The position numbers and the translations under genes are program-made. Below are positions 1 through 43,895 of a DNA stretch of 43,895 nucleotides, in pieces (positions within the stretch are counted from its first letter, which is position 1; each line of letters begins with the position of its first letter). The stretch is from contig CAZVSO010000001.1 in assembly GCA_964629425.1 (NCBI GenBank), forward strand, positions 1 to 43,895, in the 5' to 3' direction. A model generated the notes under the pieces. The model ran no database searches and was not told the DNA's origin. It saw nothing but the letters and a program-made list of their open reading frames with translations. The stretch is from an uncultured Gemmatimonadaceae bacterium (lineage in GTDB: Bacteria > Gemmatimonadota > Gemmatimonadetes > Gemmatimonadales > GWC2-71-9).

Positions 1-3000
1 GGCATCTCCGCCTCGTGGTACGTGTACAGCCCCATCCGGGTGAAGTACCCCTACGTGCGCGGGGCGCTGATGGACCTGTGGCGCGAGGCCCGGTCCACGC
101 ACGCGAACCCGATCGAGGCGTGGGGCTCGATCGTGGAGGACGAGCAGAAGCGGGCCCGCTTCCAGCGCGCGCGTGGCAAGGGCGGGTTCCGCCGCGCCAC
201 GTGGGATGACGTGTTGGAAGTCGTCGCTGCTGCCTGCCTGTACACGGCCAAGCGGTGGGGCCCGGACCGGGTGTTCGGCTTCTCCCCCATCCCGGCCATG
301 TCCTATCTCTCTTATGCCGGCGGGTCCCGGTTCCTGCAGCTGTTCGGCGGCGTGAACATGAGCTTCTACGACTGGTATGCCGACCTGCCCAACGCCTTCC
401 CGGAGGTCTGGGGCGACCAGACCGACGTGTGCGAGAGCGCCGACTGGTACAATTCCAAATACATCATCTCGATGGGCTCGAACCTCAGCATGACGCGCAC
501 GCCCGACGTGCACTTCATCTCCGAAGCGCGGCACGAGGGCACCAAGTTCGTCGTCATCGCCCCGGACTTCAGCCAGGTGGCGAAGTATGCCGACTGGTGG
601 ATCCCCGTCCAAGCCGGCCAGGACACGGCCCTGTGGATGGCCGTGAATCACGTCGTCCTCAAGGAGTTTCACGCCGACCGTCAGGTCCCGTACTTCGTCG
701 ACTACCTCAAGCGCTACACCGACGGCCCCTTCCTGATCACGCTTGAGAAGGACGGGGACGGCTACCGCGCCGGGCGCTTCCTCCGCGCCAATCGCGTGGC
801 CCGCTACCGTGAGGTCGAGAACGGCGATTGGAAGCTGCTCGTCCACGACCAGAAGACCAACCAGCCACGCATGCCGAAGGGCAGCGTCGGATTCCGTTGG
901 GCCCAGGAGAAGGGCAAGTGGAACCTGAAGATGGAGGACGGGCTCGACGACACCCCGATCGATCCAGTGCTGACATTCCTGGGGCAGCACGACGAGGTCG
1001 CCCAGGTGGCGTTCTACGAGTTCGCCCAGGGCAAGACTGCGCGGCGGGGCGTGCCGGTGAAGTACGTGACGACCAGCGATGGCCGCGTTCCGGTGACGAC
1101 TGCGTTCGACTTGCTGATGGCTCAGTTCGGCGTGGGGCGCGGCCTCCCGGGCGACTACCCAACCGGGTACGACGAGGTGGCCCCGTACACCCCGGCCTGG
1201 CAGGAACAGTACACGGGCATCGGCCGGGACACGGTCATCCGTCTGGCGCGCGAGTTCGCCGCCAACGCCGAGGTCACCGAGGGCCGCTCTATGATCATCA
1301 TCGGGGCGAGCATCAATCACTGGTACAACAACAATCTGGCGTACCGCGCGCCGATCACCGCCCTGATCCTGTGCGGCTGCTGCGGGAAGAACGGCGGCGG
1401 CATGAACCATTACGTCGGCCAGGAAAAGCTGACGCTCATCGCCCCGTGGGTCAGCTTGGCCTTCGCCCTGGACTGGGTCAAACCGCCGCGTCGCCAGCAA
1501 ACGCCCACCTGGCACTACGTCAACAGCGACCAGTGGCGCTACGAAGGCGACTTCACCGACTACGCCCCGATCCCGCCGCAGACGCGTTGGGCCAAGGGGC
1601 ACGCGCTGGACCTGGCGGCGATGGCGGTCCGACTGGGCTGGATGCCGTTCTATCCCCAGTTCAACCGGAACCCGCTGGACCTGGTGCGCGAGGCCAAAGC
1701 GGCGGGTGCGAAAACGAACGAGGAGGTCGTCCGCCGGACGGTCGCGGATCTCACGAATGGCAAGACGCGCTTCGCCGTGGACGACCCCGACGCGCCGGAG
1801 AACTGGCCGCGCGTCTGGATCATCTGGCGCGGCAACCCCATCCAGTCGAGCGCCAAGGGGGCCGAGTTCTTCCTACGTCACTATCTGGGCACGCACGACA
1901 ACGCCATCGCCGAGGAGATGGCGAAGGGGAAAGTGAAGACGGTGACGTTCCGGGAACCGGCGCCGCGCGGCAAGATGGACCTGGTGGTGGATCTCAACTT
2001 CCGGATGGACTCCTCGGCACTGTACTCGGACATCGTGCTCCCCGCCGCGTTCTGGTACGAGAAGAACGACCTGAACACGACCGACCTCCATTCCTTCGTG
2101 CATCCGCTGGGAGCGGCCGTGCCACCCGTGTGGGAGTCGAAGACCGACTGGGAGATCTTCAAGGCCTTTGCGAAGAAGGTGAGCGAGCTGGCGCCGTCGG
2201 TCTTCCCGGCGCCGGTCAAGGACCTGGTCGCCATCCCGCTCATGCACGACACGCCCGACGAGCTGGCCCAGACGGAGCCGCGCGACTGGAGGGCGGGCGA
2301 GTGCGAGCCCGTTCCCGGCAAGACGATGCCGCACCTGCATGTCGTGGAACGCGACTACGTCAACCTGTACAAGCGGTTCATCTCGCTGGGCCGGAAGATG
2401 CGCGACGACGGCGTCAGCGGGAACGGCGCCCAGGTCCCGATCCAGTCGTTCTACGACGAGCTGCTGGCGAATCCGGTCGGCGGGACGCCGGACCCGCGGC
2501 GCGTGCGCTGCGTGGAGTGGGGCGGGCAGAAGTACCCGAGCGTGGAGGACGCGCTGGACGCCGCGAACGTGGTCCTCGCGCTCGCGCCGGAAACGAACGG
2601 CGAGGTGGCCTACGCGGCGTTCAAGCACGAAGAGGAGCGCGTGGGGCTCCCGCTCGCCGACCTGGCGGAGGCGGACCGCGGGGTCCGGATGACGTTCCAC
2701 GATCTCACCCGCCAGGTGCGCCGCACCCTCAACAGCCCCTGCTGGACGGGGATCACGAATAACGGGCGGCCGTACGCCGCGTGGTGTCTCAACGTGGAGC
2801 GGCTCGTCCCCTGGCGCACCCTGGCCGGACGCCAGCACCTCTACATCGACCATCCGTACTACCTGGATTTCGGGGAGCACCTGCCGACCTACAAGCCCAA
2901 GCTCGACCCCCGGAAGACGCGCGACATCGTGCGGAGCCAGGTGGACGATCAGTGCCTCGTGCTCAACTACATCACGCCGCACGGCAAGTGGAACATTCAC

Positions 3001-3411
3001 TCGACGTATAAGGACAACCTCCGCATGCTCACCTTGTCGCGCGGCATGGATCCGATCTGGATCAACGACAAGGAGGCGGAAAAGATCGGGCTGCAGGACA
3101 ACGACTGGGTGGAGGTCTACAACGACAACGGGGTGGTGGTGACCCGCGTCGCCGTCAGCGCCCGGGTCCAGCCGGGGACGTGCCTCTACTACCACGCGGT
3201 CGAGCGGACCATCTACATCCCCAAGTCGCAGGTGCGGGGCGGGAAGCGCGCCGGCGGACACAACAGCCTGACCCGTACGCGCATCAACCCGGTGGAATTG
3301 GCGGGCGGCTACGCCCAGTTCACCTACGGCTTCAACTACTGGGGGCCGATCGGCGTCTTCACGCGCGACACCTACGCGGTAGTACGCAAGCTGGAAAAGC
3401 TGGAATGGTGA
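1..3411 (+). CDS. narG: Respiratory nitrate reductase alpha subunit NarG (5' end outside window)
   Basis: Frame is open from base 1 (track ORF 22..3411). The translation resembles NarG along its whole length ([77 protein letters not shown]). It is followed by narH, narJ and narI in canonical order. Confidence 0.97.
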
Positions 3412-3416
3412 ATAGG

Positions 3417-3451
3417 AGCCGTCAGCCGTCAGCCCTCAGCAGTCAGCTGAT
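3417..3451. repeat. Heptanucleotide tandem array (AGCCGTC)2 plus three degenerate units in the narG-narH spacer
   Basis: AGCCGTC AGCCGTC AGCCCTC AGCAGTC AGCTGAT, read directly. Confidence 0.8.
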
Positions 3452-3469
3452 GGCTCACAGGAGAACGAC

Positions 3470-4978
3470 ATGAACATCCGCGCGCAAGTGTCAATGGTCT
3501 TCCACCTGGACAAGTGCATCGGGTGCCACACCTGCAGCGTGTCGTGCAAGAACATCTGGACCGACCGCAAGGGCACTGAGTACATGTGGTGGAACAACGT
3601 GGAGACCAAGCCCGGCACCGGGTATCCCACGCTGTGGGAGGACCAGGAGAAGTACAAGGGCGGCTGGGAGCAGCAGGGGGACGAGCTGCGCCTCAAGCTG
3701 CACGGCCGCTTGGGCGGCCTGGCCAACATCTTCCACAACCCGTACTTGCCCACGGTCGACGACTACTACGAGCCGTGGACGTACGACTACAAGAATCTTT
3801 TCACCGCTCCCGAGGGCGACGACCAGCCGACCGCGCGCGCCATCTCGATGATCTCCGGCAAGCACATGGAGATCGAGGCCGGGCCCAACTGGGACGACGA
3901 CCTGGGTGGCTCACCTGTCTACGCCCGCAACGACCCGAACCTGGAGGGCCTGAGCGTGGCTGAGCGGGAGCAGATGAACGAGCTGGAGCGGGTGGCGTTC
4001 TTCTACCTGCCGCGCATTTGCAACCACTGCCTGAATCCCGGCTGCGTCGCGGCCTGCCCGGCCGGCGCCATCTACAAGCGCGGTGAGGACGGCATCGTGC
4101 TCGTCAGCCAAGAGAAGTGCCGCGCCTGGCGGATGTGCATCTCCGGCTGCCCGTACAAGAAGGTCTACTACAACTGGACGACCGGGAAGTCGGAGAAGTG
4201 CATCCTCTGCTTCCCGCGCCTGGAGAGCGGCCAGGCGCCGGCCTGCTTCCACTCCTGCGTGGGGCGCATCCGCTACTTGGGCATCCTGCTGTACGACGCC
4301 GACCGGCTTGAAGAGACCGCTAAGGCCGCCGACGCCCGGCTCGTGGACGCCCAGCGGGCCATCATCCAGGACCCCTTCGACCCGCAGGTGATCGCCGCGG
4401 CCAAAGCGAACGGTCTCTCCGACGCGATGATCGACTCGGCGCAGCAGTCGCCCGTGTACAAGTTCGTCAAGAAGTGGAATCTCGCGCTGCCGCTTCATCC
4501 CGAGTTCCGTACCCTGCCGATGCTGTTCTACGTGCCGCCGATGTTGCCTGTGCTCGCCGTCACGAAGGACGGGCGCTACGATGTCGCGGGTGCGGGTGAC
4601 GGCGGGCTCGCCCCGCTCCTCAGCTCGCTCGAGCGGGCGCGGATGCCGCTGCGTTACATGGCTAACCTGTTCGCGGCGGGAAACGAAGAGATGGTCGCGG
4701 CCGTGTACCGCAAGCTCATCGCGGTGCGCATCTTCATGCGCGCCCAGACGGTGAAGGACGTGTCCGCGGCGGAGGCGCAGCTCGCCCTGGGCGTGGGCGA
4801 CACCAACGCGGAGGAGGCCGAGGCCATTTTCCGCCTGACCTCGCTGCCGACGTTCGAGGAGCGCTTCGTCATCCCGCCGCTCGCGCGCGAGATGGCGATC
4901 GAGGGGACGCTGGATCCCTACACCCACAAGCGCGAGGCGGGATTCGGCTCGCGGCAGCCCGCCGAGCGGAGGTGGTGA
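3470..4978 (+). CDS. narH: Respiratory nitrate reductase beta subunit NarH (Fe-S subunit)
   Basis: 502 aa with ferredoxin-type Cys clusters (CIGCHTCSVSC, CNHCLNPGCVAACP, CRAWRMCISGCP, CILCFPR). AGGAGA Shine-Dalgarno 6 nt upstream of the ATG. Position is directly after narG. Confidence 0.97.
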   Translation: MNIRAQVSMVFHLDKCIGCHTCSVSCKNIWTDRKGTEYMWWNNVETKPGTGYPTLWEDQEKYKGGWEQQGDELRLKLHGRLGGLANIFHNPYLPTVDDYYEPWTYDYKNLFTAPEGDDQPTARAISMISGKHMEIEAGPNWDDDLGGSPVYARNDPNLEGLSVAEREQMNELERVAFFYLPRICNHCLNPGCVAACPAGAIYKRGEDGIVLVSQEKCRAWRMCISGCPYKKVYYNWTTGKSEKCILCFPRLESGQAPACFHSCVGRIRYLGILLYDADRLEETAKAADARLVDAQRAIIQDPFDPQVIAAAKANGLSDAMIDSAQQSPVYKFVKKWNLALPLHPEFRTLPMLFYVPPMLPVLAVTKDGRYDVAGAGDGGLAPLLSSLERARMPLRYMANLFAAGNEEMVAAVYRKLIAVRIFMRAQTVKDVSAAEAQLALGVGDTNAEEAEAIFRLTSLPTFEERFVIPPLAREMAIEGTLDPYTHKREAGFGSRQPAERRW

Positions 4979-4980
4979 CC

Positions 4981-5607
4981 ATGTTCCGCCTGTTCGCCGA
5001 GTTGCTGGAGTATCCCGGCCCGGGCGTCCGGGAGGCTGCGCGGGCGTGCGAGGCCCTGGCGTCGCAGGAGGATACCGAGGCCGCCGCGCTGCTCGCCCGG
5101 TTTCGCGCGTTTGTCGAGAACACGCCACCGGAACGCGTGGAAGAGGTCTACAGCGCCACATTCGACCTCGACGCCAGCTGCCATCCGTACGTGGGCTACC
5201 ACCTGTTCGGGGAGACGTACAAGCGCAGCGTCTTCCTGGTCGAGCTCAAGCAGCGCTACAAGGCGGCGGGCCTCGACAGCGGCCGGGAGCTCCCAGACCA
5301 CCTGGCGCTCGTGCTGCGGTTCGCCGGCGCGCAGACCGACCCCACCGCGGTGGCGGAGCTCGTGCACGAGGCCCTGCTGCCCGCCCTGGATCGCATGACG
5401 GGCCGAGCCCGCTCCGCCGGCTATGACCAGGACGAGTCGCCGCCGGCCGAGCAGGGCGCGGAACCGGTGGGACCCTACTGCGACGAGTCGCCGCCGGCCG
5501 AACAGGGTGCGGAACGGGATGGACCCTACCGCGCGCTGCTCGAGGCGTTGCGGCTCGTGTTGCAGCGGATCCCCGTCGCTCCGTCGCCGGCCGTGATCGA
5601 GTCCTAA
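4981..5607 (+). CDS. narJ: Nitrate reductase molybdenum cofactor assembly chaperone NarJ
   Basis: Located between narH and narI, with NarJ-like N-terminal region (FAELLEYP..., YSATFDL, HLFGE) and matching size. ATG 4981 is preceded by GAGGTGG; the alternative GTG 4972 overlaps the narH stop. Confidence 0.85.
   Translation: MFRLFAELLEYPGPGVREAARACEALASQEDTEAAALLARFRAFVENTPPERVEEVYSATFDLDASCHPYVGYHLFGETYKRSVFLVELKQRYKAAGLDSGRELPDHLALVLRFAGAQTDPTAVAELVHEALLPALDRMTGRARSAGYDQDESPPAEQGAEPVGPYCDESPPAEQGAERDGPYRALLEALRLVLQRIPVAPSPAVIES
5431..5532 (+). repeat. In-frame 51-bp tandem duplication inside narJ
   Basis: Unit 1 (5431-5481) and unit 2 (5482-5532) differ at about 6 positions. They encode DESPPAEQGAEPVGPYC and DESPPAEQGAERDGPYR. 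Confidence 0.9.
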
Positions 5608-5625
5608 TCGGGGGAGGGCGTCACC

Positions 5626-6312
5626 ATGGATAGCGTGCTCTTCGTGGCCTTTCCCTACGTCGCCGTCGTCCTGGCCGTCCTGGTCGGGATCTATCGCTAC
5701 CGGCGCGATCGCTTCTCGTATTCGAGCCAATCCTCACAGTTCCTGGAAAACCGGGCGCTGTTCTGGGGCTCGGTGGCCTGGCACTATGGCATCTTGATCA
5801 TTTTGCTGGCCCACCTGCTTCCGCTCCTGTTCCCCGACGCCTGGGCGGCGCTGATCACCAAGCCGGTGCGGCTCTACGTGCTGGAGGTGACGGGGCTGGC
5901 CCTCGCGGTGTGGGCGGGGGCCGGGCTTGCGGTCTTGATCGTGCGCCGCCTGGGGAGCCCCCGCCTCGCCCCGGTCACCACGACCATGGACTGGGTGCTC
6001 CTCGCCGTTCTTCTCCTGCAGGTCACCCTGGGCTTCTGGGTGGCGCTGGTGTACCGCTGGGGCTCGGACTGGTACCTCCATACCGCGGTCCCGTGGCTGG
6101 TCTCGCTCGCCAAGCTGCAGCCCGAGATCCAGTCCGTGACCGCTCTCCCCGCGGTGGTGAAGCTGCACATGCTGGGCGGGTTCTTCGTCGTCCTGCTGTT
6201 CCCGTTCACGCGGCTGGTGCATCTCGTGACCGTGCCGATCACCTACCTGTGGCGGCCGTATCAAGTGGTCATCTGGAACCGGCGCCCGCGCCAGGCCTGG
6301 GGGCGGCAATGA
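5626..6312 (+). CDS. narI: Respiratory nitrate reductase gamma subunit NarI (membrane cytochrome b)
   Basis: 228 aa polytopic membrane protein with conserved His in helices (WHYGIL, LHMLGG, RLVH). Fourth position of the narGHJI operon. Confidence 0.93.
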   Translation: MDSVLFVAFPYVAVVLAVLVGIYRYRRDRFSYSSQSSQFLENRALFWGSVAWHYGILIILLAHLLPLLFPDAWAALITKPVRLYVLEVTGLALAVWAGAGLAVLIVRRLGSPRLAPVTTTMDWVLLAVLLLQVTLGFWVALVYRWGSDWYLHTAVPWLVSLAKLQPEIQSVTALPAVVKLHMLGGFFVVLLFPFTRLVHLVTVPITYLWRPYQVVIWNRRPRQAWGRQ

Positions 6313-6331
6313 CCGGAGACGAGCCCGCGCC

Positions 6332-7996
6332 ATGACCACGCGGGCGAAAGCCATCAGCGTCCTCGCGGCCAACACGGCGGCGTTCATGGTCTGCTTCGCC
6401 GTGTGGATGATGTACGGGGTGCTGGTGACCTTCCTGGTCGACCAGCAGGTGTTCGCCTTCACCAAGGCCCAAATGGGGTGGCTCATCGGCATACCGGTGC
6501 TGACGGGCTCGCTGTTCCGCCTGCCGGCCGGGATGCTCACGGATCGCTACGGCGGCCGCCCCGTCTTTGTGGCGATCATGCTGCTCGCCGCCCTGGCGGC
6601 GTACCTGACCAGCTTCGCCGGCGACTTCTGGGGCTTCATGCTGGGAGGCCTCGGGTTCGGGCTCGCCGGAGCGTCTTTTGCCGTGGGCATCGCCTACACG
6701 TCAGTCTGGTTCCCGCCGAACCAGCAAGGCACGGCACTCGGGCTGTTCGGTGTGGGAAACACGGGCGCGGCGCTGACGGCGATCGTGTCGCCTCAGCTGC
6801 TCGCCGTGCTGACCCGCGGGGGCACGGAGCTGGACCGGTGGCGCATGCTCCCACGAGTGTACGCCGGCGCGCTGGTGGTGACGGCGGTGCTCTTCTGGCT
6901 GTTCACGTATCCGAGGAAGCCTGCCGAGGCGGTCCAGCGCACGGTGCTCGAGCGGCTGGAGCCGCTGCGGTCGGTCCGGGTGTGGCGGTTCGGGCTGTAC
7001 TACTTCCTCGTGTTCGGTGGGTTCGTCGCCCTCGCCCAGTGGCTCATCCCTTATTACGTGAACGTGTACGCGCTGAGCGTGGTCGCCGCGGGGCTGCTCT
7101 CGTCGCTCTTCTCCCTGCCGTCGGGCCTGTTCCGGGCGTTGGGGGGCTGGATGTCGGACCGGTTCGGGGCGCGCGCCGTGATGTACTGGGTGCTCGGCGG
7201 TGCGACCGCCGTGTGCCTGCTGCTCGCGGTGCCGCGGATGGACATCCACTCGCCCGGGCAGGGCGTGATGGCCGCGCGCGCGGGGCAGGTCACCGCGGTA
7301 TCGGAGGACGCCGTCGACGTGGGCGGCACCCGCTATCCGCTCCGCCGGCGGGAACCCGGAAGCCCGCGGGAGGAGGGCATGCTCGTGTTGCCGACCACGG
7401 CGTCGTGGCAGGAGTCGGTGGTGCGGCCCGGTGACGTGGTGGCCAAGCGCCAGCTGCTGGCCCGCGGCGTCACCCGCGTGTACTTCCAGGCCAACATGGG
7501 GGTGTTCACCGGGCTGGTCTTCGTCCTCGCCGCCGCCCTGGGGATCGGGATGGCTGCGGTCTTCAAGCACATCCCGACCTACTTCCCCCGGGACGTCGGC
7601 ACGGTGGGTGGGGTCGTGGGCGTGATCGGTGGGCTGGGCGGCTTCGCCGGCCCCATCCTGTTCGGCTACCTGCTCCAGTGGACGGGAATCTGGACCACCA
7701 ACTGGATGCTCCTGTTCGCGCTGTCGCTGGTCTGCCTGGTGTGGATGCACGTCGTCGTACGCCGCATGCTCAACGTGCGCGCCGCCGAGGTGGCGAGGCA
7801 GTTCGACGAAAAGGGGACGCCGATTCCCCTCGCGCTCCGGGTGCTCTGCCCCGTGCACGCCGTGGAGGCGCAGGTGCGGGTGTTCGTGACCCCGGGGAGC
7901 GAGCGAGTTGGGCTGGGCGAATGCTCGCTCCGCCCGGGGGAGGGCGGCCGACCGGGATGCGAGGGGCAGTGCGTAGTGGTGGCCGGGGAGGAGTAG
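6332..7996 (+). CDS. narK: NarK/NasA-type MFS nitrate/nitrite transporter with a large internal insertion and a Cys-containing C-terminal tail
   Basis: N-terminal half is typical NNP-family MFS (GWLIGIPVLTGSLFRLPAGMLTDRYGGRP, GLFGVGNTGAA). It lies directly downstream of narI. An ~85 aa non-membrane insert and a ~70 aa tail are atypical. Confidence 0.88.
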   Translation: MTTRAKAISVLAANTAAFMVCFAVWMMYGVLVTFLVDQQVFAFTKAQMGWLIGIPVLTGSLFRLPAGMLTDRYGGRPVFVAIMLLAALAAYLTSFAGDFWGFMLGGLGFGLAGASFAVGIAYTSVWFPPNQQGTALGLFGVGNTGAALTAIVSPQLLAVLTRGGTELDRWRMLPRVYAGALVVTAVLFWLFTYPRKPAEAVQRTVLERLEPLRSVRVWRFGLYYFLVFGGFVALAQWLIPYYVNVYALSVVAAGLLSSLFSLPSGLFRALGGWMSDRFGARAVMYWVLGGATAVCLLLAVPRMDIHSPGQGVMAARAGQVTAVSEDAVDVGGTRYPLRRREPGSPREEGMLVLPTTASWQESVVRPGDVVAKRQLLARGVTRVYFQANMGVFTGLVFVLAAALGIGMAAVFKHIPTYFPRDVGTVGGVVGVIGGLGGFAGPILFGYLLQWTGIWTTNWMLLFALSLVCLVWMHVVVRRMLNVRAAEVARQFDEKGTPIPLALRVLCPVHAVEAQVRVFVTPGSERVGLGECSLRPGEGGRPGCEGQCVVVAGEE

Positions 7997-8200
7997 CTAA
8001 TCCACGTCCGGGTGCACGTCACCGTCGACATCCCCTCGTGCAGCGGATCGCGCTGCTCTCCTGACGCTGTGTGCGACGCGTCTCGTCGGGGCGTACGTGC
8101 AAGCCGCCGAGTTGGAGCTCACGGGCGCAGTGCGGGGTGCGCGGGGAGTTCGACAAGCGGACTTCCGGCACCGCGGCGCCACCACTGCTGGGAGGACGAC

Positions 8201-8539
8201 ATGACTGAACCGGATGCTGCACGGGCCGTCCAACCGCCGGAGTCCTTTCGCGAGTTCGCGCGGAGGTTTCCGGAGGTCGTCGAGGCCTACGAGCGGCTGG
8301 GCGAACAGATTCGCCGCGCGGGGCCCTTGTCGCCGCGGGAGGTGGCGCTCGTGAAACTCGCTATCTCGGTCGGCGCGCGGATGGAAGGCGCCACGCACGC
8401 CCACGCCAGGAAGGCGCGCGCGCAGGGCGTGGAGCCCGCCGCCATCGAGCACGTGGCTCTCCTCTCGTGTCCCACCATCGGGTTCCCGAACATGATGAGC
8501 GCTCTCGGGTGGGTACGGGACGTCTTGGAAGAAGCGTGA
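8201..8539 (+). CDS. Carboxymuconolactone decarboxylase (AhpD-like) family protein
   Basis: The last 112 aa of track ORF 8012..8539 read like a CMD domain (REVALVKLAISVGARMEGATHAHARKARAQG...EHVALL). ATG 8201 is preceded by GGGAGG; the upstream part of the ORF is Arg/Ser-rich junk. Confidence 0.7.
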   Translation: MTEPDAARAVQPPESFREFARRFPEVVEAYERLGEQIRRAGPLSPREVALVKLAISVGARMEGATHAHARKARAQGVEPAAIEHVALLSCPTIGFPNMMSALGWVRDVLEEA

Positions 8540-8564
8540 CGCAGACCGGCACGCACCTCCGGCG

Positions 8565-9341
8565 ATGACGGGTTGGTTCGCCGCGCTCTCGCCCGTCGCC
8601 CAGGGTGGCCTGGCCGCGCTCGGCACCTGGTTCCTCACGGCCGCGGGCTCGGTGCCCGTGCTGTTCCTGCGCCAGGTGCCGCGCCGCTTCATGGACGCGG
8701 CGATGGGCGTGGCCGCGGGCGTGATGGTCGCGGCCTCCTGCTGGTCGCTCCTGGTGCCCGCCATCGCGCGCGGTGGGGTGTGGCGGGCCGTGGCGGGGCT
8801 GGTCGCCGGCGCCGCCATGCTCTACTTCCTGGATCAGCTTCTCCCGCATCTCCATCCGGAGTTCCCCGACGAGGCGCGGCGCGAGGGGCCGGCACGGGCC
8901 TGGCGCCGCTCGGCGCTGCTCATGATGGCGATCACGCTGCACAACTTCCCGGAAGGGCTGGCCGTTGGGGTGGCCTACGGCGCGGGGGACGTCGGGGTCG
9001 CCACGGCCCTGGCGCTCGGCATCGGCCTGCAGAACTTGCCCGAGGGCCTGGCAGTGGCGCTGCCGCTGCGGCGCGACGGCATGGGCCGGTGGAAAGCGCT
9101 GTGGTACGGGCAGCTGACCGCGGTCGTCGAGCCGTTTGCGGCCGTCCTAGGCGCCGCCGTGGTGACGCGGATGGCCGGACTCCTGCCCTACGGCATGGCG
9201 CTCGCCGCCGGGGCCATGCTCTACGTCGTGGTGGAGGAGCTGATCCCGGAGACCGAGCGTAGCGGCAACATCGACGTCGCCACGATCGGCTTCATCGCGG
9301 GGTTCGCCGTGATGATGGCGCTGGACAACCTGTTCACCTGA
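8565..9341 (+). CDS. ZIP family divalent metal (zinc/iron) transporter
   Basis: Polytopic membrane protein with ZIP signature helices HNFPEGLAVG and GLQNLPEGLAVALP. Confidence 0.88.
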   Translation: MTGWFAALSPVAQGGLAALGTWFLTAAGSVPVLFLRQVPRRFMDAAMGVAAGVMVAASCWSLLVPAIARGGVWRAVAGLVAGAAMLYFLDQLLPHLHPEFPDEARREGPARAWRRSALLMMAITLHNFPEGLAVGVAYGAGDVGVATALALGIGLQNLPEGLAVALPLRRDGMGRWKALWYGQLTAVVEPFAAVLGAAVVTRMAGLLPYGMALAAGAMLYVVVEELIPETERSGNIDVATIGFIAGFAVMMALDNLFT

Positions 9342-9343
9342 AC

Positions 9344-10312
9344 ATGCGAGCGACGGCAGCCATCAGCAACGTGGGGCTGTGGCGTGCGGCGCGGGCACTG
9401 GCCGTGGCGGCCACACTCGGCCTCGTGGCCGCCCTCCTCTGGGTTCCACAGGTGGCGCTGGGCGTTCTCTGGGACATCGTGATCCCGCTCGTCCCCGCCT
9501 CGCTCCTCATCAGCCCGGCGCTGTGGCGCAACGTGTGCCCGCTGGCGGCCTTCAACATGGCGCTCAACCGCTTCGGACCCCGACAGATCCCCACCCGCAC
9601 GTTCCTGGCCCGCGCCACGACGGCGGGCATCCTGCTGCTCGCCGTCCTGGTGCCGGCGCGCCGGGTCGTGTTCAACACGGACGGGCCCGCGCTCGCTGTG
9701 ACCATCGTGGCCGTTGCTCTCGCCGCGCTCGCGCTGGGCGCGGTGTTCGACGCCAAGGCTGGGTTCTGCAACGCGATGTGCCCGGTGCTGCCGGTCGAGC
9801 GCCTCTACGGCCAGGCGCCGCTTGTAGCGATCGGGAATCCTCACTGTACGCCCTGCACGCTGTGCGCGAGCGGGTGTCTCGACGTCGCGCCCCGGAAGTC
9901 CATCGCGGTCGCGCTGGGGCCGGCGCGTCGGTCGGCCGCCTGGCTCGCTACTCCCTATGGTGTGTTCGCAGCCGCGTTCCCCGGCTTCGTCGTGGGCTAC
10001 TCTACTGCAACCAACGGGCCCCTTGCGTCCGCCGGAGGGGTGTACCTGCGGGTCGTCGCCTGGGCCGCGGCGAGCTACCTGGTCACGGCGGTGGTCGTTC
10101 TCATGTGGAAACCGACGTGGGCCCGCGCCCTCCGATCCCTCGCGGCCGCAGCGGCGGGCCTGTACTACTGGTTTACCTCTGTGGTCGTCGCCACGCGGGT
10201 GGGGGGCGGGAGCGTGGGGACCACCGCGCTGCGTCTCATCATGCTCGCCCTCGTGGCGGGGTGGCTGTGGAACGCCTCGCGCCCGGCGGCGGGGCCTCGC
10301 CCAGCCTCCTGA
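9344..10312 (+). CDS. Polytopic membrane Fe-S protein (CX3CP motif plus CX2CX2CX3C ferredoxin-type motif), NapH/YccM-like
   Basis: Multiple predicted TM helices. Motifs FCNAMCP and HCTPCTLCASGC. The start lies 3 nt after the ZIP stop codon, suggesting co-translation. Confidence 0.6.
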   Translation: MRATAAISNVGLWRAARALAVAATLGLVAALLWVPQVALGVLWDIVIPLVPASLLISPALWRNVCPLAAFNMALNRFGPRQIPTRTFLARATTAGILLLAVLVPARRVVFNTDGPALAVTIVAVALAALALGAVFDAKAGFCNAMCPVLPVERLYGQAPLVAIGNPHCTPCTLCASGCLDVAPRKSIAVALGPARRSAAWLATPYGVFAAAFPGFVVGYSTATNGPLASAGGVYLRVVAWAAASYLVTAVVVLMWKPTWARALRSLAAAAAGLYYWFTSVVVATRVGGGSVGTTALRLIMLALVAGWLWNASRPAAGPRPAS

Positions 10313-10330
10313 GGATTCGTTCCGCTTCCC

Positions 10331-10346
10331 TTCAGCCGTTTTTCAG
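10331..10346 (+). promoter_or_regulatory. TTCAG-N6-TTCAG direct repeat, candidate response-regulator operator upstream of USP1
   Basis: TTCAGCCGTTTTTCAG, two pentamers phased at 11 bp, ending 48 nt before ATG 10395. The USP2 site has the same architecture and a similar distance (46 nt). Confidence 0.45.
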
Positions 10347-10394
10347 ACGATCAGCATGAACTTGCCGCAAGCTCGAACGAGCGAGTGTGCGCTC

Positions 10395-11324
10395 ATGTCT
10401 CACAGGGCGATCGTGGCAGGGGTCGACAACTCCCCCGCGTCGGGGCGAGCGGCGGCGGTAGCGTACCGGATCGCCGCAGCGGCGGGCGTCCCGTGCCAGC
10501 TGATCCACGCCGTTCCCCGCACCGGCCCCGCGCGGATCGTCGTCCCTGGGCGGCCGCCGGCGCCCGAGGTGTGGCAGGAGGCCCGGCGCGAGCTAGGGAG
10601 CCTCCTGAACGGTCACGTTCCGCCGGCGGTGCTCGAGCGTCTCGAGGTCCTGGTCGGGCGGGCGGGGGTCATCCTGGCCGACGCCGCACGGCGCGTGAAC
10701 GCGGAGCTCGTGGTCCTCGGAGGAAAGCCCCACGGTGCCGTGGCCCGCGGGCTCGGTGGAAGCACGGCGCAGTACCTGGTGCGGACGCTGGATGTCCCAG
10801 TGCTCGTCACCGGTCCCACCGACCGGCCCATGAGCCGGGTGCTGGTCGCCGTGGACTTGTCGTACGCTTCGCGGCCTACGCTGCAGGCGGCGCGGCGCCT
10901 GGCGGATCGGCTTGGGGCCCGGCTGCGGGTGCTGCACGTGGTCGAGCCAACTCGGTCTCCGGCGGGCGCGGCGCGTAGCGCGGATCCGGAGGCGCATGCT
11001 CGGACCGCTGCGAAGATCCTGCGTCGCCTGGTGGAGGCGGAGCCTGGGGTCGGCGGCGCGGAGCCGGTGGTGCGGCAGGGGCCGGCGGCCGAGGAGATCG
11101 CGGCCGAGGCGGCCTCCTGGGGGGCGGACGTGATCGTGATGGGGTCGCACGGCAAGGGCTGGGTGGACCGCCTGCTGGTGGGGAGTGTGACCGAGCGGTT
11201 GCTGGCGGCGCTACCGACGGCGCTGCTGGTGGTTCCGGTGTACCCCGCGCGCCATGATCGGGCCGCCCGGCCCGGCCGCAAGCGCCACACGACGAGGAGG
11301 AGGGAGCCCTATGCGAGTCGCTGA
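10395..11324 (+). CDS. Universal stress protein, tandem UspA domains (USP1)
   Basis: Two Usp repeats (IVAGVDNSPAS...VVLGGKPHG...VPVLV and VLVAVDLSYAS...VIVMGSHGKGWVDRLLVGSVTERLL...LLVVP). The upstream part of track ORF 9957 is low-complexity and not protein-like. Confidence 0.85.
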   Translation: MSHRAIVAGVDNSPASGRAAAVAYRIAAAAGVPCQLIHAVPRTGPARIVVPGRPPAPEVWQEARRELGSLLNGHVPPAVLERLEVLVGRAGVILADAARRVNAELVVLGGKPHGAVARGLGGSTAQYLVRTLDVPVLVTGPTDRPMSRVLVAVDLSYASRPTLQAARRLADRLGARLRVLHVVEPTRSPAGAARSADPEAHARTAAKILRRLVEAEPGVGGAEPVVRQGPAAEEIAAEAASWGADVIVMGSHGKGWVDRLLVGSVTERLLAALPTALLVVPVYPARHDRAARPGRKRHTTRRREPYASR

Positions 11325-11712
11325 GCTCATGAAGACCGACCTCAAGACCGTTCGGCCGGACGAGACGGTGGCCGATGCGGTGACTACGCTCGCCGATGCC
11401 CATGTCTCGGCGCTGCCGGTCGTGGACCCACAGGGGCGGCTCATCGGGGTGCTTTCGACCAGCGACGTGTTGGCCGCCACGGCGGAGGCCGCCGGTCCCG
11501 CGGAGCGGGAGCGGGTGTTCGAGGAGACCCGGGTCAGCGAGATAATGACCACGCGGTCTTTGACCATCGACGCGGAGGCGGACGTCACCGACGCCGCGCG
11601 CCAGATGCTGTACCTCGAGGTGCACCGGCTGTTCGTGGAGCAGGGGGGCCGGCTGGTCGGCGTCCTGTCGCAAACCGACATCGTGGGGGCGGTGGCGACG
11701 GCGAAGATCTGA
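11311..11712 (+). CDS. CBS-pair domain protein (CBS1)
   Basis: 133 aa with two CBS motifs (VADAVTTLADAHVSALPVVD..GRLIGVLSTSDV and VTDAARQMLYLEVHRLFVEQGGRLVGVLSQTDIV). AGGAGGAGGGAG lies upstream of the ATG. The gene overlaps the USP1 stop. Confidence 0.85.
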   Translation: MRVAELMKTDLKTVRPDETVADAVTTLADAHVSALPVVDPQGRLIGVLSTSDVLAATAEAAGPAERERVFEETRVSEIMTTRSLTIDAEADVTDAARQMLYLEVHRLFVEQGGRLVGVLSQTDIVGAVATAKI

Positions 11713-11718
11713 AGTGCC

Positions 11719-12225
11719 CTACCTCCGGCGCACCACCCGCCAGCCACCCATCTGGGTACCGGAGGTCCGCTCCACCCAGGTCGTGAAGCTGCCCGCGACC
11801 GTGTCGGCCCGCACTCGTCCGTCGAATCGAGTCACGAGCCTCGTCCCGGTCTCGGGGTCGGCGTAGGGCGCGAGCATCCCGGACACGCGGTCGCCCTCGA
11901 CGTGCACGAAGCTGATGGTCAGCACTTGCGGCTGGACGCGCGGTGGTCCGCCCGGGTCGCCCTCGGGCCAGGGCCTGAGCTGCCGGCCCCACCCGACCGG
12001 AATCATCACGACGTCACCGTAGGCGGTGTCGCCCCGCGCCGTGAGGGTGAACGAGATGCTCCCGCTGCGGCCAGTGGCGGCGCTGCTGTACTCGCCCACC
12101 CACTCCCCGACGAGCGGAGTGAGGTCGGACGCCGGGCCCTCGACGGGAACCGGTGCCGGGGTGGAGGCGCACGCCCCCAGGATGGCGGCCAGGGCGATGG
12201 CTCCAGGACGAACGTAGGATCGCAT
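11719..12225 (-). CDS. Hypothetical lipoprotein
   Basis: N-terminus MRSYVRPGAIALAAILGAC has a signal peptide and a lipobox (LGAC). Codon usage is consistent with coding. I recognise no family. Confidence 0.55.
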   Translation of the reverse strand: MRSYVRPGAIALAAILGACASTPAPVPVEGPASDLTPLVGEWVGEYSSAATGRSGSISFTLTARGDTAYGDVVMIPVGWGRQLRPWPEGDPGGPPRVQPQVLTISFVHVEGDRVSGMLAPYADPETGTRLVTRFDGRVRADTVAGSFTTWVERTSGTQMGGWRVVRRR

Positions 12226-12366
12226 GCGTCACTCTCCTCGGCTGCGGCGGAACGCAGTCGCCGCGCCTGCTGATTCTCGCCCGTCGGGCGTGGTGCTTCG
12301 TGGAATTCAGGCTGAAGAACGGTTCACTCTGGACGGAGGCCGGGGCTGCCGTTACCGTACCGGCCC

Positions 12367-12900
12367 ATGACACCGCGCCCCGAGCTTCCCCCTGTCCTCA
12401 TTCCGGAGTCCGCCATCGGCGAGCGGGTGGAGCAGCTCGCCCGCCAGATTTCCCGCGACTACGCGGGGGCCGGCGAGATCCTCCTCGTGGGCGTGCTGCG
12501 CGGCGCGTTCATGTTCGTGGCGGACCTGAGCCGGCGGCTCTCGGTCCCGTGCCGCGTGGATTTCATCGCGCTGGCGCACTACGAGCGTGGCGCGGTGCCG
12601 ACGGGCGCCGTGCGGCTGGTGATGGACCTGCGGGTCCCCGTCGCCGGGCGGCACGTGCTCGTGGTGGAGGACATCGTGGACAGCGGCCACACCCTGGCGT
12701 ATCTCGTGGCCACGCTCGGGGCGCGGGGGCCGGCGTCGCTCAAGACCTGCGTGCTGACGCGCAAGCCCGACCGGCTCGAGGTCGAGGTGCCGCTCGACTA
12801 CGTGGGATTCGACCTGCCCGACCGCTGGGTGGTGGGCTACGGCCTGGACCATGAGGATCGGTTTCGGGCGCTCCCCTACATCGGGGTGGTGGAGGTGTAG
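12367..12900 (+). CDS. hpt: Hypoxanthine-guanine phosphoribosyltransferase
   Basis: LLVGVLRGAFMFVADL, PRPP loop VLVVEDIVDSGHTL, and C-terminal DYVGFDLPDRWVVGYGLD. Confidence 0.93.
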   Translation: MTPRPELPPVLIPESAIGERVEQLARQISRDYAGAGEILLVGVLRGAFMFVADLSRRLSVPCRVDFIALAHYERGAVPTGAVRLVMDLRVPVAGRHVLVVEDIVDSGHTLAYLVATLGARGPASLKTCVLTRKPDRLEVEVPLDYVGFDLPDRWVVGYGLDHEDRFRALPYIGVVEV

Positions 12901-12972
12901 CTCAGGCCTCGCGTATCTCCTCGACGTCGCGTGAAATGCCGGTGAGCTCTGGCGACGACCGGTTCACCCGGC

Positions 12973-13671
12973 CTAGCGCTGGACCGTCAGCTCGTCCTGG
13001 ATGCGCGACACTCCCGGGATGGCCTCGGCCGCCCGCTCGACCTCCAGCCGCTCCGCCAGCGAGCGGACGTGCCCGCGGAGGACCACCGTCTCGCGCCGCA
13101 CCTCGACCCGGATGTGCCGGCCGTGCGTCTGCGCCTCGTGGCGCAGCGCGGCTTCCACGCGACCCCGGACGCTCTCGTCGGGCGGCGCGGCGCCTGCCTC
13201 GACCGTGATGCGATTGCTCACCGCCCGGACGCCCCGGACGCGCTGGATCACTTCCTCGGCGGCCGTCCGCTCCGCGGGCCGCTCGACCGCACCCTCGAGC
13301 GTTACGCCGCCGTTCGCCACCCGCGCCGCGACCCGGTCGCGGGGCACGAAGACGTCCCACGCGAGCGCGTGCGCGACCGCCCGGCCCAACTGCGCGTCGG
13401 TCCGCTCGTCCGCCGGGGGCAGCACGACGGTCGTCTCATTGACCACCGCCTGAATCCCGGGTACGCGCCGCGCGGCGCGCTCGAACGCGAGCCGTTCCGG
13501 GTAGCTCCGCACGGTGCCGCGAAGGGTGGCCACGTAGTCGGTCACGTCGAGCAGAATCCCCTGGGGGTCGAGGCACGGCTCCCACGTGAGCTGCTCCCAG
13601 ACCGCGCGCTCGAGCTCCCGCTGCGTGTTGGCGGCCTCCGTCTCCGACAGCCAGATCTGAATGCTCGTCAT
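12973..13671 (-). CDS. BON domain protein (three BON repeats, OsmY-like, no obvious signal peptide)
   Basis: A repeated pattern is seen three times: V..G.VTL.G.V.S..ER..AE.AA..VPGV..V.N.L.V. Confidence 0.85.
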   Translation of the reverse strand: MTSIQIWLSETEAANTQRELERAVWEQLTWEPCLDPQGILLDVTDYVATLRGTVRSYPERLAFERAARRVPGIQAVVNETTVVLPPADERTDAQLGRAVAHALAWDVFVPRDRVAARVANGGVTLEGAVERPAERTAAEEVIQRVRGVRAVSNRITVEAGAAPPDESVRGRVEAALRHEAQTHGRHIRVEVRRETVVLRGHVRSLAERLEVERAAEAIPGVSRIQDELTVQR

Positions 13672-13737
13672 CGCTCCCTCCCCTCAGGGCGGCCGCGGTC
13701 GACTCGCGGGCCCACGTGGACTGTACGCAGGGGCAAA

Positions 13738-13753
13738 GTGAAGGCCGTGTGAA
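13738..13753 (-). promoter_or_regulatory. TTCAC-N6-TTCAC direct repeat (read on minus strand), candidate operator in the BON/TetR divergent region
   Basis: Plus strand reads GTGAAGGCCGTGTGAA, an identical 16-mer to 25098..25113. It lies 66 nt upstream of the BON start and 99 nt upstream of the TetR start. Confidence 0.45.
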
Positions 13754-13852
13754 TCGCGCGCGAAGAACCCTTCACAGCGGCGCCGGCACCATTGACGGCG
13801 TTTACCAGAAGTTCAATTTTCTAACGTCAGTTCACTTCCGGAGCAGGCGCCG

Positions 13853-14473
13853 ATGTCTCGCGTCGCAGCAGCCCGCTCTCCCGTCTCCCCGCACGTGCGG
13901 GAAAAGCGCCGCCGCCGGCGCGAGGAGATCCTGCACGCGGCGCTGCGCGCGTTCCGCGACAAGGGCTACCACGCCACCACGCTCGAGGACATCGCCGATG
14001 GTCTCGGGGTGCGCAGCACGGCGCTGTACCACTACTTCCCCGACAAGGAAGCGATCCTCTACGCCTGCCACCGGGAAGGCCTGGCCGACGTGCACGCCCG
14101 GGTGGCGGACGCCCGGGCACGCCATGCCACCGCGGGGGAGCGGCTGGCGCACGTCATCCGGGAGCACGTGCGCGTGATGACGGAGACGCTCGAGGGCTCG
14201 ACGCTCGCCTTCGAGGTGTCCGCGCTCGACCCCGCGCACCAGGCGGAGATCATCGCGGCGCGCGACCGCTACGAGCGCGCCCTGCGCAGCATCATCGCGC
14301 AGGGGATCGCGGATGGCGAGTTCCGCCCGGTGAACCCCAAGATCGCCGCGTTCGCCATTCTCGGCGCGATCAACTGGATCGCGCGCTGGTACCGTCCCGA
14401 GGGCAGCGTCCACCCGCCCGCCCTGGGGGCGCAGTTCGCCGAGCACCTGGTGGGCGGGCTCACGTGCAGGTGA
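13853..14473 (+). CDS. TetR/AcrR family transcriptional regulator
   Basis: N-terminal HTH: ILHAALRAFRDKGYHATTLEDIADGLGVRSTALYHYFPDKEAIL. Confidence 0.9.
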   Translation: MSRVAAARSPVSPHVREKRRRRREEILHAALRAFRDKGYHATTLEDIADGLGVRSTALYHYFPDKEAILYACHREGLADVHARVADARARHATAGERLAHVIREHVRVMTETLEGSTLAFEVSALDPAHQAEIIAARDRYERALRSIIAQGIADGEFRPVNPKIAAFAILGAINWIARWYRPEGSVHPPALGAQFAEHLVGGLTCR

Positions 14474-14477
14474 TTCC

Positions 14478-15551
14478 ATGACGACGGACCTGACCACTCC
14501 CCGCACGAACGCCATCGCTCCCCGGGACGCCGCGTCCCTCGGGTTCCGGGAGGTGCTCTACGACAAGAGTGACGGCGTCGCGCGCATCACGCTGAACCGG
14601 CCGCAGCGCTACAACGCCTACTCGACGGAGGCGCTGGAGGAGCTGGCCACCGCGTTTCGCGACGCCACCTTCGACGACGCGGTCGGCGTCATCGTCCTCA
14701 CCGGGGCCGGGGACCGCGCGTTCTGCACCGGCGGCGACGTGAAGGAGTACGCCACGCGCTACGTGCCGAAGCCGCGCGACTATTGGAAGTACATGGCGCT
14801 GTTCCGCGCCTACATCGAGAGCATCCTCAACACCGGGAAGCCCGTCGTCGCGCGGATCAACGGGATGGCGGTCGGCGGCGGGAACGAGACCCAGCTCGCC
14901 TGCGACCTGTCGGTGATGGCCCAGCATGCCTACCTGAAGCAGGTCGGCACCCACGTGGGCTCGGTGGCCTGCGGGGGGGCGACGCAGTGGCTGCCGCTGG
15001 TCGTGGGCGACAAGCGCGCGCGCCAGATCCTGCTGTTGAACGAGCCCGTCCCGGCGCCGCAGGCGCAAGCCTGGGGGCTGGTGAACTGGGTGGTGCCGTC
15101 GGTGCGCCGCGGGGAGCAGTGGCTCGAGGAGGCCTCGCCCGAGGAGATCCGCAAGGCGGAGCGCGGCGAGGACGGCTACCGGACGGACCTGAGCCGCCTC
15201 GACGAGTTCGTGAGCGATCTCGCCCGCCGGCTGCTGGCGTCGTTTCCGGAGTGCACGCGCTACACCAAGCAGCAGGCGAACGTGCTGAAGGACTTCGTGT
15301 GGCAGGCGACGGTCCGTCATGCGCAGGACTGGCTGGCGCTGCACTTCGCCTGCTGGGAGCCGGTCGAGGGGGTGCGGGCCTTCGTCGAGAAGCGGGCACC
15401 GCGCTACGCGCTGTTCCGGGACCGCGCCGCCCGCGGCGAGTCGTCGGAGGCTCCCTGGGGCGCGCCGCTGCGGACCTGCGGCGCCTGCGGCGCGCAGGAC
15501 CTGCCCGGCGCGCACCGGTTCTGCGGGGCATGCGGCGCACCGCTGTCGTGA
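14478..15551 (+). CDS. MenB/BadI/Oah-like crotonase-superfamily enzyme (candidate ring-opening 6-oxocyclohex-1-ene-1-carbonyl-CoA hydrolase) with C-terminal zinc-ribbon tail
   Basis: Crotonase fold motifs (ITLNRPQRYNAYS, LTGAGDRAFCTGGD, INGMAVGGGNE). At 357 aa it is longer than plain enoyl-CoA hydratases. The last 25 aa are CGACG...FCGACG. It sits next to BCR-like genes. Confidence 0.75.
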   Translation: MTTDLTTPRTNAIAPRDAASLGFREVLYDKSDGVARITLNRPQRYNAYSTEALEELATAFRDATFDDAVGVIVLTGAGDRAFCTGGDVKEYATRYVPKPRDYWKYMALFRAYIESILNTGKPVVARINGMAVGGGNETQLACDLSVMAQHAYLKQVGTHVGSVACGGATQWLPLVVGDKRARQILLLNEPVPAPQAQAWGLVNWVVPSVRRGEQWLEEASPEEIRKAERGEDGYRTDLSRLDEFVSDLARRLLASFPECTRYTKQQANVLKDFVWQATVRHAQDWLALHFACWEPVEGVRAFVEKRAPRYALFRDRAARGESSEAPWGAPLRTCGACGAQDLPGAHRFCGACGAPLS

Positions 15552-16246
15552 CGGGGGGCGGTCGGGGCATCGGGCGCGCCATCGTGGAGGCGCTCGCGGA
15601 GGACGCGTGGGTCGCGGTGCTGGACCTCGCCTTTCCGTTCGGCGCCGGACCCGCCGGACGCGCGTTCGAGACGGACGTGGCAAATGACCGCACCGTGCGG
15701 GAGGCGGTCGAGGCGGTGGCGGCCGAGCGCGGCGGAGTGGACTGGGTGATCTGCGCCGCCGGCATCACCCGCGACGGGGTGACCTGGAAGATGTCCGACC
15801 ACGACTGGGCCACCGTACTCGCGGTGAATCTGACCGGCGCGTTCCACACGGCCCGGGCCGCAGCGCCCCATCTCCGCCGCTCACCAGCGGGCCGCCTCGT
15901 GTTCGTGAGCTCGATCAACGGGCTGCGCGGCCGCTTCGGCCAGGCGAATTACGCGGCGTCCAAGGCCGGGCTCGTCGGGCTCGCCCGCACCCTCGCGCTG
16001 GAGCTGGCGCGCGACGGCGTCACCGTCAATGTGGTGGCCCCCGGTCTGGTGGACACGCCGATGACGGCGGACCTCCCCGAGCGGGTGCGGGCGGCGACGC
16101 TGGCGCGGACCCCGCTGGGGCGCGCGGGCCGGCCGGCCGAGGTCGCCAGCGCGGTGCGTTTCCTCTGCGGAGACGGGGCGGCGTTCATCACGGGCGCCGT
16201 GCTGCCCATCGACGGCGGCCAGCTGCTCGGCGCCGTGGCGATGTGA
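15530..16246 (+). CDS. Short-chain dehydrogenase/reductase (FabG-like 3-oxoacyl/3-hydroxyacyl reductase)
   Basis: VVTGGGRGIGRAI Rossmann motif, NGLRG, and the YAASKAG catalytic Tyr-x3-Lys. The start overlaps the upstream gene by 22 nt. Confidence 0.9.
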   Translation: MRRTAVVTGGGRGIGRAIVEALAEDAWVAVLDLAFPFGAGPAGRAFETDVANDRTVREAVEAVAAERGGVDWVICAAGITRDGVTWKMSDHDWATVLAVNLTGAFHTARAAAPHLRRSPAGRLVFVSSINGLRGRFGQANYAASKAGLVGLARTLALELARDGVTVNVVAPGLVDTPMTADLPERVRAATLARTPLGRAGRPAEVASAVRFLCGDGAAFITGAVLPIDGGQLLGAVAM

Positions 16247-16253
16247 GGCCGAC

Positions 16254-17009
16254 ATGGGAGTGACGGCGACGGTCGAGGGTGGCGTGGCACGGCTCGAGCT
16301 GAGCTACCCGCCTCTCAACATCCTGACGCGGGCCGCGCTGGGGGAGCTGCGTCAGGCTCTGGCGCGCGCGGGCGACGCCCCGACGCTCCGGGTGCTCGTG
16401 CTGTCGGCGGCCGGGAAGCACTTCTCAGCCGGTGCCGACGTGGGGGAGCACCTGCCGGGCCACTGTGAGGCGATGATCCCGGAGTTCGTCGCTACGGTCG
16501 CGGCGCTCGCTGCCTTCCCGCTCCCCGTTGTCGCCGCGGTGCAGGGCCGCTGTCTCGGGGGCGGGTTCGAGCTGGTCCAGGCTGCGGACCTCGTGGTCGC
16601 GGGCGAGGGCGCGGTGCTGGGCCAGCCGGAGATCCTGCTCGGGGTCCTGCCGCCGGCGGCCTGCGCGCTGCTGCCGGCGCTGGCCGGGCCGCAGGCCGCG
16701 GCCGCCCTGGTCTACACGGGCGACCCACTCAGCGCCACGGAGGCGCACCGGGTCGGGCTGGTCTGGCGGGTGGTGCCCGACGCCGCCGTGGTGCCGGCGG
16801 CGCTGGACGTCGCGGCGCGCATCGCCTGCCACAGCGCGGCCGCGCTGCGGCTCGCCAAGCGGGCGCTGCGCGGCCCAGGGGAGGGGAGGGCGGCGGCGCT
16901 GCAGCTCGTCACCGGCCTCTACCTGCGCGAGGGGATGGCCACTGGGGACGCGGTCGAAGGGCTCCGGGCGTTCGTCGAGAAGCGCGCTCCGGTCTGGGGG
17001 CATCGGTGA
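16254..17009 (+). CDS. Enoyl-CoA hydratase/isomerase family protein (candidate dienoyl-CoA hydratase)
   Basis: 251 aa crotonase with [26 protein letters not shown] and a C-terminal [10 protein letters not shown]. Confidence 0.88.
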
Positions 17010-18172
17010 CGGTGGTCGTCTTTCCCGAATGGCGGGACCGCCCCTTGGACGGGATGCTCGGCGCGTGCCGCGAGCTGGTGGAGGACCCGGCGTTCCCCAC
17101 CGTGCGCCGCTGGCGGGAGGCCGGCGGGAAGGTGGTGGGCCACTTCCAGGTCTACTTCCCCGAGGAGATCGCGCACGCCGGCGGGTTGTTGCCGCTCAAG
17201 ATCCGGGGTGCGCCGATCGAGCCGGCGCAGGCCGACTCGCGCTTCGGCTCGTATCTCTGCTCGATCATCAAGACGTCGCTCGAGCTCGCGCTGAGCGGCC
17301 GCGTCGAGCTCGACGCGTTCGTCACCCATCCCATCTGCGACGCGGCGCGGAACCTGGCGGCCGTGTGGGGGCGCAACTTCCCCTACCCCTGCCAGATCCT
17401 CTACCTGCCGCAGAACGCCAACTCGGCCCACGCCGCTGGCTACCTCCGGGGCGAGTACGACCGGCTGCGCCACGACCTCGAGGCCGTGGCCGGCCGGCCC
17501 ATCACCGACGACGCGCTTCGCGGCTCGCTCGGCGTGTTCAACCGCAATCGGGCGCTGCTCCGGGAGCTGTACGCGCTGCGGCGCGAGACCCCCTGGCTCG
17601 TGCCGGCCGACGAGGCGTACGTGCTGATGGCCGTGGGCGGATTCATCCCGCGCGAAGAGCACAACGCCCTCCTCGAAGCGGTGCTCCCGCTGCTGGGCGC
17701 CCGGGTGGTGCGCCGCCAGGACAAGATCCCCGTCGTGCTCGAGGGCGGCTTCTGCGAGCAGCCGCCGCTCGATCTCATCCAGGCCATCGGCCGCTCCTGC
17801 TACGTGGTGGACGACGACCTCCTGATCGGGCTCCGCTGGCTGGTGGCGGACGTGCCGCTCGCCGGGGATCCGCTGGCGAGCCTGGCCGAGGCGTACCTCG
17901 AGCGCTCGGCGCATTCCCCCGTCCAGCACGACCTGCGCAAGCCGAAGGACGGCATGCTGCTCGGTCGCATCCGGGCGGCGGGGGCGCAGGCCGCGATCCT
18001 GATGGCGGCCAAGATGTGCGAGCCCGGTCTGGAGGAGCAGGTGGCGTACACGCGGGCGCTGGACCGGGAGGGGATTCCGTACTTCGTGGCCGAGTTCGAG
18101 GAGAACATGACCAGCTACGAGCAGCTCGAAATCCAGCTCGAGACGTTCGTCGAGAACCTGTTGTTCGACTGA
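17006..18172 (+). CDS. 2-hydroxyacyl-CoA dehydratase / benzoyl-CoA reductase family subunit (BcrC/BzdN-like)
   Basis: 388 aa with HgdAB/BcrBC-family look ([26 protein letters not shown]-terminal KMCEPGLEE...GIPYF). GTGA start/stop overlap with the upstream crotonase. Confidence 0.78.
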
Positions 18173-18180
18173 GGACGGCG

Positions 18181-19497
18181 ATGCCGGAGACGGTGGCGGA
18201 CGACACGATCGTCGGGCGGGGCAACGCGGACGGCGCGCGGCTGTTCCGCGCCTGGTTCGACGAGCTGACGGAGGCGGCGGAGCAGGGGCGCGGAGCCGCC
18301 TACGTGTTCGTGATGGGGAGCCTCGCGGAGCTGCTGCGCGTGTTCGACTTCCCCATCGTCTTCCCGGAGATCAACTCGCTGCAGACGGCGGTGCGGCGCG
18401 TCGCGCACGAGTACCTGGACGAGGCCGAGGACTACGGGTACTCGCCGGACATCTGCGGCTACGTGAAAGCCGACGTGGCGGTCCAGTTGCGGCGGGGCGC
18501 GCACCCCATGGGTCGCATCCCCAAGCCGGTGATCGCCGTGAACACGAACGCGTGCAACACCTACATCAAGTGGGCCGAGATCTGGGAGCGCCTGCACGGC
18601 GTGCCGACGTTCACCTTGGACGTGCCAGGCACGCGCGCCGCCGGCGCCCGCAGCCGCCCCGGCGACGCGGACTTCGAGAACGATCGCCGGTACGTCCGGG
18701 CGCAGCTGGACGAGTTGATCGCTTTGTGCGAGCGGGTCAGCGGCGCGCGGTTCGACGTGGATCGGCTGCGCGAGACGCTGGGCCACACCAACGCGATGAG
18801 CCGGGGCTGGAAGCGAGCGCTCGAGCTCAACCGCAGCCGCCCCGGAGTGTTCAACGCCCTGGTCGACGGCACCATCTATCTGGGCGTCTGCAACGGCTTC
18901 CGCGGGACGGCGGCGGGCGCGGCGTTCTTCCGGGACCTGGAGGAGGAGCTCGCGTACAAGGCCGCGCGCGGCATCGGCACGCTCACCGAGGAGCGGTACC
19001 GTCTGATCTTCGTGGGGGTGCCCTGCTATCCTATCTTCCGCCGCTTCAACGAGCTGTTCACGGAGTGGGGCGGCGTCTTCGTCGCCTCCACCTACCTGTG
19101 GTTCGCGTCCGGCGGCGCGAACGTGGGCTTCGAATACGACCTCTCCCGGCCGCTCGACAGCCTCGCCGAGGGCGTCCTGCTCGGGGTGCGCGACGCGATG
19201 GACAGCATGTTCTTCCAGACACCGATCCTGCTGGAGATGCTCGACCACTACGCCGCGGACGGCGTCGTCTATCACCCGATCAAGAGCTGCCGCACGGTCT
19301 CCACCGGCCTCGCCGACAGCCGGCGCGCGCTCTTGGCGGTGCGCGATGTGGCGACGCTGTTCCTCGAGTCCGACATGATGGATCGGCGCGTGGTTGCCGA
19401 GGCGCAGCTGAAGAACCGGGTGGACGCCTTTTTCGAGGGCTTGGCGACCCGTCGGCGGCAGACGGCCGCGGTCGGCCGCTGGCCGCCAGAGGAGTGA
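18181..19497 (+). CDS. 2-hydroxyacyl-CoA dehydratase / benzoyl-CoA reductase family subunit (BcrB/BzdO-like)
   Basis: 438 aa from ATG 18181; the upstream 1.6 kb of track ORF 16528 is a shadow frame. Same family look ([35 protein letters not shown]). Confidence 0.78.
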
Positions 19498-19504
19498 CGC
19501 GGCG

Positions 19505-20323
19505 ATGGCGTACGCAGCCGGGGTAGATGTGGGCTCCACGCAGACGAAGGCGATCATCGTGGACGAGGCCGGGGCCATCGTGGGCCGGGCGCTCACCGAG
19601 ACTGGCGCGAGCGTCAGGCGCGCGGCGGAGCAGGCGTTCGAGGTGGCGCTGCGGGACGCCGGGCTGCGCGACGAAGAGGTGGAGTTCGTGGTGGGCACGG
19701 GCTACGGGCGCTACACGGTCACCTTCGGGAAGGCGCAGGTGACCGAGATCAGCTGCCACGGGCGTGGCGCCGCCCACATGTTCCCCGGTACGCGCACGGT
19801 GCTCGACATGGGTGGGCAGGACACCAAGGCGATCCGCGTCTCCCCCGCCAGGGAGATCCTCGACTTTTGCATGAACGACAAGTGCGCTGCCGGCACCGGG
19901 CGGTTCCTCGGTGCCGCCGCGACCGCGCTCGACATCCCCCTCGATCGGCTGGGCCCGACGGCCATGACGGGCGAGCGGCCGGTGAAGATCAGCACGACCT
20001 GCACCGTGTTCGCCGAATCCGAGGTGCTGTCCTGGCTCGGCAAAGGGAAGAAGATCGGCGACATCCTCCTCGGCGTGCACCAGTCCATCGCCGCCCGGTC
20101 GGTGGGCCTGCTGCGGCGGGTGGGCATCGAGGCGGAGGTGACGTTCACCGGGGGCGTCGCCCGCAACGTCGCGATGATCGCGGCGCTGAACGAGCGGCTG
20201 GGGCTGTCGGTGAACGTGAGCCCCGAGTCCCACTTCATGGGCGCCCTGGGCGCCGCCCTGTTCGCCCGCGACCGCATCCTGGCGAGCCGCGCGCCGGCCC
20301 AGACGACGAGGAGCGCCCCGTGA
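19505..20323 (+). CDS. BcrAD/BadFG-type ATPase (benzoyl-CoA reductase ATP-binding subunit or dehydratase activator type), copy 1
   Basis: ASKHA-fold motifs [30 protein letters not shown], the cluster-bridging [12 protein letters not shown], and [10 protein letters not shown]. Confidence 0.88.
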
Positions 20324-21153
20324 CCTACACCGCCGGGATCGACGTCGGGTCCACCTACACGAAGGCCGTGGTCCTCGCCGACGATCACCGCATCCTCGGC
20401 CGGGCGCTTCAGCCCACCGGCTTCAAGCTGGGCGAGGCGGCGGAGCGCGCGCTGGACGCGGCACTGGCCGAAGCCGGCCTCGTCCGGCGCGACGTCGCGT
20501 ACGTCGTCGGCACCGGCTTCGGGCGCCACCAGGCCGCCGCCAGCGACGTGCGGGTCACCGATCTCACGGCGGGCGCCCGGGGCGCGGCGGCGCTCTTCCC
20601 CGGCACGCGCACCGTGCTCGACGTCGGCGGGCACACCATGAAGGCGAGCCGCCTGGATGCGCGCGCGCGGGTGCAGTCGTTTCGCTTGAACGACAAGTGC
20701 GCCGCCGGCACCGGCGCCTTCCTGGAAAAGACGGCCCGCTACATGGGCTACACGACCGAGGAGATCGGCCGCTTGGTGGCGACCTCGAAGTCGGCGATCC
20801 CGATCTCGGGCGTGTGCGCGGTGTTCGCCGAGTCGGAGGTGATCAACCAGCTGTCGCAGGGAGCGGCCCCGGCCGACATCATGCACGGGGCGATCGTGTC
20901 GCTGGTGGGCCGGGCGGTGCAGCTCCTGAAACGGGTCCGCATGGAGCCGGAGTTCACCCTGGTCGGCGGCATCCTGCGCTTCGAGAAGATGGTCGACGTG
21001 ATCGGCCAGCAGCTGGGCGCCGCCGTCAACCTGCCGTCCGGCGACCTGGTGCAGTTCGTCCCCGCCCTGGGCGCCGCCGTCCTCGGGCAGCGGCGCCTGC
21101 GGCAGCTGCGGGAGACGCCGGGCGGCCTCGAGCATGCGGCGACAGGGTCCTGA
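20320..21153 (+). CDS. BcrAD/BadFG-type ATPase, copy 2
   Basis: [54 protein letters not shown] overlap with copy 1. Two different ATPase subunits in tandem are typical of class I BCR rather than homodimeric dehydratase activators. Confidence 0.88.
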
Positions 21154-21412
21154 GGACACCGCCTGGGAGCCGCTCGCCGAGCGGATCCGGCCCGATTCGG
21201 CCCGCTTCGCCGCGGGGTGGGAGCGCCGGTTCGTCGCCGACGCCCGCCGGGCCGAGGAGGCCATGGAGCTGTACCGACAGCTGGGCTACGAGGTGTGCGC
21301 GGATCCCGTGACCCCTGACGATCTGGCGCCCGGCTGCGACGCGTGCGAGCTCGCCACGCTGCTCCGGTTCCAAACGATCTACACGCGCACGCCGGGCGGG
21401 AGACCTGGATGA
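21134..21412 (+). CDS. Small conserved-looking hypothetical protein (92 aa, C-x13-CxxC)
   Basis: High third-position GC. It overlaps the upstream stop by 20 nt and shares an ATGA junction with the downstream ADH. I recognise no family. Confidence 0.45.
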   Translation: MRRQGPEDTAWEPLAERIRPDSARFAAGWERRFVADARRAEEAMELYRQLGYEVCADPVTPDDLAPGCDACELATLLRFQTIYTRTPGGRPG

Positions 21413-22431
21413 AGGCCGCCGTTTACCACGGGCCCGGGCGTGCGCTCGACGTGACCGAGGTCCCGAGCCCCGAGCCGGGTCCCGGGGAAGCGCTCATCCG
21501 GGTCGCGGCGTGCGGGCTGTGCCATACCGACCTTCACTACCTCGATCACGGCGTCAAGCCGTTCAAGGCGCCGCCCCTCATCCTGGGACACGAGGCCGCG
21601 GGCACGGTGGCTGGATTGGGCGACGGGGCGATCGGCGCCGCCGTCGGCGAGCGGGTACTGATCCCCTCGGTGCTCTCCTGCGGCCGCTGTCGCTACTGCC
21701 GGCTGGGGCGGGAGAACCTGTGCGATTCGCTCACGATGCTGGGGAACAACATCGACGGCGCGTTCGCGGAGCTGGTTGTGGTACCGGCCCGAGAGCTCGT
21801 GCGCCTGCCGGACTCGATCCCGCTGGAGCTCGCCTGCGTGATCGCGGACGCGTTATCCACCCCCTATCACGCCGTGAAGCGCCGGGGCCGGGTGCAGGCG
21901 GGGGACCGGGTGGTTGTGGTGGGATGTGGTGGGGTCGGCCTGAATGTCGTGCAGTGCGCCGCGATGGCCGGCGCGCTGGTCGTGGCGATCGACTTGAACG
22001 ACGCGCGGCTCGAGCTGGCCACGGCGCTCGGGGCGCTGCACACGGTGAATCCGCAGACCGTCGAGCGGGTCGACCGGCGCGTGCGCGAGCTCACCGGCGG
22101 GGGGGCCGACGTGGCGTTCGAGGCCGTTGGCAGTCCCAAGACCATCGACCTCGCCTTCGGGCTGTTGCGGCGGGGCGGCCGGCTGTGCGTGATCGGCTAT
22201 TCCGCCGAGCCGGCCTCGATCTCGGCGGCCAGGCTGATGTACTACGAGCTGGAGGTGGTGGGGAGCCTGGGGTGCGGGGCGGGGGAGTACCCGGAGATCA
22301 TCGCCCTCGTCGAAGCGGGGTTCCTGCGGCTCGAGCCCATCGTGAGCGGCACCCTGCCGCTCGTGGAGATCAATGTCGGTTTGGACCGGCTGCGACGCGG
22401 TGAAGGAGTGCGGTGGGTCGTGACGCCGTGA
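21409..22431 (+). CDS. Zinc-dependent alcohol dehydrogenase (MDR family; candidate 6-hydroxycyclohex-1-ene-1-carbonyl-CoA dehydrogenase)
   Basis: CGLCHTDLH, GHEAAGTV, structural zinc site CGRCRYCRLGRENLC, and the GCGGVGL Rossmann motif. Confidence 0.9.
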   Translation: MKAAVYHGPGRALDVTEVPSPEPGPGEALIRVAACGLCHTDLHYLDHGVKPFKAPPLILGHEAAGTVAGLGDGAIGAAVGERVLIPSVLSCGRCRYCRLGRENLCDSLTMLGNNIDGAFAELVVVPARELVRLPDSIPLELACVIADALSTPYHAVKRRGRVQAGDRVVVVGCGGVGLNVVQCAAMAGALVVAIDLNDARLELATALGALHTVNPQTVERVDRRVRELTGGGADVAFEAVGSPKTIDLAFGLLRRGGRLCVIGYSAEPASISAARLMYYELEVVGSLGCGAGEYPEIIALVEAGFLRLEPIVSGTLPLVEINVGLDRLRRGEGVRWVVTP

Positions 22432-22880
22432 GCGACGACCCGTTCCAGCGCTTCGAGGCCGAGCACCAGGAGGCGCTCGGTCAGCTGGACCGTCTCGAGG
22501 TGGCGGCGCGTGGGCTCCGCGCGCGAGCGGACCACGGCGCCCAGTTCGAAGTCGCGCGCGCGGTGCACCAGTTCCTCATCGGGGCGGTCCGGGCCCACAA
22601 CGACCGCGAGGAGCGAGCGCTGTTCCCGCTCCTTGGCGACGAGGCGCCCACCGGCTTGTTCGTCGAGGAGCACGGGACGCTGCGGGGACTGGAGCGGGAG
22701 CTGGACGCGGCCCTCCAGGCAGCGGACGCCGAGCGCAGCGCAGCGGCTGCGCTGGCGCTGGTCGATCTGCTGCGGGCACACATCGCCCGCGAGGACGTCG
22801 TCCTGTTCCCGGTGGCGAGGGCGAGGCTGGGAGACGTGGGGTTGCGGGAGCTTGCGCGGCGATTGGACGGCACAGGATAG
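22413..22880 (+). CDS. Hemerythrin-like (HHE cation-binding) domain protein
   Basis: Four-helix pattern with FEAEHQE, HNDREERALFPLL, EEHG and HIAREDVVLFP. The start is uncertain (GTG 22413 or GTG 22428). Confidence 0.7.
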   Translation: MGRDAVSDDPFQRFEAEHQEALGQLDRLEVAARGLRARADHGAQFEVARAVHQFLIGAVRAHNDREERALFPLLGDEAPTGLFVEEHGTLRGLERELDAALQAADAERSAAAALALVDLLRAHIAREDVVLFPVARARLGDVGLRELARRLDGTG

Positions 22881-22900
22881 CGGCGCGCGTACCGGGGCGA

Positions 22901-22952
22901 CACAACAAAGCGGCCCGCACTCCAGCTTTCGATTTCCTGGAGCGCGGGCCGC
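22901..22952 (-). terminator. Rho-independent terminator on the minus strand
   Basis: The minus strand reads GCGGCCCGCGCUCCAG-(11 nt loop)-CUGGAGUGCGGGCCGC. This is a 16-bp stem with one G-U pair, followed by UUUGUUGUGU. The plus-strand version has an A-C mismatch and no U tract. Confidence 0.65.
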
Positions 22953-23350
22953 TACGCACCGGTTACCCGGAGTCGGGGGATTTACTCCCCCGTTCTTCTC
23001 CTCTCGGCCACCGCAGTGTGTATCCGCGGTTGCGGCGTCGAGGGCTCCGGCTTCCATCCGCAGGCGGCGTGACGAGCCACCTGGTTCGCCGATGCGGGCG
23101 CTGCAAGTCCGATCGGGTCGCGGACCGACCCCTTGCACTGCACGCCGTCACGCCGGTCCGGCGTGGGTGAGGCACGCGACTGGCCCCACCGTCCGCCTCG
23201 AAGTGATCACCCGGGTCATCGGGCCGAGCCGTTTCCGGTTCTCCCTACCCCGGACATCTCGAAGGACGGATGCACACAAAACTACCCACCGACCTTGAAG
23301 CAGCCGTGAGGACCGCGCGAAGACCGGCTCAGGAACTCGCGGTCGCCGCG

Positions 23351-24067
23351 TCAGCGCAGGAACACCGGGAGGCTCACGACCACGAAGCCCAGGATCATGA
23401 GGCCGACCTGCCACAGGCCCCCGATGGCCGTGCGCTCGTGCTGCAGCTCGGGGACGATGTCCGACGCGGCGATGTAGATGAGCGAGCCGGCGGCGATCGG
23501 TAGCAGCGCCGTGGTGAAACCTCCGATCCGCTCACCCACCGCCAGGGTCACCGCGGCTCCGGCGACCGCGGCGAGTCCGGATAGGAAGTTGAGCCAGATG
23601 GCGCGGCGCACCGGAACGCCTGCCCGAACCAGGACGGCGAAATCACCGAGCTCTTGGGGGACTTCGTGCAGGATGACGGCGATGGTCGCGGCGACTCCGA
23701 CGGTGACGTCGCTGGCGAACGCGGCGGCGATGACCATGCCGTCGATCAGATTGTGCAGGCCGTCGCCCAGGACGTTCAGGGTGGCCAGGGGGTGGACGCG
23801 GGACGAATCCGTGCCCAGGCGATGGGCGTGATGCCAGAGGAACTTCTCGATGACGAAGAACGCGAGGAACGCCGCGACCAGGGACAGAAACACGGCGGGG
23901 ACCACGCCCTGGCGGAGAAGCGCCTCCGGCAGGAGGTGCATGAATGCGCCGCCCAAAAGGGCGCCCGCCGCGAAGCTCGCAAGGCGATGCAGGCCCGCCT
24001 CGAGTCGCCGCTCGTCCCGCCCCAGCGCCAGCAGCCCCGCCAGGGGCAGGGCGCTGACGAGCAACAC
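23351..24067 (-). CDS. ZIP family metal transporter (second, GufA/ZupT-like copy)
   Basis: HLLPEAL, HNLIDGMVIA and HEVPQELGDFAVL motifs. Polytopic. GTG start. Confidence 0.88.
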   Translation of the reverse strand: MLLVSALPLAGLLALGRDERRLEAGLHRLASFAAGALLGGAFMHLLPEALLRQGVVPAVFLSLVAAFLAFFVIEKFLWHHAHRLGTDSSRVHPLATLNVLGDGLHNLIDGMVIAAAFASDVTVGVAATIAVILHEVPQELGDFAVLVRAGVPVRRAIWLNFLSGLAAVAGAAVTLAVGERIGGFTTALLPIAAGSLIYIAASDIVPELQHERTAIGGLWQVGLMILGFVVVSLPVFLR

Positions 24068-24178
24068 GGCGGCCAGTGTGGCGGGCCAGGGATTCAGAAC
24101 TGTCTCAGGGCTCGAGGGCGACGTTCAGGGCGAGGAAATCTAGCAGGTCCCGCGCCCTGGCGCGCCAGGGAGGCCGCC

Positions 24179-24322
24179 TCAGGCCTCCTGCATCTCCTCG
24201 ATCTCGACTTTCAGCCGCCCGACCATGTCGGGCAGCTGCTCGAGCGCGGCGATGCGACGCTCGAGCGCTGTGAACCGCCTCTCCAGCTCCGCCAGATTGG
24301 TGTGCAGCGCGTCATCGGTCAT
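24179..24322 (-). CDS. Possible 47-aa coiled-coil protein (SlyX-like heptad pattern)
   Basis: MTDDALHTNLAELERRFTALERRIAALEQLPDMVGRLKVEIEEMQEA. GGAGGG lies 4 nt before the ATG, and the ORF starts 27 nt downstream of the PRTase stop. It is short, so weakly supported. Confidence 0.3.
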   Translation of the reverse strand: MTDDALHTNLAELERRFTALERRIAALEQLPDMVGRLKVEIEEMQEA

Positions 24323-24348
24323 ATGCCCTCCGCCGTCGCGTCGCTCGA

Positions 24349-25041
24349 TCAGCCGCCCGCCAGCCGCGCGGCGCCGGCCGGCGGGCGCTCCAGCAGCTCC
24401 TGCACCTCGTCGTCCGAGGTCTGCTCGAAGTTGACGTAGTACCAGCCGACCGCCCCGAAGTCCGGCAGCTCGTACGGGCAGACGACCTCGTCCGCCTCGG
24501 CGCGGAGCGCGTCGCACGCCTGGACGGATCCCACGGGCACGGCCACGACGATCCGCGCCGGGTGTCGCTGCCGCAGGGACCGGACCGCCGCCCGCATGGT
24601 GGCGCCGGTGGCGAGCCCGTCGTCCACCACGATCACGGTGGCGCCCTGCACGGCGGGCGGTGGGCGGTTGCCGCGGAACTGGCGCTCCTGACGCGCCGAC
24701 TCCGCGCGCTGGACCTCGGTCACCGCCTTGAGGTAGGTCTCGGACACTCCGAGCTGGCGGATGATCTCCTCGTCGAGGAACCGTCCGCCGTTGGCCGTGA
24801 CGGCGCCGATCGCCAGCTCGGCCGAGAACGGTGCGCCGAGCTTGCGGGTGACGATGACGTCGAGCGGCGTACCCAACTGGCGCGCCACCTCGGCGGCGAC
24901 GACCACGCCGCCGCGCGGGATGCCCAGCGTCACGGCCGAGGTGTCACGGAACCGCTCCAGAGACCGGGCGAGCACCGCGCCCGCATCGAACCGGTCAGCG
25001 AACGCCACCTGTCCCCGCGGATCCTGTCTCGCCACCACCAT
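24349..25041 (-). CDS. Phosphoribosyltransferase-domain protein (orphan type I PRTase)
   Basis: IPRGGVVVAAEVA followed by the PRPP-binding loop VIVVDDGLATGATMRAA. Confidence 0.88.
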   Translation of the reverse strand: MVVARQDPRGQVAFADRFDAGAVLARSLERFRDTSAVTLGIPRGGVVVAAEVARQLGTPLDVIVTRKLGAPFSAELAIGAVTANGGRFLDEEIIRQLGVSETYLKAVTEVQRAESARQERQFRGNRPPPAVQGATVIVVDDGLATGATMRAAVRSLRQRHPARIVVAVPVGSVQACDALRAEADEVVCPYELPDFGAVGWYYVNFEQTSDDEVQELLERPPAGAARLAGG

Positions 25042-25097
25042 ACGTGCCTCCCGTGCCGGAGCTCTGTCGGAGCATAGCCGGGCCGTCTAAGAGAGCG

Positions 25098-25113
25098 GTG
25101 AAGGCCGTGTGAA
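25098..25113 (-). promoter_or_regulatory. TTCAC-N6-TTCAC direct repeat, candidate operator in the PRTase/L,D-transpeptidase divergent region
   Basis: Plus strand reads GTGAAGGCCGTGTGAA, identical to 13738..13753. It lies 56 nt upstream of the PRTase start codon. Confidence 0.45.
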
Positions 25114-25164
25114 AGCTCGTTGGCAGGGCTCGGAAAGACGGGCGGGGCACCGTACCTTGGGCGC

Positions 25165-26769
25165 ATGCGTCATCGCCAAGCGCGCGACACCCGGCGCGGG
25201 ACGGCGTCGCTCGTCCTGGGTGCGCTCATCGCCGCGTGCGCCGGCGCGGGCGGGCCCCCGCGTTCCCCGGCGGTCATGCGCCCGCCGGAGCCGGTCGCGG
25301 TCCGGCTGCGCGCGCGACTCGCCCACGCGGGGCCGCCCCTCGCGCCCTTCTACGAGGCGCGGCGGTACCAGCCGGTGTGGAGCGACGACCGCGGCGTGTC
25401 GGCGGGTGCGAGGGAATTCCTCGCCGCCATCGAGGCCGCCGCGGACGACGGCCTGGATCCCACGGTGTACGAGCTGAACGCCGCGCGCAGCCTCGCCGAC
25501 TCGGCTTCCGACGCGGACGGTCTCGCGCGCATTGATCTCGTACTGACGCGTCTCTGGTTGGCCTACGGCGGAGATCTGGTCGGCGGGCGGGTCGAGCCGG
25601 ACCGGGTCGATTCGATGTGGTCGCCGGCGGCGGCGACGCTCGATCTCGCCGCGGCGCTGGAGGCCGCCGGCGGGGGCGGCCCGGACGAGCTGCGGCCGCC
25701 GCACGCCGGCTACGCAAGGCTGCGGCAGGCGCTCGGTCGCTATCGTGAGATGTCGGCGCTGGGGGGTTGGGACAGCATCGCGCCGGGCGAGCCGCTCGTT
25801 CGGGGCGCGCGGGGTCCGCGGATCGTGGCGCTCCGCCGGCGCCTCGCCGCCAGCGGCGACCTGGACACGGTGGGTGTCGCTGCGGCGACCTCCTTTGACG
25901 GAACGCTCGAGAGCGCGGTGCGGCGGTTCCAGGCGCGCCACGGGTTGCCGGCCGACGGCCGGGTGGGCCCGCTGACGCTGAACGGGCTCAATGTCCCGGT
26001 CGAGACCCGGGTGCGCCAGATCGAGCTGAACCTCGAGCGATGGCGCTGGCTCCCGCGCTCGCTCGGGACCCGCTACGTCATGGTCAACTCGGCGGGGTTC
26101 GCGCTCGAGGCCGTGGAGGGGGACAGCGTCGTCGTTCGCGCCCGCGCGATCGCCGGGCGTCCGGAGTGGCCCACGCCCCTCGTGAGCGGCACACTGACCC
26201 ACGTGGTCCTCAACCCGGCGTGGCACGTGCCACGGGACATCACGCGTCGGGAAGTCCTGCCCGCGGTGCGCCGGGACTCCGGGTACCTCGCGCGGGAGGG
26301 GATCCGCGTCTACACCGTGGCCGACTCGCGCCCGGTCGATCCCGACACGGTGGACTGGGCCGCGGTCGCCGATACCGCGCCGCCGTACCGCTTCGTCCAG
26401 GATCCGGGGCCACGCAACCCGCTCGGCCGCGTGAAGCTCGCATTCGCGAACCGGTTCGGCGTCGCCCTCCACGACACGCCAGATCCGGCCCTGTTCCGGC
26501 TGACGGCCCGAGCCTTCAGTCACGGCTGTGTACGCATCGAGGGCGCGACGGACCTGACGGTGTACGCGCTGCGTGGCACGCGTGGGTGGTCCCGGGACTC
26601 GATCCTGAGCCGCATGGCCGTCCTCCGCGAGCGTTGGATCACGCTGGCCGAGCCGATGCCCGTGCATCTCGTGTATTGGACGGCCTGGGTCACGCGGGAC
26701 GGACACGTGGAATTTCGCGACGACGTGTACGGGTGGGACCGGACGCTGGAAACGGCCATTAGCCGTTAG
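25165..26769 (+). CDS. YcbB-type L,D-transpeptidase with peptidoglycan-binding domain
   Basis: Lipoprotein-like N-terminus (LVLGALIAAC). PG_binding_1 motif AVRRFQARHGLPADGRVGPLT. YkuD catalytic motif HDTP...SHGCVR. ATG 25165 was chosen over the track start 25120. Confidence 0.85.
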   Translation: MRHRQARDTRRGTASLVLGALIAACAGAGGPPRSPAVMRPPEPVAVRLRARLAHAGPPLAPFYEARRYQPVWSDDRGVSAGAREFLAAIEAAADDGLDPTVYELNAARSLADSASDADGLARIDLVLTRLWLAYGGDLVGGRVEPDRVDSMWSPAAATLDLAAALEAAGGGGPDELRPPHAGYARLRQALGRYREMSALGGWDSIAPGEPLVRGARGPRIVALRRRLAASGDLDTVGVAAATSFDGTLESAVRRFQARHGLPADGRVGPLTLNGLNVPVETRVRQIELNLERWRWLPRSLGTRYVMVNSAGFALEAVEGDSVVVRARAIAGRPEWPTPLVSGTLTHVVLNPAWHVPRDITRREVLPAVRRDSGYLAREGIRVYTVADSRPVDPDTVDWAAVADTAPPYRFVQDPGPRNPLGRVKLAFANRFGVALHDTPDPALFRLTARAFSHGCVRIEGATDLTVYALRGTRGWSRDSILSRMAVLRERWITLAEPMPVHLVYWTAWVTRDGHVEFRDDVYGWDRTLETAISR

Positions 26770-26823
26770 CCATTTGCCACTAGCTTGCCCAACCGCTAAC
26801 GGCTAACGGCCAGCGGCTGCTTC
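26754..26823. repeat. Inverted pair of heptad arrays (RGCCRTT)n / (CTAACGG)n spanning both stop codons of convergent genes
   Basis: GGCCATT AGCCGTT AGCCATT TGCCACT ... CTAACGG CTAACGG CCAGCGG. GCCGTTAGCC (26762-71) and GGCTAACGGC (26801-10) are perfect inverted repeats. Confidence 0.75.
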
Positions 26824-27663
26824 GTCGAGGCGCCTGACCGGCACGCCGCCGTAGATCGCGCCGGTTTCGAGCGTCCGGTGCTTGGGGACGACGCTCAAGG
26901 CACCGACCTGAGTACCGGCGCCGATCTCGACACCGATGCCGATCACGCTGGCCGTGCCGATCGTCACGCCGGCCCCGAGGCGTACGGGAGCGGTGCACAC
27001 GACCCCTCCCTCGACGACGTGTCCGGAGAGGTGCACGTCCGAGCCGACGACGACCTGATCGCCGAAGTCGAGCAGGTTGTGATCCATGAGCGAGATGCTG
27101 TTGATGAACACGCCGCGTCCCACACGCGCGCCGTTCAGCCGATGATACCAGGTCCAGAGCGGGGTGGCGCGCAGCACCGTGCCGGCGAAGATCCGCACGA
27201 AGTGCGTGGACACCAGGTAGCGGCCCCAGTCGAGCAGGGGCCACTCGAGATCGGCGATGCGCAGCTCGGCCTTCGCCGGCGTGCGCCAGCCCAGGAGCCG
27301 CATCGCGCCGGCGGAGAGCACCATGAGGAACAGCGCGAACAGCAGGTACGCCGGCACGATCGACATGGACAGGAGCACGATGCGGGCCCAACGGCCTAGC
27401 AGGCTCGTCGGGAGACTCCAGTGAAGGTGCCCCTCCCAGAACAGCACGGCGGGCAGCGCGGAGAGGCCGAAGAGCGCACTCTCCACGGCGAACGCGGAGA
27501 CCACGGCCCAGCACACGCGGCCCGTCCGGGCCAGGCGGCCCGCACGCCGTCCGGACCGCGGATCGAGGTGACGGGCGAAGGGCCGCCGCTCGTGTTCGTC
27601 CCCGGTATGGACGGCACGGGCCGGCTGTTCTATCGCCAGGTGCCACTCCTGGCCGGACGCCAT
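26803..27663 (-). CDS. Membrane-anchored left-handed beta-helix (hexapeptide-repeat) acyltransferase-like protein
   Basis: Three or so N-terminal TM helices, then hexapeptide repeats (VGRGVFINS, GDQVVVGSDVHLSGH, LGAGVTIGTASVIGIGVEIGAGTQVGA). ATG 27663 is the only canonical start upstream of TM1. The rest of track ORF 26803..28224 is a shadow of the hydrolase. Confidence 0.6.
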   Translation of the reverse strand: MASGQEWHLAIEQPARAVHTGDEHERRPFARHLDPRSGRRAGRLARTGRVCWAVVSAFAVESALFGLSALPAVLFWEGHLHWSLPTSLLGRWARIVLLSMSIVPAYLLFALFLMVLSAGAMRLLGWRTPAKAELRIADLEWPLLDWGRYLVSTHFVRIFAGTVLRATPLWTWYHRLNGARVGRGVFINSISLMDHNLLDFGDQVVVGSDVHLSGHVVEGGVVCTAPVRLGAGVTIGTASVIGIGVEIGAGTQVGALSVVPKHRTLETGAIYGGVPVRRLDEAAAGR

Positions 27664-28293
27664 CGAGTGGCAACGTACGCGCTGCGGGACGACGCCGGGG
27701 CCATGGGGGTGCTGGTCGACGACCTGGCCGCCGTCGTCCGGCGAGTATCCGGCGGGGGCGGGCCGGCGGTCGTGATCGGGGAGTCGTTCGGGGGCGCCGT
27801 GGCGCTCAGCTTTGCGCTCGCCCATCCGTCGCTCGTGGCCGCGCTCGTCGTGCTCAACTCGTTTCCGCGGTTCTTGCCCCAGGGACGCCTGGACCTCGCC
27901 CTCTGGGCGCTGCGCGCCATGCCCTGGAACGCGATGGGCCTGGTGCGGCGCCTGACCGCCTTCCGGCTCCACTCGACGTACACGCACCATACAGAGATCC
28001 GGCGCTTCCTGGATCTGATGGCCGACACCACCCGGGACGGATATCTCGGCCGCCTCCGGATGCTGAGGGACTACGACGTGCGCGAGCGATTGCGGGAGAT
28101 CCGCGTGCCCACGCTGTTTCTCGCCGCCGGGCGCGACCATCTGGTGCCTTCCGTGGAGCAGGCCCGTTACATGGCCGCCCGAGTGCCCGGCGCGAGCATG
28201 CGGACGCTTCCGGGCCACGGGCACATCTGCCTTGTCGCGCCGGACGTCGACCTGGAGCGCATCCTCGCCGAATGGCGGCCGCCGGGCAGCTGA
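27568..28293 (+). CDS. Alpha/beta-fold hydrolase
   Basis: PPLVFVPGMDGTG oxyanion region, nucleophile elbow GESFGGA, and C-terminal GHGH. GTG 27568 is proposed because the upstream part of ORF 27421 is antisense to the TM region of the acyltransferase. Confidence 0.7.
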   Translation: MTGEGPPLVFVPGMDGTGRLFYRQVPLLAGRHRVATYALRDDAGAMGVLVDDLAAVVRRVSGGGGPAVVIGESFGGAVALSFALAHPSLVAALVVLNSFPRFLPQGRLDLALWALRAMPWNAMGLVRRLTAFRLHSTYTHHTEIRRFLDLMADTTRDGYLGRLRMLRDYDVRERLREIRVPTLFLAAGRDHLVPSVEQARYMAARVPGASMRTLPGHGHICLVAPDVDLERILAEWRPPGS

Positions 28294-28378
28294 CCCTGTA
28301 CCTCACCCCCTGGCCCCCTCTCCCTGCCGGGAGAGGGTGAACGGGTTGCCGCCGCCATCCAAGGCTGGGGCGTGCCCC

Positions 28379-28441
28379 GTGAAACGGGAGTGAAGGGCGC
28401 ATGAGGTGAAGGCGTTCACCCGTGCCTCAGCGCGGCTTCAC
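28379..28441. promoter_or_regulatory. Composite cluster of GTGAA/TTCAC pentamers upstream of archease
   Basis: GTGAA at 28379, 28390 (11-bp phasing) and 28406, with a further copy at 28337 outside this span. TTCAC at 28415 and 28437 (22-bp phasing). The last element starts 30 nt before ATG 28467. The TTCAS-N17-TTCAS geometry and distance match those upstream of the response regulator at 40258. Confidence 0.4.
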
Positions 28442-28466
28442 CCGGTGGGTCGCACGTTACAGCGAG

Positions 28467-29006
28467 ATGAATGCCTCCTTCGAAGTCCTCGAGCATACCG
28501 CCGAGGTGAAGCTGCGCGTGCGCGGGCCGTCGCTGGGAGCGCTGGCGGCGGAGGCGGGTCGTGCGCTCGCCCGGATCGAGCTGGGCGACGCAGCGCCCCC
28601 GGCCAGCGGGGGGTGGCGGCGCGTGGAGCTGAAATCTCGGGACCGTGACGCGCTGCTGGTCGACTGGCTGAACGAGCTCATCTATCTGGCCGAGGCTGAG
28701 CGGTGGGTCGGGGTGGAGTTCCTGGTGGACTCGGCGAGCGATACCGCGCTGACGATGCTCGCCCGGGGCGTGCCGGTCGCCGAGGCGCCCGCCCGAGTCA
28801 AGGCCGCGACGTTCCACGGCCTTCACGTCGCCGACCGGCCCGATGGTCTCGAGGCCGAGATCTTTGGGGTGCCATCGAGTGGGCGCGTTTCAAGGAGATC
28901 GTGCGCGAGCTGCCCGAGGTGGGCGAGGCGGTGGTCATCGCAGGCGCGTGAGGAAGGGCCACTAGTGGAACCGGAGGGGTCAGCGAGATGGCACACAAGC
29001 AGGTGA
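28467..29006 (+). CDS. Archease (RtcB-type ligase/methyltransferase accessory protein) with aberrant C-terminal extension
   Basis: MNASFEVLEHTAEVKLRVRG...LLVDWLNELIYL...VKAATFHGLHV...LEAEI matches archease end to end. The last ~50 aa are Arg/Ser-rich and run through a duplicated intergenic segment. Confidence 0.7.
   Translation: MNASFEVLEHTAEVKLRVRGPSLGALAAEAGRALARIELGDAAPPASGGWRRVELKSRDRDALLVDWLNELIYLAEAERWVGVEFLVDSASDTALTMLARGVPVAEAPARVKAATFHGLHVADRPDGLEAEIFGVPSSGRVSRRSCASCPRWARRWSSQAREEGPLVEPEGSARWHTSR
28953..29002 (+). repeat. Copy 1 of the duplicated HPF-CSD stop / SD / groEL start junction
   Basis: GAAGGGCCACTAG + 8 nt + GAGGGGTCAGCGAG + ATGGCACACAAGCAG. Compare with 31911..31951. Confidence 0.7.
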
Positions 29007-30199
29007 CGTTCCACCGAGGCGGGCCTCCTCAGCGAGGAGGTGTAAACAGGCCGGCGGAGCCGGCGGCACCGGGGATCCCCCTCCGTCTCACCGGCCTGCT
29101 GCGCCGCGGCCCGGACATCGTCTCGTGCTATCTCCGGCTCGAGCCCGAGGACCGCCAGGGCAAGCGGTACCTGCTGGAGCTGAAGGAGGCCGTGTCCGGG
29201 GTCAAGGAGACGCTGGCACGGCTCGCGCGCGAGCCGTGCCAGGGCGTCGAGCGGGACTTGGAGCGCATCATCACCTACGCCGCCCAAGTCGCCAACCTGC
29301 CTCGCACTCGCGGGGTCGCGATTTTCGCCTGCGGCGCGCTGAAGCTGTTCCAGGCGGTCCCGCTGCCGCGGGTCACCCGCACCCGCCTCAGGCTCGACTT
29401 GGTTGCCCACCTGCAGGAGCTGGCGGAGGTACAGCGGGAGTTCGGGACCGTCATCGCCGTGGTTCTCGATCGCGCGCATGCGCGCTTCTTCGAGGTGTCG
29501 GCGCTCGGGGCCGGGGAGCTGCCCTGCATGCGCCCGCCGGCCATGCGGGGCGGCAAGTTCCACGGCGATCCGGAGGGCGCCCCCGGCTGGGGAGAGGCGG
29601 ACTACCATCGCCGGATTCGGGAGGAGCGGCATCGTCACTATGCTGCCGTGGCGCGACAGCTCGAACGCCTCGACGGTCGCGCGGGCGCTGCCCAGCTGTT
29701 CCTGGCCGGGCCGGGACCGGTGGCCACGGAGTTCGGGCGATTCCTCCCACCGGCGCTGGCGGGACAGGTCGTCGGCACGGCACGACTGAACCCGACCGAG
29801 GTCACTCCGGCCGCGGTCTATGCGGCCGTGCTGGCGGCCCGGGCGCCCCAGGAGGCGGCCGCCGAGCGAGCGCTGGTCGCGGCGCTGGAGGAGGGGCTGG
29901 GCACGGGTTGGGCGGTGAACGGAGTCCGGCCCACGCTGGGCGCGCTGGCCCGCGGCCAGGTGCGTACCCTACTCTTGAGGCCCGACGTGAGCGGCGGGGG
30001 GTTCCGCTGCGGCGCCTCTGGCCCGCTGGCCCAGTCGCGCGCCGAGTGCCGCGGCGCGGGCGACGTGCTGCCGGTTTCCGATCTCGTAGGAGCGGCCATC
30101 GAGGACGCGCACCGGCAGGGCTCGAGCGTGAGCCTGATCCACCAGCCTGCCGAGGCGGCCCGGATCGAGGGGCTGGCGGCGCTGCTCCGGTTTCGCTGA
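28988..30199 (+). CDS. Bacterial eRF1/Pelota-like (baeRF-type) protein
   Basis: 403 aa. The C-terminal third resembles eRF1/Pelota domain 3 (WAVNGVRPTLGALARGQVRTLLLRPD ... Cys pair ... DLVGAAIEDAHRQGSSVSLI ... IEGLAALLRF). The N-terminus (IVSCYLRLEPED...) is like bacterial release-factor-like families. GGAGGGG SD upstream. Confidence 0.6.
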   Translation: MAHKQVTFHRGGPPQRGGVNRPAEPAAPGIPLRLTGLLRRGPDIVSCYLRLEPEDRQGKRYLLELKEAVSGVKETLARLAREPCQGVERDLERIITYAAQVANLPRTRGVAIFACGALKLFQAVPLPRVTRTRLRLDLVAHLQELAEVQREFGTVIAVVLDRAHARFFEVSALGAGELPCMRPPAMRGGKFHGDPEGAPGWGEADYHRRIREERHRHYAAVARQLERLDGRAGAAQLFLAGPGPVATEFGRFLPPALAGQVVGTARLNPTEVTPAAVYAAVLAARAPQEAAAERALVAALEEGLGTGWAVNGVRPTLGALARGQVRTLLLRPDVSGGGFRCGASGPLAQSRAECRGAGDVLPVSDLVGAAIEDAHRQGSSVSLIHQPAEAARIEGLAALLRFR

Positions 30200-30201
30200 G
30201 C

Positions 30202-30309
30202 GAGGCGATCGTCACCGATTTCGGCATCGCCAAGGCCGTGAGCGCCGCCGCCGGCGCCGGCGCCGCTGCGCACTCCGCCACCGCGACCATCCTGACGCTC
30301 CGCACCTGA
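30202..30309 (+). pseudogene. Possible relic of a Hanks-type Ser/Thr kinase (subdomain VII fragment only)
   Basis: The frame reads AIVTDFGIAKAVSAAAG...TILTLRT then stop. VTDFGIAKA is the kinase DFG/activation-loop signature. There is no upstream kinase body. Confidence 0.25.
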
Positions 30310-30321
30310 AGCACCGATGAA
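30306..30321. promoter_or_regulatory. Degenerate CTGAA-N6-ATGAA phased repeat upstream of the dodecin operon
   Basis: CTGAAGCACCGATGAA(AGC) resembles GTGAAGGCCGTGTGAA(AGC) at 25098. Orientation is opposite to the six best sites. A TTCATTCAC element lies at 30366..30374. Confidence 0.3.
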
Positions 30322-30432
30322 AGCCGGATGAGCCCAAGGGATGTTGTCCGAGAGCTCAGGCTGGCTTCATTCACGGCCACCGAGATTCAGGCGGTGAGTG
30401 GAGTCAGCACGCCGAATCCCGCGGAGGGCCCT

Positions 30433-30645
30433 GTGAGTACCATCGTCAAGGTCGTCGAGATCATCGCCCAGTCCGACAAGGGCTTCTCGGAAGCCGTGAG
30501 CAACGCGGTCCGGGAGGTGGGCAAGACGGTGCACGACATCAAGTCCGTATGGGTCGACAATTTCACGTGCAGCGTGGAGAAGGGCGCCGTCATCCAGTAC
30601 CGCGCCAACGTGAAGGTTTCCTTCCTCGTCGAAGGGCACAAATGA
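30433..30645 (+). CDS. Dodecin (small flavin-binding/storage protein)
   Basis: 70 aa from GTG 30433 (GGAGGG SD 4 nt upstream): VKVVEIIAQSDKGFSEAVSNAVREVGKTVHDIKSVWVDNF...YRANVKVSF. The longer track ORF start at 30328 adds non-protein-like sequence. Confidence 0.75.
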   Translation: MSTIVKVVEIIAQSDKGFSEAVSNAVREVGKTVHDIKSVWVDNFTCSVEKGAVIQYRANVKVSFLVEGHK

Positions 30646-31340
30646 TCACGGGCAACCTGCCGGACGGTCTGCCGCAGCCGGTCGTCATCCCGGCGCGCGC
30701 GGTGCGGCTCGAGGGAACGCTGACGCTGCCCGGTTACCCGAAGGGCGTCGTGTTGTTCGCTCACGGGAGCGGGAGCTCGCGCTTGAGCCCCCGCAACCGC
30801 TTCGTCAGCGACGTGCTGGTAGCGGCGAACATCGGGACGTTGCTCTTCGATCTGTTGTCGGCGGGGGAGGCTGCGGAGCGGGCGAATGTGTTCGACATCC
30901 CGCTTCTTGCCGAGCGTCTCAGTCTGGCGACCCAATGGGTGGCCGCCTCCCCCGCCACGACGGGGCTGCCCCTCGGCTACTTCGGGGCGAGCACCGGGGC
31001 GGCCGCCGCTCTGGTAGCAGCCGCAGGCACGGAGAGCAGGATCGGCGCCGTCGTCTCGCGTGGCGGCCGACCGGATCTCGCGGGCGACGCGCTGTCGCGC
31101 GTCACGGCTCCGACCCTCCTGATCGTCGGGGGGCTGGACGTGGGCGTTCTCGAGCTGAATCGCGATGCGCTGGCGCGCCTCCGGGGTGAGAAGCAGCTCG
31201 CGATCGTGCCGGGAGCTACCCACCTATTCGAGGAGCGAGGGGCGCTCGAGGAGGTTGCGCGACTCGCCGCCGGTTGGTTTGGGCGCTACCTGGGCGCGGG
31301 CGAGCCCGCCGTCGCGGCGCCGGCCGGTGTCACGGAGTAA
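30642..31340 (+). CDS. Dienelactone hydrolase-like alpha/beta hydrolase
   Basis: VVLFAHGSGSSRLSPRN, nucleophile elbow GASTGAAAAL, GATHLF. ATGA overlap with dodecin. Confidence 0.85.
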   Translation: MITGNLPDGLPQPVVIPARAVRLEGTLTLPGYPKGVVLFAHGSGSSRLSPRNRFVSDVLVAANIGTLLFDLLSAGEAAERANVFDIPLLAERLSLATQWVAASPATTGLPLGYFGASTGAAAALVAAAGTESRIGAVVSRGGRPDLAGDALSRVTAPTLLIVGGLDVGVLELNRDALARLRGEKQLAIVPGATHLFEERGALEEVARLAAGWFGRYLGAGEPAVAAPAGVTE

Positions 31341-31377
31341 GAATCGGGAGACGGGAGAGGGGAGAGGGGGGAAGCCT

Positions 31378-31923
31378 GTGCAGCTGCCGCTGCAGATCGC
31401 GGTGCGGAACACCACGTTGAGCGAGCCCGCCAGGGAGTTGATCCGCAAGTATGCCGCGAAGCTCGAGCTGTTCTTCGATCGGATCACCGCGTGTCGGGTG
31501 ATGGTCGAGGTGCCGCAGCGCTACCCGGTGGGCGAGCCGGTCGTGTACAACGTTCGGCTGGACATCACGGTCCCGGGTGAGGAGATCGTGGTGAGTCGCC
31601 AGCCGCATGTCGAGCTCGAGACGGCGATCCAGGAATCGTTCGACGCCGCTGGCCGCCGGCTGCAGGACTACGTGCGGCGCCTGCGCGGCCAGGTCAAGCA
31701 CCACGAGGGTTCGGGCTACGGCGTCGTGGCGGAGCTGTTCCCGTACGAGGGCTACGGGTTCCTTCGGACGGGGGACGGTCGCGATATCTACTTCCACAGG
31801 AACAGCGTGCTCCGCGGGGCGTTCCACGCGCTCGAGGTGGGGACGGCGGTGCGGTTTGCCGAGGAGCCGGGAGAGCAGGGTCCGCAGGCGAGCACGGTGG
31901 TGGTGGCGAAGAAGGGCCACTAG
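31378..31923 (+). CDS. Ribosome hibernation factor (HPF/RaiA S30AE domain) fused to a C-terminal cold-shock (CSD/OB) domain
   Basis: The N-terminal ~105 aa are HPF-like ([31 protein letters not shown]...[19 protein letters not shown]). The C-terminus is [20 protein letters not shown]...[16 protein letters not shown] start is preceded by a GGAGAGGGGGG purine tract. Confidence 0.8.
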
Positions 31924-31951
31924 GAGGGTCGGCGCCATGGCACACAAGCAG
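31911..31951 (+). repeat. Copy 2 (native context) of the HPF-CSD stop / SD / groEL start junction
   Basis: GAAGGGCCACTAG + GAGGGTCGGCGCC + ATGGCACACAAGCAG. The 13-mer encodes the KGH-stop of the HPF-CSD gene and the 15-mer encodes MAHKQ of GroEL. Confidence 0.7.
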
Positions 31952-33556
31952 ATCCTGTTCCGCGCGGCCGCGCGGGAGAAGGTGCTCCGCGGAGCCACGG
32001 CGCTGGCCGACGCGGTGCGCATCACCCTGGGCCCGAAGTCGAAGTGCGTGCTGATCGAGCAAAAGTGGGGCGCGCCGCTGGTATGCAACGACGGCGTCAC
32101 CATCGCGAAGGAGGTGGACCTCAAGGACGCCGGGGAGAACCTCGGCGCCCAGGTGCTGCGCGAGGCGGCGGCGCGCACGGGAGAGGCCGTGGGCGACGGC
32201 ACCACGACGGCGACGTTGCTGGCGCACGCCATCTTCGCCGAAGGGCTGCGGAACATCGCGGCGGGGGCGAGCGCGATTGACCTGAAGCGAGGGCTCGATC
32301 GCGGCGTGCGGGTGGCGGTCGAGGCGCTGCGGCGTCTCTCCCGGCCCGTGAAGAGCCGGCGCGAGAAGGCGCAGGTTGGCACGATCTCGGCGCACAACGA
32401 TACCACCATCGGCGAGCTCGTCGCCGACGCGGTGGAGCGGGTGGGCGCCGAGGGCGTCATCACCGTGGAGGAGGCGAAGGGTACCGAGACCGCGCTCGAA
32501 GTGGTCGAGGGGCTGCAGTTCGACCGGGGCTACCTGTCCCCCTACTTCGTAACAGATCCGGCCAAGATGGAAGCGGTGCTCGAGGACCCGATGATCCTGC
32601 TCCATGAGAAGCGGATCGGCGCGATGAAGGATCTGCTCCCATTGCTGGAGCAGGTGGCCAAGGCCGGCCACTCGCTGCTCATCGTGGCGGAGGATGTCGA
32701 GGGCGAGGCGCTCGCCACCCTGGTGGTCAACAAGCTCCGGGGCACACTCGCGTCCGTAGCCGTGAAGGCGCCGGGGTTCGGCGACCGTCGCAAGGCGATT
32801 CTCGAGGACGTGGCGATCCTGGCGGGCGGCCGCTTGATCGCCGAGGAAGTCGGGCTGCGGCTGGAGCACGTGACACCCGCCGAGCTGGGCTCGGCGAAGC
32901 GGGTGGTCGTGGGTCGTGAGACGACGACGATCATCGGCGGCGCCGGCCAGAAAGACGCGATCACCGGACGCTGCGCCGACCTCCGCACGCAGATCGAGAA
33001 GGCGACGTCCGACTACGACCGCGAGAAACTCGAGGAGCGGCTGGCCAAGCTGGCGGGTGGTGTGGCGGTGATCCGGGTCGGCGCGCCGTCGGAGACGGAG
33101 CTGAAGAGCCGCCGCGAGGCGTTCGAGGACGCGATCAACGCCACCAAGGCGGCGATCGCCGAAGGGATCGTGCCCGGTGGCGGGCTCGCCCTGCTGCGGG
33201 CGATCGATGCCGTCGAGCGCGAGGCCGGGCGCTGCGCGGGGGACGAAGCCACGGGGATGCGTATCCTGCGCCGGGCCCTGGAAACGCCCACCCGGCAGAT
33301 CGCGGAGAACTCGGCCGCCGATGGCGGTGTCGTCGTCGAGCGGATGCGCTCCGGCAGCGGCAACTTCGGCTTCGACGCCGCGCGCGGCGAGTACGTGGAC
33401 CTCGTCGAGGCGGGGATCATCGATCCAACCAAGGTCGTGCGCGTCGCCCTGGAGAACGCCGTGTCCGTGGCGAGCGTGTTGCTCCTGACGGAAGCCACCC
33501 TCACCGAGTTGCCGGAGCCGAAGGCCGAGGCGCGGGCCACCGCCGAAGAGCTGTGA
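31937..33556 (+). CDS. groEL: Chaperonin GroEL (Cpn60) paralog without adjacent GroES
   Basis: [45 protein letters not shown] and GIVPGGG all match GroEL. The C-terminus lacks the GGM repeats. Confidence 0.95.
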
Positions 33557-33577
33557 CCGGCGGGCCGCGGCAAACGC

Positions 33578-34513
33578 TCAGCCGTGCACCAGCAGGTCCG
33601 CCAGCGAGCGATTCTCGTGCAGCCGGCTGATGACCTCGGCGAGCAACGACGCGAGGGTGACGACGCGCAGCGGGAGGGCGCCGGTGGCCGGGAGCGCTAC
33701 ACTGTCGGTCACCGTGATCTGGCGGAGCGGCAGGGCGGCGAGACGCTCGACCGCACCGTCCACCAGCAGGGCGTGGGTCGCGATCACCGTGAAGTCGGGC
33801 CGGCAGCCTGCCGCGAGCAGCGCCGCCACCGCCGCGGCTATCGTGCCGCCGGTGCTGATCATGTCGTCCACGATGATCGGGGAGCGGTCCCGGACGTCTC
33901 CGGTGATGCCCCGCACCGCGACTTCCGTCCCGTCCACCCGCGTCTTGTGGACCAGCGCCACCGGCAGGTCGAACAGCCGCCCATACCGGTCCGCCAGTCG
34001 GGCGGCGCCGAGGTCCGGTCCAACGACCACCCCGTCTTCCGCCACGGCCTGCCCCGCTTCGGCGAGCGCCGCCACCGCGCTGAGGTGCTCCAGGGGACAG
34101 GCGAAGAACCCCTCCAGCGCCGACGAGTGGAGGTCCACGGCCACCACGCGGTCGATGTGGCACGTGGCCAGGATATCGGCCACGAGCCGGGCGCCGACCG
34201 GCTCCCGCCCGCCCGCGCGGCGATCCTGGCGCGCGTAGCCGAAGTACGGCACGACCGCGGTGAGCCGGTCGGCCCCGGCACGGCGGCACGCGTCGGCGAG
34301 GAGCAACAGCTCGAGGAAGTTGCTCTCGAACGGCGGCGCCGTGGACTGGAGCAGATAGACGTCGTGCGCTCGGACGCTGTCGCGCACCGCGACGTGGAGC
34401 TCGCGGTCCGGAAAGCGGTGCAGGCTCACGGTCCCGAGCTGCACGCCCAGGCGGCCGGCTACCGCTTCGGCGAGGACCGGGTTCGCGGAGCCCGTGACCA
34501 GGGTGAGGAGCAT
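33578..34513 (-). CDS. prs: Ribose-phosphate pyrophosphokinase (PRPP synthetase)
   Basis: 311 aa: FPDRELHV, VVPYFGYARQDRR, VAVDLHS, PIIVDDMISTGGTI. The rest of track ORF 33578..36352 is antisense shadow of polX. Confidence 0.93.
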   Translation of the reverse strand: MLLTLVTGSANPVLAEAVAGRLGVQLGTVSLHRFPDRELHVAVRDSVRAHDVYLLQSTAPPFESNFLELLLLADACRRAGADRLTAVVPYFGYARQDRRAGGREPVGARLVADILATCHIDRVVAVDLHSSALEGFFACPLEHLSAVAALAEAGQAVAEDGVVVGPDLGAARLADRYGRLFDLPVALVHKTRVDGTEVAVRGITGDVRDRSPIIVDDMISTGGTIAAAVAALLAAGCRPDFTVIATHALLVDGAVERLAALPLRQITVTDSVALPATGALPLRVVTLASLLAEVISRLHENRSLADLLVHG

Positions 34514-34555
34514 CGTGCTGACCGGGTAATCAGCGAGGGTCGTCCGCAAGGAACC

Positions 34556-34571
34556 GTGAAACCACGGTGAA
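34556..34571 (-). promoter_or_regulatory. TTCAC-N6-TTCAC direct repeat, candidate operator in the prs/polX divergent region
   Basis: Plus strand reads GTGAAACCACGGTGAA, 42 nt upstream of the prs start. A third GTGAA lies at 34615, just before the polX ATG. Confidence 0.45.
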
Positions 34572-34630
34572 ACCTCACGGCGCCGGGTTGCGCGGGCGAG
34601 GGCTCCAGAACACCGTGAAGTCATCCGCCC

Positions 34631-36370
34631 ATGCCCGTCGAGAACGCAGAAGTCGCGCGGCTCTTCCGCGAGCTGGCCGATCTGCTCGAGATCCAGGGCG
34701 CGAACCCCTTCCGGGTCCGCGCCTATCGCAACGCGGCCCGCACCGTCGAGGAGCTGCCCGAGACGGTGGCGGAGCTGGCGCGCGCCGGCCCCAAGCGGCT
34801 CGCCGAGCTGCCCGGCATCGGCACCGACCTCGCCGGGAAGATCGTCGAAATCGTCGAGACCGGCACGCTCGCAGCGCTCCACGAGGCCACCCGCGAGGTG
34901 CCCAAGGGCCTGGTGGCGCTCATGCGCGTGCGGGGCCTCGGTCCCAAGCGCGCGCGGGCGCTGTATGACGCTCTCGGCATCGCCTCGATCCAGGAGCTCG
35001 AACAGGCGGCCCGTGCCGGGCGCATTCGCGAGATCAAGGGGTTCGCCGCCAAGACCGAGCAGCACATCCTCGATGAGCTGGCCGCCCGGCGCGAGATGGG
35101 TGGGGACCAACGGCTGCCGCGAGCGACGGCGGCGCCGTACGGCGAAGCCTTGCTCGCCTACCTGCGTGTCCTCCCGGGTGTGCGGCGGGCGGAGATCGCG
35201 GGCAGCTACCGGCGCGGCAAGGACACGGTGGGGGACCTCGATATTCTCGTGGATGCGCGCGACGACGCGGCGGTGGCGGACCACTTCGCCGCGTATCCCG
35301 AAGTGGAGGCCGTGCTGGCGCACGGGCCAACCAAGGTGTCCGTGCGGCTCCGCTCGGGGCTCCAGGTGGACCTCCGCGTTCTCCCGCCGGAGAGCTACGG
35401 GGCGGGCCTGCACTATTTCACGGGGTCGAAGGCCCACAACATCGCCGTGCGCCGGCTCGGGCAGCAGAGAGGGCTGAAGGTCAGCGAGTACGGCGTATTC
35501 CGCGGGGAGAAGCAGATCGCGGGGCGCACCGAAGCCGAGGTGTACGAGGCCGTGGGTTTGCCGTGGATCGCGCCGGAGCTGCGAGAGGACCGGGGCGAGC
35601 TCGAGGCGGCGCGCGAAGGGCGGCTCCCGCACCTCGTCGAGCCGAGCGACATCCGCGGCGACCTCCAGATGCACACGACGAGCTCCGACGGCCGGGGGTC
35701 TCTCGCGGAGATGGCGAAGGCCGCGCAGGAGCTGGGCTACGAGTACATCGCCATCACCGATCATACGCCGGCGCTGCGAATGGTGCAGGGGCTGGATGCC
35801 GCCGGATTCCGGCGTCAGATGAAGGACATCGACCGGCTCAACGCGCGCCTGCGCACGCTCACCGTTCTCAAGGGCGCCGAGGTGGACATCCGTCCCGACG
35901 GGTCGCTCGACCTCGACGACGAGACCCTGGCGGCGCTCGACCTCGTGGTCATCTCGGTGCACTCGAAGCTCGACCTCTCCGAGCGCAAGCAGACGGACCG
36001 GATCCTGCGCGCCCTGCACCATCCCGCTGTGGACGTGCTCGGTCACCCGACCGGCCGCCTGCTCGGCCGGCGGGCACCGATGCAGCTCGATCTCGAATGG
36101 GTCTGCCGGGCGGCGGCGGACCACGGCGTGTTGCTCGAGGTGAACGCCCAGCCCGAGCGGCTCGACCTCGACGACGCGCAGACCCGGGCGGCGCTCGAGC
36201 TCGGCGCGGGGCTCGTGATCTCGACCGATGCCCACGCACCCTCGGAGCTGCGGTTCATGCGGTGGGGCGTGGAGCAGGTGCGGCGGGGCTGGGCGGAAGC
36301 ACGGCACGTGGCGAACACGCGGCCGCTGAAGGAGCTGCTCAAGCTGCTGCACCAGGGGCGGCGCGGCTAG
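34631..36370 (+). CDS. polX: Family X DNA polymerase with C-terminal PHP phosphoesterase domain (PolX)
   Basis: N-terminal 8-kDa/HhH region (LLEIQGANPFRVRAYRNAAR, LPGIGTDLAGKI). Palm GSYRRGKDTVGDLDILV. PHP domain GDLQMHTTSSDG...ITDH...VISVHS. Confidence 0.92.
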   Translation: MPVENAEVARLFRELADLLEIQGANPFRVRAYRNAARTVEELPETVAELARAGPKRLAELPGIGTDLAGKIVEIVETGTLAALHEATREVPKGLVALMRVRGLGPKRARALYDALGIASIQELEQAARAGRIREIKGFAAKTEQHILDELAARREMGGDQRLPRATAAPYGEALLAYLRVLPGVRRAEIAGSYRRGKDTVGDLDILVDARDDAAVADHFAAYPEVEAVLAHGPTKVSVRLRSGLQVDLRVLPPESYGAGLHYFTGSKAHNIAVRRLGQQRGLKVSEYGVFRGEKQIAGRTEAEVYEAVGLPWIAPELREDRGELEAAREGRLPHLVEPSDIRGDLQMHTTSSDGRGSLAEMAKAAQELGYEYIAITDHTPALRMVQGLDAAGFRRQMKDIDRLNARLRTLTVLKGAEVDIRPDGSLDLDDETLAALDLVVISVHSKLDLSERKQTDRILRALHHPAVDVLGHPTGRLLGRRAPMQLDLEWVCRAAADHGVLLEVNAQPERLDLDDAQTRAALELGAGLVISTDAHAPSELRFMRWGVEQVRRGWAEARHVANTRPLKELLKLLHQGRRG

Positions 36371-36409
36371 CCGTCGCTGCGGTGTTCTGAAAGATCCCCT
36401 AAAGAGACG

Positions 36410-36425
36410 TTCACGGACGCTTCAA
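36410..36425 (+). promoter_or_regulatory. TTCAC-N6-TTCAA direct repeat, candidate operator upstream of USP2
   Basis: TTCACGGACGCTTCAA ends 46 nt before GTG 36472. The geometry mirrors the USP1 site. Confidence 0.45.
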
Positions 36426-36471
36426 GCCCGGCCGGCGATCTTCGCGGTGCGCCGCTCGTGGGAGGGGTACC

Positions 36472-37413
36472 GTGTTCCAACGCCAGCCGATCGTCGTGGG
36501 CGTGGACGGGTCGCCGGAATCGACTCGGGCCGCGCGCCTCGCCTGGACGCTGTCGCAGGCTACGAGAGGTCCCTGCCACCTCGTGCACGGCATCGGGTAT
36601 CCGGTTGCCGACTCGACCTTCGGGATCGCCCCGGCGTCGTTGTCCCCGGTGTTCGAGCAGCTGCTCGCCGCCGCACGGAGCGACCTCGAGCGCGCGCTCA
36701 CCGGCACCATCCCGGCGGACGTGCTGCGCGGGCTGGACGTGCGGATCGGGCGGCCCGCGCGGGTGCTGGCGCAGGCGGCGGCGGAATACCGGGCGGGGAT
36801 GGTCGTCGTGGGCGGCGAGCCGCATGGCGCGATGGCGCGCGCGCTCGGCGGCAGTACCGCTCACGGGCTCACCCGCGTGCTGGAGGTCCCGGTGCTGGTG
36901 ACGAGCCGCCTGCCGCGCCCCATCACTCGCATCCTGGTGGCCGTGGATCTGTCGGAAGCGGCCCGGGTGACCCTGGCCGCCGCCGGCGCGCTCAGTGAAG
37001 CGCTCGGTGCGCGGCTGCGGGCGTTACACGTGGTGGAGCCGCTGATCTTGCCGCCGGGCGTCGCGCTGACAATCGCCCCCGAGGAGCTGTACCGGCGGCA
37101 GGAAGCGGCGTTCGAGGAACTCCTGGCGGGCGAGGCGCGGGTCGCGCCGAGCGACCGGGTGACGCGCCAGGGGCCGGCGGTGGACATGGTCGCCGAGGAG
37201 GCAGCCACCTGGGAGGCGGATCTCCTGGTAGTGGGCTCGCACGGCAAGGGCTGGGTGGATCGGCTGATGCTGGGGAGCACGACCGAGCGGCTGCTCGGCC
37301 TCCTACCGACGTCGCTCCTGGTGGTGCCGGCGTGGCTGCGGCCGTCGCGGCTCAAGAACGGGGCACGCCGGAGGGACCGTGCCGTGCACGGGCGTCGGGT
37401 GGCAGTCACGTGA
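36472..37413 (+). CDS. Universal stress protein, tandem UspA domains (USP2, paralog of USP1)
   Basis: IVVGVDGSPES... and ILVAVDLSEAA...LLVVGSHGKGWVDRLMLGSTTERLL...LLVVP. It can be aligned with USP1 at the DNA level in the C-terminal region. Confidence 0.85.
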   Translation: MFQRQPIVVGVDGSPESTRAARLAWTLSQATRGPCHLVHGIGYPVADSTFGIAPASLSPVFEQLLAAARSDLERALTGTIPADVLRGLDVRIGRPARVLAQAAAEYRAGMVVVGGEPHGAMARALGGSTAHGLTRVLEVPVLVTSRLPRPITRILVAVDLSEAARVTLAAAGALSEALGARLRALHVVEPLILPPGVALTIAPEELYRRQEAAFEELLAGEARVAPSDRVTRQGPAVDMVAEEAATWEADLLVVGSHGKGWVDRLMLGSTTERLLGLLPTSLLVVPAWLRPSRLKNGARRRDRAVHGRRVAVT

Positions 37414-37425
37414 AGGAGAACGGTG

Positions 37426-37827
37426 ATGAGAGTCGCTGACCTGATGCGGACGGACCTCACGACGATCAGCGTGGACGGGACGGTGGCAGACGCCGTGGCG
37501 ATTCTGGCGGACACTCGGCTCTCCGCGCTGCCCGTCGTGGACCGATGGGGACGGGCGGTCGGCGTCCTGTCCACGCGGGAGATCCTCGAAGCCGAGCACC
37601 GGTGCAACGGTCCGGCGGCACGGGATCGGCTGTTCGAGCGCACGCGAGCGCTCGAGCTCATGGCCCCGTGGCCCGTGACCATCACGCCCGAGCCGGACGT
37701 GACCGATGCGGCTCGCCAGATGCTGTATCTCGGCGAGCAGCGGCTGTTCGTGGAGGACCAGGGACAGCTGGTGGGCGTCATCTCGCAGACCGACATCGTC
37801 GGGGCCGTGGCGACCGCGCGGATCTAG
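37426..37827 (+). CDS. CBS-pair domain protein (CBS2, paralog of CBS1)
   Basis: MRVADLMRTDLTTI...VADAVAILADTRLSALPVVD...VTDAARQMLYLGEQRLFVEDQGQLVGVISQTDIVGAVATARI. AAGGAGA SD 6 nt upstream of ATG 37426. Confidence 0.85.
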   Translation: MRVADLMRTDLTTISVDGTVADAVAILADTRLSALPVVDRWGRAVGVLSTREILEAEHRCNGPAARDRLFERTRALELMAPWPVTITPEPDVTDAARQMLYLGEQRLFVEDQGQLVGVISQTDIVGAVATARI

Positions 37828-37950
37828 CGCGGGCGCGGGCACCCCTTGAGGCGCCGGATCGCGGGCGGGCGCGAGGCCGTCCGCCAGGTCGGCGCCGTGC
37901 CACGCGAGCAGCTGGACGCCCTGGTCAGGTCGCTGGTGCCACCCTAGACG

Positions 37951-38031
37951 GGAGCAGGGAGCACAGAGCAGTTGCCCCCGGTCCGCACGCCAATTCTGCA
38001 CCGTGGGGAACTGCTCCCAGCTCCCTGCTCC
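37951..38031. repeat. Long imperfect inverted repeat (81 nt hairpin) between convergent CBS2 and USP3
   Basis: GGAGCAGGGAGC (37951-62) pairs perfectly with GCTCCCTGCTCC (38020-31). Inner stem AGAGCAGTT/AACTGCTC. Further CCCC.../...GGGG pairing occurs in the loop. Confidence 0.5.
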
Positions 38032-38036
38032 TCAGC

Positions 38037-38873
38037 TCACACCGGGACCGTAAGCACCGCGCAGGGCGCCCGGTGCAGCACCCGGGGTCCCACGCCGCTT
38101 GCGTCGGGAGGAGCCACCTCGCCCGGGTGGTAGCCGATGGCGATGACGTCCATCCCCTCGACGCGCGCCAGCTTCAGGATCTCTCCCGCTGCATCGCCCT
38201 GTCGGACCAGGGCGGGGGCTGCGGCGACGGCGCCGGCCGGGCCGGCGTCGCCGGGCGGGACGGGGAGGTGGTGTGGGGCCCCAGCGGCGGCGGCGCCTCG
38301 CGGCTCGACATGCAACGGGAACAGCTCGCTGCCGAAGAGCCGGGCGAACGCCGTCGCGCGCTCGAGCACGCCGTCGGACGCCGGGCTCGAGCCCAGCGCC
38401 GCGAGCACCCGGCCCCAGGTGCGCTGGCCGAACGGGACGATCAGGCACGGCAGCCGGGCCCGGCGCACCGTCGCGGTCAGGGTGCGACCTGCCGGCCGGC
38501 GCTCGAACTCGCCGACCGGTTGCCGACCCAGCACGAGCAGGTCGGCCCCTTCGAGCTCGGCCCAGCGGGCGAGCTCGACGGCAGGCAGGCCGAACCGCAC
38601 CATCGGCTGCGGGCGGGCCACGGTGGTGACGGAATTGATCAGGCTCTCCAGCTCCCGTACCGCCGCCGTCCCCGCTTCGTCGGCAAACGAACCCGCACGC
38701 AAGCGGCGGTGCCCCTCCACCAGGCTGGGGTCGAGGTACTCCCACGGGTTCTCGACGATGCGGAGCACGGCGAGGTGGGCGTCGGCCGCCGCGGCGATCT
38801 GCGCCGCGACGCGTAACGCGTGCATCCCCGCGGGCGACCGGTCGACGGCCGCGATGATCCTGGTGAACTGCAT
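38037..38873 (-). CDS. Universal stress protein, tandem UspA domains (USP3)
   Basis: IIAAVDRSPAGMHAL...LLVLGRQP... and RVLAALGSSPAS...VIAIGYHPGE...VLHRAPCAVLTVP. Confidence 0.8.
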   Translation of the reverse strand: MQFTRIIAAVDRSPAGMHALRVAAQIAAAADAHLAVLRIVENPWEYLDPSLVEGHRRLRAGSFADEAGTAAVRELESLINSVTTVARPQPMVRFGLPAVELARWAELEGADLLVLGRQPVGEFERRPAGRTLTATVRRARLPCLIVPFGQRTWGRVLAALGSSPASDGVLERATAFARLFGSELFPLHVEPRGAAAAGAPHHLPVPPGDAGPAGAVAAAPALVRQGDAAGEILKLARVEGMDVIAIGYHPGEVAPPDASGVGPRVLHRAPCAVLTVPV

Positions 38874-38911
38874 CGCATCCCCCTCTGTTGCCGCAGCTTA
38901 TCGCGGTTCGC

Positions 38912-38927
38912 CTGAAGCCACCCTGAA
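38912..38927 (-). promoter_or_regulatory. TTCAG-N6-TTCAG direct repeat, candidate operator in the USP3/GAF-kinase divergent region
   Basis: Plus strand reads CTGAAGCCACCCTGAA, 38 nt upstream of the USP3 start codon. Confidence 0.45.
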
Positions 38928-39023
38928 GCGAGCGTGAGAACTGGGGCAACCAGTCGGCCTAGCCACCCGCCGGGGCGCGCCATTACGTTGCCGGGGCGCC
39001 GGGAGCCGGCCGGTTGAGCGGAG

Positions 39024-40250
39024 GTGGGTGGAGTGAGCCACGATGAGGCCGCGCGGGTACAGGGGCGGTTCGAGCGCCTGCTGTCGGCAGGCGCCGCGAT
39101 CCTGTCCGAGCATTCACTCGAGCAGGTGCTGCAGCGGGTCGCGGATCTGGCACGGGAGGTTCTGGACGCGCGCTACTCGGCGCTCGGCGTCCTCGACGAA
39201 GGCGGGACGTCGCTCGCGGAGTTCGTGACGTCTGGTCTGAGCGCGGCGGAGCGGGTGCGCATCGGCGCGCTCCCCCAGGGCCGCGGCCTGCTGGGCCTGG
39301 TGATTCGCGAGGGCAAGCCGATCCGCACCCGGGATATCGGCGCCCACCCGCAGCGCTACGGCTTCCCTCCCCACCACCCGCCGATGATGTCCTTTCTCGG
39401 CGTGCCCATCGTCGCCCGGGGTCGGGTGTTCGGGAATCTCTATCTCACCGACAAGGTGGCCGCCGCGGAGTTCTCCGAGGAAGATGAGCGCATCGCCGTG
39501 CTGCTGGCCGGGCAGGCTGCGCTCGCCGTGGAGAACGCCCGGCTCCTGGACGAGCTGCGCGCGCTGCAGCGGCAACGCGACCTGTTCTTCGCGATGATGA
39601 ACCACGAATTGCGGAACGCGCTCACCGGGGTGTACGGCTGGGCGGAGCGGGTCATCGGCGCCAAGTCGCCGGACGCGGCGGCCCGGGCCGGGCGCGAAGT
39701 CTACGAAACCGCCGAGCGGACCATCGGCCTGCTCAACAACCTGCTGGATCTCAGCCGCCTCGATGCCGGCAAGATGCGGCCCGTGTGGCAGGACGTGCAG
39801 CCGCGGCGGGCCGTCGAGCGGGCCATCACCGGCCTCCGGCCCAGCGCGGAGGCGAAGCGGGTCCGGATCGAGGAGCGCTACGGCGCGGCGGCGACGGCCC
39901 GGCTGCGGACGGACGCCATGCGCCTCGAGCAGATCCTGGTCAACCTGCTGTCGAACGCCGTGCGGCACAGCCCGGAGGGGTCGGCGATCGAGATCTGCGT
40001 CGAGGCCGCCTCGCCGGGGGTGCACTTCCATGTGAGGGACCGGGGTCCCGGGATCCCGATAGAGCAGCAGGCGCTCATCTTCGAGCCGTTCGAGCGCGTC
40101 GATCCGCATGCCGGGCTGGGGTCCGGGCTGGGCCTGGCGGTGTCGCGGCGCCTGGCCGGGCTGCTCGGCGGCCGGCTGACCGTGACCAGCGAGCCGGGCG
40201 AGGGCGCCCGGTTCACGCTCACGTTGCCGCCCGAGCCCCCGTCGACATGA
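39024..40250 (+). CDS. GAF-domain sensor histidine kinase (GAF + HisKA + HATPase_c)
   Basis: GAF: GALPQGRGLLGLV...GFPPHHPPMMSFLGVPI..GRVFGNLYLTDK. H-box MNHELRNALTGV. N/G boxes NLLSNAVRHSP, DRGPGIP, GLGSGLGLAVSRRL. No TM segments seen. Confidence 0.85.
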   Translation: MGGVSHDEAARVQGRFERLLSAGAAILSEHSLEQVLQRVADLAREVLDARYSALGVLDEGGTSLAEFVTSGLSAAERVRIGALPQGRGLLGLVIREGKPIRTRDIGAHPQRYGFPPHHPPMMSFLGVPIVARGRVFGNLYLTDKVAAAEFSEEDERIAVLLAGQAALAVENARLLDELRALQRQRDLFFAMMNHELRNALTGVYGWAERVIGAKSPDAAARAGREVYETAERTIGLLNNLLDLSRLDAGKMRPVWQDVQPRRAVERAITGLRPSAEAKRVRIEERYGAAATARLRTDAMRLEQILVNLLSNAVRHSPEGSAIEICVEAASPGVHFHVRDRGPGIPIEQQALIFEPFERVDPHAGLGSGLGLAVSRRLAGLLGGRLTVTSEPGEGARFTLTLPPEPPST

Positions 40251-40257
40251 AGGTTCC

Positions 40258-40284
40258 TTCAGGACTCCTTTATAGTCGGTTCAG
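40258..40284 (+). promoter_or_regulatory. TTCAG-N17-TTCAG (22-bp phasing) flanking a TATAGT box upstream of the response regulator
   Basis: TTCAGGACTCCTTTATAGTCGGTTCAG lies in an AT-rich island. The second pentamer starts 28 nt before ATG 40308. The geometry matches 28415/28437 before archease. Confidence 0.35.
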
Positions 40285-40307
40285 TGCCTGAGGCGTAGAG
40301 TGCCACC

Positions 40308-40994
40308 ATGAAGATCCTCGTCGTCGAAGACGATCGCAAAGTCGCGGGCTTCATCGAGCAGGGTCTCCGCGAAGAAGGCTATGCCGTCGACGTCGCGCCG
40401 GACGGAGACGAAGCGACGATGCTGGCGCACGTGTACGAGTACGATCTCGTCGTGCTCGACGTGATGCTTCCCAAGAAGACCGGCCTGCAGGTGGCGGCCG
40501 AGCTGCGGCGCGAGGGTCGCAAGACGCCGATCCTGATGCTCACCGCGCGGGATGCGACCGAAGAGGTGGTCCGCGGGCTCGACGCCGGGGCGGACGACTA
40601 CGTGACCAAGCCGTTCAAGTTCGACGAGCTGCTCGCCCGGGTCCGGGCGCTGCTGCGGCGCGGGGGCTCGGCCCGCACCGAGCTGCTCAACTACGGCCCC
40701 GTGGAGCTCGACCGCCTGAAGCACAAGGCCCGGGCGAACGGCAAGACGCTCGACCTTACCCCCAAGGAGTTCCACCTGCTCCAGCACTTCCTGTTGCACC
40801 CCGAGGAAGTCGTGCGGCGCACCGAGCTGCTCGAGAAAGTGTGGGACATGCACTTCGACCCCGAGAGCAACGTCGTCGACGTGCACGTCGGGAATCTGCG
40901 GCGCAAGCTGAAGCACGCCGTGGGGATGGACCTGATCGAAACGGTGCGCGGCGTCGGATTCCGCCTGCAGCTGCCGGACCGAGTCGACGCGTGA
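40308..40994 (+). CDS. OmpR/PhoB-family response regulator
   Basis: Receiver domain (KILVVEDD, DLVVLDVMLP, LMLTAR, KPF) plus a winged-helix C-terminal domain (LTPKEFHLLQHFL...VVDVHVGNLRRKL...IETVRGVGFRL). Confidence 0.93.
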   Translation: MKILVVEDDRKVAGFIEQGLREEGYAVDVAPDGDEATMLAHVYEYDLVVLDVMLPKKTGLQVAAELRREGRKTPILMLTARDATEEVVRGLDAGADDYVTKPFKFDELLARVRALLRRGGSARTELLNYGPVELDRLKHKARANGKTLDLTPKEFHLLQHFLLHPEEVVRRTELLEKVWDMHFDPESNVVDVHVGNLRRKLKHAVGMDLIETVRGVGFRLQLPDRVDA

Positions 40995-42397
40995 GCCGGT
41001 CGCTCCGGCGGGCCCTCGCCGCGCGGTTCGCGGCGACCATGGCGCTTGGGCTCGTCGGCGCGTCGGTCGTCGTCTGCTGGGGCGCCGCGCGCATCCTACA
41101 GCACCAGCTCGACCAGGGTCTCGCGGCAGCATCGTTCATCTTCGGTGAACATCTGAAGGATCTCACCGCCGGCCCCGGCGTGGAGCCGCTCCTCGCCGCC
41201 GATCCCGGGGCGTACGGGCGCGAGGTGAACCGGTACCTGGTCCTGCGGGACGGCGCGGGCCGGGTGCTGCACGCGCTACCGCGGTGGGCGGCCGACCTGC
41301 CCTTCGACACCGCAGCCCTGCGACGCACCGCCGAGGGGCAGCGCGTGTGGGCGAGCGATTCCTGGCGCGGCGGGCCGGTGCGCGCGTTCTACCGCCAGGC
41401 CGAGCTGGCCGGCGTCGCGGGGGACCGCATCATCCAGGTCGCAGCCTCCCTGCGCCCGATCCGCTCCGTGCAGCTGGGCCTGCTGGCGGCCCTCGGCGCC
41501 GTGATCGTCCTGGGGACCGGGGCGACCCTGGTGGGCGCGTGGCACCTCGCCGGCTCCGCGGTGCGGCCGGTGGGCGAGATCACCGATCAGGCGACCCACA
41601 TCGAAGCCGGCACACTGGACCAGCGGATCGCCGCCCACGCGGATACCGACGAATACCGGGGGCTCGTCGCGGTCCTGAACCGGATGCTCGAGCGGTTGGA
41701 CCACGCCTTCCGCAGCCAGCGCCGCCTCACCACGGATGTCAGTCACGAGCTGCGAACTCCGCTCACCGCGCTGCGCGGCGAGATGGAGGTGGCGCTGCGC
41801 GCCGAGCGCTCGCCCCGCGAGTACCAGCGGGTCCTGCGAAGCGGCCTGGAGGAGATCGACCGGCTGACGGCGATGAGTGAGGACCTGCTGCTGATCACCC
41901 GGGCCGAGGCGCACCTCATCGAGCCGCAGCGGGTGCCCACCGACGTGAACGCCCTCGTCCAGAGCGGCGTCGAGCGTCTCCGCCACGTCATCGAGGAGCG
42001 GGACCTCACGGTGCGCGCCACCCTCGATCCCTCGGGCGCCGTGGTGGCCGTGGATCCGGCCCTGATGGAGCGACTGGTGGAGCAGCTGCTCGAGAACGCG
42101 GTGAAGTTCACGCCGATCGGGGGCTCCATCGGCGTGACTACGCACGTCAGCGCGGCCGGGGTGCGGCTCGCGGTCGAGGACTCGGGCCCCGGCATCGCGC
42201 CGAGAGACCTGCCGCACGTGTTCGAGCCGTTTTACCGTGCGGACCAAGCGCGCTCCAGCGGCAGCGGCATGGGACTCGGCCTCACGGTGGCCGCGGCGGT
42301 CGCGCGGCTGCACGGGGGCAGCATTCGCGCGGTCAACGTGAACGGCAGCGGCGCCCGCGTCGAGGTGGACCTACCGGTCGCGAGCCCGCAGGGCTAG
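40991..42397 (+). CDS. Membrane sensor histidine kinase (two TM, extracytoplasmic loop, HAMP, HisKA, HATPase_c)
   Basis: GTGA overlap with the RR gene. H-box DVSHELRTPLTAL. NAVKFTP, DSGPGI, GMGLGL. Confidence 0.88.
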   Translation: MSRSLRRALAARFAATMALGLVGASVVVCWGAARILQHQLDQGLAAASFIFGEHLKDLTAGPGVEPLLAADPGAYGREVNRYLVLRDGAGRVLHALPRWAADLPFDTAALRRTAEGQRVWASDSWRGGPVRAFYRQAELAGVAGDRIIQVAASLRPIRSVQLGLLAALGAVIVLGTGATLVGAWHLAGSAVRPVGEITDQATHIEAGTLDQRIAAHADTDEYRGLVAVLNRMLERLDHAFRSQRRLTTDVSHELRTPLTALRGEMEVALRAERSPREYQRVLRSGLEEIDRLTAMSEDLLLITRAEAHLIEPQRVPTDVNALVQSGVERLRHVIEERDLTVRATLDPSGAVVAVDPALMERLVEQLLENAVKFTPIGGSIGVTTHVSAAGVRLAVEDSGPGIAPRDLPHVFEPFYRADQARSSGSGMGLGLTVAAAVARLHGGSIRAVNVNGSGARVEVDLPVASPQG

Positions 42398-42401
42398 GCC
42401 C

Positions 42402-42812
42402 GTGATCGACGACCAGGTCCTCGCCACCGCGAAGGCGAGCTACGACCGCTGCTGCGCCGCGCCGGAGTTCTTCCAGTCTTTCTACCGGACGTTCTTCGAG
42501 GCCTGCCCGGAAGCCAAACCGCTATTCGCTCGTACCGACTTTGACCGGCAAAACAGGCTGCTGCGCCACGCCATCGGGCTACTGCTGATCTTCCCCCGGC
42601 AGCCGCACGGCGAGCCCAACCTGCTGAGCCGGATCGCCGAGCGTCACAGCCGCCAGGGGCTGGGGATCGAACCACGTCTCTACCCCCTGTTCGTGGACGC
42701 GCTGATGGCCACGGTGCGGAAGTTCGATTCGGTGTACACGCCGGCGGTCGAGCAGGCGTGGCGCGCGACCGTGGCGCAGGGGGTCGGTTACCTGCAGTCC
42801 AAGTACTACTAG
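42402..42812 (+). CDS. Single-domain globin
   Basis: 136 aa. FFQSFYRTFFEACPEAKPLF (B/C helices), Q in an E7-like position, IAERH (candidate proximal His), YPLFVDALMATV. Starts 5 nt after the kinase stop. Confidence 0.72.
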   Translation: MIDDQVLATAKASYDRCCAAPEFFQSFYRTFFEACPEAKPLFARTDFDRQNRLLRHAIGLLLIFPRQPHGEPNLLSRIAERHSRQGLGIEPRLYPLFVDALMATVRKFDSVYTPAVEQAWRATVAQGVGYLQSKYY

Positions 42813-42816
42813 AGGA

Positions 42817-43895
42817 GTGGTGGGCCTGCCGCGCGTCGTCCGCCGCTATCCCCTCGTCGTCATCGCGCTCTCCGGGCTCGTCGGGGGACTCGCCGCCCGA
42901 TTCGTGTTCGGTGCCCCGCGCGCCGCCGGGCTCATCTATCTCAGCGCGCTGGTCGCCGGCGGCCTCCCGCTCGTCCTCCAGACGCTGCGCGGCGTCCTGC
43001 AGCGCCGCTTCGCCGCCGACATCGTCGCCTCGCTCGCGATCGTCACCGCCCTCGTCCTGGGCCAGTATTTCGCGGGCGTCGTGATCGTGCTGATGCAGGC
43101 GGGGGGAGAGGCGCTGGAGCGCTACGCGATGGGGCGGGCGTCGCACTCCCTCCAGGCCCTGCTGGAGCGCGCCCCCCGCACGGCCCACCGCGAGCGGGAG
43201 GGTCGGATGGAGGAGGTGCCGGTCGAGGCGGTCCGGGCGGGTGACCTCCTGGTGGTGCGGCCCGGGGACCTCGTGCCCGTGGACGCCGAGGTGGTGCGCG
43301 GCGTCTCCAGCGTGGACCAGTCGGCGCTGACCGGTGAGCCGCTGCCGATCCGCGCGGTGCCGGGCGCGGACCTGCTGAGCGGGAGCGTCAACCTCGAGGG
43401 CCTGCTCCACGTCCGGGCCACGCGGCCCAGCGCGGAGAGCCAGTACCAGCAGATCGTGCGCCTGGTGGAGCGCGCGCGCGGCGACAAGCCCCCCCTCCAG
43501 CGGGTCGCCGACCGCGTGGCGGTGTGGTTCACGCCTGCCACGCTCGTGATGTGCGCGGTCGCCTTCGCGGTGACGGGCAGCGCAACGAGCGTCCTCGCCG
43601 TGCTGGTCGTCGCCACCCCGTGCCCGCTGATCCTCGCCACGCCGGTGGCGGTCATCGCCGCCATCAGCCGGGCGGCGGACGCGGGGAGCATCGTAAAGAG
43701 CGGCGCCGCGATCGAGCACGGGGGTCGCGCCCGGGCCGGCGTGTTCGACAAGACCGGCACGCTCACGCTCGGCCGGCCGACCGTTGCCGCCGTCCACGCG
43801 GCGGACGGGGTCGATGCCGATGTCGTGTTGCGGCACGCGGCGGCGGTGGAGCAGCTGTCCGCGCACCACCTGGCGAAGGCGGTGGCCGACGCCGG
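42817..43895 (+). CDS. P1B-type heavy-metal ATPase, TPCP (P1B-5-like) TM motif, no N-terminal metal-binding domain (3' end outside window)
   Basis: Not in the ORF track because it has no stop within the window. My translation gives GDLVPVDA, SALTGEP, VVATPCPLILATP and FDKTGTLT. GTG start sits next to GAGGAG, 5 nt after the globin stop. Confidence 0.9.
   Translation, partial: MVGLPRVVRRYPLVVIALSGLVGGLAARFVFGAPRAAGLIYLSALVAGGLPLVLQTLRGVLQRRFAADIVASLAIVTALVLGQYFAGVVIVLMQAGGEALERYAMGRASHSLQALLERAPRTAHREREGRMEEVPVEAVRAGDLLVVRPGDLVPVDAEVVRGVSSVDQSALTGEPLPIRAVPGADLLSGSVNLEGLLHVRATRPSAESQYQQIVRLVERARGDKPPLQRVADRVAVWFTPATLVMCAVAFAVTGSATSVLAVLVVATPCPLILATPVAVIAAISRAADAGSIVKSGAAIEHGGRARAGVFDKTGTLTLGRPTVAAVHAADGVDADVVLRHAAAVEQLSAHHLAKAVADA

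Follow-up and report, generated by a model that had tools for sequence, protein, structure and literature searches.

The TTCA words that recur ahead of stress genes in the 43,895-nt stretch of Gemmatimonadaceae DNA analyzed here (the window) are real and, judging from sequence comparisons, are most likely the docking site of a local two-component regulator in soil Gemmatimonadota. The OmpR/PhoB-family response regulator (RR) encoded at 40308..40994 (+ strand; receiver plus Trans_reg_C winged helix) is the candidate repeat-binding protein; it probably uses the words as an operator for PhoB-like class II activation and would govern a Dos-like hypoxia and stress regulon. If this reading is true, a haem sensor related to the tuberculosis dormancy kinase controls stress and low-oxygen genes in Gemmatimonadota.

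The window contained eight matches to TTCA-N7-TTCA, whereas 100 dinucleotide shuffles averaged 0.08 and never exceeded 1. A start-to-start spacing of 11 was the only one enriched, the others between 4 and 44 occurring 0-3 times each, in agreement with the proposal of the first-pass annotation that pentamers 11 bp apart are non-random. The related loci, 1.15 Mb in all, gave 118 copies at spacing 11 and 127 at spacing 22, the latter count taking in conserved RR promoters, against about 5-45 at the remaining spacings. The coordinates and strands previously assigned to six primary sites were all correct: USP1 (10331-46, +, TTCAGCCGTTTTTCAG), USP2 (36410-25, +, TTCACGGACGCTTCAA), USP3 (38912-27, -, TTCAGGGTGGCTTCAG), BON (13738-53, -) and PRTase (25098-113, -), which share the 16-mer TTCACACGGCCTTCAC, and prs (34556-71, -, TTCACCGTGGTTTCAC). 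Pfam searches supported the gene names (three tandem USPs, BON, PRTase, prs, archease, baeRF, dodecin, CBS and the OmpR-type RR), and the distance of 38-66 nt from repeat end to start codon held for the start codons examined. Two extra exact copies were found on the minus strand at 28379-94 and 30306-21, the latter formerly described as degenerate; the other sites so described, at 24093 (ZIP2, PWM 13.5) and 12931 (hpt/BON, PWM 14.6), are doubtful and may have a chance origin.

In the full site, three units recur with an 11-bp phase; a -10-like A-N3-T comes next, at a set distance, and the predicted transcription start site (TSS) is a purine. The first description gave two units; the site has three, with an inverted TGAAG as an additional element upstream. 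In 77 aligned sites, the third unit at -11 showed T in 60 and A in 47; A was present at +28 in 46 and T at +32 in 47 (background 16%), and a purine at +39 in 58, none of these positions having played a part in site selection. The units read (c)TTCA; relative to the predicted TSS, their first bases lie near -50, -39 and -28, a spacing that places all of them on the same helix face. The end of the proximal unit is separated by about 11 nt from a weak -10 (nAnnnT), the first T of which is unconserved except in the RR promoter, and the predicted TSS lies mostly 13-25 nt (median 21) ahead of the start codon. Positions +4 to +9 of the 77 sites, where a -35 hexamer would sit, showed no conservation, and a search of 36.3-40.4 kb yielded no -35/-10 pairs of the sigma-70 type.

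This geometry can be followed from operator to operator. At the tandem-USP/CBS operon, the USP1 operator (10320..10346, +; TTCCG 10320, TTCAG 10331, TTCAG 10342; PWM 28.5) is accompanied by a -10-like GAACTT at 10358-63 and a predicted TSS at about 10370 (ATG 10395). The USP2-CBS operator (36399..36425, +; CTAAA, TTCAC, TTCAA; PWM 24.4; GTG 36472) has GATCTT at 36437-42 as its -10-like element, and the USP3 operator (38912..38938, -; CTCAC, TTCAG, TTCAG; PWM 29.1; gene 38037-38873), also kept in the near-identical strain contig L081, has a -10 TAAGCT and a predicted 5'UTR of 15 nt. The BON operator (13738..13764, -; TTCGC, TTCAC, TTCAC; gene 12973-13671) shows a -10 TACAGT shifted one base downstream of the modal spacing. 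One unit is degenerate in the PRTase operator (25087..25113, -; TTCAC, TTCAC, CTTAG; gene 24349-25041), with a -10 TATGCT at 25076-71 and a predicted 5'UTR of about 22 nt, and in the prs operator (34545..34571, -; TTCAC, TTCAC, TTGCG; gene 33578-34513), with a -10-like CTGATT and a short leader of about 8 nt. A divergent spacer (28379..28441) carries back-to-back three-unit operators (PWM 26.3 and 27.5), one for archease-baeRF (28415/28426/28437, +; predicted TSS 2 nt ahead of ATG 28467) and one facing a gene for a 473-aa protein at 26803-28224 (28405/28394/28383, -). Paired arrays also occur near baeRF and dodecin (30306..30370), a weaker one before the dodecin and hibernation-factor genes (30344/30355/30366, +; PWM 18.4) and one running antisense into the 3' end of baeRF (30332/30321/30310, -; PWM 27.5). 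An orphan three-unit site at 23295..23321 (-; TTCGC, CTCAC, TTCAA; -10 AGTTTT) had no convincing ORF downstream; such strong sites without a downstream gene (23310 and 30321, both -) count against the operator reading.

The distribution of the motif was determined in 80 related Gemmatimonadales loci, all fetched around the RR. Intergenic DNA carried it at about 14 times the density of coding DNA, with the motif oriented toward the downstream gene, and 75% of the exact copies fell in the roughly 18% of DNA that is intergenic. It was rarer in both the coding and the shuffled controls: at PWM scores of at least 14, 323 matches fell in intergenic DNA, 68 in coding DNA and 12 in shuffled sequence, low-score matches being partly circular since the PWM was built on sites from the pattern of the first-pass annotation. 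The motif was kept before the same gene families across the 80 species although the spacers had diverged. Sites preceded USP (50/61), CBS (21/30), PRTase (6/11), BON (2/2), Hsp20 (3/4) and flavodoxin-like genes (3/3), and were absent or nearly so before genes for P-type ATPase (0/43), COX2 (1/39), COX1 (0/33), globin (0/17) and hpt (0/8); these counts are not fully independent because the species are related. In the 28 full loci site density was highest in the 2 kb spanning the GAF kinase and RR start (47 of 136 sites). The motif occurred about once per 3-7 kb in the studied loci and about once per 7 kb in the flanks; from the latter density a very large regulon, or else an extended island, would follow.

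The RR orthologues are 81-92% identical in the 80 species. In the RR promoter (40247..40307, +), the TTCAG pair at 40258 and 40280 noted earlier is real and encloses a middle unit, TTTAT, at 40269; it is preceded by an inverted TGAAG (40248-52) that includes the stop codon of the GAF kinase and followed by a -10 TAGAGT (40296-301), the predicted TSS coinciding with the A of ATG 40308. The suggestion that the RR bears the motif in its own promoter was borne out: about 70 of the 80 orthologues are directly preceded by a plus-oriented site of the same geometry, with a modal position of -39/-40 from the ATG. In 55 loci anchored on the three-unit pattern, TA of the -10 was 100% and T 98% conserved, and in L076, L077 and L080, where the module lies further upstream, the units and the -10 had shifted jointly. 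Since the predicted TSS falls on the ATG in most orthologues, a leaderless, autoregulated gene is implied. Geometry, density peak, family specificity and fixed -10 distance together lend comparative support to an OmpR/PhoB-type winged-helix operator.

The E. coli PHO box is CTGTCAT, and the PhoB array replaces the -35 and ends about 10-11 nt ahead of the -10. The present arrays resemble those of PhoB/PhoP in their winged-helix RR, 11-nt direct repeat units and variable unit number, and likewise stand in place of the -35 and end about 10-11 nt before the -10. The core TTCAC is also nearly the same as that of the Streptomyces coelicolor PHO box, GTTCACC, which is built of 11-nt direct repeat units with a conserved core and variable spacer (PMC4415409). 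On the other hand, the actinobacterial PHO framing proposed earlier does not fit a host in the Gemmatimonadales, phylum Gemmatimonadota. A Pho system was rejected: the RR scored 218 bits against a PhoB equivalog cut-off of 296, the kinases are haem-GAF and CusS-like rather than PhoR, and the targets are USP, CBS, BON, Hsp20 and denitrification genes instead of phosphate genes. The extra inverted TGAAG is a further difference from PhoB/PhoP.

The repeats could instead be the operator of another OmpR/PhoB-type paralogue, a true PhoB/PhoP or another stress RR, with the local RR merely one of its targets. This explanation is favored by the resemblance to the Streptomyces core and by the good, though sub-threshold, scores of the RR with many models of the OmpR family. 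OmpR-type RRs are numerous in Gemmatimonadales genomes, and the choice of binder, which rests on co-localization and the site in the RR promoter, is circumstantial. We nevertheless consider a paralogue unlikely, given the retention of the RR-upstream site in most species, the presence around the GAF kinase/RR operon, in the majority of loci, of USP and CBS genes that bear the motif, the lack of pst, pho or other alternative-regulon genes among the targets in the related loci, and the finding that no second DNA-binding RR is encoded in the window.

A soluble sensor kinase (GAF, HisKA, HATPase_c) is encoded immediately upstream of the RR at 39024..40250 (+), and a plus-oriented site is rare before this gene in the related loci. 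Its GAF domain matched DosT (2vzw) with an E value of 1e-40 and shares about 50% identity with the haem GAF-A of Mycobacterium tuberculosis DosT/DosS, with His118 aligning with the haem ligand His149 and Tyr140 with the distal Tyr171 of DosS (PMC4082495). A second kinase, HK2 (HAMP-HisKA-HATPase_c; 40991..42397, +), is CusS/CopS-like, though under the family cut-off, and is probably co-transcribed with the RR, its GTG start overlapping the RR stop codon (GTGA). The DosS/DosT-type kinase is the likely input of the RR; such an input fits a regulon of stress and anaerobic genes better than does a general stress designation. The window is a nitrate-respiration/hypoxia island with narGHJI-narK, hemerythrin, globin and hibernation factor, and in Gemmatimonas phototrophica low O2 induces a USP (PMC11406998).

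As in DosS/DosT-DosR (DevSR), two kinases flank one RR that is apparently autoregulated. The putative regulon shares with that of DosR, as listed in part in PMC4082495, several USPs, Hsp20/alpha-crystallin, a CBS protein and a PRTase-domain protein, with nitrate reductase, narK and a P-type ATPase close by. Unlike DosS/DosT, the kinase has a single GAF and, for phosphotransfer, HisKA (PF00512) instead of HisKA_3; the RR is OmpR-type whereas DosR is NarL/LuxR-type; the operator is a direct repeat rather than a palindrome, the DosR palindrome showing no enrichment here; and the hosts belong to different phyla. ArcA and TorR of E. coli bind 2-5 direct repeats in 10-11-bp phase in response to redox state and anaerobic respiration, and the tor box CTGTTCATAT holds a TTCA core. 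The phasing resembles that of both and the core that of the tor box; their kinases, ArcB and TorS, differ, and ArcA mainly represses.

Under the preferred activator reading, the adjacent haem-GAF kinase would probably phosphorylate the RR, to which the membrane kinase HK2 may also contribute. The phosphorylated RR would sit head-to-tail over the -35 region and recruit RNA polymerase in the manner of PhoB at the PHO box (class II activation), turning on its own leaderless RR-HK2 transcript in a positive feedback. With a haem-GAF input, low O2, NO, CO or redox stress would induce a regulon of USPs, CBS proteins, BON, a PRTase, prs and archease-baeRF, to which Hsp20, multicopper oxidase, NosZ-like and cytochrome genes would be added in relatives.

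The local RR could also act as a repressor, its units over -50 to -24 occluding RNA polymerase until the kinase is off and the genes are derepressed. The arrays do overlap the -35 position, and repression by the OmpR-family protein ArcA depends on promoter-overlapping sets of 2-5 direct repeats phased at 11 bp. However, the lack of a -35 hexamer and of a conserved first T in the -10 outside the RR promoter is typical of activator-dependent promoters, and protein-polymerase contact rather than simple occlusion is suggested by the rigid spacing between proximal unit and -10, about 60% of sites having A+28 and T+32. Two-component autoregulation, moreover, is usually positive, and repression seems unlikely. 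That the TTCA words are promoter elements of an alternative (ECF/stress) or housekeeping sigma factor would agree with their frequency and fixed distance from a -10-like element, and no Gemmatimonadota promoter consensus was found in the literature searched. This is very improbable, as the start distances to the -10 of 27 (middle unit) and 16 (proximal unit) are unworkable against about 23 for sigma-70/ECF, sigma recognition does not involve three to four tandem copies strictly phased at 11 bp, large families in the same loci are motif-free or nearly so (ATPase 0/43, COX 1/72, globin 0/17), and neither the nar operon nor 19 kb of the window contains the motif.

Finally, an origin by chance, or from what is left of a dispersed repeat or duplication, suggested by the identical 16-mers at 13738 and 25098 and the paralogous USP1-CBS and USP2-CBS operons, was refuted by the eight copies against 0.08 expected, by the unrelated flanks of those 16-mers together with long repeats that start within coding regions and cover none of the sites in the window, which excludes the dispersed element that the first-pass annotation had raised against its own proposal, and by the retention of the motif before the same gene families in 80 species despite diverging spacers.

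The TTCA-N7-TTCA direct repeat occurs eight times on the two strands of the 43,895-bp window, against a mean of 0.08 and a maximum of 1 in 100 dinucleotide-preserving shuffles. When one mismatch was permitted, 15 matches were found where 2.5 were expected, and the additional ones were mostly a third unit lying another 11 bp upstream, at USP1, BON, USP3 and archease. All primary sites listed in the first-pass annotation, which had read the phased TTCA repeats as a candidate operator, possibly of the local OmpR-family regulator, were recovered in position and strand; the sites at 24093 and 12931 are weak. Among TTCA-to-TTCA spacings of 4 to 44, 11 alone was enriched in the window, and 11 and 22 were enriched in the related loci (1.15 Mb of DNA around 80 orthologues of the response regulator gene, RR). 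The gene names were upheld by Pfam, which identified three tandem-USP genes, BON, PRTase, prs, archease, a baeRF protein, dodecin and two CBS proteins, as well as an OmpR-type RR (40308-40994, plus strand) with a histidine kinase on each side, GAF-HK (39024-40250, plus strand) and HK2 (40991-42397, plus strand).

The recurrence of the motif is not an artefact of duplication. The BON and PRTase sites are identical 16-mers with unrelated flanks, and the long repeats in the window fall in the coding regions, not the promoters, of a duplicated USP-CBS operon; both observations speak against the dispersed repeat element to which, as the first reading had cautioned, the pentamers might belong. The two copies of this tandem-USP and CBS operon (10395-11712 and 36472-37827) are about 76% identical in DNA in parts of their coding regions; upstream they are unrelated, except that each carries a three-unit site of its own. 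A scan of the whole window against Rfam at the gathering threshold matched no RNA family.

The site is an oriented, promoter-proximal array of three units in 11-bp phase, set at a fixed distance from a -10-like element. Its anatomy was derived from 77 copies with a same-strand gene within 150 nt, drawn from 125 exact copies pooled from the window and the 80 loci. At positions not used in selection, a third unit was evident at -12 to -8 (C, C/T, T in 60/77, C in 50/77, A in 47/77), a C preceded each unit, A was found at +28 in 46/77 and T at +32 in 47/77, against a background of 16%, and a purine stood at +39 in 58/77. The last three positions can be read as a -10 element (A-11, T-7) plus a predicted start site 7 nt beyond, and therefore the units would start at about -50, -39 and -28. 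The -10 hexamer lies about 11 nt downstream of the end of the proximal unit, and the distance from the predicted start site to the start codon is tightly clustered at 13-25 nt (median 21). No conservation was seen at the position of a -35 hexamer in the 77 aligned copies, and no canonical sigma-70 -35/-10 pair was found near the sites at 36.3-40.4 kb. Relative to the predicted start sites, the array, which keeps a fixed distance to the -10, would abut or overlap the -35 position. This layout fits USP1, BON, PRTase, archease, prs, USP2, USP3 and RR in the window, with the -10 element displaced by one base at BON and PRTase. A TGAAG in inverted orientation stands 10 nt ahead of the distal unit (TGAAG-N4-CTTCA) in 89-100% of the RR promoters and in roughly half of the sites. 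These features provide a first sketch of activator-dependent promoters in Gemmatimonadota, with no -35, a weak -10 and a short or absent leader.

The motif is conserved and specific to certain gene families across the 80 species. The exact form is present in 118 copies in the 1.15 Mb of related loci, all of it taken from around RR, so that the counts refer to RR neighbourhoods; because the 80 species are phylogenetically related, the counts are not fully independent. Of the 126 exact copies in the loci and the window, 75% are intergenic, compared with about 18% of the DNA. A three-unit PWM, itself derived from the pattern first noticed, gave 323 intergenic, 68 coding and 12 shuffled-control matches at a score of at least 14, with gene calls that are crude (GC3-based, longest ORF) and some "coding" sites that actually lie upstream of mis-extended ORFs, as does the prs site of the window. 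An intergenic excess, judged against coding and shuffled controls as the first-pass annotation had proposed for the whole genome, was thus seen in the related loci and the window. Among the families of these loci, a site was found at USP (50/61), CBS (21/30), PRTase (6/11), BON (2/2) and Hsp20 (3/4) genes, and also at genes for ABC ATPase (4/7), flavodoxin-like (3/3) and YgaP-like (4/4) proteins. In the same loci it was absent or nearly so from P-type ATPase (0/43), COX2 (1/39), COX1 (0/33), globin (0/17), FtsX (0/12) and hpt (0/8) genes, and in the window neither the nar operon (1-8 kb) nor the 14-23 kb block has a site. This specificity, together with the site-free nar operon and 14-23 kb block, indicates the behaviour of a regulon and not that of a housekeeping promoter. 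A general promoter element or the site of an alternative sigma factor was rejected on the geometry as well as on family specificity; a unit cannot be read as a sigma -35 element, since the units lie 27 and 16 nt from the -10, measured start to start, where about 23 would be needed.

The motif is also present in the promoter of RR itself, which adjoins the gene for a DosT-like GAF kinase. RR has a receiver domain (PF00072, 1.6e-30) and a Trans_reg_C winged helix (PF00486, 6.1e-26), and its closest solved structures are PrrA, DrrD, MtrA, RegX3 and PhoP. Its orthologues, 81-92% identical, were found in 80 species-level genomes. Since all of these are Gemmatimonadales/Gemmatimonadota MAGs, the actinobacterial framing first given to the system is wrong. 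GAF-HK, RR and HK2 are syntenic in nearly all 80 loci, amid USP, CBS, hpt, PRTase and baeRF genes; in loci without HK2, RR directly follows the GAF kinase. In the 28 full-length loci the sites are densest in a 2-kb stretch comprising GAF-HK and the RR start, where 47 of the 136 are found. An exact look-up of RR returned near-identical strains with a different downstream context, and the contig of one such strain keeps only USP3, RR and one further site.

In the window the RR promoter comprises an inverted TGAAG (40248-40252, plus strand), whose TGA is the stop codon of GAF-HK, units TTCAG at 40258, TTTAT at 40269 and TTCAG at 40280 (plus strand), and a -10 element TAGAGT (40296-40301, plus strand) ahead of the ATG at 40308. 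The first reading had RR carrying the motif in its own promoter and proposed conservation in related genomes as a check; both were borne out, with a sense-oriented site upstream of RR in about 70 of the 80 orthologues, its middle unit mostly starting 39-40 nt before the ATG. In the aligned upstream regions only TGAAG, CTTCA, CTTTAG, GTTCA, TAnnnT and ATG are conserved, while the spacers drift. In three loci (L076, L077 and L080) the whole module, units and -10, lies about 35 nt further upstream and is still intact. The -10 element of the RR promoters ends 6-7 nt ahead of the ATG, which predicts a leaderless RR mRNA. In five loci (L053 and L055-L058) the predicted leaderless start is occupied by an 8-codon ORF (MKTLLAES*) just upstream of the RR start. 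It copies the RR N-terminus, ends in a stop codon that overlaps the ATG of RR (ATGA), and looks like a uORF made by a short tandem duplication. At the other end of the gene, the GTG start of HK2 overlaps the RR stop codon (GTGA, 40991-40994), which suggests that RR and the CusS-like HK2 are translationally coupled.

In comparative genomics a motif is assigned to a factor when it stands in the regulator's own conserved promoter and the regulator lies amid motif-bearing genes. By this standard RR is the candidate binder of the motif, on evidence that is circumstantial but strong. The domains of RR, the presence of at least two direct units at 10-11 bp, the fixed distance to the -10 and the motif-bearing regulator gene together argue for a class II operator of the OmpR/PhoB direct-repeat type. 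In the mechanism that we favour, phosphorylated RR would bind the units head-to-tail and activate transcription as PhoB does at PHO boxes, and RR would be positively autoregulated. The main alternative as to identity is that a different OmpR paralogue is the binder; such a protein would fit the same direct-repeat architecture, and the motif in the RR promoter points to RR. The main mechanistic alternative is repression by occlusion, in the manner of ArcA, which would also suit an array at the -35 position; the missing -35 and weak -10 favour activation by RR.

Two known OmpR-type systems were considered and rejected. The operator is of the textbook OmpR/PhoB direct-repeat type and its core is closest to the PHO units of Streptomyces, yet the system falls outside the Pho regulon. 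The GTTCAC-type unit given for actinobacterial PHO boxes in the first-pass annotation agrees with the Streptomyces core, GTTCACC (PMC4415409). On the other side, RR scored 218.4 bits against the PhoB equivalog TIGR02154 (cut-off 296.2) and 156 against NF007546 (cut-off 471), its partner kinases are of the GAF (DosT-like) and CusS-like types, not PhoR, and the targets are USP, CBS, BON, PRTase, Hsp20 and related genes, not phosphate-scavenging genes. The CusRS/CopRS models scored best for both RR and HK2, but both remained under the cut-off (229 bits for RR against cztR_silR_copR, cut-off 279; 239 for HK2 against cztS_silS_copS, cut-off 292.6). A CusRS copper system is ruled out by these scores and by targets that are mostly unrelated to metals, the exception being the multicopper oxidase family, with a site in 7/19.

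The N-terminal GAF domain of GAF-HK matches the haem-binding GAF-A of Mycobacterium tuberculosis DosT (2vzw, E 1e-40) and also DevS/DosS (2w3d, 2y8h), with about 50% identity to DosT/DosS GAF-A. Counted on the alignment, His118 (in HHPPM) corresponds to DosS His149 and Tyr140 (in FGNLYLTDK) to Tyr171, which in DosS are the proximal haem ligand and the distal, ligand-discriminating residue, respectively (PMC4082495). GAF-HK is thus predicted to be a haem-binding sensor of the GAF-A type with a proximal His and a distal Tyr. A homology search with the kinase matched close Gemmatimonadales relatives only, and the JGI annotation of some orthologues reads 'NarL family sensor histidine kinase DevS'. 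Compared with DosS/DosT-DosR, the core of GAF-HK is HisKA (PF00512) whereas the Dos kinases have HisKA_3, and RR is of the OmpR type (Trans_reg_C) whereas DosR is of the NarL/LuxR type. The DosR box has the consensus GGGAC-N4-GTCCC. This palindrome was dropped as an operator, as it was not enriched: with at most one mismatch it matched 6 times in the window where 4.5 matches were expected, and none of the 6 fell in a promoter region. The system is therefore Dos-like in its sensor and regulon, but departs from Dos in its transmitter, response regulator and operator. Mycobacterial DosR controls USPs, hspX, the CBS protein Rv2626c, narK2/narX and ctpF, and the gene content here overlaps strikingly with that regulon, a table of which is given in PMC4082495. 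Low oxygen induces few genes in Gemmatimonas phototrophica, and a USP is one of them (PMC11406998).

We classify the system as a previously uncharacterised OmpR-family regulon. Beyond this, we give an even chance to a rewired Dos-type system across the Gemmatimonadales, possibly the phylum, in which a DosS/DosT-like haem-GAF kinase and a second membrane kinase would act on an OmpR-type, not NarL-type, regulator. Through triple TTCA repeats this regulator would activate a dormancy/hypoxia regulon, and RR would itself be expressed from a leaderless, positively autoregulated promoter. Such a regulon (USPs, CBS, Hsp20, PRTase, hibernation and denitrification genes) would parallel the mycobacterial DosR regulon. 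Gemmatimonadota rank among the most abundant phyla in soil but are poorly studied. In them, the rewired system would represent an independent, or domain-swapped, way of persisting when oxygen is limiting: if confirmed, the DosS/DosT sensor module would be used outside Actinobacteria with another output domain and very similar persistence genes, which bears on the evolution of dormancy regulons and on the survival of soil bacteria in anoxic microsites. A literature search found no paper on Gemmatimonadota promoters, describing this motif or linking DosS/DosT with Gemmatimonadota. The present analysis supplies a motif model, a candidate regulator, a list of target families and a candidate signal, which would be O2, NO, CO or redox acting through the haem-GAF kinase.

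The window is otherwise a hypoxia/nitrate-respiration island (1-7996, 22413-22880, 31165-31923 and 42402-43893) with narGHJI-narK, hemerythrin, globin, a P-type ATPase and a ribosome hibernation factor (S30AE) that either is fused to a cold-shock domain or adjoins one, in addition to 2-hydroxyacyl-CoA dehydratase and its activator. No motif was found directly upstream of narGHJI-narK, hemerythrin, the S30AE factor, globin or the P-type ATPase in the window. Two strong sites, at 23310 and 30321 on the minus strand, are orphans. The first belongs to a three-unit array (23295-23321, minus strand; PWM 20.3) with a -10 AGTTTT and a predicted start site at about 23271. No convincing ORF was found downstream (22881-23270), and the site might serve to express a small RNA or a small protein. 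The second (30306-30332, minus strand; PWM 27.5) is among the best-scoring and is directed antisense into the 3' end of baeRF. A weaker site, in sense to the dodecin and hibernation-factor genes, adjoins it back to back, and the strong site may give rise to an antisense transcript or form a bidirectional operator. The first 12 or so codons (MAHKQ...) of baeRF (28977-29012) and of a Cpn60-like gene (31926-31961) are 81% identical in DNA (repeat D19).

Follow-up and report, generated by a model that had tools for sequence, protein, structure and literature searches.

The archease gene beside an eRF1-like gene in a Gemmatimonadaceae bacterium most probably marks a deletion that removed rtcB

Analysis of a 43.9 kb stretch of DNA from an uncultured Gemmatimonadaceae bacterium (hereafter the window) led to the conclusion that the adjacency of an archease gene and a gene for a 403-aa eRF1-like protein is most probably a deletion scar that removed rtcB, and that the 403-aa protein is a separate factor of the Balon/baeRF-1 type. 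On this reading, archease once headed an archease-rtcB-(HPF)-GYD operon and was left orphaned when a deletion of about 1.7 kb took out rtcB, an event that alone would account for its present contact with the eRF1-like gene. An earlier note had regarded the archease/eRF1-like pair as a module for ribosome rescue, RNA repair or hibernation. Its placement of the eRF1-like protein in such a setting is borne out by a cluster of HPF-CSD, GroEL and dodecin genes, whereas the pairing with archease found no support, as rtcB occurs with archease in 15 of 15 related loci and the 3' end of the archease gene appears to be the very junction at which rtcB was lost.

The archease gene and the absence of rtcB

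The archease ORF (28467-29006, + strand, 179 aa) matched the Pfam family Archease (PF01951) over aa 5-132 with an E-value of 6e-22 and a score of 78.9 bits (cutoff 25), and its PDB match was MTH1598 (E 7e-9). It overlaps the start of the 403-aa ORF by 19 nt, as had been described in the earlier note, but Pfam, the PDB match and an alignment with 11 relatives revealed that only codons 1-132 (28467..28862, + strand), ending in ...GLEAEI, are archease. Homology extends no further than codon 132. The last four codons of all relatives ([VIL][VILF]DV-stop), and with them the invariant C-terminal ..DV, are therefore missing, and where 11 of 11 aligned archease relatives end in ..DV, the window instead reads ..EIFGV followed by 42 more residues. 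The out-of-frame tail of 47 codons (28863..29006, + strand; FGVPSSGRVSRR...WHTSR and a stop) is rich in R, S and W and low in GC3, as read from the sequence, spans the remnant of a GYD gene and enters the start of the next gene. Among the 120 matches listed, archease homologues were mostly 136 aa long (range 123-220) and covered 66-74% of the ORF, an identical copy aside, and the tail was covered by no homologue except that copy.

In the window archease Gly stands in place of the invariant C-terminal Asp, and 44 further residues displace the carboxylate of the C-terminus. The Asp and the free carboxylate are metal ligands required for RtcB activation, and in the archease of P. horikoshii a D141A exchange or deletion of the C-terminal residue drastically lowers this activation (Desai et al. 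2014, PMC3973293). Given the loss of both from the metal site, the window archease is, judged from its sequence, most likely inactive as an RtcB cofactor. That it still acts as a working cofactor of an rtcB elsewhere in the genome, its adjacency to the eRF1-like gene being incidental, is therefore unlikely, although the domain is intact to residue 132 with the N-terminal acidic metal ligand of the HTAD motif (here EHTAEV, Glu as in all Gemmatimonadales relatives) and the conserved Lys of VKAxT[FY]H (here VKAATFH) kept in the alignment, the out-of-frame FGV happens to preserve the hydrophobic pattern of the last strand, and the data cover the 43.9 kb window rather than the whole genome; besides the lost ligands, it speaks against this explanation that the gene deleted here would be the rtcB of all relatives. 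A relative-rate test comparing the first 132 codons with the archease of locus L087, using eight outgroups, gave no acceleration, which would fit a gene orphaned only recently as well as one still constrained, and the test proves neither decay nor function.

The earlier note's statement that the window holds no RtcB was confirmed: a tblastn search of the window with Gemmatimonadales RtcB gave a best E-value of 0.29, and Pfam scans of its other large ORFs yielded no RtcB. For comparison, 15 related Gemmatimonadales archease loci were available, comprising ten close archease relatives (L087-L089, L092-L098) and five baeRF loci carrying archease. In 14 of these rtcB lies directly downstream of archease (10/10 of the former, 4/5 of the latter), and in the fifteenth, L027, it is found about 2.3 kb from archease on the other strand. 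The relatives thus keep the canonical archease-then-rtcB order of the known operon (PMC3973293), with which the window shares the archease domain; unlike that operon, the window would have lost rtcB along with the metal-binding Asp and carboxylate and gained a nonsense tail of 47 aa. In L088 and L089 the order is YkuD .. DLH-like (- strand), archease, rtcB (475 aa), GYD and Usp; their archease is 71% identical to that of the window, and the upstream YkuD is common to both loci and the window. The archease of L087, 81-82% identical and 136 aa long, ends in GLEAEIVLDV and is followed by rtcB.

The junction between the two genes

The window archease is colinear with its relatives up to GLEAEI, and beyond this point another frame matches the C-terminus of GYD. 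DNA alignments with L087, L088 and L062 placed the deletion junction at 28855..28864 (+ strand), where CCGAGATC shows microhomology with CCGAGGTC of the GYD gene and two extra T bases (28863-28864) shift the archease and GYD reading frames out of phase by 2 nt. The 3' remnant of the GYD gene, its last 27 codons and TGA stop, follows at 28865..28951 (+ strand) and reads WGAIEWARFKEIVRELPEVGEAVVIAGA in a frame that differs from that of archease and has a high GC3, as read from the sequence. It was found by tblastn with the L062 GYD protein (E 9e-7, residues 81-107), and the GYD protein of L088 (Pfam PF08734) has the C-terminus ...VWSAIEWPKFKAMVRELPEVSGVIAVPA. A Pfam scan of the fragment gave no match, the complete domain comprising about 100 aa of which only the last 27 codons are present here. 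The possibility that the frame-2 peptide after archease represents a remnant of the RtcB N-terminus was rejected, as the peptide matches GYD C-termini.

The segment of L088 equivalent to the missing stretch measures 1709 nt. If about 1.7 kb was deleted at or close to the CCGAG(A/G)TC microhomology, the loss would have comprised the last four archease codons, the entire rtcB gene and GYD up to about codon 80, and the resulting archease ORF would run through 47 nonsense codons into the baeRF start. The bases at 28951..28987 (+ strand) suggest a probable second scar, as they comprise the 3'-terminal codons of an HPF-CSD gene (AGG AAG GGC CAC TAG, i.e. RKGH and a stop) plus a spacer, and align with the HPF-CSD 3' end and the spacer directly preceding the orthologous baeRF gene in L081. 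At this second breakpoint the GYD stop was probably fused to the last codons of the HPF-CSD gene that formerly preceded the baeRF gene. The alignment is short (about 25-45 bases) and constitutes weaker evidence, and the ancestral order GYD, HPF-CSD, baeRF needed for two clean deletions was seen in no relative.

An origin of the junction in faulty assembly or sequencing, through contig chimerism or a base gained or lost in the TTTGGGG run, is extremely improbable. Although the window stems from assembled metagenome data and a short homopolymer adjoins the junction, the separately assembled JGI contig L086, which differs from the window by 26 SNPs in 15911 positions and shows no indels over 15.9 kb, carries an identical 120-nt junction. 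A frameshift error in the GGGG run was rejected because L086 has the same bases, and since the flanks of the junction come from different genes, a single indel provides no explanation. No exact match to the 30-nt junction was found in metagenome_contigs; L086 has the junction, and its contig evidently lies outside that collection.

The identical junction in two strains differing by SNPs also bears on whether a remodelled archease works together with the eRF1-like protein as a two-gene module, with archease re-purposed from RtcB to a ribosome-bound factor. Such a module would fit the lack of rate acceleration in the archease part, the ORF overlap, which would permit translational coupling, and the occurrence of archease and baeRF genes in one motif-marked regulon. 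We nevertheless regard it as very unlikely: among 98 related loci, the direct succession of archease and the eRF1-like gene is confined to the window and the near-identical copy of it, the archease tail results from reading another gene out of frame, residues required for archease activity are lost, and the closest baeRF orthologue (78% identity) has HPF-CSD upstream, not archease. Highly improbable, too, is the retention of the remodelled archease as a new partner or translational leader of the Balon-like factor rather than as a relic, which, if true, would tie a cofactor of RNA repair to ribosome hibernation directly, with no RtcB involved. A search of the literature for links between archease and hibernation gave nothing relevant.

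The 403-aa protein and its relation to Balon

The second ORF (28988-30199, + strand), with a Shine-Dalgarno sequence GGAGGGG (28973-28979) 8 nt upstream, encodes a 403-aa bacterial aeRF1-like protein of the baeRF-1 clade (Pfam family 10), with 53.9 bits for baeRF_family10 (PF18854) against a cutoff of 27.1 and 36.6 bits for baeRF_family2. A single-sequence search of the PDB found only Pelota (E 0.087), and profile and fold searches were needed. Profile comparison revealed similarity to archaeal aRF1 and Pelota (E 6e-8 and 8e-9, respectively), and the C-terminus ...IEGLAALLRFR aligned with their GLAALLRFR end, in line with the earlier reading of this region as eRF1/Pelota-like. HMM and structure searches also settled the check proposed at that time, yielding a three-domain aeRF1/Pelota-like fold and not an unrelated one. 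The AF2 model (pLDDT 83.7, pTM 0.80) comprises an N domain (about aa 30-140), a middle domain (about 141-305) that contains the basic helix RRIREERHRH and, at 178-203, a flexible loop (RGGKFHGDPEGAPGWGE), and a C domain (about 306-403) interrupted at 338-348 by a two-strand insert, where AF2 places strands 338-341 and 347-348 and which contains two Cys.

A Foldseek search of the PDB with this model gave MSMEG_1130 on the 70S ribosome as the top match (E 6e-21, TM 0.57-0.60), followed among the other top matches by aRF1, P. urativorans Balon and Rv2629. Balon homologues hold ranks 1, 2 and 4-7, whereas aRF1 and Pelota reach lower structural scores, and their codon-recognition and catalytic motifs are missing from the 403-aa protein. 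The best NCBIfam matches were likewise the MSMEG_1130 and Rv2629 hibernation-factor families, with scores (42.9 vs a cutoff of 480, and 36 vs 320) so far below the equivalog cutoffs that the protein is a distant relative and not a family member. Balon, MSMEG_1130 and Rv2629 have been characterised structurally as hibernation factors that occupy the A site (Helena-Bueno et al., Nature 2024, PMC10901736), and the earlier remark that bacterial aeRF1 homologues lack an experimental function is thus outdated. With these proteins the 403-aa protein shares a three-domain aeRF1-like fold in which sequence and alignment revealed neither NIKS nor GGQ, and an adjacent gene for an HPF/RaiA-type factor within a group of stress genes, where related genomes also have RtcB as a neighbour. 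The two strands that AF2 predicts in its C domain lie at the insert site and may correspond to the beta-hairpin by which Balon contacts EF-Tu. The protein differs from the three factors in an identity of only 15-22%, its own invariant RGG...GWGE loop motif and the two Cys of the insert. The sequence of its N domain contains no HP dipeptide.

Like members of baeRF family 10, the 403-aa protein scores above the gathering threshold, has the full three domains and lies in an HPF neighbourhood. For this family, an active role in alternative release or rescue by peptidyl-tRNA hydrolysis was suggested in 2019 in a study that notes a conserved Gln (Burroughs and Aravind, PMC6514570), and the invariance of RGG and GWGE in the loop as well as the precedent of RFH-RtcB, where release is coupled to RNA repair (PMC6514570), would be compatible with such a role. 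We consider it improbable here, as the highlighted Gln is missing from the 403-aa protein and its island-type relatives: loop residues 178-205 contain no Gln in the window protein or its closest relatives (GDPEGAPGWGE), and in the profile alignment the GGQ of aRF1 falls over GWG. Several other aligned sequences do have a Gln. The best structural matches are, moreover, the non-catalytic Balon proteins, and the HPF-CSD gene context is one of hibernation. The prfH/RFH-RtcB module for rescue and repair follows the same logic of encoding a release-factor-like protein with an RNA ligase, but RFH is a bacterial-type release factor with GGQ, whereas the 403-aa factor is of the aeRF1 type, lacks the Gln and has no ligase in the window. 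By analogy with Balon, MSMEG_1130 and Rv2629, the 403-aa protein, whose aeRF1-like fold stands within a hibernation gene context, would instead sit in the ribosomal A site during dormancy as a non-catalytic factor, and together with HPF-CSD, encoded 1.2 kb downstream, it would keep idle ribosomes inactive and protected.

A reshuffled stress island and its shared motif

Downstream of the 403-aa ORF, the + strand encodes a dodecin (30328..30645; Pfam E 1e-20, domain aa 39-102, so that the true start may be later), a DLH-like alpha/beta-hydrolase (30642..31340, weak Pfam match to Hydrolase_4), an S30AE/HPF ribosome hibernation factor domain fused to a cold-shock domain (31378..31923; Pfam S30AE E 2.6e-9, CSD E 3.8e-9), also called in L086, and a GroEL paralogue (31937..33556, gene-family match). 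They are followed by the recurrent island members ribose-phosphate pyrophosphokinase (33578..34513, - strand; Pfam and relatives' loci) and PolX (34631..36370, + strand; pol beta-like and PHP domains, Pfam), by a universal stress protein with tandem domains (36472..37413, + strand; Pfam) and, at 39024..42397 (+ strand), by a GAF histidine kinase, an OmpR-family response regulator (40308-40994) and a HAMP histidine kinase, which are candidate regulators of the island. HPF-CSD adjoins or lies near the baeRF gene in the window, L081, L082/83, L016, L075 and L001/5, and archease-rtcB and a baeRF gene share one cluster in relatives such as L085 and L016. The archease-rtcB, HPF, Balon-like, GroEL, dodecin, PolX and Usp genes are one constantly reshuffled island in Gemmatimonadota. 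A stress/dormancy cluster of this kind has been described before: the neighbours of Balon homologues include RaiA/HPF and RtcB (PMC10901736), and the HPF neighbourhood of baeRF families was reported in 2019 (Burroughs and Aravind, PMC6514570).

The motif TGAAR-N6-TGARR occurs ten times in the window against 0.14 matches expected, and nine of the ten lie outside ORFs read as genes, the exception (28425-28440) falling in the mechanical ORF 28422-29006. Three matches to this tandem direct repeat (28380+, 28391+ and 28425-) fall at 28380..28440, 27-87 nt upstream of the archease ATG, a region which we propose from sequence as a candidate operator/promoter region of the operon. Further matches were found by motif scan upstream of dodecin (30307..30322, + strand), by PolX (34557) and by the histidine-kinase/response-regulator genes (38913 and 38924), while in L087, L088, L093, L095, L097, L098 and L016 it precedes archease by about 75-100 nt. 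A scan of 28200-31500 for sigma-70 promoters and terminators found none. As both ancestral operons bear the same upstream repeats, they appear to belong to one stress regulon, and following the deletion the baeRF gene is now probably transcribed from the old archease promoter.

Reading the adjacency as a recent deletion scar would remove the tempting false lead of an archease-eRF1 module and, at the same time, assigns a large family of Gemmatimonadales proteins to the Balon-type hibernation factors. The shared direct-repeat motif marks the island and makes a regulon experiment straightforward. The strain itself would represent a natural rtcB deletion, and its comparison with intact relatives could show what RtcB contributes during dormancy.

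A truncated archease gene beside a baeRF gene

The archease ORF (28467-29006, plus strand) matches the Pfam Archease profile (E 6e-22) over residues 5-132 of 179 only, and overlaps by 19 nt the ORF of the 403-aa protein (28988-30199, plus strand), which is preceded at 8 nt by the Shine-Dalgarno sequence GGAGGGG and matches baeRF_family10 (53.9 bits vs a cutoff of 27.1) as well as baeRF_family2, both bacterial aeRF1-like families. Neither tblastn with Gemmatimonadales RtcB nor Pfam scans of the other ORFs revealed an RtcB encoded in the window, which has a GC content of ~71% and for which every one of the closest relatives is a metagenome-assembled genome of the Gemmatimonadales. While the arrangement described in the earlier note, an archease overlapping an eRF1-like ORF without RtcB, was thus confirmed, its interpretation as a functional module was not: the archease gene is cut short by a deletion whose junction it adjoins, and its pairing with the eRF1-like gene is what the loss of rtcB left behind.

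Archease homologues are mostly 136 aa long (range 123-220 among 120 listed) and, the identical copy P0121 excepted, cover just 66-74% of the window ORF. All 11 relatives aligned end in ...EA[ED][VI][VIL][LF]DV-stop; the window protein is colinear with them to GLEAEI (codon 132, 28860-28862) and divergent beyond. From 28865 onward another reading frame, with high GC3 as read directly from the sequence, encodes WGAIEWARFKEIVRELPEVGEAVVIAGA-stop and matches the C-terminal 27 residues of proteins with a GYD domain, including that of locus L062 (tblastn E 9e-7) and that of L088, which ends in ...VWSAIEWPKFKAMVRELPEVSGVIAVPA before its stop. DNA alignments place the breakpoint at CCGAGATC, where the GYD gene has CCGAGGTC at the corresponding point, and two extra T bases there put the archease and GYD frames out of phase. 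The segment corresponding to the deletion spans 1709 nt in L088 and comprises the final four codons of archease, the complete rtcB gene and some 80 codons of GYD. The junction is no artefact of assembly or of a homopolymer, since the near-identical JGI contig L086, differing at 26 of 15911 positions without indels, carries exactly the same one. Because the stretch that separates the GYD stop from the start of baeRF (28951-28987) aligns with the end of the HPF-CSD gene directly upstream of the orthologous baeRF gene in L081 (its final codons, RKGH-stop, and the spacer after them), a second breakpoint is suggested here, with less confidence given the short stretch.

Archease and rtcB in related genomes

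In 85 loci fetched via relatives of the 403-aa protein, archease was sought within 10 kb and found in five, all of which also contained rtcB, either directly downstream of archease (L001, L005, L016, L085) or, in L027, about 2.3 kb away on the opposite strand. In all ten loci fetched via close relatives of the archease (L087-L089, L092-L098), rtcB follows it at a distance of about 20 nt. The closest intact archease (L087, 81-82% identity) is directly followed by rtcB, and L088/L089, with an archease 71% identical to that of the window, show the order YkuD, a DLH-like gene (minus strand), archease, rtcB (475 aa), GYD and Usp; YkuD also lies upstream of archease in the window. Before the nearest baeRF orthologue (L081, 78% identity) stands HPF-CSD and not archease. 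Among the loci fetched, the window and its near-identical copy are the only ones in which an archease without rtcB adjoins a baeRF gene.

In two of the ten archease-relative loci, the gene after rtcB encodes an HPF domain, L098 continuing with GYD. With archease, rtcB, an HPF (S30AE) gene and GYD in the same operon (L093 1172-3326, L098 5001-7509), some Gemmatimonadales directly co-encode an RNA ligase with a hibernation factor. In L085 (6266-6640), the archease that precedes rtcB is called as only 74 aa and is apparently split, its N-terminal part in one reading frame and the remainder in another, which may reflect a frameshift or sequencing error.

The metal site of Pyrococcus horikoshii archease comprises two conserved Asp residues and the C-terminal carboxylate, and D12A, D141A or removal of the last residue drastically reduced RtcB activation (PMC3973293). 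In the window archease the N-terminal acidic residue is preserved (a Glu, which every Gemmatimonadales relative also has), as is the lysine of VKAATFH, but Gly stands at the C-terminal Asp position and is followed by 44 extra residues; from these residues we infer that it would not work as a cofactor of RtcB. The retained part showed no acceleration in a relative-rate test, which fits a recent event, although this part may also still be under constraint.

A divergent, putative member of the Balon/baeRF hibernation factors

Homologues of the 403-aa protein are abundant in Gemmatimonadales (413 at E <= 1e-3) and share the invariant loop ...RGG[KR]F..D....PGWGE..[YF]H.RI.EE.HRH. An AlphaFold2 model built with a 33-sequence alignment (pLDDT 83.7, pTM 0.80) has three domains; the first 27 residues are disordered, and the loop around 181-200 is modelled with low confidence. 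Its first Foldseek match in the PDB is the ribosome-bound Balon homologue MSMEG_1130 (E 5.9e-21, TM 0.57-0.60), followed by aRF1, Psychrobacter urativorans Balon (about E 1e-16), Rv2629, eRF1 and Pelota, while a profile search of PDB sequences matches Pelota, aRF1, MSMEG_1130, Rv2629 and Balon. The eRF1/Pelota-like character that the earlier note read from the sequence was supported, and the C-terminal ...GLAALLRFR ending is shared with Pelota and aRF1. The best NCBIfam matches are the MSMEG_1130 and Rv2629 hibernation-factor families, at scores far below their cutoffs.

The 403-aa protein lacks a NIKS motif. In the profile alignment, the aRF1 GGQ lies over GWG, and no Gln occurs anywhere in this loop of the window protein; several other homologues have one, and a conserved Gln was singled out in family 10 by Burroughs and Aravind (PMC6514570). 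Balon proteins, likewise without NIKS and GGQ, bind vacant or stalled ribosomes at the A site, along with RaiA and EF-Tu, and their genes typically adjoin RaiA/HPF, Hsp20 or RtcB (PMC10901736). Fold match, missing NIKS, the Gln-free GGQ-equivalent loop and a nearby HPF gene all resemble Balon, and judged by predicted fold and context the protein would be a distant Balon-type hibernation factor. The gene adds a new and divergent member to the Balon/baeRF group, in an already published type of neighbourhood, as the HPF association of baeRF families was reported in 2019 (PMC6514570).

In a neighbor-joining tree, the island-type baeRF copies, including that of the window, fall outside a large paralogue clade of different context. 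The majority paralogue clade of baeRF_family10 in Gemmatimonadales sits inside the methylmalonyl-CoA mutase (MCM) operon, which in L090 (5250-12037) runs MeaB, MCM catalytic subunit, baeRF10, HAD hydrolase, B12-binding subunit and carboxyltransferase, the baeRF10 start overlapping the MCM end. MCM lies within 4 kb of baeRF in 65 of 80 loci (L001-L080), a placement not mentioned in the 2019 baeRF paper (PMC6514570).

A stress and dormancy island with a shared motif

Downstream of baeRF, on the same strand, follow dodecin, an alpha/beta hydrolase, HPF(S30AE)-CSD and a GroEL paralogue, then PRPP synthetase (minus strand), PolX, Usp, a CBS protein and a second Usp, and beyond these a GAF histidine kinase, an OmpR-type regulator, a HAMP kinase, a globin and a P-type ATPase; hemerythrin and a BON protein lie on the 5' side. 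The same genes surround orthologous baeRF genes in shuffled order (L081, L082/83, L085, L001/5, L016, L062, L075). The flanks (36472-43893, from the two Usp to the P-type ATPase, and hemerythrin at 22413-22880) resemble the mycobacterial DosR-type hypoxia/dormancy regulon, which contains the Balon homologue Rv2629, and L085 has the same kinase, regulator and ATPase set after baeRF-PolX. The S30AE/HPF domain at 31378-31923 carries a cold-shock domain on its C-terminal side, where long HPF usually has its dimerisation domain, a fusion also present in L081-L083, L016, L062 and L075. Several relatives carry, directly upstream of baeRF and separate from full-length PolX, a short gene (about 150-300 aa) whose resemblance to PolX is confined to the N-terminal HHH domains (L001 4900-5346, L005 9123-9560, L016 3091-3540, L054 9114-9506, L083 2943-3854).

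The tandem direct repeat TGAAR-N6-TGARR occurs ten times in the window vs 0.14 expected (10330, 23296, 25099, 28380-28440, 30307, 34557, 38913-38939), nine times outside ORFs read as genes, the exception (28425-28440) falling inside the mechanical ORF 28422-29006. It precedes archease (three matches), dodecin, PolX, the GAF kinase and YkuD. In related genomes it is kept upstream of archease-rtcB operons (at about 75-100 nt), HPF-CSD/baeRF and other baeRF-containing operons, dodecin and Usp operons. The match at 23296 lies in a 470-nt gap without a called gene (22881-23350), toward which the hemerythrin and ZIP transporter genes converge and which may hold a small gene or RNA. The island's OmpR-family regulator may use the motif as its operator, and the 11-bp period would suit a regulator of this family. 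The regulon motif, the paralogue in the MCM operon and the natural rtcB deletion may each outweigh the original lead in worth. Since no copy stands directly before the window baeRF gene, this gene is, in this strain, probably transcribed from the former archease-rtcB promoter.
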